Positions 1-62,142 are shown, counted from the stretch's first letter. The stretch is 62,142 bases of DNA from an uncultured Clostridia bacterium (GCA_937907305.1 CALERQ010000194.1:1-62142); one strand, 5' to 3'. A program made the numbers and translations. Notes: generated by a model not told the origin, from the letters alone.

Positions 1-440
1 TGCGCCCCAAGACCCCCTTACCGCTAAGCTGCGGCTGGATACGGATTGGACTTTTGGGCTAATGCCCCAAAAGCCGATCCGTACGGCGCCGCAGATACGC
101 TCTTAAGGTGCCTGCGGCGCATTTTATTTTGGATTCCGCAGGGACCGAATTAAAATAAACACCTTATAAGCGTCGTCTAATCCCGCTCCGGGAAGCCGCC
201 CTTTGGCTTTCCGGGCGGGGTGTACCGACGCGTTACGGGTCTTTAGGGCGGAGCCCTGAATGACTTTTGCCTACTTTTCTTCATAGAAAAGTAGGCCCCC
301 GCCGGGCAGGCGTGCAAACTAAAACCTTTTATAAATCTTCGCGACGCCGAAGGCGACTACAAACTATCTCCCACCGGGCAGGCGTACCAGCCGTCACCCT
401 CCGGTGGCCCCGCCCCGCCGCCAGGCGACCACCAACCCAG
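1..440. repeat. Modular palindromic MITE/REP-like element, copy 1 (cut by window start)
   Basis: 1-310 is the reverse complement of ~20980-21290 with many substitutions; contains CCTACTTTTCTTCATAGAAAAGTAGG hairpin and CCCCCGCCGGGCAGGCGT terminus. Confidence 0.85.
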
Positions 441-565
441 CCCCGCGGCGAGCGGCGCTTCCAAAGCCCTGCGCAAGGCTTTTATCTTTCCCCGGGCTGA
501 CGGATAAAAAATCGACCCGTCAGCTCCGCCATCGGCAGAACCTTCGGGTCGTTTGTTTTACAGGC

Positions 566-892
566 TCACAGCTGGATCTTTTCCTCCTGCTCCTGGCCTT
601 TCAGGTACCGCACCTTTATGGCGCGGGAAAGGAGCGAGGCCAGCGTGCCCAGGCTCCCCAGCAGCCCCAGCCACCCCAGGAACATCCATGCCGTGATGTT
701 CCCGGCCGGGTCGCCGCCGCGGCTCAGCAGCTCCATCCCGCCAAAGAGGACGAGACACCCCGCCAGCACCAGCAGGATCTTCCCCGGCCTGGTCGTGGCC
801 TTGGCGGTGGAAAAGCCCACATCCAGCGTTACCAGCAGCAGAACGATGCACAGGATCGTCCCTTGAGAAAGCAGCGTGCGCATCAGGAACAT
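566..892 (-). CDS. Small membrane protein (about 3 TM), hypothetical
   Basis: 108-aa hydrophobic ORF directly after the upstream gene, GGAGG upstream. Confidence 0.7.
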   Translation of the reverse strand: MFLMRTLLSQGTILCIVLLLVTLDVGFSTAKATTRPGKILLVLAGCLVLFGGMELLSRGGDPAGNITAWMFLGWLGLLGSLGTLASLLSRAIKVRYLKGQEQEEKIQL

Positions 893-893
893 A

Positions 894-1523
894 TCACTTT
901 TCCTCCGTCTTTTCGTGGGATCCTTCGGCCGCCGCGGGTGCGCTCTCCTGCTTCAGCTTCCGCATCAGCGCCTCCAGCTCCTCCGGGCTCATGGTGCTGC
1001 GCAGCTGCTCCACCCGCCGGTCCAGGTCCTTCTGGGCCTCGGCTGCCGCCGCTTTGGCCTGCTCTATGTTCTGTTTTTGGTACGCGCGCGCTAAACCATC
1101 CGCGTACGCGCGTCCCGTGGGCGCGGGCGCGACCGGGATCAAAGCCGTCAGACCGCAAAGCACCAGCACCAGCTTCAGGCAGGTGATGGCCGCCCCGTAG
1201 CTGGGATATTCGGTGTGCAGGGTGGAAAGGTACAGCGCCTTATAGTCGGCAAAGAATATGACGGTAAGGACGCACCACACCAGGAAAAACCCAAACCCCA
1301 GGAGGAGCTTTTTGTTGCTGTCCAGCCCCCGGCGGTTGCAGAACAGAATGCCGCCGATGACCAGTAGCGCCAGCATCACCAGCTCCAGCAGCAGAAAGAC
1401 GGGCCAGGTGGCAGGCCCCTGGGCCAGGTATCCCCGGCTCAGGATGAGATCGCCGATGACCACCACCGCAAACAGTGGGATGGCCGCGATAAACCGGGCG
1501 CGGGGAGCAGTACTTTTTTCCAT
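894..1523 (-). CDS. Membrane protein (4 TM) with coiled-coil C-terminus, hypothetical
   Basis: ORF 894..1532; ATG at 1523 preceded by AGAGGTG; hydrophobic segments then charged helix. Confidence 0.75.
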   Translation of the reverse strand: MEKSTAPRARFIAAIPLFAVVVIGDLILSRGYLAQGPATWPVFLLLELVMLALLVIGGILFCNRRGLDSNKKLLLGFGFFLVWCVLTVIFFADYKALYLSTLHTEYPSYGAAITCLKLVLVLCGLTALIPVAPAPTGRAYADGLARAYQKQNIEQAKAAAAEAQKDLDRRVEQLRSTMSPEELEALMRKLKQESAPAAAEGSHEKTEEK

Positions 1524-1829
1524 CGTTGTCACCTCTTTCGCAGAATAAACGGCCCCAAAACGGCCGAAATTGTAAACTTTTTATTAAAAATTGTGAAATA
1601 TTAACCTCTCAGATGCAAAAAAGGGTCGATTTTGCCGTATTAGTGGGGGGAGTTTTTCGGCCCCTGCATCATCCGCTGTGATTTCAGCCACAGTGTAGCA
1701 TATGTTTTTCCCCTTGGCAAGTTTTTTCATCAAATCCGGCGATCCGCCGGCAGGGCACGGGCCCTCCGGCAGCAAATAGATTCCGGGCGGCGGCGTCCTG
1801 TCCCGCCCGCCAAAAAAGGAGGACCCACT

Positions 1830-2513
1830 ATGGATTGGGCTATCAAAATCGGCTATGCGGTGATGGTTTTCGCCATCATCATGTGCTTCATCTTCAGCAA
1901 GCGCGGCGAAAAGGAAATGCGCCATATGATCGACCGCTTTGCCCAGGCGTTCTGCAAGCTTTCCAACTATGTGCTGCCGGGCGGCAAAGCGCCTACGGCC
2001 GCGCTTGCCACCCGCAAAAAGGACGGGGTAATGCAGGCCCTGCCGGCCGCCGAGCAGCCGGAGGAGCTGCAAAAGCTGATGAAGCGGGGGACCGCCCGCC
2101 ACCTGGCGGAGCTGTACGGCCAGATGGAGGAGGCCAGCGCCGAGCTGGTGTACCGCTGCCGCAAGCACCGCCGCAACCGGGAGCTTTTCGCCGATCCCAT
2201 CCGGCAGATCTGCTACCTGACGAATGTGTTCCTGGAGGGCTGCGCTGACCCCAAGACCATCAGCGACCAGAACCGGATCAATGCCTTTGAGAGCTTCTAC
2301 ACCGAGCAGCTCAAGCACCGGGCCACCCTGCTCAAGAGAATCGCCGGCGAAAACGCCGAGCCGTTCCTGGAGCTGAACATGGACTACGACCTGGCCACCG
2401 TGGAAAAGATGGAGCTGGAGGCCAAGAAAAACCGCCGCAAGAATGAGCGGGAGGCCGCCGCCCGCAGAAAGCAGGAAAAGGCCGCCCAGCGCGAGATCAA
2501 CCGCAACAAATAA
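1830..2513 (+). CDS. Hypothetical protein with N-terminal TM anchor
   Basis: AAGGAGG RBS, host-like codon use, 227 aa. Confidence 0.8.
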   Translation: MDWAIKIGYAVMVFAIIMCFIFSKRGEKEMRHMIDRFAQAFCKLSNYVLPGGKAPTAALATRKKDGVMQALPAAEQPEELQKLMKRGTARHLAELYGQMEEASAELVYRCRKHRRNRELFADPIRQICYLTNVFLEGCADPKTISDQNRINAFESFYTEQLKHRATLLKRIAGENAEPFLELNMDYDLATVEKMELEAKKNRRKNEREAAARRKQEKAAQREINRNK

Positions 2514-2587
2514 CGCCCGCAAAATTTTTCACTGGATAAGACCCAAAATGGCGATCGCCACAGTGATGGAGGAAAAATTCCGAGAAA

Positions 2588-2766
2588 ACAGCAGCCGGGT
2601 GGGGGAGCAGCCACGGAGAAAGCGGCCCCAAAAGAGCGATTGAAAAGTCCATTGGAGAGCGGGGTGCTCACAGCGGTCGAAAGGGAAAATGGCGTACCAC
2701 CGGAGCTGATTCCGGGAGGACAGCAGCCGGGTGGGAAAGCGGCCACGGAGAAAGCAGCCCACAAAG
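2588..2766 (+). repeat. Imperfect ~47-bp direct repeat (2588-2634 and 2720-2766)
   Basis: ACAGCAGCCGGGTGGG..AGC.GCCACGGAGAAAGC.GCCC occurs twice, 132 bp apart. Confidence 0.7.
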
Positions 2767-3188
2767 GGCAGGCCGCGCCCCCATCGTGGCAGGGAGGACC
2801 AACAGCGGCCAAAAAGCAGCGACAGTGCGCCGTTGGGGACTGATTCTGTGGGAACAGCAATCCGTCTGGAAATCACCGCAAAATTTTCTCACCCGGTAAA
2901 GTGGCCCCAAAGGACGGGCCGTGGCATCCGGCAGAGAGATTGCCGCTGGGGCGGACTCCGAAGGAGCAATGACCCCGGCGGGAGGAACGGGATTTTGCGG
3001 CGGGCGCGCCGCAGCGGGGAGGGCTGCCCGTCAGGGTCAGCACGACTGAAAGCGGAGGGCGCGCCCGCCTTTCTGCCCGGCCGGCGGGAGCGCGGGTACC
3101 GGGCGGGGGAAATACAGCAGATACCAGAAAAAACAGCGAATACAGGAGGTTCCGCCAGATGACGGAAAAACAGATAGGAGGGAACGGC

Positions 3189-4628
3189 ATGGCCAAACGG
3201 CAGCCGACCGTTCTGCGCGTACCGGAAAATGGGGCTGGGGATCCCTTTTTTGGGCGGCAGGGCAATTGGTTCGAGGTTATTTTTGAATCTTCCTACGATG
3301 GCTTTTACATCACCGATGGCAACGCCATCACCCTGACCCTGAATAAAAGCTACGAGACCATCAGCGGCCTGCGTAAGGAGGAGATGGTGGGCCGCAGCAT
3401 GGCGGAGCTGGTGGCCAGCCGGGTCATTTCGGCTTCCGGCACATTGCTGGCCCTGGAACGCCGGGAATCGGTGACGATGGAGCAGCAGTTCAAAACCGGC
3501 AAGCGGGCTATCATCACCAGCACCCCGGTTTTCGATTCCGAAAGCAACATCGTCATGGTGGTCACCAATGTCCGGGATGTTACCGAGCTGTACTCCCTGA
3601 AGGAGCAGCTGGAGCAGAGCGAGGAGCGCAACCGGCTTTATTCCGCCGAGCTTGAGGCCGCCCGCAGCCGCCAGGACCGCAATCCATCCAGCCTTATCTT
3701 CCACGATAAGAGCATGCAAAATGTCATCAACCTGCTGAACCGCGCCGCCCAGATGGAGGTGCCGGTGCTGCTGCAGGGCGAGGTGGGCGTGGGCAAGGGC
3801 GCCCTTTCGGAGTACATCCACAGCAAGAGCAAGCGCCGCAAGGAACACTTTATCACCATACCCTGCGCCTCGCTGCCGGATGACACCATGGCGGCCGAGC
3901 TGTTCGGGCTGGGGCCGGGGGTCTCGCCGGAATACCCGCAGGGCAAGACCGGCCTGCTGGAGCAGGCCAACCGCGGGGTGGTCTTCCTGGATGAGGTGGA
4001 GCAGCTGAACCACGAAAGCCAGACCCGGCTGCTCTCGGTCATCAAGCGGCGGCAGGTAAAGCCGCTGGGCTACGGCGCCGATAAACCCTGCGACCTGAGA
4101 ATTATCGCTTCCACCAGCGCTGACCTGCTGGCCCTGGTGCGGGAAAAGAAGTTCCGGGAGGACCTGTACTATGCCCTGAGCGTGCTGCCCATCAATGTGC
4201 CGCCGCTGCGGGAGCGCCGGGAGGATATCCCCTACATCGTGACGGCCTATGCCGCCGAAATGAACAAGAAATACCACCAGAAAAAGCGCTTTGCCCCGGA
4301 GACCATCATCTGCATGCAGAGCTACAACTGGCCCGGCAATATCCGGGAGCTGCACAATGTGGTGGAGCGCATGATGATCATTTCCAAGAACAATGTCATC
4401 CAGCCGGAGGAGCTGCCCATCACCGATAACATCACCATCAGCCAGAAGGAGAGCGAGGAGTACTTTGAGCAGGTGAACCTGCACAAGCTGGTGGAGCAGC
4501 TGGAGATCAGCTACATCCGCCGGGCGTACAGCCGCTACGGTAATGTGCGCGACGCCGCCCGCAGCCTGGGCATGGATGCTTCCACCTTTGTGCGCAAGCG
4601 CAAGAAGATAGAGCAGGGAAGGGAATAG
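3189..4628 (+). CDS. PAS + AAA+ + HTH transcriptional regulator (RocR/TyrR-like architecture), GAFTGA loop absent
   Basis: PAS region, Walker A GEVGVGKG, Walker B VFLDEV, FREDLYY, WPGNIREL, C-terminal HTH; ELFGLGPGVSPEY where ELFGH..GAFTGA is expected. Confidence 0.9.
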   Translation: MAKRQPTVLRVPENGAGDPFFGRQGNWFEVIFESSYDGFYITDGNAITLTLNKSYETISGLRKEEMVGRSMAELVASRVISASGTLLALERRESVTMEQQFKTGKRAIITSTPVFDSESNIVMVVTNVRDVTELYSLKEQLEQSEERNRLYSAELEAARSRQDRNPSSLIFHDKSMQNVINLLNRAAQMEVPVLLQGEVGVGKGALSEYIHSKSKRRKEHFITIPCASLPDDTMAAELFGLGPGVSPEYPQGKTGLLEQANRGVVFLDEVEQLNHESQTRLLSVIKRRQVKPLGYGADKPCDLRIIASTSADLLALVREKKFREDLYYALSVLPINVPPLRERREDIPYIVTAYAAEMNKKYHQKKRFAPETIICMQSYNWPGNIRELHNVVERMMIISKNNVIQPEELPITDNITISQKESEEYFEQVNLHKLVEQLEISYIRRAYSRYGNVRDAARSLGMDASTFVRKRKKIEQGRE

Positions 4629-4775
4629 TTGCAAAAACGCAACGATGCGCAAAAACGCAACACCTCCGGATTTGTTCAAAAATTTTTAACGAATAGCCAA
4701 TAAAGCAAGGATTTAAGCGGAAAAACGGAACAAATTTTTTTGAGGATCGGGAGAAAATGTTGCGTATGCGCAACA
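4628..4775. promoter_or_regulatory. Three GTTGC-N6-GCAAC palindromic operator-like boxes
   Basis: GTTGCAAAAACGCAAC 4628-4643, TGCGCAAAAACGCAAC 4646-4661, TGTTGCGTATGCGCAACA 4758-4775. Confidence 0.65.
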
Positions 4776-4909
4776 CGGACTCCCGATTTTTCCGCAAAAA
4801 ACGCAAAAAACGCGGTAAAAACGCCCAAAACCGCGAAAGAGTCAAAAGCAAAAGTGAACAAAGGAATTCCCGCCAAAAATACACCCCTGCCAAACTTGTT
4901 CCGGGACGG

Positions 4910-4938
4910 TTTACAAGCCGAAAACAGGTCGATATAAT
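4910..4938 (+). promoter_or_regulatory. SigA-type promoter for the 4-hydroxybutyrate operon
   Basis: TTTACA-17 bp-TATAAT. Confidence 0.75.
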
Positions 4939-5094
4939 CGAAAATGAAAGCGGGCGGCCGCCGCGCCGTGCCCCTGGAGAAAGGCCCCGCTTTGCTGTGA
5001 AACCGGCCGGGAAGCCGCCGCCTGATTGGGACAGGGGAGCGGCCCGCCGGCAGAGGAGTTACCACAAAAAACTGTGACGAGGAGGAAACTTCAC

Positions 5095-6633
5095 ATGACC
5101 GAAATGACCGAAACCAAAAAAGTGGAGGTACCGGAAGGTTTTATGACCGGTAAGTTCCCGCTGAAAAAGCGCGCTTACGGTGAAGAGCAGCCCGGTATCA
5201 AAGTAGGCCCCTTCAAGATCCGTCTCCCCCTGATCCACCACGAGTGGTCCTGGACCGAGATGGCCGCCGCCATGTTCCTGGGCGTTGCCTGCCTGGGCGC
5301 TGGTGTTACCACCACCATGACCACCTTTGGTCTGGATGACCCCGCGAATATCGCTGCCCTCGGCTTTGATGAGAACGGCGTATTCCTGATGGCCCTGACC
5401 TTTGGTGTTCTGAACGCGATCTGCTACTACCTGCCCTCTCTGCTGGGCGACCCCGTAGTTCCCGGCTGGATCACCCCCGCGCTGCCCCTGACCCTGAAAT
5501 TCCTGCAGCAGTGGGACCTGCCCAACTACGCCACCGGACAAGTAGACCGTATTTACGCGATGATAGCCCTGCAGATGCTGGTCGCTCTCAGCTTCCTCAT
5601 CATGGGTGCTACGGGTATCGGCCGTAAACTGGTAGATGCCGTACCCATGGGCATCAAGGCCGGTATTGTACTGGGCGCCGGCGTAACGGCCGCGGTAAAT
5701 GTATTCTCCGCCCGTATGCCCAAGGCCCCCTGGACCGTTGCCATCGCTGTACTGATGTCCTACTTCTTCCTGTTCAACCCCAGCTTTGCCCGCAAGGCGA
5801 CCAAGAGCCGCTTCTGGAATGTGGTGCGTAACCAGGGCGTAGTACCTGCCCAGCTGTTCGCCATCATTCTGGCTCCCATCCTGCTGAAAGAGATCCCGCT
5901 GCCTCAGATCCAGTGGGGCTTCACTCCTCTCAGCTTCGGCTATGTTCTGGAGCACTTCACCATCTTTGGCCTGGGCTTCCCGGCCTGGAGCTTCTTCCTG
6001 GCGGCGATCCCCTCCGCGCTGGCGACCTACATCATCGCCTTCTCCGACTTTGTACTGGCGAAGGAAGTGGTGGCCGAGGCGACCTCTTACCGTCCCGATG
6101 AGAAGGTCATCTTCGATGCCAGCCGTTCCAACCTGGTAAGCTTCCTGCGTAACGCCATCATGGCCCTCTTCGCTCCCTGGGTTCCCATGTGCGGCCCGCT
6201 GTGGGCTTCTGGTCTGCTGACCATCACCGAGCGCTATAAGAGAGGCTACAAGACCATGCACACCTACTGGGATGGCGTCTGCACCTTCCGTGCCGCTACC
6301 GTCATTTCCGTACTCATCCTGCCGCTGGTCACCCTTATTAAGCCCGCGTTTGCCATCTTCTTCGGCATCACCATGGGCGTTCAGGCCTTCGCCTGCGGCA
6401 ACATCGGTATCCGTATGTGCCAGACCGCCAATGACCGCGGCGTTGCCTGCGTCATCGCCGGCGCGCTGACCTACTTCACCCCCGGCTGGGCCCTGCTGGT
6501 CGGTATCATCGTCTGGGCTGTTGTTGACGGCTCCGAGGCGATCATCAACCTGAAGAACCGCAAGAAGACCGCAGGCGGTCCCTCTCCGGAGGAGCTGGTT
6601 TTTAAGCCTGAGGACAAAAAAGGTTGCTGCTAA
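5095..6633 (+). CDS. Polytopic membrane protein, putative solute permease (substrate unknown)
   Basis: GAGGAGG RBS before ATG 5095; about 12 hydrophobic segments; first gene of catabolic operon. Confidence 0.8.
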   Translation: MTEMTETKKVEVPEGFMTGKFPLKKRAYGEEQPGIKVGPFKIRLPLIHHEWSWTEMAAAMFLGVACLGAGVTTTMTTFGLDDPANIAALGFDENGVFLMALTFGVLNAICYYLPSLLGDPVVPGWITPALPLTLKFLQQWDLPNYATGQVDRIYAMIALQMLVALSFLIMGATGIGRKLVDAVPMGIKAGIVLGAGVTAAVNVFSARMPKAPWTVAIAVLMSYFFLFNPSFARKATKSRFWNVVRNQGVVPAQLFAIILAPILLKEIPLPQIQWGFTPLSFGYVLEHFTIFGLGFPAWSFFLAAIPSALATYIIAFSDFVLAKEVVAEATSYRPDEKVIFDASRSNLVSFLRNAIMALFAPWVPMCGPLWASGLLTITERYKRGYKTMHTYWDGVCTFRAATVISVLILPLVTLIKPAFAIFFGITMGVQAFACGNIGIRMCQTANDRGVACVIAGALTYFTPGWALLVGIIVWAVVDGSEAIINLKNRKKTAGGPSPEELVFKPEDKKGCC

Positions 6634-6839
6634 ACCCAACTGAAAAGCCCAACGGATCCCACGCACAAGGGATCTTCCCCCCCTACGAAACCCCGGGAGA
6701 GGACCAAAGCCCCCGCGGCGCGCAGTCCTCTCCCGGCGGGTATGGGAAAGATGGAGCTGGCGTTCCCAAGGTCAGTTCCATCTTTTCCCGCCAAAGCGCG
6801 CTGCCCCAAATGACGAAACGACAAGGGAGGTAAACCGCC

Positions 6840-7952
6840 ATGAAAATGCTTTCCATCAAACCGACCATCTACAAATACAAGACCGCTGAGGAATTCGCGA
6901 AGGAATTCAAGATCGGCGAGGGTGACCTGGTGATCACCAATGAATATATCTATCAGCCTTTCTTTGGCAAGCTGAACCTGGGCTGCGATGTGCTGTATCA
7001 GGAGAAATACGGCGTGGGCGAGCCCTCCGACGACATGGCCGAGGCCATGTATAAGGACATTAAAGGCGACCATAAGCGTGTTATCGCCATCGGCGGCGGT
7101 ACCGTCATTGATATTTCCAAGCTGTTTGCGCTGAAGACCGTTTCCCCCATTCTGGACCTGTACGACGGCAAGACCGAGATCGTGAAGGATAAGGAGCTGG
7201 TACTGGTGCCCACCACCTGCGGCACCGGCAGCGAGGTGACCAATATCGCCATCCTGGCGCTGAACAGCCGCGGCACCAAGAAGGGCCTGGCGGTGGATGA
7301 GATGTATGCCGACAGCGCCGTGCTGGTGCCCGAGCTGCTGAACGGCCTGCCCTTCCGCTTCTTCGCCACCAGCTCCATCGATGCCCTGATCCACGCGGTG
7401 GAATCCAGCCTTTCCCCCAAGGGCAACGAGATGACCCGGATGTTCGGCTACAAGGCCATTGATATGATCCTGCACGGCTACAAGAAGATAGCCGCGGACG
7501 GCCCCGAGGCCCGGATGCCGCTGCTGGAGGACTTCCTGATGGCTTCGCTGTACGCGGGCATCGCCTTTGGCAACGCCGGCTGCGCCGCCGTTCACGCGAT
7601 GAGCTATCCCCTGGGCGCGACCTTCCATGTGGCGCACGGCGAAAGCAACTACGCCATGTTTACCGGCGTAATGAAGAACTATATGGAGATCCGCCAGGAT
7701 GGCGAGATCGCCAAGCTGAATCAGTTTATCGCCGATATCCTGGGCTGCAAGGTAGAGGATGTTTATGAGGAGCTGGAGAAGCTGCTGAATAATCTCATCC
7801 AGAAGAAGGCCCTGCACGAGTACGGCATGACCCGTGAGCAGATAGAGGAATTCGCGGACAGCGTGATAGCGAACCAGGGCCGCCTGATGGCGAACAACTT
7901 TGTGGAGCTGGACCGCGACCGCCTCATCAAGATCTATACCGAGCTGTACTAA
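6840..7952 (+). CDS. 4hbD: 4-hydroxybutyrate dehydrogenase (iron-containing ADH family)
   Basis: IGGGTVIDISK, VPTTCGTGSE, DALIHAVES, HAMSYPLG..HG motifs; adjacent to abfD/abfT. Confidence 0.88.
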   Translation: MKMLSIKPTIYKYKTAEEFAKEFKIGEGDLVITNEYIYQPFFGKLNLGCDVLYQEKYGVGEPSDDMAEAMYKDIKGDHKRVIAIGGGTVIDISKLFALKTVSPILDLYDGKTEIVKDKELVLVPTTCGTGSEVTNIAILALNSRGTKKGLAVDEMYADSAVLVPELLNGLPFRFFATSSIDALIHAVESSLSPKGNEMTRMFGYKAIDMILHGYKKIAADGPEARMPLLEDFLMASLYAGIAFGNAGCAAVHAMSYPLGATFHVAHGESNYAMFTGVMKNYMEIRQDGEIAKLNQFIADILGCKVEDVYEELEKLLNNLIQKKALHEYGMTREQIEEFADSVIANQGRLMANNFVELDRDRLIKIYTELY

Positions 7953-8008
7953 GCCCGAAAAGAAGAAACAGAGCCAACCAAACCCAAGAAAGAAAGGATG
8001 TAAACAAC

Positions 8009-9460
8009 ATGGCACTGATGACTGGCGAACAGTATATCGAAAGCATTAAGAAGATCAAAATGGAGATCTATATGTTCGGTGAGAAGTACAGCAACCCCAC
8101 CGAAAGCCCCATCCTGCGTCCCTCCCTTAATTCCGTGCGGATGACCTATGACCTGGCCCAGATGCCCGAGTACGAGGACCTGATGACTGTGGTATCCCCC
8201 TACACCGGCACCCGCGTGAACCGCTTTACCCACATCCACCAGAGCACCGAGGACCTCATCAAGAAGGTAAAGATGCAGCGCCTGTGCGGCCAGAAGACCG
8301 CCGCCTGCTTCCAGCGCTGCGTGGGCATGGATGCCTTTAACGCGCTGTTCTCCACCACCTATGAGTGCGACAAGGCCCACGGTACCAACTATCACGAGAA
8401 CTTTGTGAAGTTTATGAAGTATGCCGCCGAAAACGACCTGACCGTAGACGGCGCCATGACCGACCCCAAGGGCGACCGCTCCCTGGCGCCCCATGCCCAG
8501 GTGGACCCCGATATGTTCCTGCATATCGTGGAGCGCCGCCCCGACGGTATCGTGGTCCGCGGCGCCAAGGCGCACCAGACCGGTATCTGCAACTCCCACG
8601 AGGTCATCGTAATGCCCACCCAGTCCATGGGTCCCGATGATAAGGACTACGCGGTATCCTTTGCCGTACCGCTGGATACCCCCGGTCTGTTCATGATCAT
8701 CGGCCGCCAGAGCTGCGATACCCGTAAGCTGGAAGGCACCACCCTGGATGTCGGCAACTCCGAGTTCGGCGGCGTGGAAGCCCTGACCATCTTTGACGAT
8801 GTATTTGTTCCCAATGACCGTATCTTCCTGTGCGGCGAGAACGAGTTTGCCGGGATGCTGGTAGAGCGCTTTGCCGGTTATCACCGCCAGAGCTACGGCG
8901 GCTGCAAGGTCGGCGTAGGCGATGTTCTGATCGGCGCCGCCGCCGTGGCCGCTGACTACAACGGCGCTGCCAAGGCCAGCCACATCAAGGATAAGCTCAT
9001 CGAGATGACCCACCTGAATGAGACCCTGTATTGCTGCGGTATCGCTTGCTCCGCCGAGGGCCATAAGACCGAGAGCGGCAACTACATCATCGACCTGCTG
9101 CTGGCCAATGTCTGCAAGCAGAATGTCACCCGCTTCCCCTATGAGATCGTTCGCCTGGCCGAGGATATCGCCGGCGGTCTGATGGTCACCGCTCCCTCCG
9201 AGAAGGATCTGCGCGACGAGAAGATCGGGCCGTACATCGATAAGTACCTGCGCGGCGTGGCCACCGTTTCCACCGAAAACCGCATGAAGATCCTGCGCCT
9301 CATCGAAAACCTGGCCCTGGGTACCGCGGCCGTTGGCTACCGTACCGAATCCATGCACGGCGCCGGTTCTCCCCAGGCCCAGCGCATCATGATAAGCCGC
9401 CAGGGCAACCTGAACGCCAAGAAGGAGCTGGCCAAGGCCATCGCCCATATTGAAGAATAA
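8009..9460 (+). CDS. abfD: 4-hydroxybutyryl-CoA dehydratase/vinylacetyl-CoA isomerase
   Basis: CFQRCVGMD, AMTDPKGDRS, YHRQSYGGCK, ESMHGAGSPQAQR motifs. Confidence 0.95.
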   Translation: MALMTGEQYIESIKKIKMEIYMFGEKYSNPTESPILRPSLNSVRMTYDLAQMPEYEDLMTVVSPYTGTRVNRFTHIHQSTEDLIKKVKMQRLCGQKTAACFQRCVGMDAFNALFSTTYECDKAHGTNYHENFVKFMKYAAENDLTVDGAMTDPKGDRSLAPHAQVDPDMFLHIVERRPDGIVVRGAKAHQTGICNSHEVIVMPTQSMGPDDKDYAVSFAVPLDTPGLFMIIGRQSCDTRKLEGTTLDVGNSEFGGVEALTIFDDVFVPNDRIFLCGENEFAGMLVERFAGYHRQSYGGCKVGVGDVLIGAAAVAADYNGAAKASHIKDKLIEMTHLNETLYCCGIACSAEGHKTESGNYIIDLLLANVCKQNVTRFPYEIVRLAEDIAGGLMVTAPSEKDLRDEKIGPYIDKYLRGVATVSTENRMKILRLIENLALGTAAVGYRTESMHGAGSPQAQRIMISRQGNLNAKKELAKAIAHIEE

Positions 9461-9569
9461 CCTCCTCATAGAATAACCCCTTTATCTCCCCGCGGGGCAG
9501 GGCACAGGGCGCTGTGCCCCGGCTCTGCCCCGCCCCCTTTGCGGGGGAAAACCAAAGACCCAAGGAGAG

Positions 9570-9869
9570 ATGCAAACCATGCTGGAACGGATCGAACAGG
9601 TTCTGGATGAAAAAGTACGCCCCGCCCTGCGCACCCACGATGGCGACATCCAGGTGGTGCGGGTGGAGGACGGTGTTTTGTACTTCCGTATGCTGGGGCA
9701 ATGCAGCAACTGTCCCTCCGCGGTGGTAACGGCCGAGGAGCTGGTGGCCCCGCCGATACTGGAGGCGATACCGGAGCTGCGGCAGGTGGTGCTGGATACC
9801 ACCGTAAGCGATGAGCTGTGGCAGGACGCCATGGAGCTGCTGCGGCGGCGCCACGCCGGAGAAGCGTGA
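9570..9869 (+). CDS. NifU C-terminal/NfuA-like Fe-S carrier domain protein
   Basis: VRPALRTHDGDI...GQCSNCPS signature; AAGGAG RBS. Confidence 0.85.
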   Translation: MQTMLERIEQVLDEKVRPALRTHDGDIQVVRVEDGVLYFRMLGQCSNCPSAVVTAEELVAPPILEAIPELRQVVLDTTVSDELWQDAMELLRRRHAGEA

Positions 9870-10132
9870 GAATAGGCGTAAAGTACTGTGGGGGCTGCAA
9901 CCCACGCTATGACCGGGTGGCCGCGGTAAAGGAGCTGCAACAGCGGCACCCCGAATGGAAGATAGAGCCCGCCGGAGAGGGCGGGCAGGAGTACATCCTG
10001 GTGGTGTGCGGCTGTACCGCCGTGTGCGCGGGCCATACCCAGCTGGAGGCCACCAAACACAAATTTGTCATTAACAGCAGGGAGCAGCTTGCGGCTGCCT
10101 GCGAAGCGATAATAAAAGAAAACGAGGTGTAA
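9866..10132 (+). CDS. Small Cys-motif protein (KYCGGCNPRYDR...CGCTAVC)
   Basis: GTG start overlapping NifU stop (GTGA); stop 2 nt before abfT start. Confidence 0.75.
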   Translation: MRIGVKYCGGCNPRYDRVAAVKELQQRHPEWKIEPAGEGGQEYILVVCGCTAVCAGHTQLEATKHKFVINSREQLAAACEAIIKENEV

Positions 10133-10134
10133 CA

Positions 10135-11436
10135 ATGGAGGATTGGAGAACTCTGTATCAGCAGAAGCTGACCACGGCCGAGGAGGCGGTAAAGCATATT
10201 AAATCCGGCGACCGGGTGGTGGTGACCCACGCCACCGGCGAGCCCATCCTGCTGACCGACGCGATGGTAGCCAATGCCGAGCAGTACGAGAATGTGGAAG
10301 TGGTGCACATGGTGGCCATGGGCAAGGCCGAATACTGCCTGCCCGAAAATTCCAAGCACTTCCGCCATAACAGCCTGTTCCTGGGCGGCAGCACCCGCAA
10401 GGCCATAGAGGAGGGCCGGGGCGACTTTACCCCCGTGTTCTTCAGCGAGATCCCGGAGCTGTTCCGCACCACGCTGCACCCCAATGTAGTGCTGCTGCAC
10501 CTGAGCACCCCTGATGAGCACGGCTATTGCAGCTTTGGCGTTTCCTGCGACTACACCAAGCCTGCCGCCGAGTGCGCCGACCTGCTGATCGCGCAGATCA
10601 ACCCCAAGATGCCCCGTACCATGGGCGACAGCTTTATCCATGTGAGCAAGCTGGATTACATTGTGGAGCAGGAGACCGACCTTATCGAGCTGGCCCCGCC
10701 CCATATCGGCGAGGTGGAGCGCGCCATCGGCGAGAACATCGCCTCCCTGGTGAAAGACGGCGACTGCCTGCAGCTGGGCATCGGCGCCATTCCCGATGCG
10801 GTGCTCCTGTTCCTGAAGGATAAGAAGGACCTGGGCATCCATTCCGAGATGTTCAGCGACGGCGTGGTGGAGCTGGTAGAGGCCGGCGTCATCACCAACG
10901 CGAAGAAGAATATTCATAAGGGCAAGAGCGTGGCGACCTTCCTGATGGGTACCCGCCGCCTGTATGACTATGTGGATAACAACCCCGAAGTGGCCATGAT
11001 GCCGGTGGACTATGTCAATGATCCCCGTGTCATCTGCCAGAACGATAACCTTGTTTCCATCAATTCCTGTGTGCAGGTGGACCTGATGGGCCAGGTGGTT
11101 TCCACCTGCGTGGGCCTGCGGCAGATCAGCGGCGTGGGCGGCCAGGTAGACTTTGTCCGCGGCGCCAATATGAGCCGGGGCGGCCGCACCATTATGGCCA
11201 TGCCCAGCACCGCCGCCAAGGGCACCATTTCCAAGATCGTTCCCCTGATCGATGAGGGCGCGGCCGTGACCACCAGCCGCTACGATGTGAACTATGTGGT
11301 GACCGAGTACGGCATTGCCCAGCTGAAGGGCAAGACCCTGCGCGAGCGCGCCAGAGAGCTTATCAAGATCGCGCATCCCGATTTCAGGGAGGGGCTCATC
11401 AAGGTATACGAGGAGCGCTTCCACGCGAAGTTCTGA
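10135..11436 (+). CDS. abfT: 4-hydroxybutyrate CoA-transferase (Cat2/AbfT)
   Basis: LQLGIGAIPD, IHSEMFSDG, SGVGGQVDFVRGA, VVTEYGIA; operon context. Confidence 0.9.
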   Translation: MEDWRTLYQQKLTTAEEAVKHIKSGDRVVVTHATGEPILLTDAMVANAEQYENVEVVHMVAMGKAEYCLPENSKHFRHNSLFLGGSTRKAIEEGRGDFTPVFFSEIPELFRTTLHPNVVLLHLSTPDEHGYCSFGVSCDYTKPAAECADLLIAQINPKMPRTMGDSFIHVSKLDYIVEQETDLIELAPPHIGEVERAIGENIASLVKDGDCLQLGIGAIPDAVLLFLKDKKDLGIHSEMFSDGVVELVEAGVITNAKKNIHKGKSVATFLMGTRRLYDYVDNNPEVAMMPVDYVNDPRVICQNDNLVSINSCVQVDLMGQVVSTCVGLRQISGVGGQVDFVRGANMSRGGRTIMAMPSTAAKGTISKIVPLIDEGAAVTTSRYDVNYVVTEYGIAQLKGKTLRERARELIKIAHPDFREGLIKVYEERFHAKF

Positions 11437-11467
11437 TTGATTTTCTCTTCATTTTCATTTTCCCCTT

Positions 11468-11512
11468 TGCGGAAAGGAGGACAATGCCAGCCCCATTGTC
11501 CTCCTTTCTGCA
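11468..11512 (+). terminator. Long intercistronic stem-loop (partial terminator or stabiliser)
   Basis: TGCGGAAAGGAGGACAATG / CATTGTCCTCCTTTCTGCA, no U-tract. Confidence 0.5.
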
Positions 11513-11563
11513 CATTGGGAAGAGGGGAAGCCATACTGACCGATAAGAGAGGAGAACACTGCC

Positions 11564-12865
11564 ATGAGTGAGGTAGCATTAAGCGGGTTGGGAATCCTGC
11601 TGGCGCTGTGCGGCATGACCGTACTGATCTTCCGGCGGGTCTCGCCCATTATAGTGGGGCCGCTGGCGGCGCTGCTGGTAACGGTAATGAGCGGGCTGCC
11701 GGTGCTGGATTCGGTGACCGGGGTATATGTAGCGGGCGTCGGCTCCTTCTTTGTTTCCTACTTTATGATCTTCCTGCTGGGGAACATCCTGGGCAGCCTG
11801 TACCAGATCAGCGGGGCGGCGGCCAAGATAGGCGAAACGGTGGTGCGGTGGTTCGGCGCCAAAAACTGCATGGTGGCGTGCCTGATCTCGGCGGCGCTGC
11901 TGAGCTACGGCGGCATCAACAGCTTTGTTATCATCTTTGCCATTTACCCCATCGCGCTCAAGCTCTTTGAGGAGGCGGATCTGCCCACCTACATGCTGCC
12001 GGGCATTGTGTGCGGCGGCATGTGGACCTTTGCGATGACCGGGCCCTTTTCACCGCAGATCTGCAATATCGTTTCGATGCAGAGCCTGGGTACCCCCTCC
12101 TACGCCGGACTGATCCCCGGCTTGGCGGCTTCGGTCGTCATGGCGGTGCTTATTGTGTGGTACATGAACCGCCAGGCGAAGAAAGCAAAGGGACGGGGCG
12201 AGCACTTTACCCCGCCGGAGGGCGGTGTGCGCCAGCATGAGGGGCCCACTCCCGGCGCCGTGGTCAGCTTTATCCCGCTGACAGCTGTTATCGTGCTTTT
12301 TAATGTGACAAAGATCGGCATTGTGGCGTGCCTGCTCATCGGCATTGTGCTGTCGCTGGGGCTTTTCCGGCGCAGCATTCCATGGAGAGAGATGCTCTCC
12401 ACCATGAACCAGGCGGCGGGCAGCTCCGTGACGGTCATCATCAATACCGCTACCATCGTGGGCTTTGGCGCGGTGGCCAAGGTGACCCCCTTCTATGCCT
12501 GGGCGGTGGAGCTGCTGGAGGCTTCCACCGCGAACCCCTATGTGGTGGCCGCCGTGGGCAGCAATATTTTCGCCTGCATCCTCGGCTCCTCCTCCGGCGG
12601 GCTGACGCTGATGTATACCTCGCTGAGGGATATCTTCCTGAGCTACGCGGGGCAGGGGTACAGTCTGGAATTTATCCACCGGCTTTGCTCGCTCGGCTCC
12701 GGGGGGCTGGATTCCATGCCGTGGAACGGCTCCATCGTTTCGGTGTTCGGCATCTGCCACACCACCCACAAGGCCAGCTATAAGTATAACTTTGTGACCT
12801 GCGCGGTGATCCCGGTGCTGTGTACCTTCCTCATCGCGCTGCCCATCTGCATCTGGCTGGGCTGA
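11564..12865 (+). CDS. GntP-family organic acid permease
   Basis: LLSYGGINSFVIIFAIYP, PFSPQI, GSSSGGL, GGLDSMPWNG motifs. Confidence 0.85.
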   Translation: MSEVALSGLGILLALCGMTVLIFRRVSPIIVGPLAALLVTVMSGLPVLDSVTGVYVAGVGSFFVSYFMIFLLGNILGSLYQISGAAAKIGETVVRWFGAKNCMVACLISAALLSYGGINSFVIIFAIYPIALKLFEEADLPTYMLPGIVCGGMWTFAMTGPFSPQICNIVSMQSLGTPSYAGLIPGLAASVVMAVLIVWYMNRQAKKAKGRGEHFTPPEGGVRQHEGPTPGAVVSFIPLTAVIVLFNVTKIGIVACLLIGIVLSLGLFRRSIPWREMLSTMNQAAGSSVTVIINTATIVGFGAVAKVTPFYAWAVELLEASTANPYVVAAVGSNIFACILGSSSGGLTLMYTSLRDIFLSYAGQGYSLEFIHRLCSLGSGGLDSMPWNGSIVSVFGICHTTHKASYKYNFVTCAVIPVLCTFLIALPICIWLG

Positions 12866-12884
12866 TAGAAGAAGGAGAAAACCC

Positions 12885-13655
12885 ATGAAAACGATACTGA
12901 CCATGCCCAGCCCCGAGCTGGCCCTGCTGACGATGACGGGGGAGGGCAAGCCCTTTGTGCTGAACCGCCGCACCATGGCGGAGCTGGAAGCCCTGCTGGA
13001 TGAGGTGCGCCGCCGTGCCCCCCGGGCCCTGGTACTCACCGGGGAGGGGAGGTTCTTCTGCGCCGGGGCGGATATACGGGAAATGGCGGCCATGGAGGGC
13101 CGGGAGCTGTATGACTGGGCACTGCTGGGCAGCCGCCTGAACACCCACCTGGAGCAGCTGCCGATGCCGGTACTGGCCGCGGTGAACGGCCTGGCGCTGG
13201 GCGGCGGCTGTGAGCTGGCCCTGGCGTGCGACCTGCGGCTGGCCTCCATGGGGGCGGGCTTTGCGGTGCCGGAGGTGACCCTGGGCACCATATGCGGGGC
13301 GGGCGGCACCCAGCGGCTGCCCCGGCTTATAGGCGAAACGCGGGCCAAGGAAATGATTTTTACCGGGCGGAAAATCCCCGCCGAAACGGCCCGGGAATGG
13401 GGCCTGGTAAACGGTATTTACACCGCCGGCAGCCTGCTGGAGGAAACGCTGAACCTGGCGGAGGAGATTGCCCAGAACAGCCCCTACGCCGTGACCCGCG
13501 CCAAGCGGAGCATCAACGGCGGACGGGAAATGCTGCTGGAGGAAGCGTTGGAGTGGGAACGGAGCCTCTTTGGCGAATGCGGCGAAAGCCGGGACCGCAA
13601 AGAGGGTATGACGGCCTTCCTGGAAAAACGGCCCCGGATATTTACCGGGGAATGA
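12885..13655 (+). CDS. Enoyl-CoA hydratase (crotonase family)
   Basis: FCAGADI, GGGCELALACD, PEVTLG (both catalytic Glu), GGTQRLPRLIG. Confidence 0.9.
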   Translation: MKTILTMPSPELALLTMTGEGKPFVLNRRTMAELEALLDEVRRRAPRALVLTGEGRFFCAGADIREMAAMEGRELYDWALLGSRLNTHLEQLPMPVLAAVNGLALGGGCELALACDLRLASMGAGFAVPEVTLGTICGAGGTQRLPRLIGETRAKEMIFTGRKIPAETAREWGLVNGIYTAGSLLEETLNLAEEIAQNSPYAVTRAKRSINGGREMLLEEALEWERSLFGECGESRDRKEGMTAFLEKRPRIFTGE

Positions 13656-13668
13656 GAGGGGAGAGAGC

Positions 13669-15216
13669 ATGGCAAAGGTGATCTCGGCCGCCGAGGCTGC
13701 CGCCCTGATCGGGGACGGCATGACGGTGGCGGTGGATGGCTTTATCGGCTTTTCGCTGGCGGAGGATATCCTGTGTGAGATGGAGGAGCGCTTCCTGCGG
13801 GAGGGGCACCCCCGTGACCTGCGGCTGGTGAATGTGGCGGGCCTGGGCGGCGATGGCCGCCGCCGGGGGATCAATCATTTTGCGCACCGGGGGATGCTCT
13901 CCCGGCTTTTGTGCAGCAACCTCAGCCTGGCCAATGCCATTTACCCCCACATCAGCGCGGGGGATTTCGCGCTGTTTATGGCCCCGCAGGGGGTCATGTC
14001 CCACATGATGCGGGCCATTGCCGGGAAAAAACCGGGGGTACTGACCTCCGTGGGGCTCAGGACCTTTGTGGACCCGCGCCGGGATGGCTGCCGCATGAAC
14101 CAAAAGGCCTGGGAAAGCGGCGAGGAAGTGGTGCAGCTGGTGGAGCTGGCCGGGCAGGAGCAGCTCTTTTTCCCGGCGTTCCCGCTGGATGCCTGTATCA
14201 TCAAGGGGAGCACCGCCGATGCCGATGGGAACATCAGCATGGAAAAGGAGGCTTTCCTGCTGGAGCAGTACGAGATGGCCGCCGCCGCCCACAACAGCGG
14301 CGGGCTGGTGCTGGCCCAGGTGGATCAGCTGGTCCCCGCCCACACCATGAACGCCAAGGATGTAGTGGTGCCGGGTTGCCTGGTGGATTACATCGTGGTG
14401 GGGCGGGAGGAAAACTCCCGGCAGCAGTTTGTTACCGAGGAGCGCTGGGTGGAGGCCTTTACCGGCGGGGTGCGCATCCCGCTGGAGGAGCTTTCGCCCA
14501 TCCCGCTGAGCATCAAAAAGGTGATGGCCCGGCGGGCGGCCGCGGAGATCACCGATGGGGACTTTGTCAATTTCGGCATCGGGGTGCCTACCCTCATCAC
14601 CAATGTACTGACCGAGCAGAAGCGGCTGGAGCGGGTGACGCTCAGCATTGAATCCGGGACGATAGGCGGGGCGCCGCAGGGCGGCCTGCTGACCGGCGCC
14701 GCCTACAATGCCGATGCCATGATAAAGCAGCCGGATATTTTTGACCTGTATGATGGCGGCGGCATTGATGTGGCGTGTCTGGGCGGGGCGGAATTTGATC
14801 GGCTGGGCAATGTGAATGTCAGCCGCTTTGGGGAGAAGATCCCCGGGCCCGGCGGGTTCATCAATATTACCCAGTGCGCCAAAAAGGTGTGCTTTTTGGG
14901 CAGCTTTACCGCCGGGGAAAGCGAGATCCGGCTGGAAGGCGGCCGGCTGCGTATCATAAAGGACGGCGGCATCCGCAAGTTCCGGCAGGCGGTGGGGCAT
15001 ATCACCTTTTCCGGGGAGTATTCCAACCAGAAAGGCGGCCAGCAGGTGCTGTATATCACCGAGCGCGCGGTGTTCCGCCTGACGACGGAGGGCCTGCTGC
15101 TGACCGAAATAGCCCCCGGCGCGGATATCCGGCGGGATATTCTGGAAAAGATGGAATTTACCCCGATGATCGCCCCCGACCTGCGGGAAATGGATACGGC
15201 GCTTTTTGCCGAGTGA
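13669..15216 (+). CDS. Acyl-CoA:acetate/propionate CoA-transferase (YdiF/Pct family)
   Basis: VGLRTFVDPR, NFGIGVP, IESG catalytic Glu, GPGGFINITQ, YITERAVF. Confidence 0.88.
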   Translation: MAKVISAAEAAALIGDGMTVAVDGFIGFSLAEDILCEMEERFLREGHPRDLRLVNVAGLGGDGRRRGINHFAHRGMLSRLLCSNLSLANAIYPHISAGDFALFMAPQGVMSHMMRAIAGKKPGVLTSVGLRTFVDPRRDGCRMNQKAWESGEEVVQLVELAGQEQLFFPAFPLDACIIKGSTADADGNISMEKEAFLLEQYEMAAAAHNSGGLVLAQVDQLVPAHTMNAKDVVVPGCLVDYIVVGREENSRQQFVTEERWVEAFTGGVRIPLEELSPIPLSIKKVMARRAAAEITDGDFVNFGIGVPTLITNVLTEQKRLERVTLSIESGTIGGAPQGGLLTGAAYNADAMIKQPDIFDLYDGGGIDVACLGGAEFDRLGNVNVSRFGEKIPGPGGFINITQCAKKVCFLGSFTAGESEIRLEGGRLRIIKDGGIRKFRQAVGHITFSGEYSNQKGGQQVLYITERAVFRLTTEGLLLTEIAPGADIRRDILEKMEFTPMIAPDLREMDTALFAE

Positions 15217-15223
15217 GGGAACT

Positions 15224-16051
15224 ATGCGGTTTGAAAATGTGTGGGCGGTGTACTTTAGTGCCTGCGGCAGTACCCGGCGGGTGCTGCGGCGGATGGCCGA
15301 AGCGGCCGGGGAAGCGCTGGCCCTGCCGGTGCGGGAGCTGGACTACACCCTGCCCCCGGCACGGGAGCGGGACTATGCCTTCAATGAGAAGGACCTGATA
15401 TTCTGGGGGAGCCCGACCTACGCGGGGCGGCTGCCCAATGTGCTGCTGCCTTTTTTGCGGGGGCACTTTACCGGCGGGGGCGCGGCGGCCGTGGCGGTGG
15501 TGCTGTACGGCAACCGCGGCTATGATGACGCCCTGAAGGAGCTGTGTGAGGTTCTGGCCGGGAACGGCTTTTGCCCGGCGGGGGCCGCGGCGCTGGTAGC
15601 GGAGCACGCCTTTGCCCCGGCGCTGGCCTATGGCCGCCCCAATGCCGGGGACATGGCCGAAATAACGGCATTTGCCCGGCAGACGGCGCTGGCGCTGCAA
15701 AGGACCGGATGCCCCCAGCCGGTAGTGGTGCCGGGCCGGGAGCCCATTGGGCCCTACTACACCCCGCTGGGGCTGGATGGGGAACCGGCGCGCTTTTTGA
15801 AAGCGAAGCCGGTGACCAACCCCGAAAAATGCACCCGATGCGGCAGGTGCGCCACCCTGTGCCCCATGGGGTCCATCCCAAGGGAGACCCCGCAGGAATG
15901 CGGCGGCATCTGCATCAAGTGCCAGGCCTGCGTAAAGGGATGCCCCGCCGGGGCCAAATATTTCGCCGACGCGGCGTTTTGTTCCCACCGTGCCATGCTG
16001 GAGCAGACCTATACCAAAAGGCGGGAGAACGAATTCTTCCCGCCCCTGTGA
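15224..16051 (+). CDS. EFR1-type flavodoxin-fold / 4Fe-4S protein
   Basis: YFSACGST, PTYAGRLP, YGNRGYDDAL, two CxxCxxCxxxCP motifs. Confidence 0.85.
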   Translation: MRFENVWAVYFSACGSTRRVLRRMAEAAGEALALPVRELDYTLPPARERDYAFNEKDLIFWGSPTYAGRLPNVLLPFLRGHFTGGGAAAVAVVLYGNRGYDDALKELCEVLAGNGFCPAGAAALVAEHAFAPALAYGRPNAGDMAEITAFARQTALALQRTGCPQPVVVPGREPIGPYYTPLGLDGEPARFLKAKPVTNPEKCTRCGRCATLCPMGSIPRETPQECGGICIKCQACVKGCPAGAKYFADAAFCSHRAMLEQTYTKRRENEFFPPL

Positions 16052-16060
16052 TGAATATAG

Positions 16061-16105
16061 AATCCCCTGTCCAGACCCACGCGGGCGGACAGGGGAATTT
16101 TTTTA
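16061..16105. terminator. Intrinsic terminator between convergent genes
   Basis: TCCCCTGTCC...GGACAGGGGA followed by T-run. Confidence 0.7.
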
Positions 16106-16855
16106 TTCTTCGGTTTCCTCAGTGGCATCCGGCTCCAGCGGTTCGGTGCCTTCGCCCTCCGCCAGGCGGTAGCCCACGCCCACCTCGGTAAAGAGGTACC
16201 GGGGTTCTTCGGGGTTCGGCTCCAGCTTGCGGCGGAGATTGGCCATATGGACCCGCAGCAGCTTGTTATCCCGGGGATTGGCCGCGGGGCCCCACAGCTC
16301 CCGCAGCATCTGCTGGTAGGTAAGCACCCGCCCGGCATAGCGGCCTAGCAGCGCCAGAATTTTGAATTCGCTGGGGGTCAGGCCGGCATCCTCGCCCTCC
16401 AGGTAGGCCCGGTGCTTATTGTAGTCGATGACGAGATCCCCCACGATGTACTGGCCCTCCCGCAGCTCCTCGCCGCCGCAGGCTTTGCGGGTGTGGCGCA
16501 GCGCCGTGCGGATGCGCGCCAGCAGCTCCACGGTGCCAAAGGGCTTGGTGAGGTAATCATCCGCGCCAAGATCCAGCGCGCTGGCCTTGTCATCCTCGGT
16601 CATGCGGGCCGAAATGACAATGATGGGGACGCTGCTCCATTTGCGGATGCTCTGAATGATGCCGACGCCATCCATATCGGGCAGGCCCAGGTCCAGCAGG
16701 ATGCAATCGGGACAGTGGGAGGCCGCCAGCGCCAGCGCCGAACTGCCATCCCCCACGGCGACGGTATCATAGCCCGCGCTGCTCAGGGTGCTTTGCAGGT
16801 AGTGCCGGATGCCGGCATCGTCCTCTACGATCATGATCTTATCACAGTGTTTCAT
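16103..16855 (-). CDS. OmpR-family response regulator, KdpE-like
   Basis: IVEDD, LLDLGLPDMDG, GADDYLTKPF, LRVHMANLRRKLE, TEVGVGYR; ATGA overlap with kinase. Confidence 0.9.
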   Translation of the reverse strand: MKHCDKIMIVEDDAGIRHYLQSTLSSAGYDTVAVGDGSSALALAASHCPDCILLDLGLPDMDGVGIIQSIRKWSSVPIIVISARMTEDDKASALDLGADDYLTKPFGTVELLARIRTALRHTRKACGGEELREGQYIVGDLVIDYNKHRAYLEGEDAGLTPSEFKILALLGRYAGRVLTYQQMLRELWGPAANPRDNKLLRVHMANLRRKLEPNPEEPRYLFTEVGVGYRLAEGEGTEPLEPDATEETEE

Positions 16856-17925
16856 CCTTCGGGTTCCTCCTCTTCCTCGGTTCCGGCGGGCAGCCACAGG
16901 CATACCCGCGCTCCGCCCTCGGGGCGGTTTTCGGCGGTCATGCGGCCGCCATGTGCTTTTATGATGGCGCTGCAAAGAGTCAGCCCCAGTCCCAGTCCCC
17001 GGCGGCCATCGGCGCAGGAGCGCGGCTGCGGCAGCAGCTTGCGGTCAAAAAGCTGGGGGAGCATCTCCGGCGGGAAGCCCGCGCCGTCATCCTCCACAGC
17101 GATCATCACGGTATCCCCCTGCCCGGCGATCTCCACCCGGATGCGGGTGGCGCCCGCGGCGTGGTTCACCGCGTTTTCCAAAAGGTTCAGAATGACCTGC
17201 TCCATCAGGGTGGCGTCCATCGGGGCGGTCAGGATCTCCTGCGGGCGGATGACCGTGACCGGCAGGGCATTGCGGCTGCGCCGCAGCTTCATCACGGCGC
17301 TGTCCACTATCTCCTCCACCACCTCATCGGTGCGGTGCAGGTTTACCCGCTCCCCGGCCATACGGGTGACCGAAAGCATATTTTCGGAGATGCGGGTCAG
17401 CCACCGGGTCTCCTGGCGGATCTGCTCCAGCAGGGTACGGCGCTCCGCCTCGCTCAGGTCGGGCTGCTCCAGCAGCAGGCTGTCGGCGCCCTCAATGGAA
17501 GCGAGCGGGGTGCGCAGATCGTGGGAGAGCGCCCGCAAAAGGTCCGCCCGGAGTTTTTCGCTTTCGATCTCATACCGCAGGCGCTCGCTCTGCTTTACCC
17601 GGGTGGTAAGGGTGCTGATGACCACCGAGACCACCAGCATGACCATGAAGGTGAGCGGGTAGCCCGTGATGCTCATATCGAAGCTCCAAAAGGGGTAGGT
17701 GAACATGTAGTTGACGCAGAATACCCCGATGACCGAAGCCAGAACACCCCACACATAGCCATTGGTGACCAGCGCCACTATGGCGACAGCCAGCACAAAG
17801 ATGAGAACGGCAAAGGGATTGTTGTCATCGTGCATGCGGGAAAGCACGCTGCATACCGCCACCGCGGCCCCCAGCAGGAGCAGCATCCGCAGGGCATCGT
17901 GCCACCAGGCCTTTTGGGCAGCCAT
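16852..17925 (-). CDS. KdpD-like sensor histidine kinase (4-TM DUF4118-like + HisKA + HATPase only)
   Basis: SHDLRTPL, NLLENA, DDGAG, GLGLGL boxes; no N-terminal KdpD/USP or GAF region. Confidence 0.88.
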   Translation of the reverse strand: MAAQKAWWHDALRMLLLLGAAVAVCSVLSRMHDDNNPFAVLIFVLAVAIVALVTNGYVWGVLASVIGVFCVNYMFTYPFWSFDMSITGYPLTFMVMLVVSVVISTLTTRVKQSERLRYEIESEKLRADLLRALSHDLRTPLASIEGADSLLLEQPDLSEAERRTLLEQIRQETRWLTRISENMLSVTRMAGERVNLHRTDEVVEEIVDSAVMKLRRSRNALPVTVIRPQEILTAPMDATLMEQVILNLLENAVNHAAGATRIRVEIAGQGDTVMIAVEDDGAGFPPEMLPQLFDRKLLPQPRSCADGRRGLGLGLTLCSAIIKAHGGRMTAENRPEGGARVCLWLPAGTEEEEEPEG

Positions 17926-18106
17926 GCCGTTCACCTCCCATCTATTTATAATATTCCAACCTATTATACCATGCTGCGCTGGAGCAGAAAAATAAATTAT
18001 TCGCTAAGATTTTTCTCCGGCGGAACCTTTCCGTAAAATTAGCGGGGGACAGCCGTATAATGGTACCAAACCAAAACCCCGAGAGGTTTATGAGGAGGAT
18101 ATCATT

Positions 18107-18253
18107 ATGCACACCCAGGCGTACATCGAAGCTCGTAAGGAATTCATCAACTGCATCGTGCTCAGCCCCATCTGTATTTTTGTTTCGCTCATCATCGCGT
18201 TTACCGAGTGGCTGCCCATTATGCGCGCGGAGAAAAACAAGGTAGAGGCGTAA
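18107..18253 (+). CDS. 48-aa single-TM small protein (not in ORF track): MHTQAYIEARKEFINCIVLSPICIFVSLIIAFTEWLPIMRAEKNKVEA
   Basis: TATAAT 18056-18061, GAGGAGG RBS 8 nt before ATG, host-like codons, hairpin at ~18290-18330. Confidence 0.7.
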   Translation: MHTQAYIEARKEFINCIVLSPICIFVSLIIAFTEWLPIMRAEKNKVEA

Positions 18254-18431
18254 CCATACATACCACACACTTTTCCGATAGATCATCCCGCGAAAGGCGG
18301 CGCAGTACTGGTGGCTGTGCCGCCTTTTGTGTATTCCGAAAGCTAAAATAGGGCCATAAATAGGGCCATAAAAATGTTTCATGAAACAAAAAATCCCCGC
18401 CAAAAGACGGGGATCTGTGTTTTTCGGCGGG

Positions 18432-19367
18432 TCATTCGGCCTTGGGCATGTGGCTGTCCAGGTAGTCAATGATATCCCGGAACAGCTCCTCCTTCAGTGC
18501 CTCATTGTGCACCTCATGCCGGGCGCCGTGGTACAGGGTGATGGTCACATCCTTTAGCCCCTGGGCCTTCAGGCCCTCGTACACCTCGGTGACGCCCTTG
18601 CCGTTGTTGCCTACGGCGTCCTCATCCCCGGCGTACAGCCACACGGGCAGGTCCTTGGGGATGGCGGCATACCATTCGGGACGGTTGCAGCGGTCCACCA
18701 GCTCCAGCAGCTCGCCGTAGCCGCTGTTGGTAAAGATAAAGCTGCACCAGGGGTCCTTGATATACTTGCGGCAGACCTCCTCATCGTGGCAGATCCAGTC
18801 CACCAGCGTTTTCTGCTCGGTCTGCTTATTGTTGTTGCCGGTGGTCAGCATATACAGCAGCTTGGAGGTCCCTTTCTTGCCGCCGAACAGCGAAACCAGG
18901 GCGACCAGCGCCTTGCCGGGACCGGCGGCGGGGTTCTTCCCGGCGGTGCCGCTGATGAGCAGCGCCTGGAGATTCTTACCGTAGCGGGCGGCGTACAGCC
19001 GCACCACAAAGGAGCCCATGCTGTGCCCCAGCAGGAAGTAGGGCAGCCCGGCAAAGTGGGCGCTGACAGCCTTCCGCTCGATCTCCTGATCCTCCACCAG
19101 GTTGTTCCAGGCGCCCTTTTCGCCAAAGTAGCCCAGCATCTCATTGTTCAGCCGGGCGGTGGAGCCATGCCCCAGGTGGTCAATGCCGCAGACGGCGTAG
19201 CCGGCGTCGGTCAGGTGCTGGGCCAGCTCCTCATACCGCAGGATGTACTCGCACATGCCGTGGCAGATCTGCACCACAGCGCGGGGGTGTCCCTCCGGCA
19301 GGAATAAAAAGCCCGAAAGCTTGCTTTTGCCATCGCTGGAATCCAGGGTAAAGGTTCTCTTCTCCAT
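18432..19367 (-). CDS. Alpha/beta hydrolase (lysophospholipase-like)
   Basis: HGMCEY, DHLGHG, GHSMG nucleophile elbow, ARHEVHNE. Confidence 0.9.
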   Translation of the reverse strand: MEKRTFTLDSSDGKSKLSGFLFLPEGHPRAVVQICHGMCEYILRYEELAQHLTDAGYAVCGIDHLGHGSTARLNNEMLGYFGEKGAWNNLVEDQEIERKAVSAHFAGLPYFLLGHSMGSFVVRLYAARYGKNLQALLISGTAGKNPAAGPGKALVALVSLFGGKKGTSKLLYMLTTGNNNKQTEQKTLVDWICHDEEVCRKYIKDPWCSFIFTNSGYGELLELVDRCNRPEWYAAIPKDLPVWLYAGDEDAVGNNGKGVTEVYEGLKAQGLKDVTITLYHGARHEVHNEALKEELFRDIIDYLDSHMPKAE

Positions 19368-19398
19368 ACCTCTTTTGTCCTCCTCGGTTTTATTGCGC

Positions 19399-19833
19399 TT
19401 ACACCAGCGCGCGGTCCACCGCGGTCACCTCCTGCGCGTCGCCGGCAGGGTCCACGGTGTAAAAGGTCAGGTACTCAAAGCGGGTCCACAGCCGGGGCAG
19501 CAGGTCGCTGCCGCCGCCGGGCATACCGGTCACCACATAGCGGGGCAGGCTCTCCGCCAGCAGCTGCGCCAAGCTGCGTTCGGGGTCTTCGCTGTAATGC
19601 ACGGTCATGCGGGCGCCGGCATTCAGGCTGGTGCGGTACAGGTGCTCTATGGCGGCGGGGTCCGGCGCATTGCCAAACCGCGCGATGTTCTGTACCTCCA
19701 GTACGCACTGGTGTTCATCGGCCAGGCGCCTCCCGGCCAGGATCAAACGGTCGCAGCTGAGCTGGTCGGTCACCAATACCAGCACGGTAGGATGCAGTTT
19801 TTGCGGCTTGCGGGTAGTCACCAACTGGGTCAA
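19399..19833 (-). CDS. Stand-alone universal stress (USP) domain protein, similar in style to the KdpD USP domain
   Basis: TTG start with AAAGGAG; VLVLVTDQLSCDRLI..G..LA and VVTGMP pattern. Confidence 0.65.
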   Translation of the reverse strand: MTQLVTTRKPQKLHPTVLVLVTDQLSCDRLILAGRRLADEHQCVLEVQNIARFGNAPDPAAIEHLYRTSLNAGARMTVHYSEDPERSLAQLLAESLPRYVVTGMPGGGSDLLPRLWTRFEYLTFYTVDPAGDAQEVTAVDRALV

Positions 19834-20084
19834 CGCTCCTTTATGTTATTTTTGCATAGCGCTCCGCCATTTGGCGGGTTCTTCCGCTTACATTATAACA
19901 AATCCCGCCGCAAAAAGAAACGAAAGTGAGAAATCTTCACGAAATGTTTGCAAATCGGCATAAAAGGGCTGCCGCTCAATTTAGATAAAAAGTTGACGAA
20001 CGGCCGAAAAAGCGGTATCATATAAGTAAAGCGGCACTCCGCGTATGCCCCACCGTGCCGCAGGATAATACGAGGTGAGCGAGC

Positions 20085-20741
20085 ATGAACGAAAAAACGG
20101 TTTCCATTTCGGTGATCCGGCGCCTGCCGCGGTACTACCGCTATTTGGGGATGCTGCTGCACAGCGGCGTGACCCGTATCTCCTCCAAGGAGCTGGCCGC
20201 GCAGATGAAGGTCACCGCCAGTCAGATCCGTCAGGACTTAAATTGCTTCGGTGGCTTTGGTCAGCAGGGCTACGGCTACAATGTGGAGCTATTGTATAAA
20301 GAGATCGGCGCCATCCTGGGTGTCGAAAAAAAGATCCCGGCCATTCTTATCGGCTGCGGCACCCGCGGCCAGAGCCTCATCCGGGAGGACGACCTGTTCC
20401 GGGACCGCGGCTTTGAGCTGATCGGGGCCTTCGATAAATCCCCGGCGAAGATCGGCCAGGTGCTGCCCAATGGCCTGACGGTGCAGGATGTCGCCGCCCT
20501 GCCGGAATTTTGCCGTCAGCGCGGCCCGCACATGGCGGTGGTGTGCATCCCCCGGGATGCCGCCGAGCAGATGGCGGAAACGCTGGTGGAATCCGGTATC
20601 CGGTCCTTCTGGAATTTCTCCAGCTACGATTTTAAGCTGAAGTATGAGGAGTATCCTTCGGTCAATGTCCACCTGGGCGATAGTCTGCTGACCCTCTCCT
20701 ACCTGGTGAACCACCCCAAGGGCGAGCCGCAGGAAGAATAA
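20085..20741 (+). CDS. rex: Redox-sensing transcriptional repressor Rex
   Basis: RRLPRYYR, ISSKELA, ASQIRQDLNCFGGFGQQGYGY, WNFS. Confidence 0.93.
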   Translation: MNEKTVSISVIRRLPRYYRYLGMLLHSGVTRISSKELAAQMKVTASQIRQDLNCFGGFGQQGYGYNVELLYKEIGAILGVEKKIPAILIGCGTRGQSLIREDDLFRDRGFELIGAFDKSPAKIGQVLPNGLTVQDVAALPEFCRQRGPHMAVVCIPRDAAEQMAETLVESGIRSFWNFSSYDFKLKYEEYPSVNVHLGDSLLTLSYLVNHPKGEPQEE

Positions 20742-20749
20742 GCGTACAT

Positions 20750-20780
20750 AAAAAAGCTCCCCCGTGCGGGGAGCCTTTTC
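20750..20780 (+). terminator. Intrinsic terminator after rex
   Basis: GCTCCCC...GGGGAGC then TTTT. Confidence 0.6.
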
Positions 20781-20854
20781 TATTCCCGGCAGAACACATC
20801 TCGCTCCGCCCTCAAGGCTCCCCTGCGCAAAGGCTGTGGCACCGCACCAGCTGA

Positions 20855-21525
20855 AAGCCTCCCTTGTGCAAAGGGAGGTGGCACGGCGCAGCCGTGACGG
20901 AGGGATTGTTAGCACAAAATAAGGCCAAATTTCTTTTCGCCTGTCGGCGGCGCGGAGCCTTTTAGATATCAAAATTTGTACGCCTGCCCGGCGAGGGGTT
21001 ACTTTTCTGTGAAGAAAAGTAACCAAAAGTCACTCGGGGAGGACCCCGAGACCCCCGACGCATCGGTACGCCCCGACCGGAAGGTCTTTGACCTCCCGGA
21101 TCTGGGGCTAGACGACGCTGATAAGGAGCCGCAGGCGCATTTAATTTGGCCCCTGCTGCACCCAAAATAAAATGCGCCGTAGGCACCTTGAGAGCGTATC
21201 TGCGGCGCCGTACGGATCGACTTTTCAGCATTCGCTGAAAAGTCCAATTCGTATCCAGCCGCAGCTTGAGCGTTAGGGGGTCTTGGGGCACAGCCCCAAG
21301 TGTGTTTTGCCTACTTTTGCACATACAAAAGTAGGCCCCCGCCGGGCAGGCGTACCAGCTGTCACCCTTCGGTGACTCCGCGCCGCCTTTAGGCGACCAC
21401 AATCTTGACCTAAAAATTCTTTTGCTCCTTTTCTTCACAGAAAAGTAGGACCCCGGCGGCGAGCCGTACAGACTTTGTACCCTACAAAATCTTTGCCCCG
21501 CCGCCAGGCGACCACCAATTTGTCC
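20855..21525. repeat. Modular palindromic MITE/REP-like element, copy 2 (complete; core 20978-21355 with ~50-bp terminal inverted repeats)
   Basis: GTACGCCTGCCCGGCG...AAAAGT at left, TTTTGCCTACTTTT...CGCCGGGCAGGCGTAC at right; flanking extra hairpin modules. Confidence 0.85.
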
Positions 21526-21539
21526 CCAATTAATATCTT

Positions 21540-22409
21540 TTACCCGCTTTTCTTCATAGAAAAGTACGCCCGCGCCAGCGCCTTCCACTGCTCCAGCGTC
21601 ACCTGCTCCGCCCGGGCGTTTTCCGGCAGCCCGGCGGCCGCCAGCAGCGCGCGGGTGGCGTCCTTCTCCCACCGCAGTCCGGCGGAAAGGGAATTGAGCA
21701 TCGTCTTGCGCCGCTGGCCAAACCCGGCCCGCACCACCGCGAAGAAGTCCTCCCGCGGCGGCAGGTCCTCCGGCAGCTCCTGCGGCAGGTCCAGCCGGAT
21801 CACCGCGCTATCCACCGCCGGGGCCGGCAAAAAGGACCCCCTTGAGACCGGGAACAGCATCTTCGGCGTGCTGTAATACCACACCGCCGCGCTGATGGCC
21901 CCGCATTCCCGGGTGCCCGGCGCCGCCGTAATGCGCACCGCGGCCTCCTTTTGCACCATTACCGTCAGCGAGCGAATGGGCAGGGGCTCCTCCAGCAGCC
22001 GCATGATGATAGGCGAGGTGATATAGTAGGGCAGGTTGGCGCACACCACCACCGGCATCCCGCCAAAGTGCTCCTCCAGGAGCGCCGGCAGGTCCAGTTC
22101 CATCGCGTCCCCCTGCACTATGGTCACATTCTTAAATTCCGCCAGCGTTTCCGCCAGGATGGGTGGCAGCCGGTCATCCAGCTCTATCGCCACCACCTTT
22201 TCCGCCCGGCGGCACAGCTCCGCCGTCAGCACGCCAAAGCCCGGCCCGATCTCCAGCACCCCCACACCGGGGGCGGCGCCGCCCAGCTCCGCCATTTTGG
22301 GGCATACGCCGGGGTTGATGATAAAATTCTGCCCCAGCGCGCGGGAAAAGGAAAATCCATGGCGCTGCAGCAGCTCCTTGATGACGGCGGGATCGGTAAG
22401 TGTGGGCAT
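21540..22409 (-). CDS. rsmA: 16S rRNA m6,2A1518/1519 dimethyltransferase
   Basis: LGQNF, LEIGPGFGVLT, ANLPYYITSPI, MVQKE, QRRKT; AGGAGG RBS. Confidence 0.95.
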   Translation of the reverse strand: MPTLTDPAVIKELLQRHGFSFSRALGQNFIINPGVCPKMAELGGAAPGVGVLEIGPGFGVLTAELCRRAEKVVAIELDDRLPPILAETLAEFKNVTIVQGDAMELDLPALLEEHFGGMPVVVCANLPYYITSPIIMRLLEEPLPIRSLTVMVQKEAAVRITAAPGTRECGAISAAVWYYSTPKMLFPVSRGSFLPAPAVDSAVIRLDLPQELPEDLPPREDFFAVVRAGFGQRRKTMLNSLSAGLRWEKDATRALLAAAGLPENARAEQVTLEQWKALARAYFSMKKSG

Positions 22410-22511
22410 GGCGGCCTCCTTGCGGGGTGATTTTTCGCTTTTCAGTATATCGTTTTTGGGGCAAAAATGCAACACGCACCCGCTATTTTGTAAAGGCCGC
22501 TATACGGAAAG

Positions 22512-22630
22512 TATTTCACACTTTCCACCGGGTTTTCCACATTCCTGGGGTGGAAAAGCCCGAATTTGTGTCAAAATTGTGACAATCAAGGGCTTTTGGG
22601 GGCAATTTCCCACTAAATGGGTGTGGAAAA
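22512..22630. promoter_or_regulatory. Cluster of DnaA-box-like 9-mers
   Basis: TTTTCCACA at 22533-22541 (+) and 22622-22630 (-), plus near matches at 22512, 22521, 22549, 22606. Confidence 0.55.
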
Positions 22631-22744
22631 CCGTGTCTCCGCCAGGCAAGGCCCTAAAACACCTCGTAATGGTTCCGGAATGTCAACCCCCTTTGCCCCC
22701 TAAATTTTATCCTTATTTTTGATGGAGTTTGACGAGAAACCGTC

Positions 22745-22772
22745 TTGACAACAGGGAATAAGATGGTATAAT
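22745..22772 (+). promoter_or_regulatory. SigA promoter of tRNA-Leu
   Basis: TTGACA-16 bp-TATAAT with TG extension. Confidence 0.85.
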
Positions 22773-22785
22773 AATAAAGCGCTAT

Positions 22786-22869
22786 GCGGAAGTGCTGGAA
22801 TCGGCAGACAGGCACGTTTGAGGTGCGTGTGTCCATGACGTGTGGGTTCAAGTCCCATCTTCCGCACCA
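22786..22869 (+). tRNA. tRNA-Leu(GAG)
   Basis: GCGGAAG/CTTCCGC acceptor, anticodon loop TT-GAG-GT, long variable arm, GGTTCAAGTCC, encoded CCA. Confidence 0.96.
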
Positions 22870-22911
22870 AAAAGAAAAAGACGCCTTTGGGCGTCTTTTT
22901 CTTTTTGGTGC
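22864..22911 (+). terminator. Terminator after tRNA-Leu
   Basis: AAAAAGAAAAAGACGCC/GGCGTCTTTTTCTTTTT. Confidence 0.8.
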
Positions 22912-23102
22912 GTCGGGGAGCAGAAAGCCTGCGCAAAGGACCAGTCTATGCCCTGATGAAACGCGAAAGACAACCCTGACGGTTTTCTTTCACACTATCT
23001 TTCCCTCCGAAGGTGCAGGCTTGTCCAGATATTACCGGCCGTCTTTTTCTTTTTGGTGCGTCGGGGAACGGAAAGCCTGCACAAAGGGCCAGTCTGCCCC
23101 TG
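22892..23102 (+). repeat. ~62-bp imperfect direct repeat (22892-22954 and 23040-23102)
   Basis: CGTCTTTTTCTTTTTGGTGCGTCGGGGA...GAAAGCCTGC.CAAAGG.CCAGTCT twice. Confidence 0.8.
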
Positions 23103-23592
23103 CTTAAGTGCGGAATAAGCTATTTTCACCTGTTTGGTGAAAGTGTTTGGTGAAAGGAAAATCTGATGAAATCAAAACAGAGGGGCCGCTCTCTCTTGCA
23201 GAGCAGCCCCTCTGTCCAAAACGACCACACCGGGTCGTTTTGGACATTCACCCCCGGCAGAGCGCCCTCCGGAAAGCCATGGGGCCAGCCTGTGTGGGAT
23301 GCATCCTCAAAAATATCTGGCTGATATTTTTGAGTTGATGCATGAATGGTATTTCGCTCGCCGCGGCGAGCGACCGGCCTTTTGAAAAAGGCCGGCGCCA
23401 AAACTTTTTACATTTTTCCTCTCGCGCACGCGCGCGCACCCGCCCGTACCCGCGCGCCATATGCGTGTATATATGCGCGCGCACGGGGCTCAGTCCGGAT
23501 TATGGGACTTTCCATCTGCTACAATGAAACCGTGGAAAGCAGCCGGCAGCCCCTTATCCCAGGAGAGAAACCGAGAAGAAAACCGCCGCCGG

Positions 23593-23937
23593 TCACCCAT
23601 TCCGGGCGGCCAGCAGCCCCGCCGCAAAGTCCCTTACCCGCTGCTTTTCCGCCGGGGTCAGCCGGGCCAGCAGCGCCCCCAGGCTCTCCCCACCCAGTCC
23701 GTCCTCCGCCGGGAGGGCGGGCTTTTCTATTTGCGGCGAATTGCCGCACAGCCAGTCCACCGTCACATTGTATTTTTCGGCGATCTCCCGCAGCTTTCCC
23801 CGGTAGGAGCCGCTCCGTCCGGCCCGCCAGTCGGCCACCACATTGCCGGTTTTGTAGCCCAGCGACCGGGCAAATTCCGCGTCCGCCCCATGCCGGTCCG
23901 GGATCAGGGATAGAATTCTTTGCAGCATAATATCCAT
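23593..23937 (-). CDS. XRE/cI-like HTH repressor
   Basis: AEFARSLG...VVADWRAGRS...KLREIAEKYNVTVDWLCG; AAGGAG RBS. Confidence 0.8.
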   Translation of the reverse strand: MDIMLQRILSLIPDRHGADAEFARSLGYKTGNVVADWRAGRSGSYRGKLREIAEKYNVTVDWLCGNSPQIEKPALPAEDGLGGESLGALLARLTPAEKQRVRDFAAGLLAARNG

Positions 23938-23972
23938 ATTTTCGCTCCTTATATTGGCTAAATCTACAAAAA

Positions 23973-24023
23973 CTCACAAATCGTGAGAAAACACTTGAAA
24001 TCACACGAAACATGAGTTACAAT
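23973..24023 (+). promoter_or_regulatory. Rightward SigA promoter with two operator-like boxes
   Basis: TTGAAA(23995)-17-TACAAT(24018); CTCAC-N5-GTGAG 23973-23987 and CACAC-N5-ATGAG 24002-24016. Confidence 0.65.
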
Positions 24024-24095
24024 GGAAAGTGGGACCTTTCCCCAAACGCTCTGTTTCGCAAGATTTTTAGCTTGTTCAAGCGACTTTACACTCTC

Positions 24096-24124
24096 ATCAT
24101 ACCGCAAAAAGCCGCCCTTGTCAA
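24096..24124 (-). promoter_or_regulatory. Leftward SigA promoter of the repressor
   Basis: TTGACA-17-TATGAT on minus strand. Confidence 0.75.
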
Positions 24125-24170
24125 GTGCTTTCAATCCACATGAACATGAGCTTTTGGAAGCGTCCCCGCC

Positions 24171-24650
24171 GGGGGAACGGCCTGCCGCGGCAAGGGGGAG
24201 CCGTCCGCACCGGCAGAAATCAAACAGCCCGGCCGCAGTGCCGGAGAGAGAGGAAACCGATGGAACACCGAACCAGAAGCCAAAAAGGGGCTGCGACTGC
24301 TGCCCTGGACGGTCTTGTCAGCATGGTTTTTGGCGCGGTCCCAGCCAGGAGGACAGCCTGCCGCGGCAGGGGGGAGCCGTCCGTCCCGGCAGAAATCAAA
24401 CAGCTCGGCCGCAGTGCCGGAGAGAGAGGAAACCGATGGAACACCGAACCAGAAGCCAAAAAGGGGCTGCGACTGCTGCCCTGGACGGTCTTGTCAGCAT
24501 GGTTTTTGGCGCGGTTCCAGCCGGGGAAACGGCCTGCCGCGGCAGGGGGGAGCCGTCCGCCCCGACAAAAATCAAACGACCCGGCCACAGTGCCGGAGAG
24601 AGAGGAAACCGATGAAACACAACACAAAAAACCGAAAGGGGGCTGCCGCA
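24171..24650 (+). repeat. 176-bp tandem repeat, ~2.7 copies
   Basis: CCTGCCGCGGCA at 24181, 24357, 24533; each unit carries GAGAGAGGAAACCGATG. Confidence 0.95.
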
Positions 24651-25690
24651 TGAGCACCGTTTATGCCAGCCCCATCTGGCTGGGGAGGCCCCGTTACCCG
24701 GTGACAGTCACCACCGGAGCCGGGGCGGCTGTTACCGCTGCCCTGGGCAGCCTTACCCTGACCGCCACCGCCGATGCCAACGGCCTTTGCGCCATGAAAT
24801 TGCCCCGCCGCGGCAGCTGGAATTTTACCGCTGTGCTGGGGGCCAAAAAGGGCTATGGCACGCTGGCGGTACCGGGGCAGAGAAGTCTTTCCCTGCCGCT
24901 TTATTCCACCGCTCTGGCGGAAAATTCCTGGGCCGAGATCGCCGCGGCGGCAGCGGCCGGGATAGCTGCCCGGCTGTGGTCGCCGGGGGATGGGAAGGAG
25001 CTGACCATCAGCGGCACGGCCGGCCTGCTTACCGTCACCGATCTGGCCATCGGGGCCATCATTCTGGGCTTTGACCACAATGCCGCCCTGGAGGGCAGCG
25101 GCCGCATCCACTTCCAGCTGGCGCGCCTGGGGGAGACCCCGGTGGCCCTGGTAGACAGGCGCCACGGCAGCTTCAGCGACCTGGCCGGGGCCTTTACCAT
25201 GAACACAACCGCCACCAGTGAAGGCGGCTGGCAGGGCAGCCATATGCGGCAGGAGATCCTGGGCAGCGACAGCACCGATGTGCTTGCCCCTAAGGAGGGG
25301 ACACTGCTGGCCCTGCTGCCGGAGGAGCTGCGGGCGGTGATGAAGCCCTGCACCAAGTACACCGATAACACCGGCAACTCCATGGAGGCCGCCGCGGTGA
25401 CCGCCACCCAGGAATGGCTGTTCCTGCTCTCGGAGTGGGAGTACTACGGGGCCCGCACCATGGCCAATGAGGGGGAGCAGAGTTTCCAGCAGCAGTATGC
25501 CTACTATGCCGCCGGCGGCAGTCCGGCCAAAATGCGCCACAACCGCATCACTGCCACGGCCCGGGACTGGTGTCGCAGCCCGGCGGCGGGGTGGGCCGGC
25601 TTTTGCCATGTGAACAAGGACGGCACCGCCTACTACGAGGCCCCGAATGCCGACCTGGGCATTGCACCGGCCTTTGTGCTGGGCGCATAA
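24650..25690 (+). CDS. DUF6273-like phage-associated protein (putative receptor-binding/lectin-like)
   Basis: NSWAEI...WSPGD.K, ILGFDHN, GGW.GS.MR, LPEELR, LFLLSE.E, W.RSP...FC.V...G, G.APAF pattern; AAAGGGGG RBS. Confidence 0.75.
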   Translation: MSTVYASPIWLGRPRYPVTVTTGAGAAVTAALGSLTLTATADANGLCAMKLPRRGSWNFTAVLGAKKGYGTLAVPGQRSLSLPLYSTALAENSWAEIAAAAAAGIAARLWSPGDGKELTISGTAGLLTVTDLAIGAIILGFDHNAALEGSGRIHFQLARLGETPVALVDRRHGSFSDLAGAFTMNTTATSEGGWQGSHMRQEILGSDSTDVLAPKEGTLLALLPEELRAVMKPCTKYTDNTGNSMEAAAVTATQEWLFLLSEWEYYGARTMANEGEQSFQQQYAYYAAGGSPAKMRHNRITATARDWCRSPAAGWAGFCHVNKDGTAYYEAPNADLGIAPAFVLGA

Positions 25691-25711
25691 GATAGACGGG
25701 GAGGTGTGAAG

Positions 25712-25951
25712 ATGGATCAGGAGATCATAGTGGCGGGGCTGGCGCTGGTGGGCAGCCTGAGCGGCACCTATTTTGCCAACCGCCGGGCCACCGCCCTGAT
25801 CGCCTACCGGCTGGAGCAGCTGGAAAAGAAGGTGAACCAACACAATTCCGTGATAGAACGGCAATATGAATTAGAGAAAAAATTTGCGGAGCACGAGCGG
25901 GACTATGCCGCTGCCTGCCGCCGCATAGAGGAGCTGGAGAAAGGAGCATGA
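25712..25951 (+). CDS. Small phage protein, N-terminal TM + coiled coil (lysis-module type)
   Basis: LIAYRLEQLEKKV..HNSVIER pattern typical of clostridial phage genes beside holins; GGAGGT RBS. Confidence 0.7.
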   Translation: MDQEIIVAGLALVGSLSGTYFANRRATALIAYRLEQLEKKVNQHNSVIERQYELEKKFAEHERDYAAACRRIEELEKGA

Positions 25952-26253
25952 GTATGAGTGAATTTGTAACCTGGGAGGCGCTGGGCGGCTATGCCGGCGC
26001 GGTGATGATGGTGACCCTCATCACACAGTTTTTGAAGGGGACGCCGCTGGGCAAGTGGAACAGCCAGCTGGTGGCCTATGTTATCGCCGTGGTGCTGCTG
26101 ATCGGAGCGGAGATCTTTGGCGGGCAGCCGGTGACGGTGCAGGGGGTGACCCTGTGCCTGCTGAACGCGGTCATCGTGGCGCTGGCGGCCAACGGGATGT
26201 ACGATGTGGCTGCCAAGAGCAAAAAGACGGCAAGCTATCAGCATGAGGAATAA
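25948..26253 (+). CDS. Putative holin (3 TM)
   Basis: EFVTW..LG.YAGA...V.LITQF.K...NAVIVALAANG.YD; ATGA overlap. Confidence 0.7.
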   Translation: MSMSEFVTWEALGGYAGAVMMVTLITQFLKGTPLGKWNSQLVAYVIAVVLLIGAEIFGGQPVTVQGVTLCLLNAVIVALAANGMYDVAAKSKKTASYQHEE

Positions 26254-26404
26254 GCGGCAGAAAGCACACTGCCAAGGTTAAGATTTGGATAAGCAGTAAT
26301 CAGGATAGGATGGAAAAAGGGGTCGCGGCGGTTGGGGTGCGGGCCTACGATTGGCCGAGGGAGCAGTTTTGCAGACTATAAAGTATTTGCTTAACTGTCC
26401 TCTT

Positions 26405-26757
26405 AGTTCCCCTCCTCAGAGGAGGGGACAGGGGTGGTGGTTCGCCCTTCCGCGCTCCAGTGCGGGGGCGATAAAAATGCGCCGCAGGCTCCTTATAAGC
26501 ACCGTTTAGCCTACGCTCCGGGAGGGCATAGCCCTTCCGGGTGGGCGTTCCGGTGCGTCGGGGCCTTGGGGTTTACCCCAAGTCGCTTTTGGGCACTTTT
26601 GGCGATTCAAAAGTGCCACCCTGGCGGTAGCCGTGCAAATTATGCCTTTGCAAAAGGCTCCGCGGCGCCGAAGGAGAGATAAAATTGTTGCTATTAATGT
26701 CAACCCCTCAGTCACGGCTGCGCCGTGCCAGCTCCCCTTACACAGGGGAGGCTTTGG
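26405..26757. repeat. Modular palindromic element, copy 3 (diverged)
   Basis: 26476-26755 aligns with reverse complement of ~20855-21140, with compensatory stem changes. Confidence 0.8.
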
Positions 26758-26796
26758 GGTGGTGCAGTAAGCTATAAAATTGCAAGAAAAAAATCA

Positions 26797-26825
26797 TTGA
26801 CATTTGGGACACAGTGGCCTATAAT
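26797..26825 (+). promoter_or_regulatory. SigA promoter
   Basis: TTGACA-17-TATAAT perfect consensus. Confidence 0.9.
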
Positions 26826-26839
26826 AGCCACAAATAAAA

Positions 26840-27125
26840 AACCTGTGATCGAGAAGAGTAACCGGTCAGTTTTCGTTGAGAGCGAGCCGCGGATGGTGCA
26901 AGCGCGGTAACGGAAAGAGCGGCGAATGGCCTCGTGAGGGCGGCCGAACACGCAGAACATGCGCCAGTAGCAGCCGACGGGAAACCGGCCCCGTTATCCA
27001 TCCCGGCTTACATCATGTGTGTAGGAACAGAGCGGATGCTGCAAAGCATCAATGACGGGTGGTACCGCAGAGCTGATTTTCAGTCCTGTCCCAAGAGTTT
27101 TACTTGGGATGGGATTTTTTATTTT
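26840..27125 (+). ncRNA. T-box riboswitch, Trp specifier (UGG at 26927-26929)
   Basis: Stem I AGTA, AGCGA and GGTGCAA motifs, GAA-TGG-C specifier loop, T-box GGGTGGTACCGC at 27057, terminator with T-run ending ~27125. Confidence 0.88.
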
Positions 27126-27242
27126 ACCGGGAAAGGAGCGAGCGCGATGAAGGAGAGAATACTGCCGGGACGGCGATGGTGCCCGCCCCCGGAAAAACGA
27201 GATCAATAAAACCACTACTGACCACGAAAAGGAGATAACCCC

Positions 27243-28211
27243 ATGAAAACCAACCTGAAAAAAGTTTTTGCCCTTATATTCGCCGCGATGTTCGTATTCT
27301 GCTTTGCCGCCTGCGGCGAGAAAAAAGTCCCGGTCATCGGTATCAGCCAGTACGGCGAGCACGAAAGCCTGGACAACTGCCGGGAGGGCTTCCTGCAGGG
27401 GCTGAAGGACGCCGGCCTGGTGGAAGGCACCGACTATACCATCGACTACCAGAACGCGGGGTTTGATGATAATATCACCAAGCAGATCGCCGAGAGCTTT
27501 AGCGCCAACAATGTGGCCCTGATGTGCGGCATTGCCACCCCCAGCGCCACGGCCTGCTACGCCGCCGCTGAGAACAAGGATATCCCGGTCATCTTTACCG
27601 CCATTACCGACCCGGTACAGGCCAAGCTGGATACCGGCAATGTGACCGGCACCAGCGATAAGCTGGCGGTGGAGGGCCAGCTGGAGCTGATCCGCGCGCT
27701 GCAGCCGGAAGCCAAGACCATCGGCATCCTGTATACCACCAGCGAGCCGAACTCCGTTTCCGCCATTGCGGAGTACGAGGAAAAGGCCCCGGCCTATGGC
27801 TTTACCATCGAGGCGGTGGGTGTGACCGCTCAATCCGAGGTGGTGCAGGCCTGCGATACCCTGCTGGCCCGCGGCGTGGACTGCATGAGCAACCTGACCG
27901 ATAACAATGTGGTGGGCGTGCTGCCGGCCATTCTGGAAAAGACCAACGCCAAGAGCATCCCCGTGTACGGCAGCGAGATAGAGCAGGTGAAGAAGGGCTG
28001 TGTGGCCTCCATCGGCATTGATTACTATGAGCTGGGCCGCCAGACCGGCCAAATGGCCGCCAAAGTGCTGAAGGGTGAGGCCACCTGCGAGGAGATGCCC
28101 TATGAGACCATCAGCGAGTACGGACTGTATGTGAACTACACCGCCCTGACGGAGATGGGCCTGACCCTGCCGGAGGAGCTGGCCGGCCGCGCCATTGACG
28201 CCAACGCCTGA
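27243..28211 (+). CDS. ABC transporter substrate-binding lipoprotein (TrpX-type, probably tryptophan)
   Basis: FAAC lipobox, H.SLD....GF, IATPSA, FTAITDP, GTSD, SEPNS; Trp T-box upstream. Confidence 0.88.
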   Translation: MKTNLKKVFALIFAAMFVFCFAACGEKKVPVIGISQYGEHESLDNCREGFLQGLKDAGLVEGTDYTIDYQNAGFDDNITKQIAESFSANNVALMCGIATPSATACYAAAENKDIPVIFTAITDPVQAKLDTGNVTGTSDKLAVEGQLELIRALQPEAKTIGILYTTSEPNSVSAIAEYEEKAPAYGFTIEAVGVTAQSEVVQACDTLLARGVDCMSNLTDNNVVGVLPAILEKTNAKSIPVYGSEIEQVKKGCVASIGIDYYELGRQTGQMAAKVLKGEATCEEMPYETISEYGLYVNYTALTEMGLTLPEELAGRAIDANA

Positions 28212-28253
28212 TTTTTTGCTTTGAATTTTTGATTTGACCGCGAGGAGTACACC

Positions 28254-29162
28254 ATGCTGAATGTGATACTGGAGACCTGTGCCGGGACTCTGACGCAGGG
28301 ACTTATCTACGCCATTTTATCCTATGGCATCTTCATCACCTACAAGATCCTGGATTTCCCCGACCTGACGGTGGACGGCAGCTTTCCGCTGGGAGCGGCT
28401 GTGACCGCCGTGCTGCTGACCCATGGGGTGAACGCCTGGCTGACGCTGCCCATTGCCCTTGTGATCGGGGCGCTGGCGGGGCTTTGCACCGGGCTGATCC
28501 ATGTAAGGGCCAAGGTGCGGGACCTGCTGGCCGGGATCATCACCATGACGGCGCTGTACTCCATCAATTTGCAGATCGCCGGCTCCAACCTGATGGTGGA
28601 GCGGGCCATTGATACCATTTACACCTCCGCCCCGGTGATGGCGCTGCTGGGCAGCGTGCCGCTTTTGTACCGCAAGCTCATTGTTTCGCTGGTGCTGGTG
28701 TTGCTCATCGGGCTGGTGCTGGAGTGGTATTTTTCCACCAAGAACGGCCTGCTGCTGCGGGCGGTGGGCGATAACGACACCTTGGTGACCACCCTGGCCG
28801 TGGATAAGGGCCGCATGAAGATCCTGGGGCTGGTGATCGCCAACGCGCTGGTGGCGCTTTCCGGGTGCATCGTCTGCCAGGAGGGACGCTCCTTCAGCGC
28901 GACGATGGGCACCGGCCAAATGGTATTCGGCCTGGCGGCGGTCATCATCGGCACCACGCTGTTCCGCCGTATGAGCTTTGTGAAGGGGACGGCCGCCGTG
29001 GTCATCGGCAGCATCCTGTATAAGGCCTGCATCCAGATCGCGATCCTGCTGGGGCTGCCCGGCAATATGCTGAAATTTATCACCGCGGCGCTGTTCCTGG
29101 TCATTCTTATCACCGGGAACCTGAGCGGCCGGAAAGGAGGCGCCGACCGTGCTGGAGCTTAA
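28254..29162 (+). CDS. ABC transporter permease (TrpY-type)
   Basis: LDFPDLTVDGSFPLGAAV, LRAVGDN, GLAAVIIG. Confidence 0.9.
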   Translation: MLNVILETCAGTLTQGLIYAILSYGIFITYKILDFPDLTVDGSFPLGAAVTAVLLTHGVNAWLTLPIALVIGALAGLCTGLIHVRAKVRDLLAGIITMTALYSINLQIAGSNLMVERAIDTIYTSAPVMALLGSVPLLYRKLIVSLVLVLLIGLVLEWYFSTKNGLLLRAVGDNDTLVTTLAVDKGRMKILGLVIANALVALSGCIVCQEGRSFSATMGTGQMVFGLAAVIIGTTLFRRMSFVKGTAAVVIGSILYKACIQIAILLGLPGNMLKFITAALFLVILITGNLSGRKGGADRAGA

Positions 29163-29922
29163 AAATATCACCAAAATATATAACCCCGGCGAGATCACCG
29201 AGGCCTGTCTGTTCCGGGACTTTGACCTTTCGGTGGAAGCGGGCGAGTTTGTTTCCATCGTGGGCAGCAACGGCAGCGGCAAGACCTCGCTGCTGAATAT
29301 CATCTGCGGCAGCATTCCCATCCAGGGCGGCGATGTCATCATTGATGGGGAGAGCATGCTGCACAAGAAGGAATTTGTGCGGTACCGCCGCTTTGGCCGG
29401 GTGTACCAGAACCCTGCCCTGGGCACCAGTCCCAATCTGACCATGTTCGAGAATCTCTCGCTGGCGGATAACAAGGGCAAGGCCTACGACCTGAGCCGGG
29501 GCGCGAACCACGCCCGGCGGGAAAGCTACCGGGAGCAGCTGGCCGCCCTGGGGCTGGGGCTGGAGGATAAGATGGATGTTAAGATGGGGGCGCTTTCCGG
29601 CGGGCAGCGGCAGGCCGTGGCCCTGCTGATGGCCACCATGACGCCGATTGATTTTCTCATCCTGGATGAGCACACCGCCGCGCTGGACCCCAAAACGGCG
29701 GATACCATTATGGAACTGACCGACCGGGTGGTGCGGGAAAAGGGGCTGACCGCCATTATGGTGACCCACAACCTGCGCTATGCCGTGGAGTACGGCAGCC
29801 GCCTGCTGATGATGGATAAGGGCCACTTGGTGCTGGATGCCGCCGGGGAGGAGAAAAAGAACATGACCGTGGAGGATATCCTGGACCTGTTTACCAAGAT
29901 CAGTATCGAGTGCGGCAACTGA
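29149..29922 (+). CDS. ABC transporter ATP-binding protein (TrpZ-type)
   Basis: GSNGSGKT, LSGGQRQ, LDEHTAALDP. Confidence 0.92.
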   Translation: MLELKNITKIYNPGEITEACLFRDFDLSVEAGEFVSIVGSNGSGKTSLLNIICGSIPIQGGDVIIDGESMLHKKEFVRYRRFGRVYQNPALGTSPNLTMFENLSLADNKGKAYDLSRGANHARRESYREQLAALGLGLEDKMDVKMGALSGGQRQAVALLMATMTPIDFLILDEHTAALDPKTADTIMELTDRVVREKGLTAIMVTHNLRYAVEYGSRLLMMDKGHLVLDAAGEEKKNMTVEDILDLFTKISIECGN

Positions 29923-30144
29923 TTTCACCGGCAAAAATCAGCGCGGAGAGGGCTTGCCCTGTTTTGCAAAAGAAATGGGAAAAAGTTCGGAGAAATCCGG
30001 ACTTTTTTGCTTTGACAGGGGACGGGGGAGATTGTCTTGCGGACAAAAATCTGCTATACTGATTTTATATTTACATATTGTTCAAGCAATCTTTATCATG
30101 CTGCGGTATGATAAAGGGGAAAAGCACAGCGGGGAGGCGGCGGG

Positions 30145-31008
30145 ATGTTCGGTTATATCAAAACCTGCACGCCGCAGCTGCGCCTGTGCGAATGGGAAGC
30201 CTACCGGGGCATCTACTGCGGGCTGTGCCGCACCCTGGGGCGGCGCTTTGGGCCGCTGGCCCGGCTGACGCTGAGCTATGACTTTACCTTTTATGCTACG
30301 CTGGAGATGGCCCTGCGGGAGGAAGCGCCCGAATTCTGCCGGAGAAGCTGCGGGGTGAACCCGCTGCGGCGCTGCCGGCACTGCGAGGAAAACGAGGCGC
30401 TGGAACGCGCGGCGGATATGGCCATCCTGAGCCTGTGGTACAAGGCGGAGGATACCACTGCCGATGGGGGATTCTTTGGCAGGTGCGGCGGACGGCTGCT
30501 GCGGCTGATGCTGCGGCGGCAGTACCGCCGGGTGGCGGAGGAATATCCTACGGTGGATGCGGTATTTGCCGGGGAGATGGACCGCCAGCGGACGCTGGAG
30601 GCGGCAGGGGATACCAACCTGGACGAGCTGTGCGAGCCGACCGCCAAGATGACGGCGGTGATGCTGAGCCTGCTGAGTGAGGAGCCGGGCGAGCGCCGGG
30701 TGCTGGAACGGCTGGGGTATCTGCTGGGGCGGTACATCTACATGGCGGATGCGCTGGACGACTGGGAAAAAGATAAAAAACACGGGGATTTTAACCCCTT
30801 TTTACAGTGTGAGGATGAACCGGAGGCACTGAAACGCCACGCCAGGGCCAGCCTGCTGCTGACCATCGGGGAGATGGGGGCCGCGCTGGATCTGCTGGAG
30901 CTGAGGCACTTTGGGCCCATACTGGAGAATATCATCCGGCTGGGACTGCCCCAGACGGTGGAAGAACTGCAACTGCCCCCAAAGCAAAGGAGGAAACGAG
31001 AAAAATGA
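30145..31008 (+). CDS. DUF5685-like conserved protein
   Basis: MFGY...[25 protein letters not shown]...D....FNP. Confidence 0.75.
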
Positions 31009-31631
31009 CAGATCCCTACAAGGTGCTGGGAGTAAGCCCGAACGCGACCGACGATGAGGTGAAGGACGCCTACCGCCGGCTGGCACGGAAATATCACCCG
31101 GATAACTATGTGAATAACCCGCTTTCCGACCTTGCGACCGAGAAGATGAAGGAGATCAACGAGGCATACGATGAGATCCAGCGGCAGCGCAAAAGCGGCG
31201 GCTATGGACAGCAAAGCTACGGCGGGGGATATCAGCAGAGCTATGGCGGCTACCAGCAAAATTACGGCGGGTACCAGCAGAGCTACGGCGGTTCCTCCCA
31301 GTTCGCGGATATCCGCAGGCTCATCAACCTGAACCGGCTGGGCGACGCGGAGGAGCTGCTGGATGGGATCTCCGCCAGTGCCCGCACCGCCGAGTGGAAC
31401 TACCTGAAGGGAATAGTAAACTACCGCAAGGGCTGGCTGGATAACGCGGTGACCTACCTGAACACCGCGTGCACTATGGAACCCAGCAATATGGAGTACC
31501 GTCAGGCGCTGAACCAGCTGACCCAACAGCAGCGTGGCTATGCCCAGGCGGGCGGCACCAGCATGTGTGAGGTGTGCGCTTCGCTGTACTGTGCCAATGC
31601 CTGCTGCCAATGCATGGGAGGTGGCTGCTGA
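31005..31631 (+). CDS. J-domain protein with TPR-like region and Cys-rich tail
   Basis: DPYKVLGV...KYHPD, GGYQQSY repeats, C-terminal CEVC...CANACCQC. Confidence 0.88.
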
Positions 31632-32173
31632 TGCAGAAAAAGAGTGGACAGGTGGCGCTGGGCGGCATTGCCACCGGCATGTGCATCGCGCTGATGTTTG
31701 CCACGGGGATGATCCCTTTTTCCTACTACGCGCTGCCGGCGCTGGCCGGGCTGGTGCTGATTGCCGTGCGGGAAGAAAACGGGCTTTCCACGGCGCTGAT
31801 CGTCTTTGCGGCGGTTTCGCTGCTTTCGGTCTTTGTGGTGCCCATCAAGGAAGCGGCGCTGCTGTTTATCGCGTTTTTCGGGTACTACCCCATCCTGCGG
31901 GAGACCTTTGCCAAGATTCGTCCCAAGACGCTGAGCTGGGTGGTGCGTTTTGTGATCTTTAACGCGGCGGTGGTGGCTGCCTACTGGGTCATCGTCAATG
32001 TATTCGGCATCACCGAGATTCTGGAGGAATTCGGGGACTTCGGCAAATATTCGGTGCTGGTGCTGCTGGCCTTTGCCAATGTGTTTTTTGTCATTTACGA
32101 TGGCGCGGTGAAGAACATCACCCTGGCCTACCGCAACTGGTTCAGGCCGAAAATCCTGAAAAAAGTGCGCTGA
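31631..32173 (+). CDS. Conserved membrane protein
   Basis: TGATG overlap, five hydrophobic segments, FFGYYP. Confidence 0.75.
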   Translation: MQKKSGQVALGGIATGMCIALMFATGMIPFSYYALPALAGLVLIAVREENGLSTALIVFAAVSLLSVFVVPIKEAALLFIAFFGYYPILRETFAKIRPKTLSWVVRFVIFNAAVVAAYWVIVNVFGITEILEEFGDFGKYSVLVLLAFANVFFVIYDGAVKNITLAYRNWFRPKILKKVR

Positions 32174-32249
32174 AAAGGCGAAAACCGGCGGTTCTTCGGC
32201 AGAGGGGCCGCCGATATTGCTATCCGGAGTAAGCACAGGGGAGAGGGGG

Positions 32250-32328
32250 CGCCCGCAGGGCAGCCCGACGAAGTCGGGCTCGGCGGCTTTGCCGCCGGTT
32301 TCGGCGCAGCCGAAACGCCCTGCGGGCG
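32250..32328. repeat. Four-way-junction/GNA-triloop element 1
   Basis: Outer stem CGCCCGCAGGGC/GCCCTGCGGGCG encloses three perfect hairpins (loops GAA, TTT, GCA) with no unpaired junction bases. Confidence 0.8.
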
Positions 32329-32458
32329 ACTGCCCCGGCAAAAATACCGGACAAGGGGCAGTAATGCCGGCGGCATCTTGCGGGGAGGCACCGCAATATG
32401 ATATAATGAAGCTGCCGAAGGCGAGTAAGACCCAAGGCGAGAGAAAGGAGCGCTGCCG

Positions 32459-32932
32459 ATGAATGGGATCCAAGTTTTTCTGGCGGCCTATGCCCAGCCG
32501 CTCATTTGGCTGGCTGTGGCGCTGGTCATGCTCATCATAGAAGCCGCCACGGTGCAGATGGTGAGTATCTGGTTCTGCCTGGGGGCGGTGGCCGCGGCCA
32601 TCGCGGCGATCCTGGGTGGTTCCATCCCGGTGCAGATCGTTGTATTTGTGGTGATCTCCGGGGTGGCGCTGGCCTTTACCCGCAAGTTTGTAAAAAAGGT
32701 GCTGCGGGTGAAAAAGACCCCTACCAATGCCGACAGCGTCATCGGCGCCATCGGGCAGGTGGTAGAACCCATCGACGATGAGGCCGGGACCGGACGCATC
32801 AAGGTGGAGGGCATGGACTGGAGCGCCCGCACCACCGATGGCAGCAAGCTGCCGGAGGGCGCCAAAGTAAAGGTAAGATCTATCGTAGGTGTTAAACTGA
32901 TGGTGACCGCCATCAGAGAAAAGGAGGACTAA
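32459..32932 (+). CDS. NfeD-family protein
   Basis: TM N-terminus, IG..G.V...I.....GRIKV.G.DWSAR OB-fold; precedes SPFH gene. Confidence 0.88.
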   Translation: MNGIQVFLAAYAQPLIWLAVALVMLIIEAATVQMVSIWFCLGAVAAAIAAILGGSIPVQIVVFVVISGVALAFTRKFVKKVLRVKKTPTNADSVIGAIGQVVEPIDDEAGTGRIKVEGMDWSARTTDGSKLPEGAKVKVRSIVGVKLMVTAIREKED

Positions 32933-32937
32933 TTTAT

Positions 32938-33852
32938 ATGCCGATCATTATTATTCTGCTCGTGCTCATCATTATCCTGCTGGTTACCAACATCCGCGTG
33001 GTTCCGCAGGCGACCGAGTTCGTTATTGAGCGCCTGGGTACCTACTACACCACCTGGGAGACCGGCCTGCACTTTAAGGTGCCGCTGGTGGACCGTGTGG
33101 CCAAGCGCATCTCCCTGAAGGAACAGGTGATGGATTTTGCGCCCCAGCCGGTTATCACCAAGGATAATGTCACCATGCAGATCGATACCATTGTATTCTA
33201 CCAGGTGACTGATGCCAAGCTGTATACCTACGGCGTGGAGCGGCCCATTCTGGCCATCGAGAGCCTGACCGCCACCACCCTGCGTAATATCATCGGCGAT
33301 ATGGAGCTGGACCACACCCTGACCTCCCGCGATGTTATCAACAGCCGCATCACCGCCGCGCTGGACCAGGCCACCGATAAGTGGGGCATCAAGGTAAACC
33401 GTGTGGAGCTGAAGAATATCGTGCCGCCGCGTGATATTCAGGACGCCATGGAGAAGCAGATGCGTGCCGAGCGTGAGCGCCGTGAGGCGATCCTGCGTGC
33501 CGAGGGTGAAAAGCGCAGCCAGATCCTGATTGCCGAAGGTAAGAAGGAAAGCCAGATCCTGAACGCCGAGGCCGAAAAGCAGGCGGCCATCCTGCTGGCG
33601 GAAGCCGAGAAGGAAAAGAAGATCCGTGAGGGCCAGGGCGAAGCCGAGTCCATCATGCTGGTGCAGAAGGCGCAGGCCGATGCCATCCGCCTGCTGAACG
33701 AGGCCTGCCCCAGCAAGGAAGTGCTGCAGCTGAAGGCCTACGAGAGCTTTATGAAGGCGGCCGACGGCCAGGCGACCAAGATCATCATTCCCAGCGAGAT
33801 CCAGGGCATGGCGGGTCTGGCGGCCTCCGTCAAGGAACTTGTCAAGGAATAA
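32938..33852 (+). CDS. SPFH/stomatin (band 7) protein
   Basis: VIERLG, VITKDNV, TTLRNIIG, AMEKQMRAERERR. Confidence 0.93.
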   Translation: MPIIIILLVLIIILLVTNIRVVPQATEFVIERLGTYYTTWETGLHFKVPLVDRVAKRISLKEQVMDFAPQPVITKDNVTMQIDTIVFYQVTDAKLYTYGVERPILAIESLTATTLRNIIGDMELDHTLTSRDVINSRITAALDQATDKWGIKVNRVELKNIVPPRDIQDAMEKQMRAERERREAILRAEGEKRSQILIAEGKKESQILNAEAEKQAAILLAEAEKEKKIREGQGEAESIMLVQKAQADAIRLLNEACPSKEVLQLKAYESFMKAADGQATKIIIPSEIQGMAGLAASVKELVKE

Positions 33853-33866
33853 GCCAAAATTTTAGT

Positions 33867-33902
33867 AAAAGCGCTGTCCCCTATGGGATGGCGCTTTTTT
33901 TC
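33867..33902 (+). terminator. Intrinsic terminator
   Basis: AAAAGCGCTGTCCC/GGGATGGCGCTTTTTT. Confidence 0.75.
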
Positions 33903-34004
33903 GGCTTGTGCTATAATGGAGACGGAGATCCCCGTCCGGGGTAGAGGCGGGGGAGGTGCCGGGCCACGCTTCCGGCCGGCACCCAAATAGAGGAGGACGC
34001 AAAA

Positions 34005-34592
34005 ATGGCAAAGCTGTACTTCAAATATGGGGCAATGGGCAGCTCCAAATCGGCCCAGGCACTCATCACCAAGTTCAATTATGAGGAGCTGGGCATGACC
34101 GTCTGGCTTATCAAGCCCTCGGTGGATACCCGGGACGGCGCCGATATCATCAAATCCCGCATCGGTCTGGCCAAAAAGGCGGATATCATCCTGCCGGAGG
34201 ATAACATCATCGAAAAATTCGACCAGCACCCCGGCATGGATGTCATCATTGCCGATGAGTGCCAGTTTTTCACGCCGGAGCAGATCGACCAGCTGCGGGC
34301 GCTGGTGGATGAGCGGGATATGCCGGTCATCTGCTTTGGCCTGCGCACCGACTTTTTGACCCACCTGTTCCCGGGCAGCCGCCGCCTTTTTGAGGTTGCG
34401 GATTCCCTGACCGAGATAAAGACCGTGTGCGCCTGTGGGCACAAGGCGACCGTCAATGCCCGTATAGTGGATGGCAAGGTGGCCACCGAGGGTGAGCAGG
34501 TTTTCCTGGGCGGCAATGAAAGCTATGTGGCCATGTGCTACAAGTGCTGGCAGGAGAAAATAAAAAAACAGCGGGAGGAGGATAATCAATGA
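34005..34592 (+). CDS. tdk: Thymidine kinase
   Basis: YGAMGSSKS, DECQF, FGLRTDF, C.CG.KA..NAR, GGNESY. Confidence 0.95.
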   Translation: MAKLYFKYGAMGSSKSAQALITKFNYEELGMTVWLIKPSVDTRDGADIIKSRIGLAKKADIILPEDNIIEKFDQHPGMDVIIADECQFFTPEQIDQLRALVDERDMPVICFGLRTDFLTHLFPGSRRLFEVADSLTEIKTVCACGHKATVNARIVDGKVATEGEQVFLGGNESYVAMCYKCWQEKIKKQREEDNQ

Positions 34593-34768
34593 GCGATAAC
34601 CTGAGATTGACGCTGGGCGGCATTGTGCTGATGCTGGCGGGGTTGTTTCTGCTGGGCATCTGTGTTTTAAGCGGCGGAAATGGCTTCTACCCCGATATCG
34701 CGGCCGCTATCTGCGGCGCCGCCGGGCTGGTATTGGCGGTGGTCGGCATTTTTCGGGGGGAGAAATAA
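34589..34768 (+). CDS. 59-aa two-TM small protein (not in ORF track)
   Basis: GGAGGAGG RBS, ATGA overlap with tdk stop, fills the tdk-ybaK gap. Confidence 0.75.
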   Translation: MSDNLRLTLGGIVLMLAGLFLLGICVLSGGNGFYPDIAAAICGAAGLVLAVVGIFRGEK

Positions 34769-34773
34769 ACACC

Positions 34774-35256
34774 ATGGCGAAGGATAAAAGCGATAAAACC
34801 AATGTAATGCGCCTGCTGGAGCAGAAAAAGCTGCCCTACACCCCGCATGATTACCTGGCCACCGGCGCGGTAAGCGGGGTGGAGGTGGCGGCGGCACTGG
34901 GCGAGCCGCCCGAGCGGGTCTTTAAGACGCTGGTGACCACCGGCGCCTCCGGCGGACACTTTGTGTTCGTCATTCCCGTGGCGGAGGAGCTGGACCTGAA
35001 GAAGGCCGCCAAAGCGGTGGGCGAAAAGAGCATCGCCATGCTGCCGCAGAAGGAGCTGCTGCCCCTTACCGGCTATATCCACGGCGGGTGCAGCCCCATC
35101 GGTATGAAAAAGCCGTTCCCCACTGTACTGCATGAGAGCGCGGCGAATTGCGACACCATCTGCGTCAGCGCCGGCAAGGTCGGCTTTCAGGTGGAGCTTT
35201 CCCCCGCCGACCTGCAAAAGATGCTGCCGATGAAGCTCTGCGATGTGATAAAATAA
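34774..35256 (+). CDS. ybaK: Cys-tRNA(Pro) deacylase
   Basis: KTNVMRLL, VFKTLV, TGYIHGGCSPIGMKK, SAGKVG. Confidence 0.93.
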   Translation: MAKDKSDKTNVMRLLEQKKLPYTPHDYLATGAVSGVEVAAALGEPPERVFKTLVTTGASGGHFVFVIPVAEELDLKKAAKAVGEKSIAMLPQKELLPLTGYIHGGCSPIGMKKPFPTVLHESAANCDTICVSAGKVGFQVELSPADLQKMLPMKLCDVIK

Positions 35257-35259
35257 GCG

Positions 35260-35296
35260 CAAAAACGCCCGCCATATGGCGGGCGCGTTTTGTTTT
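35260..35296. terminator. Bidirectional terminator
   Basis: AAAAACGCCCGCC...GGCGGGCGCGTTTT. Confidence 0.75.
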
Positions 35297-36038
35297 AGCT
35301 GGCGGGGGTGAATTCGCAGGAGAGATACCGCAGCTGCAAGCCCAGCAGCGGACTTTCCCATTCCTCCCACTCCAGTGTGCTGGTGCCGATCAGGAAATCG
35401 GTGGGGAGAATGCTGCCGTGCATCAACCGATTGCAGCAGTCCTCATAGGATTCATCTGGATCGCCGCCCTGCCCATAGCCGTTGCCGTAGACGGAGAAAA
35501 CCCCCTTGTAGTGGTTTTCCCCCAACTGTTCCAGATGGGTCAGTACCATAAAGTTGGGGATGTTGCCGCCCCAGCCGGTAGATTCCACATTCCCAGCCTG
35601 CGTCAGGGTGGTTTTGCTGGTTTCATACTGGGTGATGGGCTCGCCCAGGTATTCCATGGCGGCCCGGTCATATTCCGCCTTGGGGTAGGAGTAGGTCACT
35701 TCTTTTCCAGCGGCCCGTTCCTCGGCGGCCAGCTTTACCAGCACATAGGCGGCCCGGCTATCGGCGGCTTCCTTTTGGTCGGCGGCGGGATACAGCAAAA
35801 AGATATCGGCGTTATTATAGGAATTCTGGAAATACTCAAAATACTTCTGCACATCGGGGTCGATGGGGGTATTGTCCGGCTCGATGACGGGGTCCGGTTC
35901 CGTCACAGGATCGGGCTGGGTGGTGATAGGGTCGGGGTCGGGCGTCGGCTCCGGGACGGGGGTGGGCTGGCTGCCGCAGGCGGTCAGCAGCAGGGCAAGG
36001 CACAGGGTCAGTGTCAGGATCCAGGTCAGCTTTTTCAT
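35295..36038 (-). CDS. Hypothetical lipoprotein with Pro/Thr/Asp-rich linker
   Basis: MKK-hydrophobic-LTAC lipobox, GGAGG RBS. Confidence 0.8.
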   Translation of the reverse strand: MKKLTWILTLTLCLALLLTACGSQPTPVPEPTPDPDPITTQPDPVTEPDPVIEPDNTPIDPDVQKYFEYFQNSYNNADIFLLYPAADQKEAADSRAAYVLVKLAAEERAAGKEVTYSYPKAEYDRAAMEYLGEPITQYETSKTTLTQAGNVESTGWGGNIPNFMVLTHLEQLGENHYKGVFSVYGNGYGQGGDPDESYEDCCNRLMHGSILPTDFLIGTSTLEWEEWESPLLGLQLRYLSCEFTPAS

Positions 36039-36276
36039 GTGGTTTCCTCCCGTTGGTGACATTGGTGTTAGGCTTACACTATATATAACGAACGAGCGCC
36101 GCAAAATGCAACACGCTTTTGCAAAAAAACTGCGGCAAGGAAGATCTTTCCTTTGTTTCATTATACATAAGGGGGGGTGAAAGTCAAGCGCGGCCCCATA
36201 AGCGGGACAGAACGCAAAAACACCCCGCCGCAGGGGCAGGGGCAGGGTGTTCGTGTGCTTTTAACCGCAGGCAGCC

Positions 36277-36537
36277 TTAGTCGGTGACATAGGGCAGCAG
36301 GGCCAGATGACGGGCACGCTTGATCGCGGTGGTCAGCTGACGCTGATGGCGGGCGCAGGTACCGGTCACGCGGCGGGGAACGATCTTTCCACGCTCGGAC
36401 AGGTAGCGGCGCAGACGCTGGGTGTCTTTATAGTCGATCATCTCGATCTTATCGGCACAGAAAGCACAAACCTTTCTGCGGGGACGACGGTCGCGGTTCA
36501 TGGGTCTCTCGGGTCTTTCGGTACGCTCCATAGCCAT
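36277..36537 (-). CDS. rpsR: 30S ribosomal protein S18
   Basis: [31 protein letters not shown]. Confidence 0.97.
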
Positions 36538-36582
36538 GGTTCAAACCTCCTTATTAGAATGATGAAACAGTTTTCGTTGGGA

Positions 36583-37086
36583 TCAGAAGGGCAGGTCGTT
36601 ATCGCTTTCCACTTCCTCAAAGTCGCTGGCAGCACCGCTGGTATAGGCAGGCTGCGCGGGAGCGGGGGCGGCGTAGCTGTTATCGCCATAGCTGTTATTG
36701 CCATAGCTGTTATTGCCATAGCTGTTATTGCCATAGCTGCCGCCATTGCCGGAACCGGCATTGCTGGAGCGTGCGCCGGTAAAGAATACATTATCGGTCA
36801 CGATCTCGGTGGCGGTGCGCTTGTTGCCGTTTTTGTCCTCGTAGTTGCGGGTCTGGATAGAGCCCTCAATGCCGATGACATCGCCCTTGTGGAAGTAGCG
36901 GCAGACGAATTCTGCCTGCTGACGCCAGGAAGTGATGTTGATAAAGTCAGTCTTGCGCTCGCTGTCCCGGCCGGAAAAACGGCGGTCCACAGCGATGCTG
37001 AAGCTGCATACAGAGATCCCGCTCTGGGTCTGTTTCAGCTCCGGGTCTGCGGTCAGGCGACCGATGAGAATGGCTTTGTTAAACAT
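36583..37086 (-). CDS. ssb: Single-stranded DNA-binding protein
   Basis: NKAILIGRLTADPEL, C-terminal DLPF; YGNNS repeats in linker. Confidence 0.97.
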   Translation of the reverse strand: MFNKAILIGRLTADPELKQTQSGISVCSFSIAVDRRFSGRDSERKTDFINITSWRQQAEFVCRYFHKGDVIGIEGSIQTRNYEDKNGNKRTATEIVTDNVFFTGARSSNAGSGNGGSYGNNSYGNNSYGNNSYGDNSYAAPAPAQPAYTSGAASDFEEVESDNDLPF

Positions 37087-37098
37087 TACATCATCTCC

Positions 37099-37395
37099 TT
37101 AGTTCTCTTTTGCAATGATGAGAGAACGGATCACGCCTTCAGTGATCTTGTAGATACGATCCAGCTCGGCAGGGAACTCGTGGGGAGCAGTGAAGTTGAC
37201 GAGAACATAGTAGCCTTCCTGCTCGTAGTCGATTTCGTAAGCCAGTCTGCGCTTGCCCCACTCATCGATGGAATCGATGGTGCCGTTGGCAGCGATCAGA
37301 TCGGTAAACTTCTTCACCAACTCGGCGGTGGCTTCCTCGGTCAGCTTGTTGCTCAGTACGAATACTGTCTCATAGCTCTTGGTCAGGTTTGCCAT
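37099..37395 (-). CDS. rpsF: 30S ribosomal protein S6
   Basis: YETVFVL, EWGKRRLAYEI, GYYVL. Confidence 0.97.
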   Translation of the reverse strand: MANLTKSYETVFVLSNKLTEEATAELVKKFTDLIAANGTIDSIDEWGKRRLAYEIDYEQEGYYVLVNFTAPHEFPAELDRIYKITEGVIRSLIIAKEN

Positions 37396-37401
37396 ACTTT
37401 A

Positions 37402-37455
37402 CACCTCCTTATGGACTTTCGCCCCCCACACAGGGCAGGGGGAAGGAGTCATGCC
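37402..37455 (-). promoter_or_regulatory. Putative S6:S18 autoregulatory leader hairpin
   Basis: ACTCCTT pairs with AAGGAGG SD of rpsF; promoter TTGACT-17-TATAAT at 37508-37480. Confidence 0.55.
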
Positions 37456-37547
37456 ATGAAAATTTAGCACAACATAGGAATTATACCAATAAAAAAACCG
37501 CAAGTCAACACCCCGGACCTGCGGTTTTTGCTTTATTTTCGTACTTT

Positions 37548-38552
37548 TTACAGCATAAAGAGGGAAGTGACGATGGAAGAGACCGAAAGCAGCCCGATGA
37601 CGATGAGAAATACCAGCAGCCAGCTGGTGCCGCCCATGCGGGAAAGGTTCTGGTAATACTGCTGGGTGCCGGCCGCCGCGTGGCCGCGGTAGCGCTGGAT
37701 GCGGACCTGCTGGGTGATCTTCTTGAGGTAGAAATAATTGAAGAACAGGGAGCACAGCACACTGAGCACCAGCCCGCCGTACTGCACGATGGCGGAGGTG
37801 GAAACCAGCGCCTGATAGTAGGGGGAAAGGGTATTGATGTGCATAAACTCACTGAGGGTGGTGGCCCCCGCGGCCATCAGTTCCTGGAAGTAGGGGATAT
37901 AATTGATGGCAAAGGGGATATAGCAGGCGGCCTTTATGGCCAGCAGGATGCCGCCCAGGGCATACATCTTGCGGTAGAAGCAGTACAGCCCGGTGAACAG
38001 GAACGCCCCCAGGTTAAAGCTCACAGCGGTCTTGCGCTGCAGCATCGCCCGGAATTTGTATAGGAAGTTCAGGGCATTGGGCCCCACATAGGCGGCCACC
38101 TCCCGGGCGGTCAGCTCATCGCCCAGCTTTTCATTGGGGTTTACATTGTACTGGTCGCGCACATATTCCGCAAAGGTCCCGCCGTCCTCGGTCTCGCGGT
38201 CCCCAGCCGGGATGCGCTCGCCGGTCTCCTTCAGCGGGTAACCGCACAGGTCGCAGCGCTCCTGCCCGGCAGGGTTCACGGTGCCGCAGCGGCTGCACAT
38301 CACATAGCCTTCGCCGTCTGTACTGTTCTGGGGTGCATGCGGCTGCTCCTCCAGCGGAACGGAAGGCCCCGGGGCGGCCTTGGGCGGCTGCCACACATAG
38401 CCTTCGGTATGGCGGGCCTCATTGACACAGTGGCCCAGTTCTTTATAGCAGGCGCGGTGGTAGGGCGTGCCGCACTCCGGGCAGACGACCACATCGTCTT
38501 CCGCGGTAAATTTTTTGCCGCAGGCCGCGCAGGGGATACCGATGTATTTCAC
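37548..38552 (-). CDS. Zinc-finger (RING-like + ribbon) membrane protein with DUF2628-like domain
   Basis: CAAC...CPECGTPYHRACY, CSRCG...CDLCG, FNLGAFLF...YRKMY; AGGAGG before GTG. Confidence 0.8.
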   Translation of the reverse strand: MKYIGIPCAACGKKFTAEDDVVVCPECGTPYHRACYKELGHCVNEARHTEGYVWQPPKAAPGPSVPLEEQPHAPQNSTDGEGYVMCSRCGTVNPAGQERCDLCGYPLKETGERIPAGDRETEDGGTFAEYVRDQYNVNPNEKLGDELTAREVAAYVGPNALNFLYKFRAMLQRKTAVSFNLGAFLFTGLYCFYRKMYALGGILLAIKAACYIPFAINYIPYFQELMAAGATTLSEFMHINTLSPYYQALVSTSAIVQYGGLVLSVLCSLFFNYFYLKKITQQVRIQRYRGHAAAGTQQYYQNLSRMGGTSWLLVFLIVIGLLSVSSIVTSLFML

Positions 38553-38813
38553 AAAAAATTTCCTCCTTGTCGGAACTCTACCGAATATTATAGTATACCC
38601 CCGGGGGCAATTCAATGGACTTTCGGTGAACAAATCGTATTTTTAATGCTTTTTTTGGCAAATTTCCGGGAATCATTTTACAAGAGCCCATAAATATGAT
38701 AAAATAAATCGGATAATGAATAAGTGCAACATAAAATACGGGGAGTAAACAAGATGTAGATATAATACGAATTGTAATAACATAAGACTATATACAGGAA
38801 AGGTTAAAAGATT

Positions 38814-39932
38814 ATGCTGCAATTTGAAGAACTGCGCCTGAAGCTCCAGGGTATGGAGCCGGAGCTTCGGGAATTAAAACAATCCCTCAATATTGATAAG
38901 CTGGGTATCGAGATCGCTGAGCTGGAGCGCAAGGCCGCGGAGCCCAGCTTCTGGGATGACATGGAAAACAGCCAGAAGGTGCTTCAGCGCACCTCCCAGC
39001 TCAAAGCCAGCGTGGAGACTTACAATAAGCTGCAATCGCTGTACGAGGATACCCTCACCCTTATCGAGCTGGCGGAGGAAGCCGGCGATGAAAGCGTGTA
39101 CGAGGAAGCCGCCGCTGATACCGAGCAGCTGCAAAGCCGCATGGCGGAGGTCCGCCTTACCACCCTGCTTACCGGTGAATACGATAGCAAGAATGCTATC
39201 CTCACCTTCCATGCGGGCGCGGGCGGCACCGAGGCCCAGGACTGGGCCCAGATGCTGTACCGCATGTATACCCGCTGGGCGGAGCGCCACGGCTACTCTT
39301 ATAAAATTCTGGACTACCTGGATGGCGATGAAGCGGGCATCAAGAGCGCTTCCATCCTCATCGAGGGTCTGAACGCCTACGGCTTCCTCAAATCGGAAAA
39401 CGGCGTGCACCGCCTGGTGCGTGTTTCCCCCTTTGATGCCAGCGGCCGCCGTCAGACCTCCTTCGCCTCGCTGGAGGTCATGCCGGAGATCGACAAGGAT
39501 GTGAACATCGAGATCCGTGAAGAGGATATCCAGATGGATGTGTACCGGGCCAGCGGCGCCGGCGGCCAGAAGGTAAATAAGACCTCCAGCGCCGTGCGTT
39601 TGACCCACCTGCCCACCGGCATCGTGGTGGCCTGCCAGGTGGAGCGCAGCCAGCACCAGAACCGCGAAGTCGCCATGAATATGCTGCGCAGCAAGCTGGT
39701 GGAAATTAAGGAGCGCGAGCACCTGGATAAGATCGAGGACATCAAGGGCGTGCAGAAGGAGATCGCCTGGGGCAGCCAGATCCGCTCCTATGTGTTCATG
39801 CCCTACACCATGGTCAAGGACCACCGCACCAACTACGAAACCGGCAATATCACCGCCGTTATGGATGGCGACCTCGATGGCTTCATCAATGAGTACCTGA
39901 AGAAAAAGAGCCAGGGCACCCTGGAAAAATAA
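38814..39932 (+). CDS. prfB: Peptide chain release factor 2 (single continuous ORF)
   Basis: SPF anticodon motif, GGQ, WGSQIRSY; no CTTTGAC site. Confidence 0.96.
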   Translation: MLQFEELRLKLQGMEPELRELKQSLNIDKLGIEIAELERKAAEPSFWDDMENSQKVLQRTSQLKASVETYNKLQSLYEDTLTLIELAEEAGDESVYEEAAADTEQLQSRMAEVRLTTLLTGEYDSKNAILTFHAGAGGTEAQDWAQMLYRMYTRWAERHGYSYKILDYLDGDEAGIKSASILIEGLNAYGFLKSENGVHRLVRVSPFDASGRRQTSFASLEVMPEIDKDVNIEIREEDIQMDVYRASGAGGQKVNKTSSAVRLTHLPTGIVVACQVERSQHQNREVAMNMLRSKLVEIKEREHLDKIEDIKGVQKEIAWGSQIRSYVFMPYTMVKDHRTNYETGNITAVMDGDLDGFINEYLKKKSQGTLEK

Positions 39933-39984
39933 TTCCCACCGATGCCATATCGGTGGAAAGCATATTAAGGGAGGGCAAAGACCA

Positions 39985-41070
39985 ATGAAGAAATGCGCCA
40001 AAGTTTTTTCCGTTATCCTTGCTGTTATGATGCTGGCATCCCTTGCCGCCTGCGGCGCCGAAAAGGTGAAGATCACCCCCACTGCCGCCCGGTCTATCGA
40101 GACCGAGGTGTACGAAACAGCGGATTTCAGCATCACTATCCCCAAGGGCTGGGTGGTCACCGCCGGCGGCGAGAATATCTACCACAGCATCCGTGTTTAC
40201 GATCCGGAAGAACCCATGAATCAGATGTTCAGCCTGCTGAAAGCCGATGTGCTGCTGCACAGCCAGGAGGGCAAAAAGGCGTGGCAGTATATGGCCGGCA
40301 TCGGCAGCCCCGGCGCTTCGCTTTTTGCGCAGGCCGCTGTGCTGGGAACTCCCTCCACCGAGGGCTTTTATCAGATCTTCCCCGATTATACCGCCTTTGT
40401 GATGCAGGTGGAGCCCAGCTATGCGGGCTACACTTTCCCCACCTTCAATGACTTTACCGTGACCGAGCAGTTCCCCTTTACCAGCGGCCTTTCGGCCTAT
40501 GCCCTGGGGGAGGAGCTGCTGCGGGGCACCTTTACCGATGGTGAAAAATCCGGCGAGGGCCTCTTTGCGGCCACCGTGGTGGATTTTGGCAGCTTTGCCA
40601 TCTCCGATGGCACCATGGATGGCTACCTGCTGCGGCAGGTGGATGGCGGCTACTACATGGCCTATAATATCATGGCCGTCACAGCGGTAAAGGATACCTT
40701 CATCGAGTGGGAGAGTATCCTTACCGAATGCATGAAAACGCTGCAATATTCCGAGAGCTTTGTCAGCGCCGCCAACCAGGCCAGCGATGAGCAGGTCGCC
40801 CTCTCCCAGCAGATCAGCCAGAGCTTTAATGATACCATGGATGGCATGATGTCCTCCTGGGAAAGCCGCAATAAGAGCCAGGATATCCTCAGCCAGAAGC
40901 AGAGTGACGCCACCCTGGGCTACGAGCGGTTCTACGATACCGAGACCGGCGAGATCTACCGCGCCACCAATGGCTTTGGCGATAGCTACGATGGCAAGCG
41001 CTATCAGCCCGTCACCGATGACAACATGTATACCGAAGCCATCAGCGGCTACATCGAACGCCTCGATTGA
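39985..41070 (+). CDS. Hypothetical lipoprotein
   Basis: LAAC lipobox, host-like codons. Confidence 0.8.
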   Translation: MKKCAKVFSVILAVMMLASLAACGAEKVKITPTAARSIETEVYETADFSITIPKGWVVTAGGENIYHSIRVYDPEEPMNQMFSLLKADVLLHSQEGKKAWQYMAGIGSPGASLFAQAAVLGTPSTEGFYQIFPDYTAFVMQVEPSYAGYTFPTFNDFTVTEQFPFTSGLSAYALGEELLRGTFTDGEKSGEGLFAATVVDFGSFAISDGTMDGYLLRQVDGGYYMAYNIMAVTAVKDTFIEWESILTECMKTLQYSESFVSAANQASDEQVALSQQISQSFNDTMDGMMSSWESRNKSQDILSQKQSDATLGYERFYDTETGEIYRATNGFGDSYDGKRYQPVTDDNMYTEAISGYIERLD

Positions 41071-41195
41071 CCCACATAAAACCAACCCCGACCGGTGAGT
41101 TTACTCACAGGCCGGGGCATTTTTATGGGGTAATTGGCTATCATCAAATCAATATTGTGTATCCCCATAAACTTTAATTCCGTGAAGGCGAGCGT

Positions 41196-41924
41196 TTACC
41201 ACTCCGCTTCCCCCAGCAGCCGCGCTGTCACCTCGCTGGCGATGAGCAGCCCGGCGCTGCTGGGCACCCACGGGCTACTGCCGGGGGTATCCTTGGGGCG
41301 GGGCTGCCCCGGAGCGGGGGCGGCCGTGCGGTTTTTGGGCGTTTTGGGCGGCTCGGTGGAATACACCACCCGCAGGTGCTCGATACCGCGGGCCCGCAGC
41401 TCCCGGCGCATCACCCGGGCCAGCGGGCAGGTGGTGGTCTTGCTGATATCACACACCGTCAGCAGGTCGGGGCGCAGCTTATTGCCGGTGCCCATGCTGC
41501 TGATGATCGGCACCCCCAGCGCCTTGGCCGTCTGGATGAGGTGCAGCTTGGCAGTGACGGTATCAATGGCGTCCACAATGCAGTCAAATCCGGAAAGATC
41601 AATTTGGTCCGCGGTTTCCGGCATATAAAAGAGGGGGTATTCCGTTACTTCAATATCGGGGTTGATATCCCGCAGCCGGGCGGCCATTACACTGGCCTTC
41701 GGCTGCCCTATGGTGGAATGCAGCGCTACCAGCTGGCGGTTCAGGTTGCTTTCGCTCACGGTATCGTGGTCGATGAGGGCCAGCTGCCCCACACCGGCCC
41801 GGCCCAGGGCCTCGCAGCACCAGCTGCCCACGCCCCCCAGGCCAAAGATAGCCACCTTCTTGCGGGAAAGTGATTCAATGGCTTCCTCGCCCAGCAGCAG
41901 GGCTGTCCGTTCAAATTGGCTCAT
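41196..41924 (-). CDS. tcdA: ThiF-family tRNA threonylcarbamoyladenosine dehydratase
   Basis: GLGGVGS, SNLNRQ, DAID, SSMG.GNK, CPLARVMR. Confidence 0.88.
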   Translation of the reverse strand: MSQFERTALLLGEEAIESLSRKKVAIFGLGGVGSWCCEALGRAGVGQLALIDHDTVSESNLNRQLVALHSTIGQPKASVMAARLRDINPDIEVTEYPLFYMPETADQIDLSGFDCIVDAIDTVTAKLHLIQTAKALGVPIISSMGTGNKLRPDLLTVCDISKTTTCPLARVMRRELRARGIEHLRVVYSTEPPKTPKNRTAAPAPGQPRPKDTPGSSPWVPSSAGLLIASEVTARLLGEAEW

Positions 41925-42907
41925 GTGTTTCCCTCCCGGCGGCGGGCCAGCTTCTGCTGGCGGATATCCCGCCCGACAAATCCCAGCATGGTATAGCTGC
42001 CGATCAGCCGGGAAAGGATGCGTTCATTGTAGGTTTTGCTCAGGGCGGGCAGGTCCAGGTTGGTGCTGATGATGGTGGCCCGTCCCTCGGTCATCCGGTC
42101 ATTGATGACCTGGTACAGCACCGATTGGCTGTACGCCGTGGCAAATTCCGCCCCCAGGTCGTCCAAAATCAGCAGGTCGCAGGAGAGGATCTCCCGCATG
42201 GCGGTCAGGTCATCCGCCCCGGCATCCCGGTTAAAGCGCACCCGCTCAAACCGGTCAATAAGCGCCTGCGCGGGGTAATAGCGGACCTCATATCCCTTGG
42301 CGGCCGCCTCCATGGCAATGCAGGCGGAAAGATAGGTTTTGCCCAGTCCGGTGCGGCCCATAAACAGCAGGTTCCCGCTGTTCCGGTTAAAATCAGCGGC
42401 ATAGCGGCGGCACCGGTTCAGGATATTTCTCATGGTCTCCCGCGGGGAGCGTCCGCCGGCTTCCGCCGTGTCGCCGTAGTAGCTCAGGTCAAAGCCCTCA
42501 AAGCCCTCGCAGCCCGCCAGCACCCCGGCCGGCAAGGCGGCCATGGCTTCCTTTTGCAGCAGTTGGGTCAGGCAGCGGCAGCGCCGGCCCTCCGTGTAGC
42601 CGGTATCCCGGCACAGGGGGCAGCTGTACTGCGGCCGCAGCATCTCTTCTTCTATACCGGCTGCCGCCAGGATATGCAGCTTATCCCGCTGCACCTGCTC
42701 CAGCCCCTTTTGGTATGCCTCTATCGACTCGCCGTTTATTACCGCGGTGGTCATCTGGCGGCACAGCGCGGCGGCTTTGCCATCGTATTCCCGCAGCTGC
42801 GGCAGGCTCCGGTAAAGCTCCTCCCGCCGCAGGGCGGCATCTTTTTCGGCCTGGCTGCGGCGCCGGGCCAGCAGCTCCATCGCGTTGCGATAAGCGGTAT
42901 TTTCCAT
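41921..42907 (-). CDS. DnaC/DnaI-like helicase loader ATPase
   Basis: CPLCRDTG..RCRC zinc motif, GRTGLGKT, LILDDLG, ISTNL, RILSRL. Confidence 0.88.
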   Translation of the reverse strand: MENTAYRNAMELLARRRSQAEKDAALRREELYRSLPQLREYDGKAAALCRQMTTAVINGESIEAYQKGLEQVQRDKLHILAAAGIEEEMLRPQYSCPLCRDTGYTEGRRCRCLTQLLQKEAMAALPAGVLAGCEGFEGFDLSYYGDTAEAGGRSPRETMRNILNRCRRYAADFNRNSGNLLFMGRTGLGKTYLSACIAMEAAAKGYEVRYYPAQALIDRFERVRFNRDAGADDLTAMREILSCDLLILDDLGAEFATAYSQSVLYQVINDRMTEGRATIISTNLDLPALSKTYNERILSRLIGSYTMLGFVGRDIRQQKLARRREGNT

Positions 42908-42921
42908 TTTGATCGTTTCTC

Positions 42922-43899
42922 CTACTCGTCAGCGTTCTGCTCCATAATGCGCATGGCCTCCCCGATATCGAAGGAATATTCCCCCGCGGCGGCCCGTTGG
43001 GCGGCAGTGCGCTCGGCCTCGGCGGCCTCCACCGTGGTAATGCCCTTGGCGGCCCAGGCGGCCAAAATTTTATCAATATAGGCGAAGGATACCTTGCCGG
43101 TGGCCTCCACCGCGCGGTCATAGGCCAGCTTCATCAGCGCCTCGGGGGTCATGTATTCCCCAAACCAGCGGTTCACACAGGCCTTTTCCCGGGCGGTCAG
43201 CGCCCGCTCCGGCAGCCCGAACAACCGCCGGATGCGGCCCTCATCGTCCTCCTGCCTGGTCAGCCGTTGGATATGGCTCTCCGCCTTTTCGTAGGTATCT
43301 ATGCCATTCTCCAGCCAGCCCGCCACCATCTTTTCCAGATAGCTCAGCTTCTTTTTGCCCTTTTCCCGGCAGTAGGCGGCCGCCACCAGCAGGTATTCGG
43401 GGCTCAGCTCCAGCGAACCGAACAGATACGCCAAAATCTCCCGCTCGCTGGGGGAAAGCACGCTGCCCCGGGCGGTCTCCAGCTCGGCCGCCAGCGCCGC
43501 AAACTGCTGGTCCTCCCGCAGCATGGTGTTGATCTCCCCCGGGGAGAGATGCCCCCGGCTGCGGATGGTGGTGATGCCGTTTTCGGTCGTTTTGATGGGC
43601 TTTTCAGCGCGTTCGGCCTTTTCGGCGGCCTTCGGTGTTTCCTTCACGGGCTGCGGGGCCTGGCTTTCGGTAAACAGCCCCGATTCCTGCCAGTATTGCA
43701 GGCAGTCGGTTACTTCCGCCTCGTCCATCCCCAGCCGTGCCGCAATGCCGGCGGCGTCCACAGGGCTTTGCCCCTGCCGCAGCGCCAGCAGCAGCACCTT
43801 GAGCTGTCCTTCGGTGCAGAATTTCAAATATCGGTCGGCCACCGCGGTGGGGACAGCAAAGATGCTGCCCCATGGGCCAAAGTTGATCTCATAGGACAT
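42922..43899 (-). CDS. DnaD domain replication protein
   Basis: Two DnaD-like repeats (YLEKMV..W...GI; YIDKIL..W...GI); AAGGAGG RBS. Confidence 0.85.
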   Translation of the reverse strand: MSYEINFGPWGSIFAVPTAVADRYLKFCTEGQLKVLLLALRQGQSPVDAAGIAARLGMDEAEVTDCLQYWQESGLFTESQAPQPVKETPKAAEKAERAEKPIKTTENGITTIRSRGHLSPGEINTMLREDQQFAALAAELETARGSVLSPSEREILAYLFGSLELSPEYLLVAAAYCREKGKKKLSYLEKMVAGWLENGIDTYEKAESHIQRLTRQEDDEGRIRRLFGLPERALTAREKACVNRWFGEYMTPEALMKLAYDRAVEATGKVSFAYIDKILAAWAAKGITTVEAAEAERTAAQRAAAGEYSFDIGEAMRIMEQNADE

Positions 43900-43952
43900 G
43901 GTTTGCTGTCCTCCTTTGTGATAGCTTGCACAGGGCGCGGGCCCCTGCCTTA

Positions 43953-44039
43953 CGGGCCGCAGGCCGCCCCGGCTGCGCCGGGGCTGGGGGCCTCTCGGCC
44001 CCCTACGGCCGTCCGCAGGACGGCCGGGCCTGCGGCCCG
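43953..44039. repeat. Four-way-junction/GNA-triloop element 2
   Basis: Outer stem CGGGCCGCAGGCC/GGCCTGCGGCCCG encloses three hairpins (loops TGC, TCTC, GCA). Confidence 0.8.
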
Positions 44040-44220
44040 CACCCCGGTCCCTGCTTTTCCCCGCCCAGCCGCAGCCGCGGCAGCGGGGCAAAATTCCAGC
44101 TTTGATTATACCACAAGAAAATCTTAATGAGAACTAAAAAAATGAAATTCCCGCGAACGGTTGCTTTTGCCGGGCCAAAAAGGTTATAATAAAGGAAATC
44201 CACCGAAAGAAGGCCGTAAA

Positions 44221-44478
44221 ATGCAGTATCATTACGAAACCCGGGGCGTCTGCTCCCGTGCCATCGATATCAATTTGGATGAGGCCACCGGCATCATCCG
44301 CAATGTTCAGTTCACCGGCGGCTGCAACGGCAATACCAAGGGCCTTTCCGCTATGGTCGTGGGCCAGCCGGCCGAAGAGGTCATCCGGCGTTTGAAGGGC
44401 ATCCGCTGCGGCATGCGCCCCACCAGCTGCCCCGATCAGCTGGCGGAAGCCCTGACCGAAGCCCTGGAGCAGATCTGA
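44221..44478 (+). CDS. TSCPD-domain protein (TIGR03905-like)
   Basis: GVCSR.I, F.GGCNGN, GI.CG.R.TSCPDQLA. Confidence 0.9.
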   Translation: MQYHYETRGVCSRAIDINLDEATGIIRNVQFTGGCNGNTKGLSAMVVGQPAEEVIRRLKGIRCGMRPTSCPDQLAEALTEALEQI

Positions 44479-44515
44479 GGCTCCGCCGCCGGATAAAGGA
44501 GAGGGAGGAATCGGC

Positions 44516-45034
44516 TTGACAGAAGAAGTAAAGATCTACCGACAGCATGGAATAAAGGAACCGGCCCTTTCCGAGGGGGAAAAGGCGGCCCGGGAGTACC
44601 GCCGCCAGCAGCAGAACGGCAACCTGGAGCGGGCCCACCGTTTGGGAGAGACCCTCTGCGCCCTCTTTTTGGGGATGCCGGTGGAGGGAGAATACGCCGC
44701 CCAGCAGTGGGTACTGCTCTCCTACCTGGTAGAAAATGAGCTGGAGCAGCAGGTGGAAAATCCCCTGCTGGAGCAGTCGGCGCACAGCCGTTTTGCGGAG
44801 CTGCTGGAACAGCAGGCCCCGGAGCTGGCCCGCACCGTCCATGATGCCAGGGCCTTCACCCTGTATACCCTCAATGAGACCCGCCGCACCCCCCGCAGCG
44901 AGGGCGAGATCTTTGCCAAGCTGTGCGGAAAACCGGAACGGGAGGAGGTCATCGCGCTGGGCGAGCGCCTGGCGGAGGACTTCACCGCCCGCGTCACGGC
45001 AGCGGTGGCGGCCGCGGGCTTTCTTACCGAATAA
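44516..45034 (+). CDS. Hypothetical protein
   Basis: TTG start after GGGAGG, host-like codons. Confidence 0.7.
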   Translation: MTEEVKIYRQHGIKEPALSEGEKAAREYRRQQQNGNLERAHRLGETLCALFLGMPVEGEYAAQQWVLLSYLVENELEQQVENPLLEQSAHSRFAELLEQQAPELARTVHDARAFTLYTLNETRRTPRSEGEIFAKLCGKPEREEVIALGERLAEDFTARVTAAVAAAGFLTE

Positions 45035-45056
45035 CCGCAGGAAAAGGAACGAAACC

Positions 45057-45650
45057 ATGGAACAGAATCTGTTTACCGAAGGGGTGCGTCCCGGCAGCGT
45101 CACCACCCCGGAGGAAGTCCATATGCTCATCTGCTACATCTTCCGGGAAGCCGGGCAGCCGGTCACGCTGGACCAGGCCAATGAGGTGCTGCAGCGCCAG
45201 TCATTGGTCAATTACTTCGAGTTTGCCGAAGCCGCCGAGCGGCTCATCCGCATGGGGCACCTGTGTCCCGCCGAAAACGGCCGCTACACCCTCTCCCCGG
45301 AGGGGGAGAAATTAGCGGATACCTTCCGGCAGAAGCTGCCCGCCGCCGTGCGGGAGCGCGCCCAAAGGGCCCTGGATGATGTGCTGACCCTGCTGCGCCG
45401 TCAGCAGGAAAATAAAGTCCGGGTGAAAAAGGTGGGGGATGGCTACGAGATCACCCTCACCATCACCGATATCGGCAGCGACCTGATGAGCCTGACCCTC
45501 TTCCTCCCCACCGAAAAGGAGTGTGAGCAGGTCCGCCGCCGCTTTCTCAATGATCCGGCGCTGCTGTATAAGGGCACCATGGCGCTGCTTACCGGGGATA
45601 TGGAAACCTTCGGGGACCTGACCCCCAGCGGCCGGGATCTTTTCATCTAA
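45057..45650 (+). CDS. DUF4364-like winged-helix protein
   Basis: LICYI, VNYFE, Y.LS.EG, F..DP..LY pattern. Confidence 0.75.
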   Translation: MEQNLFTEGVRPGSVTTPEEVHMLICYIFREAGQPVTLDQANEVLQRQSLVNYFEFAEAAERLIRMGHLCPAENGRYTLSPEGEKLADTFRQKLPAAVRERAQRALDDVLTLLRRQQENKVRVKKVGDGYEITLTITDIGSDLMSLTLFLPTEKECEQVRRRFLNDPALLYKGTMALLTGDMETFGDLTPSGRDLFI

Positions 45651-45672
45651 GCCAAGCCAAAGGAGAAAACAT

Positions 45673-46053
45673 ATGGCTGCCAAGTATATTTTAATGGGAT
45701 TTTGCACCCTGTATGCCCTGGCCAGGGGCATTGGCACGGTGCTGTACTATCTGGCCGGCGCCGGTCAGCTGCAAATAGCCGTTCTCATCATCGCCTTTAC
45801 CGTCAGCATGATCGGGCTGGTGGCAGGCATCCTGTGGATCGCGCAGCGGCAGGTAAAGGGGATCACCGTGCGGCTGCTGCTGCTTTTATACAGCGGGGCA
45901 GCCATCGCCAATATTCTCATCACACGGGGCAACCCGGTGCCGCAGGGCATTGGCCCCTGGGAGCTTCTCATCACCGGTACGGTATTTGAGTGCCTGCTGT
46001 TTTTGGCTTCGCTGCTCATCCCCCTGCCGGACCACCCCCACGCGGGAAAATAA
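45673..46053 (+). CDS. Small membrane protein (4 TM), hypothetical
   Basis: AAGGAG RBS, hydrophobic 126 aa. Confidence 0.7.
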   Translation: MAAKYILMGFCTLYALARGIGTVLYYLAGAGQLQIAVLIIAFTVSMIGLVAGILWIAQRQVKGITVRLLLLLYSGAAIANILITRGNPVPQGIGPWELLITGTVFECLLFLASLLIPLPDHPHAGK

Positions 46054-46111
46054 TTTTTTTCGCAAAAGGGATTGCCTTATCCACCATCTTGGTGTATAAT
46101 ATACAGGCATC

Positions 46112-46188
46112 GGAGGCGTAGCTCAGCTGGTCAGAGCGCCTGCTTCACACGCAGGAGGTCCACGGTTCGAGCCCGTGCGTCTCCACCA
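46112..46188 (+). tRNA. tRNA-Val(CAC)
   Basis: GGAGGCG/CGTCTCC acceptor, anticodon loop TT-CAC-AC, GGTTCGAGCCC, CCA; promoter TTGCCT-17-TATAAT 46072-46100; terminator 46190-46225. Confidence 0.96.
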
Positions 46189-46742
46189 CAAAGAAAAGTC
46201 GCAGAGATGCGGCTTTTTTCTTTTTGGGTGGGAATACACAGGTGCCAGTTAAACGCCGATTAGGTTAAAGTATTCAATTTTCAAGGTGCTGGTGGGAGGC
46301 AGGTTCCCGCTGGGGCAGACCCCCAAATTGCCCGATGAGGTCTGCTGAAAAGTTTTAGTTTTAGACCGGCGCCCCTGTTTAACCGGTGGGGCCGAAAGGC
46401 TCTCGATTTATTGTTCGGGGAGAGTGGCCGACAGGAAAGGATTTTTTGCCGGTGAGAAAAAGTCCTTTCACTAATACGGCAAAAACGAACCTTTTTTGCA
46501 TGTGAAAGGTTAATAATTCACTTTTATTTACGGAAGATTTACAACATATGAAAATGTTGGGCGAAGATCGCATAAATAGTGGATTTTACTGGGGAAGTAC
46601 AACTGGGATTTATTATGTGATTTTTAAGGGGCGAGGGGGTCGCGGTGGTTGGGGTGCGGGTCGCCGATTGGCCGAGGAGCGTGGCGCAGGAAGTCATGCT
46701 GCCGAGACTGAAGTTTGAACAAGCAGCTATTTGCCCAGACGG

Positions 46743-47030
46743 CCCCTCCCCCGCAGCGTGGGAGGGGGACGGGGTGGGGGCAGATGCGCCTGCGGCTACC
46801 TTTGGAGCGTATCTGTGCGCAGTACGGATTTGGATTTTTCGACTGAGAAAAATCCAAATTCGTATCCAGCACTGCAAGCGACAGAAAGGGGTTTGTCAAG
46901 GGGGAATCTGTCCCCCTTGACCCGCTTTTGCCTCCTTTTGGCGGTGCAAAAGGAGGCCCCCGCCGGGCAGGCGTACAGTTTATGCCTTTGTAAAAGGCTC
47001 CGCGACGCCGACAGGCGAGATAAAATGAGA
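46743..47030. repeat. Modular palindromic element, copy 4
   Basis: GAGCGTATCTG..GTACGGAT..CGTATCCAGC, TTTTGCCTCCTTTT..AAAAGGAGGCCCCCGCCGGGCAGGCGTAC, AAAAGGCTCCGCGACGCCGACAGGCGA. Confidence 0.85.
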
Positions 47031-47117
47031 AACATCCCGGCTAAAGGCGGAGCCTTTATTTTTTGCTTTGCAATGTGGTATAATCCCATTGTGACTAACC
47101 CACAGGAGGAACAGTTG

Positions 47118-47969
47118 ATGCGGCAGTACAATAAAGTCTATCTGGAGATCACCAACCGGTGCAATTTGCGCTGCAGCTTTTGCCCCGGTACCCGGCGGCC
47201 GCCCCGCACCATGTCCCCGGCGGAGTTTCGCCTGCTGGCGGAAAAGCTGCGCCCGGCCACCCGCTACCTCTATCTCCACCTGATGGGCGAGCCGCTGCTG
47301 CATCCCGAGCTGCCGGTGCTTTTGGCCATAGCCGGGGAACTGGATTTTTTGGTGAACATCACCACCAATGGCACCCTGCTGCCCCAGGTGGGAGAAACTC
47401 TGCTGGCGGCTCCTGCCATCCGTAAGGTCAGCATTTCCCTGCACAGCCTGGAGGCCAATGGCAGCCGGGTCTTTTCCGCCTACCTGGAGGGCTGCATTTC
47501 CTTTGCCAAAAGGGCGGCCGCCGCGGGCAAATTGACCGGCCTGCGCCTTTGGAATCTGGATGGTTCCCTTCCCGGGCAGAACGACCTGAATGCCCCCATG
47601 CTGGAGGAGCTGCACCGGGCTTTTCCGGGAGAGTGGCCACCGGTACGGGAGGGACATAAAATAGCAGAGCGAATCTATCTAGAATTTGGCGAGCGCTTTG
47701 AATGGCCGGATCTTTCCGCCGGGGAGCGGGAGGGAGATGCCTTTTGCTATGGGCTGCGGGACCAGTTTGGGGTGCTGTGCGATGGCACCGTGGTGCCCTG
47801 CTGCCTGGACCGCGAGGGCGACCTGGCCCTGGGAAACCTCTTTAGCCAGCCGCTGGAGGAGATCCTTTCCTCACCCCGGGCAAGGGCCATCTATGAGGGC
47901 TTTACCGGCCGCCGCGCCGCCGAGGAACTGTGCCGGAAATGCGGCTATGCCCGCCGCTTTATCCGGTGA
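47118..47969 (+). CDS. Radical SAM protein with SPASM/twitch domain
   Basis: CNLRCSFC, MGEPLLHP, TTNG, DGTVVPCCLD, LCRKC. Confidence 0.9.
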   Translation: MRQYNKVYLEITNRCNLRCSFCPGTRRPPRTMSPAEFRLLAEKLRPATRYLYLHLMGEPLLHPELPVLLAIAGELDFLVNITTNGTLLPQVGETLLAAPAIRKVSISLHSLEANGSRVFSAYLEGCISFAKRAAAAGKLTGLRLWNLDGSLPGQNDLNAPMLEELHRAFPGEWPPVREGHKIAERIYLEFGERFEWPDLSAGEREGDAFCYGLRDQFGVLCDGTVVPCCLDREGDLALGNLFSQPLEEILSSPRARAIYEGFTGRRAAEELCRKCGYARRFIR

Positions 47970-48167
47970 TTTGGGCAATGTGATAAAGAACCTGCCAAGA
48001 TTTCGAAAAATCTTATATATTCGCCGTATTACTTTTATATTCCAAATATGATATACTAATAAGACTATGGCGGGGCCGCTGCCCTGCCGCAATAGGTATA
48101 TCCCCCGGCGGAGCAAAAAAAGCCGGGGCCGACGGAGAAAATGTGAAAACAAGGAGGTGTTGGTTCA

Positions 48168-48857
48168 ATGGGTAATCTATCAGAATTCCTGATGGAGGAG
48201 CTGAATGTGGCGACTGCCTTTACCATCCCGATATTCGGCGGGATAGAAGTGGCGGAATCCACCGTGATCTCCTGGGTCATCATGGCCATTATCGTGTTCC
48301 TTACCCTGGTACTGACCAGAAACATGAGGGTGGAAAAGCCCGGCAAGCTGCAGGTAGGTGTGGAATACGCCGTCACGGCCCTGCAAAATCTCGTCCGTGG
48401 GATCATCGGTCACGAGGGAGAGCGCTATGTCCCTTATTTGTCAACCTTGCTGGTCTTTTTGGGTATTTCCAATATCTTTGCCATCTTTGGCATGAAGCCC
48501 CCCACCAAGGACCTGAATGTAACCGCCGCGCTGGCGCTGATGTCCATTATTCTGGTGCAGGTGGCGTCCATCCGGCAGAACAAGGTGGGCGGCTGGCTGA
48601 AGGGCTTTACCAAGCCCTCCAAGGTCATTACCCCGCTGAATGTGATGGAGCTGGTTATCCGGCCACTTTCGCTGTGTATGCGTCTTTTCGGTAATGTCAT
48701 GGGCGCCTTTGTAGTGATGAAGCTGCTGGAGCACCTGGTGCCGGTCATCCTGCCCGCGGTGTTCAGCCTGTATTTCGATTTCTTTGACGGCCTGCTGCAG
48801 GCCTATGTATTCGTGTTCCTCACCGGGCTGTATATCAAGGAAGCCGTAGAGGAATGA
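48168..48857 (+). CDS. atpB: F0 subunit a
   Basis: RPLSLCMRLFGN, LQAYVF. Confidence 0.95.
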   Translation: MGNLSEFLMEELNVATAFTIPIFGGIEVAESTVISWVIMAIIVFLTLVLTRNMRVEKPGKLQVGVEYAVTALQNLVRGIIGHEGERYVPYLSTLLVFLGISNIFAIFGMKPPTKDLNVTAALALMSIILVQVASIRQNKVGGWLKGFTKPSKVITPLNVMELVIRPLSLCMRLFGNVMGAFVVMKLLEHLVPVILPAVFSLYFDFFDGLLQAYVFVFLTGLYIKEAVEE

Positions 48858-48904
48858 CCCAAGGAAAAATATTAAATTACATGTGATTTGAAGGAGAAAA
48901 AACT

Positions 48905-49123
48905 ATGGGTACTTTTGTTGCAATCGGCGCGGGTATCGCGGTTCTCACCGGCATTGGCGCCGGCATCGGCATTGGTATTGCTACCGGTAAGGCCACCGAG
49001 GCAGTAGCCCGTCAGCCGGAGGCGGACGGCAAGATCAGTAAGCTGCTGCTGCTGGGCTGCGCCCTGGCGGAAGCCACCGCCATCTACGGCTTTGTTATTG
49101 CCCTGCTGCTGCTGGTACTGTAA
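48905..49123 (+). CDS. atpE: F0 subunit c (EAT motif, likely H+-type)
   Basis: [21 protein letters not shown]. Confidence 0.97.
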
Positions 49124-49155
49124 GCGAAAAATAGAGAAAGGAAGGCAAGAGCAAG

Positions 49156-49656
49156 ATGCTGAGATTAGATATCAATCTCGTATTTACCGTCATCAATCTG
49201 CTGGTTCTCTATTTCTTCATGCGCAAGTTTTTGTTCGGCCGGGTCAATAAGATCCTGGAAGAACGCAAAGCGCTCATCGAGAAGCAGTTTGCCGATGCCC
49301 AGGCTGCCCAGGACGCGGCTGACGGCATGAAGACGGAGTATGAAAATAAGCTGGCCGCCGCCCAGGGCGAGGGCGAGGAGATCATAGCGCGCGCGAAGGC
49401 CGAGGCAAAAGAGCAGAGCGAAAAGCTGCTGGCTGCCACCGATGCCGAGCTGGAGCAGAAGCGCCGCCGGGCCGAGGAAACCATGGCGGTGGAGCGTGCC
49501 AACGCCCTGCGGGATATGAAGAGCGAGATCGCCACTTTGGTGATAGACGCCGCGGCCAAGGCGGTAGGCGACCGGAACACCGAGCAGCAGGACAGAATGC
49601 TGTACGATAAGTTTATCGCGGAAGCAGGTGAAGCACATGGCGGCAAGATCCAGTGA
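49156..49656 (+). CDS. atpF: F0 subunit b
   Basis: N-terminal TM, long coiled coil, operon position. Confidence 0.93.
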   Translation: MLRLDINLVFTVINLLVLYFFMRKFLFGRVNKILEERKALIEKQFADAQAAQDAADGMKTEYENKLAAAQGEGEEIIARAKAEAKEQSEKLLAATDAELEQKRRRAEETMAVERANALRDMKSEIATLVIDAAAKAVGDRNTEQQDRMLYDKFIAEAGEAHGGKIQ

Positions 49657-51487
49657 CGGCAAGCTGCAGGAGCTGCTGGGCACCCTGAAGACGGACGGCG
49701 TGGAAGCGCTGGACCAGCTGATGGACGCCTATGAGGAGCGCCGGGCCGAACGGGCGAGCCGTCCAAAAGCGATCCTGCGGTATGTGACCCCCCCGACTGC
49801 CGAACAGCTGGGGCAGATTCGGGACTTTTTGCGGAAGAAGTACGAAAACGAAGAGCTGCCGCTGGAGCTGGTGGAGGATAAAAGCCTGCTGGGCGGTTTC
49901 TGCATCACGGTGGGCAGCGAGGAATACGACTGGAGCATGAAGGGCCGCCTGACCCAGATGAGAAACCGTCTGACCCAGACGCCCCAGATGCTTTCCGATT
50001 CCAGCGAGGTCATTGACCTGCTGCGCACCGAAATAGACGCGGCCGCCTTTGACGGCAAGGACCACGAAGTGGGCGAGATCCTGCGGGTGGGCGACGGTGT
50101 TGCCACCGTTTCCGGCATCCGTCATGCCGCCTACGGCGAGATCGTGCAGTTTGAAAGCGGCGTAAAGGGCATGGTACAGGATATCCGCCGCGAGGAGACC
50201 GGTATCATCCTGCTGGGCAGCGAAAAGGGCCTTTTGGCCGGCGGGCGCGTGGTGCGTACCGAGCGCCGCGCGGGTGTGCCGGTGGGCGAGGCCTTCCTGG
50301 GCCGTGTGGTGGATGCCATGGGCACCCCCATTGACGGCAAGGGCGAGGCGGTGCCGGCCGGTTACCGTCCCATCGAAAATGCCGCCCCCGGCATCAAGGA
50401 CAGAAAGTCCGTCTCGGTCCCGATGGAGACCGGTATTCTGGCCATTGACAGTATGTTCCCCATTGGACGGGGACAGCGTGAGCTGATCATCGGCGACCGG
50501 CAGACCGGCAAGACCTCCATTGCCACCGATACCATCCTGAACCAGAAGGGCAAGGGGGTCATCTGCATCTATGTGGCCATTGGGCAGAAGGCCTCCACCG
50601 TGGCCAAGGTGGTTTCCACCCTGCAAAACCACGGAGCCATGGAGTATTCCATCGTGGTTTCGGCCACAGCCAGCGATCCGGCCTCCCTGCAATACATTGC
50701 CCCCTATGCCGGTACCGCTATGGCGGAGTACTTTATGTACCAGGGACGAGATGTCCTCATCATCTACGATGATCTTTCCAAGCACGCGGTGGCCTATCGT
50801 TCGCTGTCGCTCATTCTGGAGCGCAGCCCCGGCCGTGAGGCCTACCCCGGCGATGTATTCTACCTGCACAGCCGCCTGCTGGAGCGCAGCAGCCGTCTGA
50901 CCCCTGAAATGGGCGGCGGTTCCATTACCGCGCTGCCCATCATCGAAACGCAGGCCGGCGATGTTTCGGCTTATATTCCCACCAATGTTATTTCCATCAC
51001 CGATGGTCAGATCTACCTGGAGACCAATCTCTTTAACGCGGGCCAGCGCCCGGCCGTCAATGTCGGCCTTTCGGTTTCCCGCGTGGGCGGCGCCGCCCAG
51101 ACCAAGGCCATGAAAAAGGCCAGCGGTTCCATCCGCATTGACCTGGCGCAGTACCGCGAGATGGAGGTCTTTACGCAGTTCAGCAGCGACCTGGATGACA
51201 CCACCCGGGAGCAGCTGGCCTACGGCAAGGGCCTGATGGAGGTGCTGAAGCAGCCGCTGTACCGTCCGCTTTCCATGGCGGAGCAGGTCATCACCCTGGT
51301 GGTGGCTACGGCCAAGGGCTTCCTGGAGGTGCCGCTGGCGAAGATCAAGGATTACCAGATGGGACTTCTGGACTACATCCGGGAGAACCATGGGGAGATC
51401 GTGACCGAGCTGGAGGAGACCAAGGCCCTGACCGACGAGCTGCGGCAGGCGATCCTGACGGCGGCCGCCGAATACAAGGGCAGGTGA
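49637..51487 (+). CDS. atpA: F1 subunit alpha with N-terminal fused delta (OSCP) C-domain
   Basis: EDKSLLGGF.I.VG...YDWS.KGRL delta-like segment in frame with GDRQTGKT, PGREAYPGDVFYLHSRLLER. Confidence 0.93.
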   Translation: MAARSSDGKLQELLGTLKTDGVEALDQLMDAYEERRAERASRPKAILRYVTPPTAEQLGQIRDFLRKKYENEELPLELVEDKSLLGGFCITVGSEEYDWSMKGRLTQMRNRLTQTPQMLSDSSEVIDLLRTEIDAAAFDGKDHEVGEILRVGDGVATVSGIRHAAYGEIVQFESGVKGMVQDIRREETGIILLGSEKGLLAGGRVVRTERRAGVPVGEAFLGRVVDAMGTPIDGKGEAVPAGYRPIENAAPGIKDRKSVSVPMETGILAIDSMFPIGRGQRELIIGDRQTGKTSIATDTILNQKGKGVICIYVAIGQKASTVAKVVSTLQNHGAMEYSIVVSATASDPASLQYIAPYAGTAMAEYFMYQGRDVLIIYDDLSKHAVAYRSLSLILERSPGREAYPGDVFYLHSRLLERSSRLTPEMGGGSITALPIIETQAGDVSAYIPTNVISITDGQIYLETNLFNAGQRPAVNVGLSVSRVGGAAQTKAMKKASGSIRIDLAQYREMEVFTQFSSDLDDTTREQLAYGKGLMEVLKQPLYRPLSMAEQVITLVVATAKGFLEVPLAKIKDYQMGLLDYIRENHGEIVTELEETKALTDELRQAILTAAAEYKGR

Positions 51488-51491
51488 CGGT

Positions 51492-53767
<2,276 letters not shown>

Positions 53768-53791
53768 CGACCGGAAAGGAGAGGTGCCAAA

Positions 53792-54202
53792 ATGGAGACC
53801 TTTACCCTGAAGGTGATCGGGTTTTCCCGTGTTTTTTACGAAGGGGAGGCGGTGCAGGTCCAGCTGCCGATCCAGGATGGCTCGATGGGCATTATGGCGC
53901 ACCATGAGGCCGCGGTCATCGGCATTGTGCCGGGGATGATGCGGCTGCAAACGCCGGACGGCGAGTGGCAATCCGCTGTGGTGGATGCGGGCTTTGCCCG
54001 GGTGGGCGAGAATACCGTATCGGTGATGGTGGAAGAGGTGCTGCGGCCTGAGGAGATCGACGAGGAGCGCGAGCGCCGGGCGCTGGCTGAGGCGCAGGAG
54101 GAGCTGCGCCAGAAGCACAGTGTGCTGGAATGCCAAAACGCCGAGATGACCATTCTGCGGAGCCTGGCCAGGCTGCACGCCAAGGGGATTTATCTTTCGT
54201 AA
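53792..54202 (+). CDS. atpC: F1 subunit epsilon
   Basis: G.MGIMAHH, GFA.V, EEID..R, C-terminal helices. Confidence 0.92.
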   Translation: METFTLKVIGFSRVFYEGEAVQVQLPIQDGSMGIMAHHEAAVIGIVPGMMRLQTPDGEWQSAVVDAGFARVGENTVSVMVEEVLRPEEIDEERERRALAEAQEELRQKHSVLECQNAEMTILRSLARLHAKGIYLS

Positions 54203-54281
54203 TATTGATTTTAAGTGACGAAAAGGGAGCTGCCTGCTGGAAAGCGGGCGGCTCCCGTGCTATACTGGGGGAAGAAGAAAA

Positions 54282-54402
54282 GCCTGCGAAGGAGGGGCGG
54301 CGGAGCCGCCGGCCCCTACGGGGCCGGTGACCCGCGCGCCCGCAGGGCGCGCGGGGGCGGGGCGGAGCCCCGCAGCTCCGCCGCAGATGCGGGCCCCGCA
54401 GG
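54282..54402. repeat. GNA-triloop hairpin array (junction-element relative)
   Basis: GGCGGC-GGA-GCCGCC, CCGGCCCC-TAC-GGGGCCGG, CCCGCGCGCCC-GCA-GGGCGCGCGGG. Confidence 0.6.
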
Positions 54403-54424
54403 AAGTGGAGAAGGAGAAAAAGCG

Positions 54425-55252
54425 ATGAGTATATTCTGCTGCCCAAACTGTCAAAAGCCGCTGCGCCGGGAAGAGCACCGGCTGGTGTGCCAGGCGGGGC
54501 ATAGCTTTGATGTGGCGAGGAGCGGGTATGTGAACCTGCTGCTGAGCCAGCAGACCGGCCAGAAGCACCATGGGGATGACAAGCGGATGGTGAAGGCGAG
54601 AAGTGCTTTCCTGGAGCGGGGGTACTACGACCCGATGCGGCAGGCGCTGATAAAGCAGGGCCTGGCGGCGGCAAAGCAGGGCATGACAGTGCTGGATGCT
54701 GGCTGTGGGGAGGGCTACTATACCGCGGAGCTGGCCAAAACGCTGCGGGAGCAGGGATACCGGCCGGAGGTGGCGGGAATCGATATCTCCAAGGCGGCGC
54801 TGCAGGAGGCGGCCAAGCGGGACGGAGAGAGCGAATACGCGGTGGCAAGCTGTTTTCATCTGCCGGTGGCGGGGGGAAGCGTGGACCTGCTGCTTTCGGT
54901 CTTTGCGCCGTACTGTGGGGAGGAGTTCCTGCGGGTGCTGAGGACGGGCGGGCAGTTTATCATGGTCATCCCATTGGAAAATCACCTGTACGGGCTGAAG
55001 GAGGCTATCTACGAAAAACCATACCGCAACGAAGTGAAGCCGTATAAGCTGACAGGTTTCCGGCTGGTGGAGTGCCGGGAGCTGCGGTATGAGATGACGG
55101 TGCGGGGGCAGGAGATCGAAGATCTCTTTATGATGACGCCGTATTACTACAAGACAGGGGCGGCGGACCAGCAAAAGCTGCTGGCGAAAACGGAGCTGAC
55201 GACGCCGGTGGAATTTGCAGTGCTGAGATACGAAAAGGAATATAACGCTTAA
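54425..55252 (+). CDS. RlmA-type 23S rRNA guanine-N1 methyltransferase
   Basis: CPNC...C..GHSFD.A..GYVNL, GD...M..AR..FL..GYY, LDAGCGEGYY, MTPY. Confidence 0.85.
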   Translation: MSIFCCPNCQKPLRREEHRLVCQAGHSFDVARSGYVNLLLSQQTGQKHHGDDKRMVKARSAFLERGYYDPMRQALIKQGLAAAKQGMTVLDAGCGEGYYTAELAKTLREQGYRPEVAGIDISKAALQEAAKRDGESEYAVASCFHLPVAGGSVDLLLSVFAPYCGEEFLRVLRTGGQFIMVIPLENHLYGLKEAIYEKPYRNEVKPYKLTGFRLVECRELRYEMTVRGQEIEDLFMMTPYYYKTGAADQQKLLAKTELTTPVEFAVLRYEKEYNA

Positions 55253-55324
55253 TTACTACAAATAGTATAATTTGAGACAAAAAGGTAGGGCAACTCTTTG
55301 ATGCAGGTGCGTGGGGAGCGGAAG

Positions 55325-55412
55325 GCGGCCCGCAGGGCAATTCGTCCGCAGGACGAATTCGGCGGCCGGAGGCCGCCTGCGGCGCCGGAACGGCGCCGGC
55401 CCTGCGGGCCGT
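55325..55412. repeat. Four-way-junction/GNA-triloop element 3
   Basis: Outer stem GCGGCCCGCAGGGC/GCCCTGCGGGCCGT encloses three hairpins with loops GCA, GGA, GAA. Confidence 0.8.
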
Positions 55413-55563
55413 ATCCCGGATGCTGCAGGGACTGGCGGAGGGGAAAATGTCATGGCAGAAACCTGCCGATACAGGTAAATCAAAGCAAAAAATCATTCCC
55501 GGTAGGTGCTGCATGATACACCCGCCGGGAATGATTTGTATAAAAAGGAGTAAGGATGGTAAA

Positions 55564-56274
55564 TTAACCGCCGAGGTAGGCCTTCTGTACCTGGTCGCTG
55601 GCCATCAGCTCAGCACCAGTGCCGGAAAGGACGATGCGGCCGGTTTCCAGGACATAGGCCCGGTCGGCGACCTCCAGGGCGGCCTGGGCGTTCTGTTCGA
55701 CCAGGAGGATGGTGGTGCCGGAAGCGTGCAGTTCCCGGATGATTCCGAAAATCTGCTCCACCAGGATGGGGGCCAGACCCATGGAGGGTTCATCCAGCAT
55801 CAGCAGCTTGGGGTGGCTCATCAGGGCGCGGCCCATGGCCAGCATCTGCTGTTCACCGCCGGAAAGAGTACCGGCGATTTGCTTACGGCGCTCCAGCAGG
55901 CGGGGGAAGCGCTGATAAACGCTTTCCAGGTCCGCCTCGATACCGGAGGAGGGTTGGGAAAAGGCACCCATCTCCAGGTTTTCCTGCACCGTCATCTGCA
56001 AAAAGACATGGCGGCCTTCCGGGACCTGGGCCAGGCCCATGCCTACCAGCTTGTGGGCGGGAACGCCGCGCAGATCTTTCCCGTGGAAGAGGATGGAGCC
56101 GGAGCGGGGATGCAGAAGTCCTGAAACGGTATTCAGGATAGTGGATTTACCGGCACCGTTGGCGCCGATGAGGGTGACGACCTCGCCCTCGTGGACCTCG
56201 AAGGAAACGCCCTTAACGGCGTGGATGCTGCCATAATAGACATGGAGATCACTGACTTTCAGCATTTCACTCAT
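55564..56274 (-). CDS. livF: Branched-chain amino acid ABC transporter ATPase
   Basis: GANGAGKS, VPEGR, LSGGEQQMLA, LDEPSMGLAP. Confidence 0.93.
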   Translation of the reverse strand: MSEMLKVSDLHVYYGSIHAVKGVSFEVHEGEVVTLIGANGAGKSTILNTVSGLLHPRSGSILFHGKDLRGVPAHKLVGMGLAQVPEGRHVFLQMTVQENLEMGAFSQPSSGIEADLESVYQRFPRLLERRKQIAGTLSGGEQQMLAMGRALMSHPKLLMLDEPSMGLAPILVEQIFGIIRELHASGTTILLVEQNAQAALEVADRAYVLETGRIVLSGTGAELMASDQVQKAYLGG

Positions 56275-56277
56275 GGG

Positions 56278-57132
56278 TTACGCCTCCTTTTTACGGCCCA
56301 GGTAGGCCTCGATGACCTTGGGATCGGATTGGATATCCTCTGGGGAGCCCTTGGCGATGATGCGGCCGAAGCTGAGCACGGCGATGCCCTCGCAGATATT
56401 CATAACAAGGCTCATATCGTGCTCGATGAGGAGCACGGCGATTTTGAAGGTATCGCGGATGGTGCGGATATTTTCCATCAGTTCGGCTGTTTCGGAGGGG
56501 TTCATGCCCGCGGCGGGTTCATCCAGCAGCAGCAGGCAGGGGTTGGTGGCCAGGGCACGCAGGATCTCCAGCCGGCGCTGGGCACCGTAGGGCAGACTGC
56601 CCGCCTTAGCGTTCGCGAACTGCTCCATGTGGAAGATGGAGAGCAGCTCCATGGCGCGCTCGTGGGCGATGCGCTCGCCCTTCCAGTAGGAGGGCAGGCG
56701 GAAGATGCCGCTGGCCATATTGTACTTGATCTGACTGCTCATGGCGACGGTGATGTTTTCCTCCACCGTCAGCTCCGAAAACAGGCGGATATTCTGGAAG
56801 GTACGGGCGATGCCGGCGCGGTTGACCTGCGCGGTGGTCATGCCGTGGATATCTTTGCCGTCCAGCAGGATGGTACCATGGGTGGGCTGATAGACCTTGG
56901 TGAGCAGATTGAAGATGGTGGTCTTGCCGGCGCCGTTAGGGCCGATGAGCCCGGCGATCTCGGTGCGGCCGATGGTGATATCAAAGTTATCCACGGCCTT
57001 GAGGCCGCCAAAGGTCACGCCCAGATCGATGCACTCCAGGATGGGGCTGACGGAGGCGTCACGCTCCGGCAGGAGGGCAACGCTGCGGTTGACCGGGACC
57101 AGCTTGGTTTTATTGTGGGTCTTGACAGACAT
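56278..57132 (-). CDS. livG: Branched-chain amino acid ABC transporter ATPase
   Basis: GPNGAGKTT, RTFQNIRLF, LPYG.QRRLEI, LDEPAAG. Confidence 0.93.
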   Translation of the reverse strand: MSVKTHNKTKLVPVNRSVALLPERDASVSPILECIDLGVTFGGLKAVDNFDITIGRTEIAGLIGPNGAGKTTIFNLLTKVYQPTHGTILLDGKDIHGMTTAQVNRAGIARTFQNIRLFSELTVEENITVAMSSQIKYNMASGIFRLPSYWKGERIAHERAMELLSIFHMEQFANAKAGSLPYGAQRRLEILRALATNPCLLLLDEPAAGMNPSETAELMENIRTIRDTFKIAVLLIEHDMSLVMNICEGIAVLSFGRIIAKGSPEDIQSDPKVIEAYLGRKKEA

Positions 57133-58146
57133 TTAAGCGCCCTCCTTCTGCAGAGATTTGGCCTTTTTCTTTTTGGCGCGGCGCAGCAGCTCGGCCGGGG
57201 AGATGCGGTGGAAAAATTCCTTCATGGTAGGATTATTGGTGGCCAGCATGACGATGATGAGCACGATGGCGTAGAGAAGCATCCGATAATCGGCAAACTC
57301 ACGCATGGCCTCCGGCAGGGCGGTAAGCACAATGGCGGCGATGATGGAGCCGGGGATGCTGCCCATGCCGCCCAGTACCACGATGACCAGGATCTCGATG
57401 GACATATTGTAATCGAAGGTGGCGGCCTTGACATTGGCGAAGAAGTGGCCGTACAGTACACCGGCTGCCCCCGCAAAGAAAGCGGCCAGCATGAATACCG
57501 TGAGCTTGTAGCGGGTGACATCAATGCCGACCGATTCCGCGGCGATGCGGTTATCCCGGATGGCCATGATGGCCCGGCCCTGCTTGGAACGCTTGAGATT
57601 CATCATCACAAGGACGGTGAGCAGCACCAGGATAACAGCGTAGGGCAGGAGCTTTTTGGCATTGGAATAGATGGGGTTGGTATTGAGGCCCAGAGCGCCG
57701 CCGGTAAAATCAAGATTGGTGATGATGTTCTTGATGATCTCGCCGCAGGCCAGGGTGACGATAGCGAGATAGTCGCCCTTGAGCCGCAGAGCGGGCAGAC
57801 CGACCGCGAGGCCGAAGAGCGCCGCCACCAGGCCGCCGACGACCATGGAAAGGGGCAGGCGGACCGCCATGGGCAGGACATCCACCAGGGCGATGGACAA
57901 AAGGCAGCCGGAGAAAAGACCAACCGACATGAACCCGGCGTGGCCCAGGGACAGCTCTCCCAAAAGGCCGACAACGAGATTGAGCGAGACCGCCAGCACG
58001 ATGTAGACCGAAATGGGGATGATCATATTGGAGAACTGGCGGGTGAGGCTGCCGCCGTACAGCAGGTAGGCGACCACAGCGTAAACCGCTGCGACCAGGA
58101 TGAAGGTCAGAAGATCGCCGGAAAATTTGATTTTTTTCTGTTTCAT
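57133..58146 (-). CDS. livM: Branched-chain amino acid ABC transporter permease
   Basis: LSLGHAGF, LRLKGDYLAIVTLA, VLGGMGS. Confidence 0.92.
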   Translation of the reverse strand: MKQKKIKFSGDLLTFILVAAVYAVVAYLLYGGSLTRQFSNMIIPISVYIVLAVSLNLVVGLLGELSLGHAGFMSVGLFSGCLLSIALVDVLPMAVRLPLSMVVGGLVAALFGLAVGLPALRLKGDYLAIVTLACGEIIKNIITNLDFTGGALGLNTNPIYSNAKKLLPYAVILVLLTVLVMMNLKRSKQGRAIMAIRDNRIAAESVGIDVTRYKLTVFMLAAFFAGAAGVLYGHFFANVKAATFDYNMSIEILVIVVLGGMGSIPGSIIAAIVLTALPEAMREFADYRMLLYAIVLIIVMLATNNPTMKEFFHRISPAELLRRAKKKKAKSLQKEGA

Positions 58147-58150
58147 CTTC

Positions 58151-59029
58151 TTACACCTTCTCATTCATTGTTTTACCCAGGAGGCCAGTGGGCTTGACCA
58201 CCAGGACCAGGACCAGTACGCCAAAGACGATGGCATCGGCCCAAAGGGTAGAAATATAAGTTTTGGAGAGCTGCTCGATGAGGCCGAGCAGGATGCCGCC
58301 CAGCATGGCGCCGGGTACCGAGCCGATACCGCCGAATACAGCCGCCGTAAAGGCCTTGATGCCGGGCATGGCGCCGGTGGTGGGCTTGATGTAGATATAG
58401 GACATGCCATAGAAGATGCTGGCGACAGCAGCCAGCGCAGAGCCGATGGCAAAGGTGATGGAAATGGTGCGGTTGACACTGATGCCCATGAGCGCGGCGG
58501 CGGCTTTATCCTCGCTGACGGCCCGCATGGCCTTGCCCATACGGGTGCGGTTGATGAAGAAGGAAAGCACCACCATGATGAGCGCGGTGACCAGCAGGGT
58601 GAGGATGGTGATGCCATCGATGGTGACGCTGCCGAGGGTGACCTGGCCCAGCTGAACAATGGTGGGATAGGCTTTCTGCTGGGAACCGAAAAGGATCAGG
58701 GCGAGGTTCTGCAAAAAGTAGCTGACGCCGATGGCGGTGATGAGCACGCTGAGGGGCGGCGCCTGGCGCAGCGGCTTATAGGCCAAAAATTCGATGAGGA
58801 CGCCGAGCAGCGCACAGATAAGGATGCTGAGCAGCACGGCGATGAGGGGCGGCAGGCCCATCTGCGCCACAGCGATGATGCCGGCGTAAGCGCCGATCAT
58901 GATGATATCGCCGTGGGCAAAGTTCAGCATCTTGGCGATGCCGTACACCATGGTGTAGCCCAGCGCGATGAGGGCATAAATGCTGCCCAGACTGAGTCCG
59001 CTGATTAAGGTTTGGATAAAGTGAGTCAT
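58151..59029 (-). CDS. livH: Branched-chain amino acid ABC transporter permease
   Basis: YALIALGYTMVYG...NFAHG, KAFTAAV.GGIGS. Confidence 0.93.
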   Translation of the reverse strand: MTHFIQTLISGLSLGSIYALIALGYTMVYGIAKMLNFAHGDIIMIGAYAGIIAVAQMGLPPLIAVLLSILICALLGVLIEFLAYKPLRQAPPLSVLITAIGVSYFLQNLALILFGSQQKAYPTIVQLGQVTLGSVTIDGITILTLLVTALIMVVLSFFINRTRMGKAMRAVSEDKAAAALMGISVNRTISITFAIGSALAAVASIFYGMSYIYIKPTTGAMPGIKAFTAAVFGGIGSVPGAMLGGILLGLIEQLSKTYISTLWADAIVFGVLVLVLVVKPTGLLGKTMNEKV

Positions 59030-59145
59030 GGTAAGTTCAATCCTTTAATAAGTAGGCTTGCTCCTCCGGACAGGAGACCTGCCCGGAGGGAGCCGCTTTG
59101 AGGAGATTAGAGATAAGAAAGAAATGAAGAATGAAGATAGCTTAA

Positions 59146-60306
59146 TTAGTCCTGAGAATCAAACAGGGAGCCGACACCATCATAGTAGAGGATAGCGCTG
59201 GCGGGCTTATTGGTGTTGCCATCGGCGGTCCAGGTCATGGTGCCGGTAACACCCTCGACGGTGAGGGAGGTAAGAGCGGAAGCGAGTGCCGCGCCGCTGG
59301 TGGAGCCGGCTTTTTCGACGGCAGCCTTGATGACATAGATGGCGTCATAGGCATCGGCAGCGAACTGATCAGGGGTGGCACCGTAGGCTTCCTGGTACTT
59401 CTTGACGAAGCTCTGAACATTCTCAGCGGGGTTATCGGCAGCGAAGGGGGTGAGCATCAGAACGTTGTTGGCGATGGAAGTATCCTGCTCGACCTTGCCG
59501 AGGATGCCATCGAGGCCATCGGCACCGAAGAAGTAAACATCATCGGCAAACTTGCCGCGCGCCTGGGTGAGGAAAGTAGAGGCTTCCTCCGCGTAGAGGG
59601 GGATAAATACCAGCTTGACGCCGGAGCCCACCAACGCATTGACCTGGGTGGAGAAATCGGTATTGGTGGTGGAGGTGAAGGTCTGGGTCTCGGCGATGGT
59701 GATGCCCAGCTCGCCGCACTTCTCTACGAAAGCATTATACAGACCAACGGAATAATCGTTATCACTCTGATAGAGGATGCCAACGGTATCGACCATGTTG
59801 TTATCCTTGATGTACTGGGCAGCGGCAGCGCCCTGATAGGAATCGTAGAAGCAGATGCGGAAAGCCTTATCGTTGCCCTCGATGCACTTATCGGCGGAGC
59901 CGGAGGGGGTGAGCAGAAGAACATCATCATCACGGGCGGCGGCAACAACGGAGGCGTTTTCACCGGAGAGAACGCAGCCGAGGGAAACCTCCATGCCCCA
60001 GTCCATCAGCTTGCCATAGGCATTGACGGCGCTGTCGGATTTACCCTGGGAATCCTGATAGCTGAGTTCGACCTGCTTGCCAGCGATGCCGCCGGCTTCG
60101 TTGATCTCCTTGACGGCCAGCTCTGCGCCGTTCTTTTCGGACAGACCGTAGTTGGCATAAGCGCCGGTGAGGGGGCCGATGCCGCCGATCTTGACAGTGG
60201 TGGCGTCGGGGGTATCATTGCCGCCATTGTTGGCGGGTTCGCCGCCGCAGGCGGCCAGGGCTGCTACCATAAGAACAGCCATCATCATGCACAGAAACTT
60301 TTTCAT
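59146..60306 (-). CDS. Branched-chain amino acid-binding lipoprotein (LivJ/LivK family)
   Basis: LAAC lipobox, PLTG.YA.YG, FRICF.DS.QG, YDA. Confidence 0.9.
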   Translation of the reverse strand: MKKFLCMMMAVLMVAALAACGGEPANNGGNDTPDATTVKIGGIGPLTGAYANYGLSEKNGAELAVKEINEAGGIAGKQVELSYQDSQGKSDSAVNAYGKLMDWGMEVSLGCVLSGENASVVAAARDDDVLLLTPSGSADKCIEGNDKAFRICFYDSYQGAAAAQYIKDNNMVDTVGILYQSDNDYSVGLYNAFVEKCGELGITIAETQTFTSTTNTDFSTQVNALVGSGVKLVFIPLYAEEASTFLTQARGKFADDVYFFGADGLDGILGKVEQDTSIANNVLMLTPFAADNPAENVQSFVKKYQEAYGATPDQFAADAYDAIYVIKAAVEKAGSTSGAALASALTSLTVEGVTGTMTWTADGNTNKPASAILYYDGVGSLFDSQD

Positions 60307-60350
60307 TTTGTTTTACTCCTTTGCTTTTCTAATTTAGAACATATATACAA

Positions 60351-60381
60351 AAAACGGTTCTGCCGTTTGGCAGAACCGCTT
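60351..60381 (-). terminator. Attenuator-type terminator in liv leader
   Basis: GCGGTTCTGCC-AAAC-GGCAGAACCGT followed by T-run, upstream of livJ/K start. Confidence 0.85.
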
Positions 60382-60397
60382 ACTGTATCGGGAACAG

Positions 60398-60622
60398 TTA
60401 TCGCAAATTCATTCCAAGAACGGCCAATATGAACGGCATCATAATCAGCAGGGGCAGTCGAATAATGCCCAGCAGGCTAATAATGACGGCAACAAAAATG
60501 GACGCCATAACCATGGCGCCCATAATAATGACGATATTGGCAGAAGCGGCGCAGGCAGAAGAAGCCTCTGTGCATGCAGAAGCGAAGTGATGATTCTGAT
60601 GGGCGGTAGCGAACTTCATCAT
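60398..60622 (-). CDS. 74-aa Ile/Val/Leu/Met-rich leader ORF (candidate attenuator peptide)
   Basis: AAGGAG RBS; 23 of last 46 codons are I/V/L; stop ~17 nt before terminator. Confidence 0.65.
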   Translation of the reverse strand: MMKFATAHQNHHFASACTEASSACAASANIVIIMGAMVMASIFVAVIISLLGIIRLPLLIMMPFILAVLGMNLR

Positions 60623-60674
60623 GCCGGGGCTCCTTTCCTTCACCGTTTGGGGTGAATCAATCTTTGATGCTGCC

Positions 60675-60703
60675 ATTTTAGCGCTTTAGTTTGCTGCTGT
60701 CAA
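60675..60703 (-). promoter_or_regulatory. SigA promoter of leader/liv operon
   Basis: TTGACA-17-TAAAAT on minus strand. Confidence 0.8.
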
Positions 60704-60836
60704 GACTAAAAAACTGACAAATGCACACAGGAAAACCGATAAAATTTTCGACAACAGGGAGAAAATACACAAATAGGGGGAGATTTATACTGCTTTGTGT
60801 GAAGAAAATTTATCGAGCGCTAAGAAACCATAAATA

Positions 60837-62142
60837 TTACTGCGGGAAGTCATCCAGCCGGTGGAGGACTTTTTTGAGGAAGAACAGCGAGGAAATAAGG
60901 CAGACGACCTCCGCGATGGGGAAGGCCAGCCAGACATCATCCAACACACCGGTGAGGGAGAACAGATACGCCACCGGGATGAGCACGATGAGCTGACGCC
61001 CCAGTGAGACCAGCATGCTGTACATGCTTTTACCCAGGGCCTGGAACACGCTGCTGGCAACGATGCTGACGGCGGCCAGCGGGTAGGTGAAGGAGGTGAT
61101 GCGGAAGGCCGGGATGCCAATGGCGATCATGGCTTCGGAGGCATCGAACAGGCGGAGCAGCGGTACCGGCAGGAAGAAGAACGCGGCCCAGCCCAGCAGC
61201 ATGATGGTGACGGCGGTGATGGTGGAAGTGCGGATGGCCTGATGGATGCGGCCGCGGTTGCGGGCGCCGTAATTGTAGGCGACAATGGGCACAACGGCGT
61301 TATTGAGGCCGAAGAGCGGCATGAAGAAGAAGCTGTTGAGCTTGAAGTAGACGCCGTAGACCGCCGACGCGGTGGTGCTGAACGCCAGCAGGATCTGATT
61401 CATGAGGTAGGTGGTGACCGAGCCGATGGCGGTCATCAAAATGGAGGGGAAGCCGATGGAATAGATCTCGCCGATGAGGGGGAAATTGAAGCGGATCTTT
61501 TTGAGATTGACACGGACATCGGTATTGTGCTTCTGATTGAGGATAATGCCCAGCGCCGCGGCGACCAGTTGGCCGATGATGGTGGCATAGGCAGCGCCCT
61601 GAACCCCCATGGCCGGGCAGCCGAGGAGGCCAAAAATCATGATGGGATCGAGAATAATATTGATGATGGCGCCGATGCCCTGAATGAACATGGTGATGAG
61701 GGTTTGACCGGTGCCCTGCAGCATCCGCTCGGCGGTGATCTCCACAAAGATGCCAATGGAGCCGATGCAGACGATGGAAAGATACTGGGCGCCGTATTCC
61801 GCGATGATGGGGGAAACGCCTTTTTGCATGGAGAAGTAGAGCTGAGAGCCGAAAACCCCGAACAGCGCGAATACCACGGCGGTGCAGATGGAAAGCAGCA
61901 GGCCGACATTGGCGACTTCCTCGGCGGCCTCACGGTTTTTCTCGCCCAGGCGGCGGGAAAGCAGGGCGTTCATACCCACGCCGGTGCCGGTGGCAAAGGC
62001 GATCATGAGGTTCTGAACGGGGAAGGCCAGCGAAACGGCGGTGAGGGCATCCTCGCTGATGCGGGAGACGAAAATGCTATCCACGATATTATAGAGGGCC
62101 TGGATGAGCATGGAGATGATGAGCGGCAGGGCCATATTGAAG
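60837..62142 (-). CDS. MATE-family efflux transporter (5' end beyond window)
   Basis: ALYNIVDSIFV, NIILDPI.IFG, G.QGAAYAT, YNYGA. Confidence 0.9.
   Translation of the reverse strand, partial: FNMALPLIISMLIQALYNIVDSIFVSRISEDALTAVSLAFPVQNLMIAFATGTGVGMNALLSRRLGEKNREAAEEVANVGLLLSICTAVVFALFGVFGSQLYFSMQKGVSPIIAEYGAQYLSIVCIGSIGIFVEITAERMLQGTGQTLITMFIQGIGAIINIILDPIMIFGLLGCPAMGVQGAAYATIIGQLVAAALGIILNQKHNTDVRVNLKKIRFNFPLIGEIYSIGFPSILMTAIGSVTTYLMNQILLAFSTTASAVYGVYFKLNSFFFMPLFGLNNAVVPIVAYNYGARNRGRIHQAIRTSTITAVTIMLLGWAAFFFLPVPLLRLFDASEAMIAIGIPAFRITSFTYPLAAVSIVASSVFQALGKSMYSMLVSLGRQLIVLIPVAYLFSLTGVLDDVWLAFPIAEVVCLISSLFFLKKVLHRLDDFPQ

Follow-up and report, generated by a model that had tools for sequence, protein, structure and literature searches.

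Nested-palindrome DNA repeats with three enclosed hairpins: a high-copy family in an Angelakisella-like clade of Oscillospiraceae

The stretch of DNA analysed here (62,142 nucleotides, the window) raises the question of whether the foldback segments found between its genes form one family of repeats and whether their shape is constrained in DNA or in RNA. A reading made from the sequence alone had proposed, for each of four segments, an outer stem around exactly three hairpins. Folding of either strand, with parameters for DNA as well as for RNA, confirmed this topology for all four, with outer stems of 10-13 bp; all four are intergenic. The coordinates and sequences were also as first given, the edges found by our scanner being 55326-55411 for copy 3 and 54297-54384 for the core of copy 4. 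The elements and their flanks are as follows.

32237..32249, + strand: G/purine-rich tract AGGGGAGAGGGGG, immediately 5' of copy 1 on its GNA strand
32250..32328, + strand: copy 1; outer stem of 12 bp, core GCCCGCAGGGC/GCCCTGCGGGC; hairpin loops GAA, TTT and GCA
43953..44039, - strand: copy 2; outer stem of 13 bp, core GGCCGCAGGCC; loops TGC, TCTC and GCA as read on the + strand
44040..44072, - strand: 5' flank of copy 2, purine/G-rich on the minus strand and C/T-rich on the + strand
54268..54296, + strand: purine-rich 5' flank of copy 4
54297..54384, + strand: copy 4, core of the former 'looser relative'; outer stem of 10 bp (GCGGCGGAGC...); loops TAC, GCA and GGA
55313..55325, + strand: G/purine-rich 5' flank of copy 3
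55326..55411, + strand: copy 3; outer stem of 13 bp, core GCCCGCAGGGC; loops GCA, GGA and GAA
55412..55436, + strand: 3' flank of copy 3, CGTATCCCGGATGCTGCAGGGACTGG, a CG(T/A)A...CCGG..TGCAG..CCGG-like module common 3' of many copies

The fold of copy 1, whose GNA strand is the + strand, contains no unpaired junction base, as had been claimed. GNA loops make up 8 of the 12 inner loops on the + strand of the window, in agreement with the statement that most loops are GNA on one strand, copy 2 being better read on the minus strand; its polarity was set from the flank because its loops alone tie. This copy precedes a DnaD-like gene by ~55 nt, and copy 3 is located between convergent rlmA-like and livF-like genes. 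The segment at 54282-54402 had been called a looser relative; the relationship stood but the looseness did not, since copy 4 is a full member whose outer arm GCGGCGGAGCCGC recurs in another locus (L072, 1283-1372). GCCCGCAGGGC is also present at the tip of its middle arm, and the five occurrences of this exact 11-mer in the window all fall within elements. The model R1, which weights the canonical outer arm, recovered copies 1, 3 and 2 (E 2.5e-13, 1.1e-9 and 3e-6, respectively) and missed copy 4.

The folds gave z-scores of -5.35 to -9.75, and in each of 16 folds none of 200 dinucleotide shuffles folded as well. A sequence-blind scanner, which required 2-5 perfect hairpins inside an outer stem of 7 bp or more, found four sites in all in the window; these were the known elements, each with three hairpins. 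No match was obtained with it on 60 dinucleotide shuffles of the whole window, and when the four local regions, whose GC content is 63%, were shuffled 2000 times, a single two-hairpin match was obtained and none with three hairpins. The possibility, raised at the outset, that this topology arises equally often in shuffled DNA was thus not borne out.

An outer-arm pattern scan found at least 113 loci, 66 of those listed being from seven related genomes; the contigs sampled were those matching the canonical outer arm among the matches listed. Among these listed matches, which were chosen by outer-arm pattern alone, three inner branches were present in 67/67 unique matches from the clade versus 1/47 from other taxa; 60 of the 67 consisted of three simple hairpins, and in all 67 the outer arms pair as inverted self-palindromic copies. 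Further copies, on whose existence the idea of a family hung, were thus found, those of the clade being three-branched. With the scanner, three-hairpin elements accounted for 73 of the 76 matches in clade loci (194 kb, chosen around copies and partly overlapping), 17 of the 73 having outer arms other than the canonical one, and the loci of other taxa, 133 kb in all, gave no match. Among the matches listed, the family is restricted to one Angelakisella-like Oscillospiraceae clade, whose members are Angelakisella and the MAGs UMGS979, UMGS1551, W2P20.011, W0P39.008 and UBA11522. The elements are a real, high-copy family of nested-palindrome DNA repeats.

Stem pairing reached 99.2%, versus 75.7% in shuffles and at most 41.6% in slid controls. 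Compensatory double changes occurred in 31 of 35 pairs, and the covariation score of 0.553 (versus 0.104) was exceeded in 0 of 500 shuffles. These values bear out the earlier proposal in so far as the family is one whose structure is maintained. Across 69 copies, twelve unpaired bases were counted within arms, and 43 copies are devoid of any unpaired junction base. The element forms a four-way junction on each of its DNA strands, and this junction is often free of unpaired bases.

The outer arms, which are the best-conserved part of the element, are two inverted copies of a self-complementary mini-hairpin of 11-13 bases, typically GCCC-GCA-GGGC, mutually paired as terminal inverted repeats of 10-14 bp (window and clade loci). 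Their self-palindromy persists even where the arm sequence differs: it was found in ~15 of the 18 outer arms that depart from the canonical sequence in the loci, and in both variant arms of the window, so that the mini-hairpin first noticed in each outer arm proves to be a rule. The inner arms had been described as largely unrelated in sequence; this was not upheld. There are 108 distinct arm strings among 207, and the arms fall into types that recur across the family (G[CT]T[CT]CGGC, CGGCGG.., A[AG].CCGCC).

Of 207 loops, 164 are GNA (91) or TNC (73), and the closing pair is C:G in 200; within GNA loops the G and A are kept and the middle base is variable. C-GNA-G is an unusually stable DNA triloop. 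For d(GCA) loops, a C:G closing pair adds ~2-3 kcal/mol (excerpt of PMC3201870). G-T pairs represent 15 of 1682 inner pairs, and G-U-type pairs are no more frequent than other mismatches when both strands are counted.

In addition, the loops within an element are co-oriented: among 34 elements whose loops are all of the G or T type, 14 were GGG and 11 TTT, the other 9 being mixed. Loop polarity agreed with the purine-rich side in 51 of 69 copies, disagreed in 9 and tied in 9; T was present at positions -14 to -3 in 1-9 of 68 copies, and TGCA started at +11 to +20 in the right flank 24 times among 67. The element was shown to be polar, its purine-rich 5' flank and GNA loops sharing one strand, which tends to be G-rich. 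When GC skew over ~4 kb was used as a proxy for fork direction, some loci being mutually non-independent, the polarity of the GNA strand matched the sign of the skew in 34/46 cases (p 0.0016) and in 19/21 where |skew|>0.08; the coding-strand majority was matched in 23/46. Where skew and coding were in conflict, polarity followed skew in 13 cases and coding in 2, and the pattern fits all four window copies. Because G-T pairs are rare, loops are C:G-closed GNA or their complement and polarity tracks GC skew and not genes, the family bears the marks of a constraint at the DNA rather than the RNA level, as had been proposed, and its working form seems to be single-stranded DNA and not RNA.

The family resembles known bacterial palindromic repeats, yet it is undescribed. 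Like REP, BIME and REPIN sequences, the elements are short, GC-rich, extragenic, high-copy palindromes without target duplication, and they share with REPINs persistence at orthologous sites and nearness to gene 3' ends. In REP doublets, two inverted small palindromes pair in single-stranded DNA around a less conserved spacer, and the outer arms of our elements are likewise inverted, self-palindromic and best conserved (excerpt of PMC3116915). By this analogy, the closest architecture would be that of a REPIN, i.e. a pair of inverted REP palindromes. However, the spacer of the elements is far from loose, consisting always of exactly three perfect hairpins. The E. coli TnpA-REP requires GTAG and a stem mismatch (excerpt of PMC3333891), whereas stems are perfect here and lack a GTAG or CGTC tag. 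The host is a Firmicute, and the excerpted part of the GTAG/CGTC survey makes no mention of Firmicutes or Clostridi (PMC3733652).

Similar folds, that of the typical Streptomyces telomere (Palindromes I-IV) and the 'rabbit ear' ends of autonomous parvoviruses, are also known; the telomere shares its shape and its C-GCA-G loops with the elements, the likeness being one of structure only. In the 3' overhang of this telomere, the terminal palindrome pairs distally and encloses GCA-loop hairpins with sheared G:A closure; it also has an alternative self-fold, and the single-stranded structure is bound by the protein Tap (excerpt of PMC4513846). Nevertheless, in the telomere two hairpins are enclosed in a three-way junction, located at chromosome ends, once per end, and serving end-patching by Tap/Tpg, whereas the elements have three hairpins in a four-way junction and are internal, intergenic and present in many copies in a Firmicute lineage with circular genomes.

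The ends of the IS200/IS605 family and of its miniature derivatives, which move by single-strand 'peel and paste' transposition, are recognised as hairpins on one strand, without target duplication, in an activity tied to the lagging-strand template (excerpts of PMC6006769 and PMC3333891). Single-strand transposition tied in this way would explain why polarity follows GC skew. In these ends, however, one strand carries both of two imperfect hairpins, and the guide and cleavage sequences are set apart from them, whereas the elements have perfect arms in inverted orientation; a TnpA gene was absent from the window and flanking proteins. Integron attC sites also conserve structure while sequence varies, and are recombined as a folded single strand, one strand being active (excerpt of PMC3458562). 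They carry R/L boxes and extrahelical bases and lie in cassette arrays; this identity was rejected for the elements, whose stems are perfect and whose neighbours are core genes, with integrase absent from 62 window and 174 flanking proteins. Correia, ERIC, BOX and RUP are bacterial miniature inverted-repeat elements. As in these, the elements are small, non-coding and dispersed, bear terminal inverted repeats and are predicted to fold strongly, but they share a topology and arm types and not one consensus, and no related insertion sequence was seen. A MITE was rejected as well: terminal inverted repeats are present, but a consistent target-site duplication is absent.

Among these possibilities we lean, with slightly better than even confidence, towards a REPIN-like nested-palindrome DNA repeat that acts as single-stranded DNA and has a putative mobilising or binding protein. 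The G-rich strand would be the lagging-strand template, exposed in single-stranded form at the replication fork, so that the active form would be the folded single strand at that place. Recognition of this strand would fall to a structure-specific protein whose gene lies elsewhere in the genome, an HUH/Y1-type enzyme being the leading candidate, and template switching from one inverted arm to the other would flip loops and arm order while preserving perfect stems.

Several results speak against this REPIN-like reading. No HUH/Y1, RAYT or other transposase domain was present in the 62 window and 174 copy-flanking proteins, the lone IstB-like match being a DnaC-like loader beside a DnaD-like gene. 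The sequence-only reading was not supported among these proteins in its link to an HUH/RAYT gene, and its junction mimic and priming signal are conjectural, while its structure-maintained, DNA-level family outside Rfam stood. GTAG occurred within 10 nt of the foot in 3/69 copies, against a background of 3/67, and GTGG near the foot in 7/69 versus 5/67; the stems, moreover, are perfect, unlike what TnpA-REP needs. Arm order is independent of loop polarity (22 versus 21), which simple transposition of one master copy does not predict. As for target duplication, the longest direct word shared by the two flanks of a copy averaged 5.88, versus 5.59 in unrelated flank pairs (p 0.08), and a single 10-base flanking direct repeat was seen, at L005. 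The lack of copy-specific direct repeats fits single-strand transposition and also an absence of transposition.

The elements may instead be a host-selected, non-mobile DNA site for a junction- or hairpin-recognising protein, inherited vertically and with arms exchanged by gene conversion, an explanation that we hold possible although unlikely. In seven orthologous pairs, with flanks 74-89% identical, an element is kept at the same intergenic position with different arms, all still paired, and the site orthologous to copy 2 is also occupied in an Angelakisella locus (L093); given this persistence, a host function without mobility could equally be at work. The neighbours are core genes (atpC, rlmA, dnaD, recA/recX, gyrA, argS, valS, prfC, eno), neither a transposase nor a target duplication was seen near copies, polarity tracks GC skew, and the fold is like the overhang bound by Tap (excerpt of PMC4513846). 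The roles named for such a site are nucleoid organisation, gyrase, replication restart or priming, and fork pausing. However, the comparison of occupied and empty orthologous sites, one of the checks proposed with the first reading, also revealed differences between related genomes: L100 is occupied where L071 is empty, and the window and L034 differ at the site of copy 1 between flanks that are 94% identical. Density is uneven (4 copies in the 62-kb window, whereas one W2P20.011 contig of 38 kb has at least 6), tandem or nested copies occur (L070, L050), and the binding protein remains hypothetical.

RNA-structure roles have been proposed for E. coli REPs, and the elements could by the same token act in 3' or 5' untranslated regions, as protectors of 3' ends against exonuclease, barriers to transcription or translation, or processing sites; we regard this as improbable. 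Their RNA folds equal the DNA folds in strength (-69 to -98 kcal/mol, z -5.4 to -9.0), and copies usually follow a stop codon by a few tens of bases, typically by 20-100 nt in tandem-gene contexts, that of L100 being placed between the stop codon and a separate downstream T-tract terminator. Given promoter-like sites at 44133-44105 (-) and at 54238-54266 (+), copies 2 and 4 would fall within 5' untranslated regions. A perfect palindrome gives the same stems both ways, so that absence of orientation bias is compatible with this reading. On the other hand, G-U-type pairs are rare, the loops are DNA-stable C-GNA-G triloops and not RNA tetraloops, polarity tracks skew and is unrelated to gene direction, and an RNA would have no obvious use for outer arms that are self-palindromic. 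At gathering score, the sole Rfam match was a tRNA (46112-46185), and none of the three matches at E<=1 over 32000-55700 overlapped an element; the expectation that the elements match no existing Rfam family was thus confirmed. A terminator scan picked out none of the four elements of the window, and each lacks a T-tract, for which reason their identity as intrinsic terminators was rejected.

Switching between inverted repeats, as in quasipalindrome correction, yields loop flips and inversions, and both were observed at orthologous sites (L004/L111, L013/L072). That the elements are nothing else than a functionless by-product of such errors, which would make and perfect GC-rich quasi-palindromes, neutral in intergenic DNA, agrees with perfect stems over so wide a range of arm sequences but is very improbable, since mutation alone does not explain why the number of inner hairpins is fixed at three, the conservation of the outer-arm word, the C:G closure, the retention of G and A around a variable middle base in GNA, or the co-orientation of the loops with flank and GC skew.

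The elements were delimited with a sequence-blind scanner, which requires an outer stem of at least 7 bp enclosing two to five adjacent perfect hairpins and sets no sequence constraint. In the 62-kb window, four sites only were found, all with three hairpins:

32250-32328: copy 1, between a gene without a name and nfeD
43953-44039: copy 2, between a DnaD-like gene (minus strand) and a diverging TSCPD gene
54297-54384: copy 4, between atpC and an rlmA-like gene
55326-55411: copy 3, between the rlmA-like gene and a converging livF-like gene

Dinucleotide shuffling of the window (60 shuffles) left the same scanner without a single site. Shuffling the four local regions (63% GC) 2000 times gave one two-hairpin match and no three-hairpin site, so that the topology does not arise equally often in shuffled DNA. 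Search model R1 found copies 1-3; it missed copy 4, the canonical outer arm (a GCCC-GCA-GGGC mini-hairpin) having the dominant weight in it. The scanner was the better detector. Copy 4, previously described as a looser relative, does share the topology but is a full member of the family, with an outer arm of another sequence.

When each window copy was folded alone with DNA parameters, energies of -46 to -60 kcal/mol (z -6.7 to -9.8) were obtained on both strands, and the single minimum-energy shape of each copy was an outer stem around exactly three hairpins. With RNA parameters, z ranged from -5.4 to -9.0 on both strands. In each of the 16 folds (four copies, DNA and RNA, both strands), 0 of 200 dinucleotide shuffles folded as well; the sequences are as the sequence-only reading had stated, and all 16 folds agree with the outer stem and three hairpins that it had drawn in these four stretches. 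It had also considered an alternative form of five hairpins. The outer arms are indeed mini-hairpins, but DNA parameters favour the four-way form by about 9 kcal/mol (-42.8 versus -33.4 kcal/mol for copy 1 and -44.4 versus -35.8 kcal/mol for copy 3), so that a single strand would be expected to fold as the junction.

The window represents core chromosome; the organism is Clostridia-type, with about 60% GC. No transposase, integrase or HUH domain was detected in the 62 predicted proteins of the window, so that the linked HUH/RAYT gene that was to be looked for did not materialise there; an IstB-like match is a DnaC-like loader beside the DnaD-like gene. Rfam gave no element match at the gathering score, nor at E<=1 over 32000-55700. 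Three other identities were rejected: the elements have no T-tracts and none in the window is terminator-like; copy 1 had no match in either the phage or the plasmid collection (blastn, 11-base words, E<=0.001); and a sigma-54 promoter, compared by eye with the 3' TTGCA motif, misfits in spacing and GG element.

In order to find further copies, a genome collection was scanned with the exact outer arms only (GCCCGCAGGGC, 40-70 free bases, GCCCTGCGGGC), the inner part being unconstrained. At least 113 loci were retrieved, and those listed hold 114 unique matches. Among the matches listed, seven related genomes (two Angelakisella MAGs, the 'Ruminococcaceae' UMGS979 and UMGS1551, and the Oscillospiraceae W2P20.011, W0P39.008 and UBA11522) account for 66 loci, and scattered high-GC taxa for 47. 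All 67 of the listed clade matches have three inner branches, which are three simple hairpins in 60. The 47 listed matches from other taxa show one branch in 38 cases, two in 8 and three in 1, and so act as a natural control: matching the arm pattern is not enough to give the topology. Likewise, the scanner detected 76 elements in the clade loci (194 kb, overlaps counted) and zero in 133 kb of other-taxa loci. Three hairpins were present in 73 of the 76, 17 of these 73 having other outer arms; the remaining 3 are two partial detections of damaged copies in locus L070 and one composite in locus L050. The window is about 94% identical to UMGS979 over 30262-33626, and its organism therefore belongs to the clade. 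Further copies thus exist in number, and the element is a clade-specific, high-copy, structure-maintained palindromic repeat, the limit to the clade holding among the matches listed. In practice, the family is a clade marker.

Two local arrangements were seen in these loci. In L050 (3149-3260), the composite element extends into additional hairpins and a right arm that is repeated; L070 has two near-identical copies (2001-2082 and 2279-2359), 278 bp apart and with flanks that are nearly identical too.

The anatomy was described on 69 canonical-arm copies (the 67 clade matches and window copies 1 and 3). Inner arms are mostly 7-9 bp long. Their 1682 pairs comprise 1425 G-C, 242 A-T and 15 G-T, with 12 unpaired bases in total inside the arms, and 43 of the 69 junctions have no unpaired base. 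The 207 loops read GNA in 91 cases (GCA 53, GAA 21, GGA 13, GTA 4), the complement TNC in 73 and otherwise in 43; 200 are closed by a 5'-C...G-3' pair, which stabilises d(GCA) loops by about 2-3 kcal/mol according to PMC3201870. Covariation was followed on 150 matches aligned to a model from 32 clean copies, with both strands as rows and the alignment fitted to the structure. Under these conditions, 99.2% of cells are paired, as against 75.7% in shuffles, both-sided changes occur in 31 of 35 pairs (the 24 inner ones all among them), and the covariation score of 0.553 (0.104 in shuffles) was reached by 0 of 500 shuffles. Sliding the partner by 1-3 columns lowered pairing to at most 41.6%. The proposed covariation was thus borne out; the constraint holds on both DNA strands and the triloops are of DNA type.

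The inner arms had been called largely unrelated. This needs correcting: 108 distinct strings occur among the 207 arms, but they are not random, since recurrent types are found (G[CT]T[CT]CGGC, CGGCGG.., A[AG].CCGCC). Other outer arms of the family include GGCCGCAGGCC, GGGGCGCAGCCCC and GCGGCGGAGCCGC. As the scan had used exact outer arms, non-canonical ones were detectable only in the flanks of canonical copies, where GGCC-GCA-GGCC, GGGGC-GCA-GCCCC, GCCCC-GCA-GGGGC, CGCC-GCA-GGCG, GCCC-GGC-GGGC and GCGGC-GGA-GCCGC occur. Read by eye, about 15 of 18 other outer arms and both variant window arms are self-complementary around a three-base centre. Pairing alone would not need self-palindromic arms; they suggest that the element arose, or is recognised, as two small palindromes in inverted orientation. 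That the outer stem regularly continues into the flanks was rejected: own flanks gave -51.5 and flanks of different copies -49.1 kcal/mol, a small difference (p 0.019), and the number of left-right pairs showed no significant excess over unrelated flanks (p 0.34). Some copies (L010, L093, L094, L107, L109) do have long extensions.

GNA and TNC are complements, a loop of either kind assigns a strand, and polarity is here the strand that carries the GNA loops. Among 34 elements in which every loop is GNA or TNC, 14 were all GNA, 11 all TNC and 9 mixed, when about 9 of 34 would be uniform by chance. When copies are oriented by their loops, the 5' flank proves rich in purines and in G, T occurring in only 1-9 of 68 copies per position from -14 to -3; GGGGA or GGGGC is found in 30-34 of 67 left flanks, versus 1-3 in the reverse complement. 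The 3' flank often holds a CCGG..TGCAG..CCGG-like module, TGCA starting at +11 to +20 24 times among 67 right flanks. Loop polarity agrees with the purine-rich side in 51 of 69 copies, disagrees in 9 and is tied in 9.

No relation was observed between polarity and the direction of flanking tandem genes (8, 7, 10 and 10 in the four classes) or the coding-strand majority of the locus (23/46). Polarity was then compared with GC skew calculated over about 4 kb around the element, which was itself excluded together with 100 nt to either side. It matched the sign of the skew in 34 of 46 cases (binomial p 0.0016; Spearman 0.55, p 8e-5), the 4-kb skew being a proxy, the copies sampled having canonical arms and a few loci overlapping or being tandem copies. 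Agreement rose to 19/21 where |skew|>0.08, and where skew and coding majority conflict (15 loci), polarity followed skew in 13 and coding in 2. The four copies in the window all conform, the strand of copy 2 being assigned by its flank. Polarity is thus tied to strand composition. The G-rich strand is laid down as the leading strand; it therefore serves as lagging-strand template and is exposed single-stranded at the fork.

In the window, cumulative GC skew climbs from about 24 kb to the end, and rpsF-ssb-rpsR (36277-37395) lies on the minus strand despite positive skew there, so that skew in this genome is not a simple reflection of gene direction.

Arm order and loop polarity vary independently: A-B-C was read 22 times on the GNA strand and C-B-A 21 times, with both orders in four genomes. 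A single set of three stems is found in either order within W0P39.008 (L077 at 3776 and L053). A simple inversion cannot interconvert these forms, because the loops would be complemented too. Furthermore, seven cross-genome locus pairs with flanks 74-89% identical, one of them window copy 2 and L093, have elements that share their position but differ in their arms. L004 and L111 share arm order but are opposite in the polarity of all three loops, and between L013 and L072 the inner part is inverted as a whole. Occupied and empty orthologous sites, a comparison proposed at the outset, are exemplified by L100, where the element sits between a stop codon and a T-tract terminator, and L071, which has none there; the extra DNA is little beyond the junction itself. 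The elements turn over at conserved sites. No copy-specific direct repeats were found flanking them, and a GCAG-purine word on both sides of many copies was rejected as a target-site duplication, being a family motif.

At the copy 1 site, window and L034 (UMGS979), with flanks about 94% identical, are unlike both in the element and in a HAD-family gene: L034 (1258-2129) has the hydrolase gene and a differently placed element, the window (32216-32370) only copy 1. This difference is a gene gain or loss beside the repeat.

In architecture, REPINs are the closest known elements: two inverted REP palindromes, the spacer between them being less conserved, pair in single-stranded DNA as one larger hairpin (PMC3116915). 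Unlike REPs, the present elements have neither GTAG tag nor stem mismatch, both of which E. coli TnpA-REP needs (PMC3333891), and the accessible part of a survey of GTAG-/CGTC-tagged REPs gives 0 occurrences for Firmicutes, Clostridia (PMC3733652). Nearest in fold is the Streptomyces telomere overhang, in which Palindrome I, itself self-palindromic, either folds on itself or pairs with Palindrome IV, enclosing two hairpins whose GCA loops have a sheared G:A pair (PMC4513846); that structure is three-way and at a chromosome end, whereas the present ones are four-way. In the literature searched, mostly at the level of titles and abstract openings and with subscription journals outside coverage, no four-way-junction or REP-type repeat was described in this clade; the papers listed for Angelakisella and repeats were microbiome surveys describing no such element, and none turned up that joined Oscillospiraceae with repetitive extragenic palindromic sequences. 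Almost all known REP-like repeats, with their single-strand biology, come from Proteobacteria and a few other phyla, and an abundant gut Clostridia lineage is a new host group. The family is a real, apparently undescribed variant of the REP/REPIN kind, of unusual regularity and replication-linked polarity. Its architecture is far stricter: inner hairpins number exactly three, stems are perfect, triloops are DNA-specific and arms self-palindromic.

On balance, we favour a REP-like DNA-level repeat whose active form would be the single strand folded at the fork, mobilised or bound by a structure-specific candidate protein encoded elsewhere. That it is a REP-like DNA-level repeat family is much firmer than that an HUH enzyme mobilises it. 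Replication switching between inverted arms would keep the stems perfect and yield flips, and polarity would be set by strand-specific selection that favours compact GNA loops where the strand is exposed; in the Streptomyces work, such loops resist single-strand nucleases (PMC4513846). A non-mobile host binding site is unlikely; it could accommodate the window's lack of transposase domains, and less readily the occupied and empty sites. An RNA structure in untranslated regions, with which the RNA-parameter folds are compatible, is rather more doubtful given DNA-type triloops and a polarity unrelated to gene direction. A neutral by-product of template switching could produce flips, but hardly a polarity that follows skew, and is improbable.

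Beyond the favoured fork-folded repeat, a bolder and distinctly tentative possibility is a previously unrecognised class of chromosomal single-stranded DNA elements, in which a four-way junction built of nuclease-resistant C-GNA-G mini-hairpins would form on the lagging-strand template at each fork passage and be read by a dedicated host- or element-encoded protein, likened to Tap on Streptomyces telomere hairpins or primase on phage complementary-strand origins. Polarity would be actively reset by strand-specific selection on frequent hairpin-mediated flips, and this would account for a polarity that tracks GC skew yet is uncoupled from arm order. Polarity that goes with replication skew, not transcription, offers a handle on whether proteins read folded single strands at the fork in these bacteria, and the uncoupling and arm replacement at conserved sites bear on how palindromes stay perfect in evolution.

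The longest ORFs of neighbouring genes (e.g. enolase, AddB, FtsW-like) cross the stop-free GC-rich elements in L004, L029, L045, L056, L057, L062, L067, L072 and L074, so that automatic start-codon calls near copies are likely too long; the elements are a likely cause of such gene calls and of assembly breaks. Promoter-like sites with extended -10 motifs, which are consensus matches only, lie at 44105-44133 (minus strand) and 54238-54266 (plus strand). With these, the 5' untranslated region of the DnaD-like/DnaC-like genes would include copy 2, and that of the rlmA-like gene would include copy 4.

A second dispersed repeat of about 200 bp, AT-richer, occurs at 160-356, 20937-21140 and 26380-26760, with hairpins at 269-297, 20997-21025, 21219-21245, 21309-21337, 21428-21446 and 21547-21565 and words of the form ..CTTTTC..GAAAAG... 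Parts of it match L022, L017 and L056 at 72-85%, and it therefore also has relatives elsewhere in the clade. Finally, a perfect 23-bp A/T-rich hairpin with a 4-base loop and A and T runs flanking the stem (22863-22913) sits in the gene-poor stretch at 22.5-23.6 kb.
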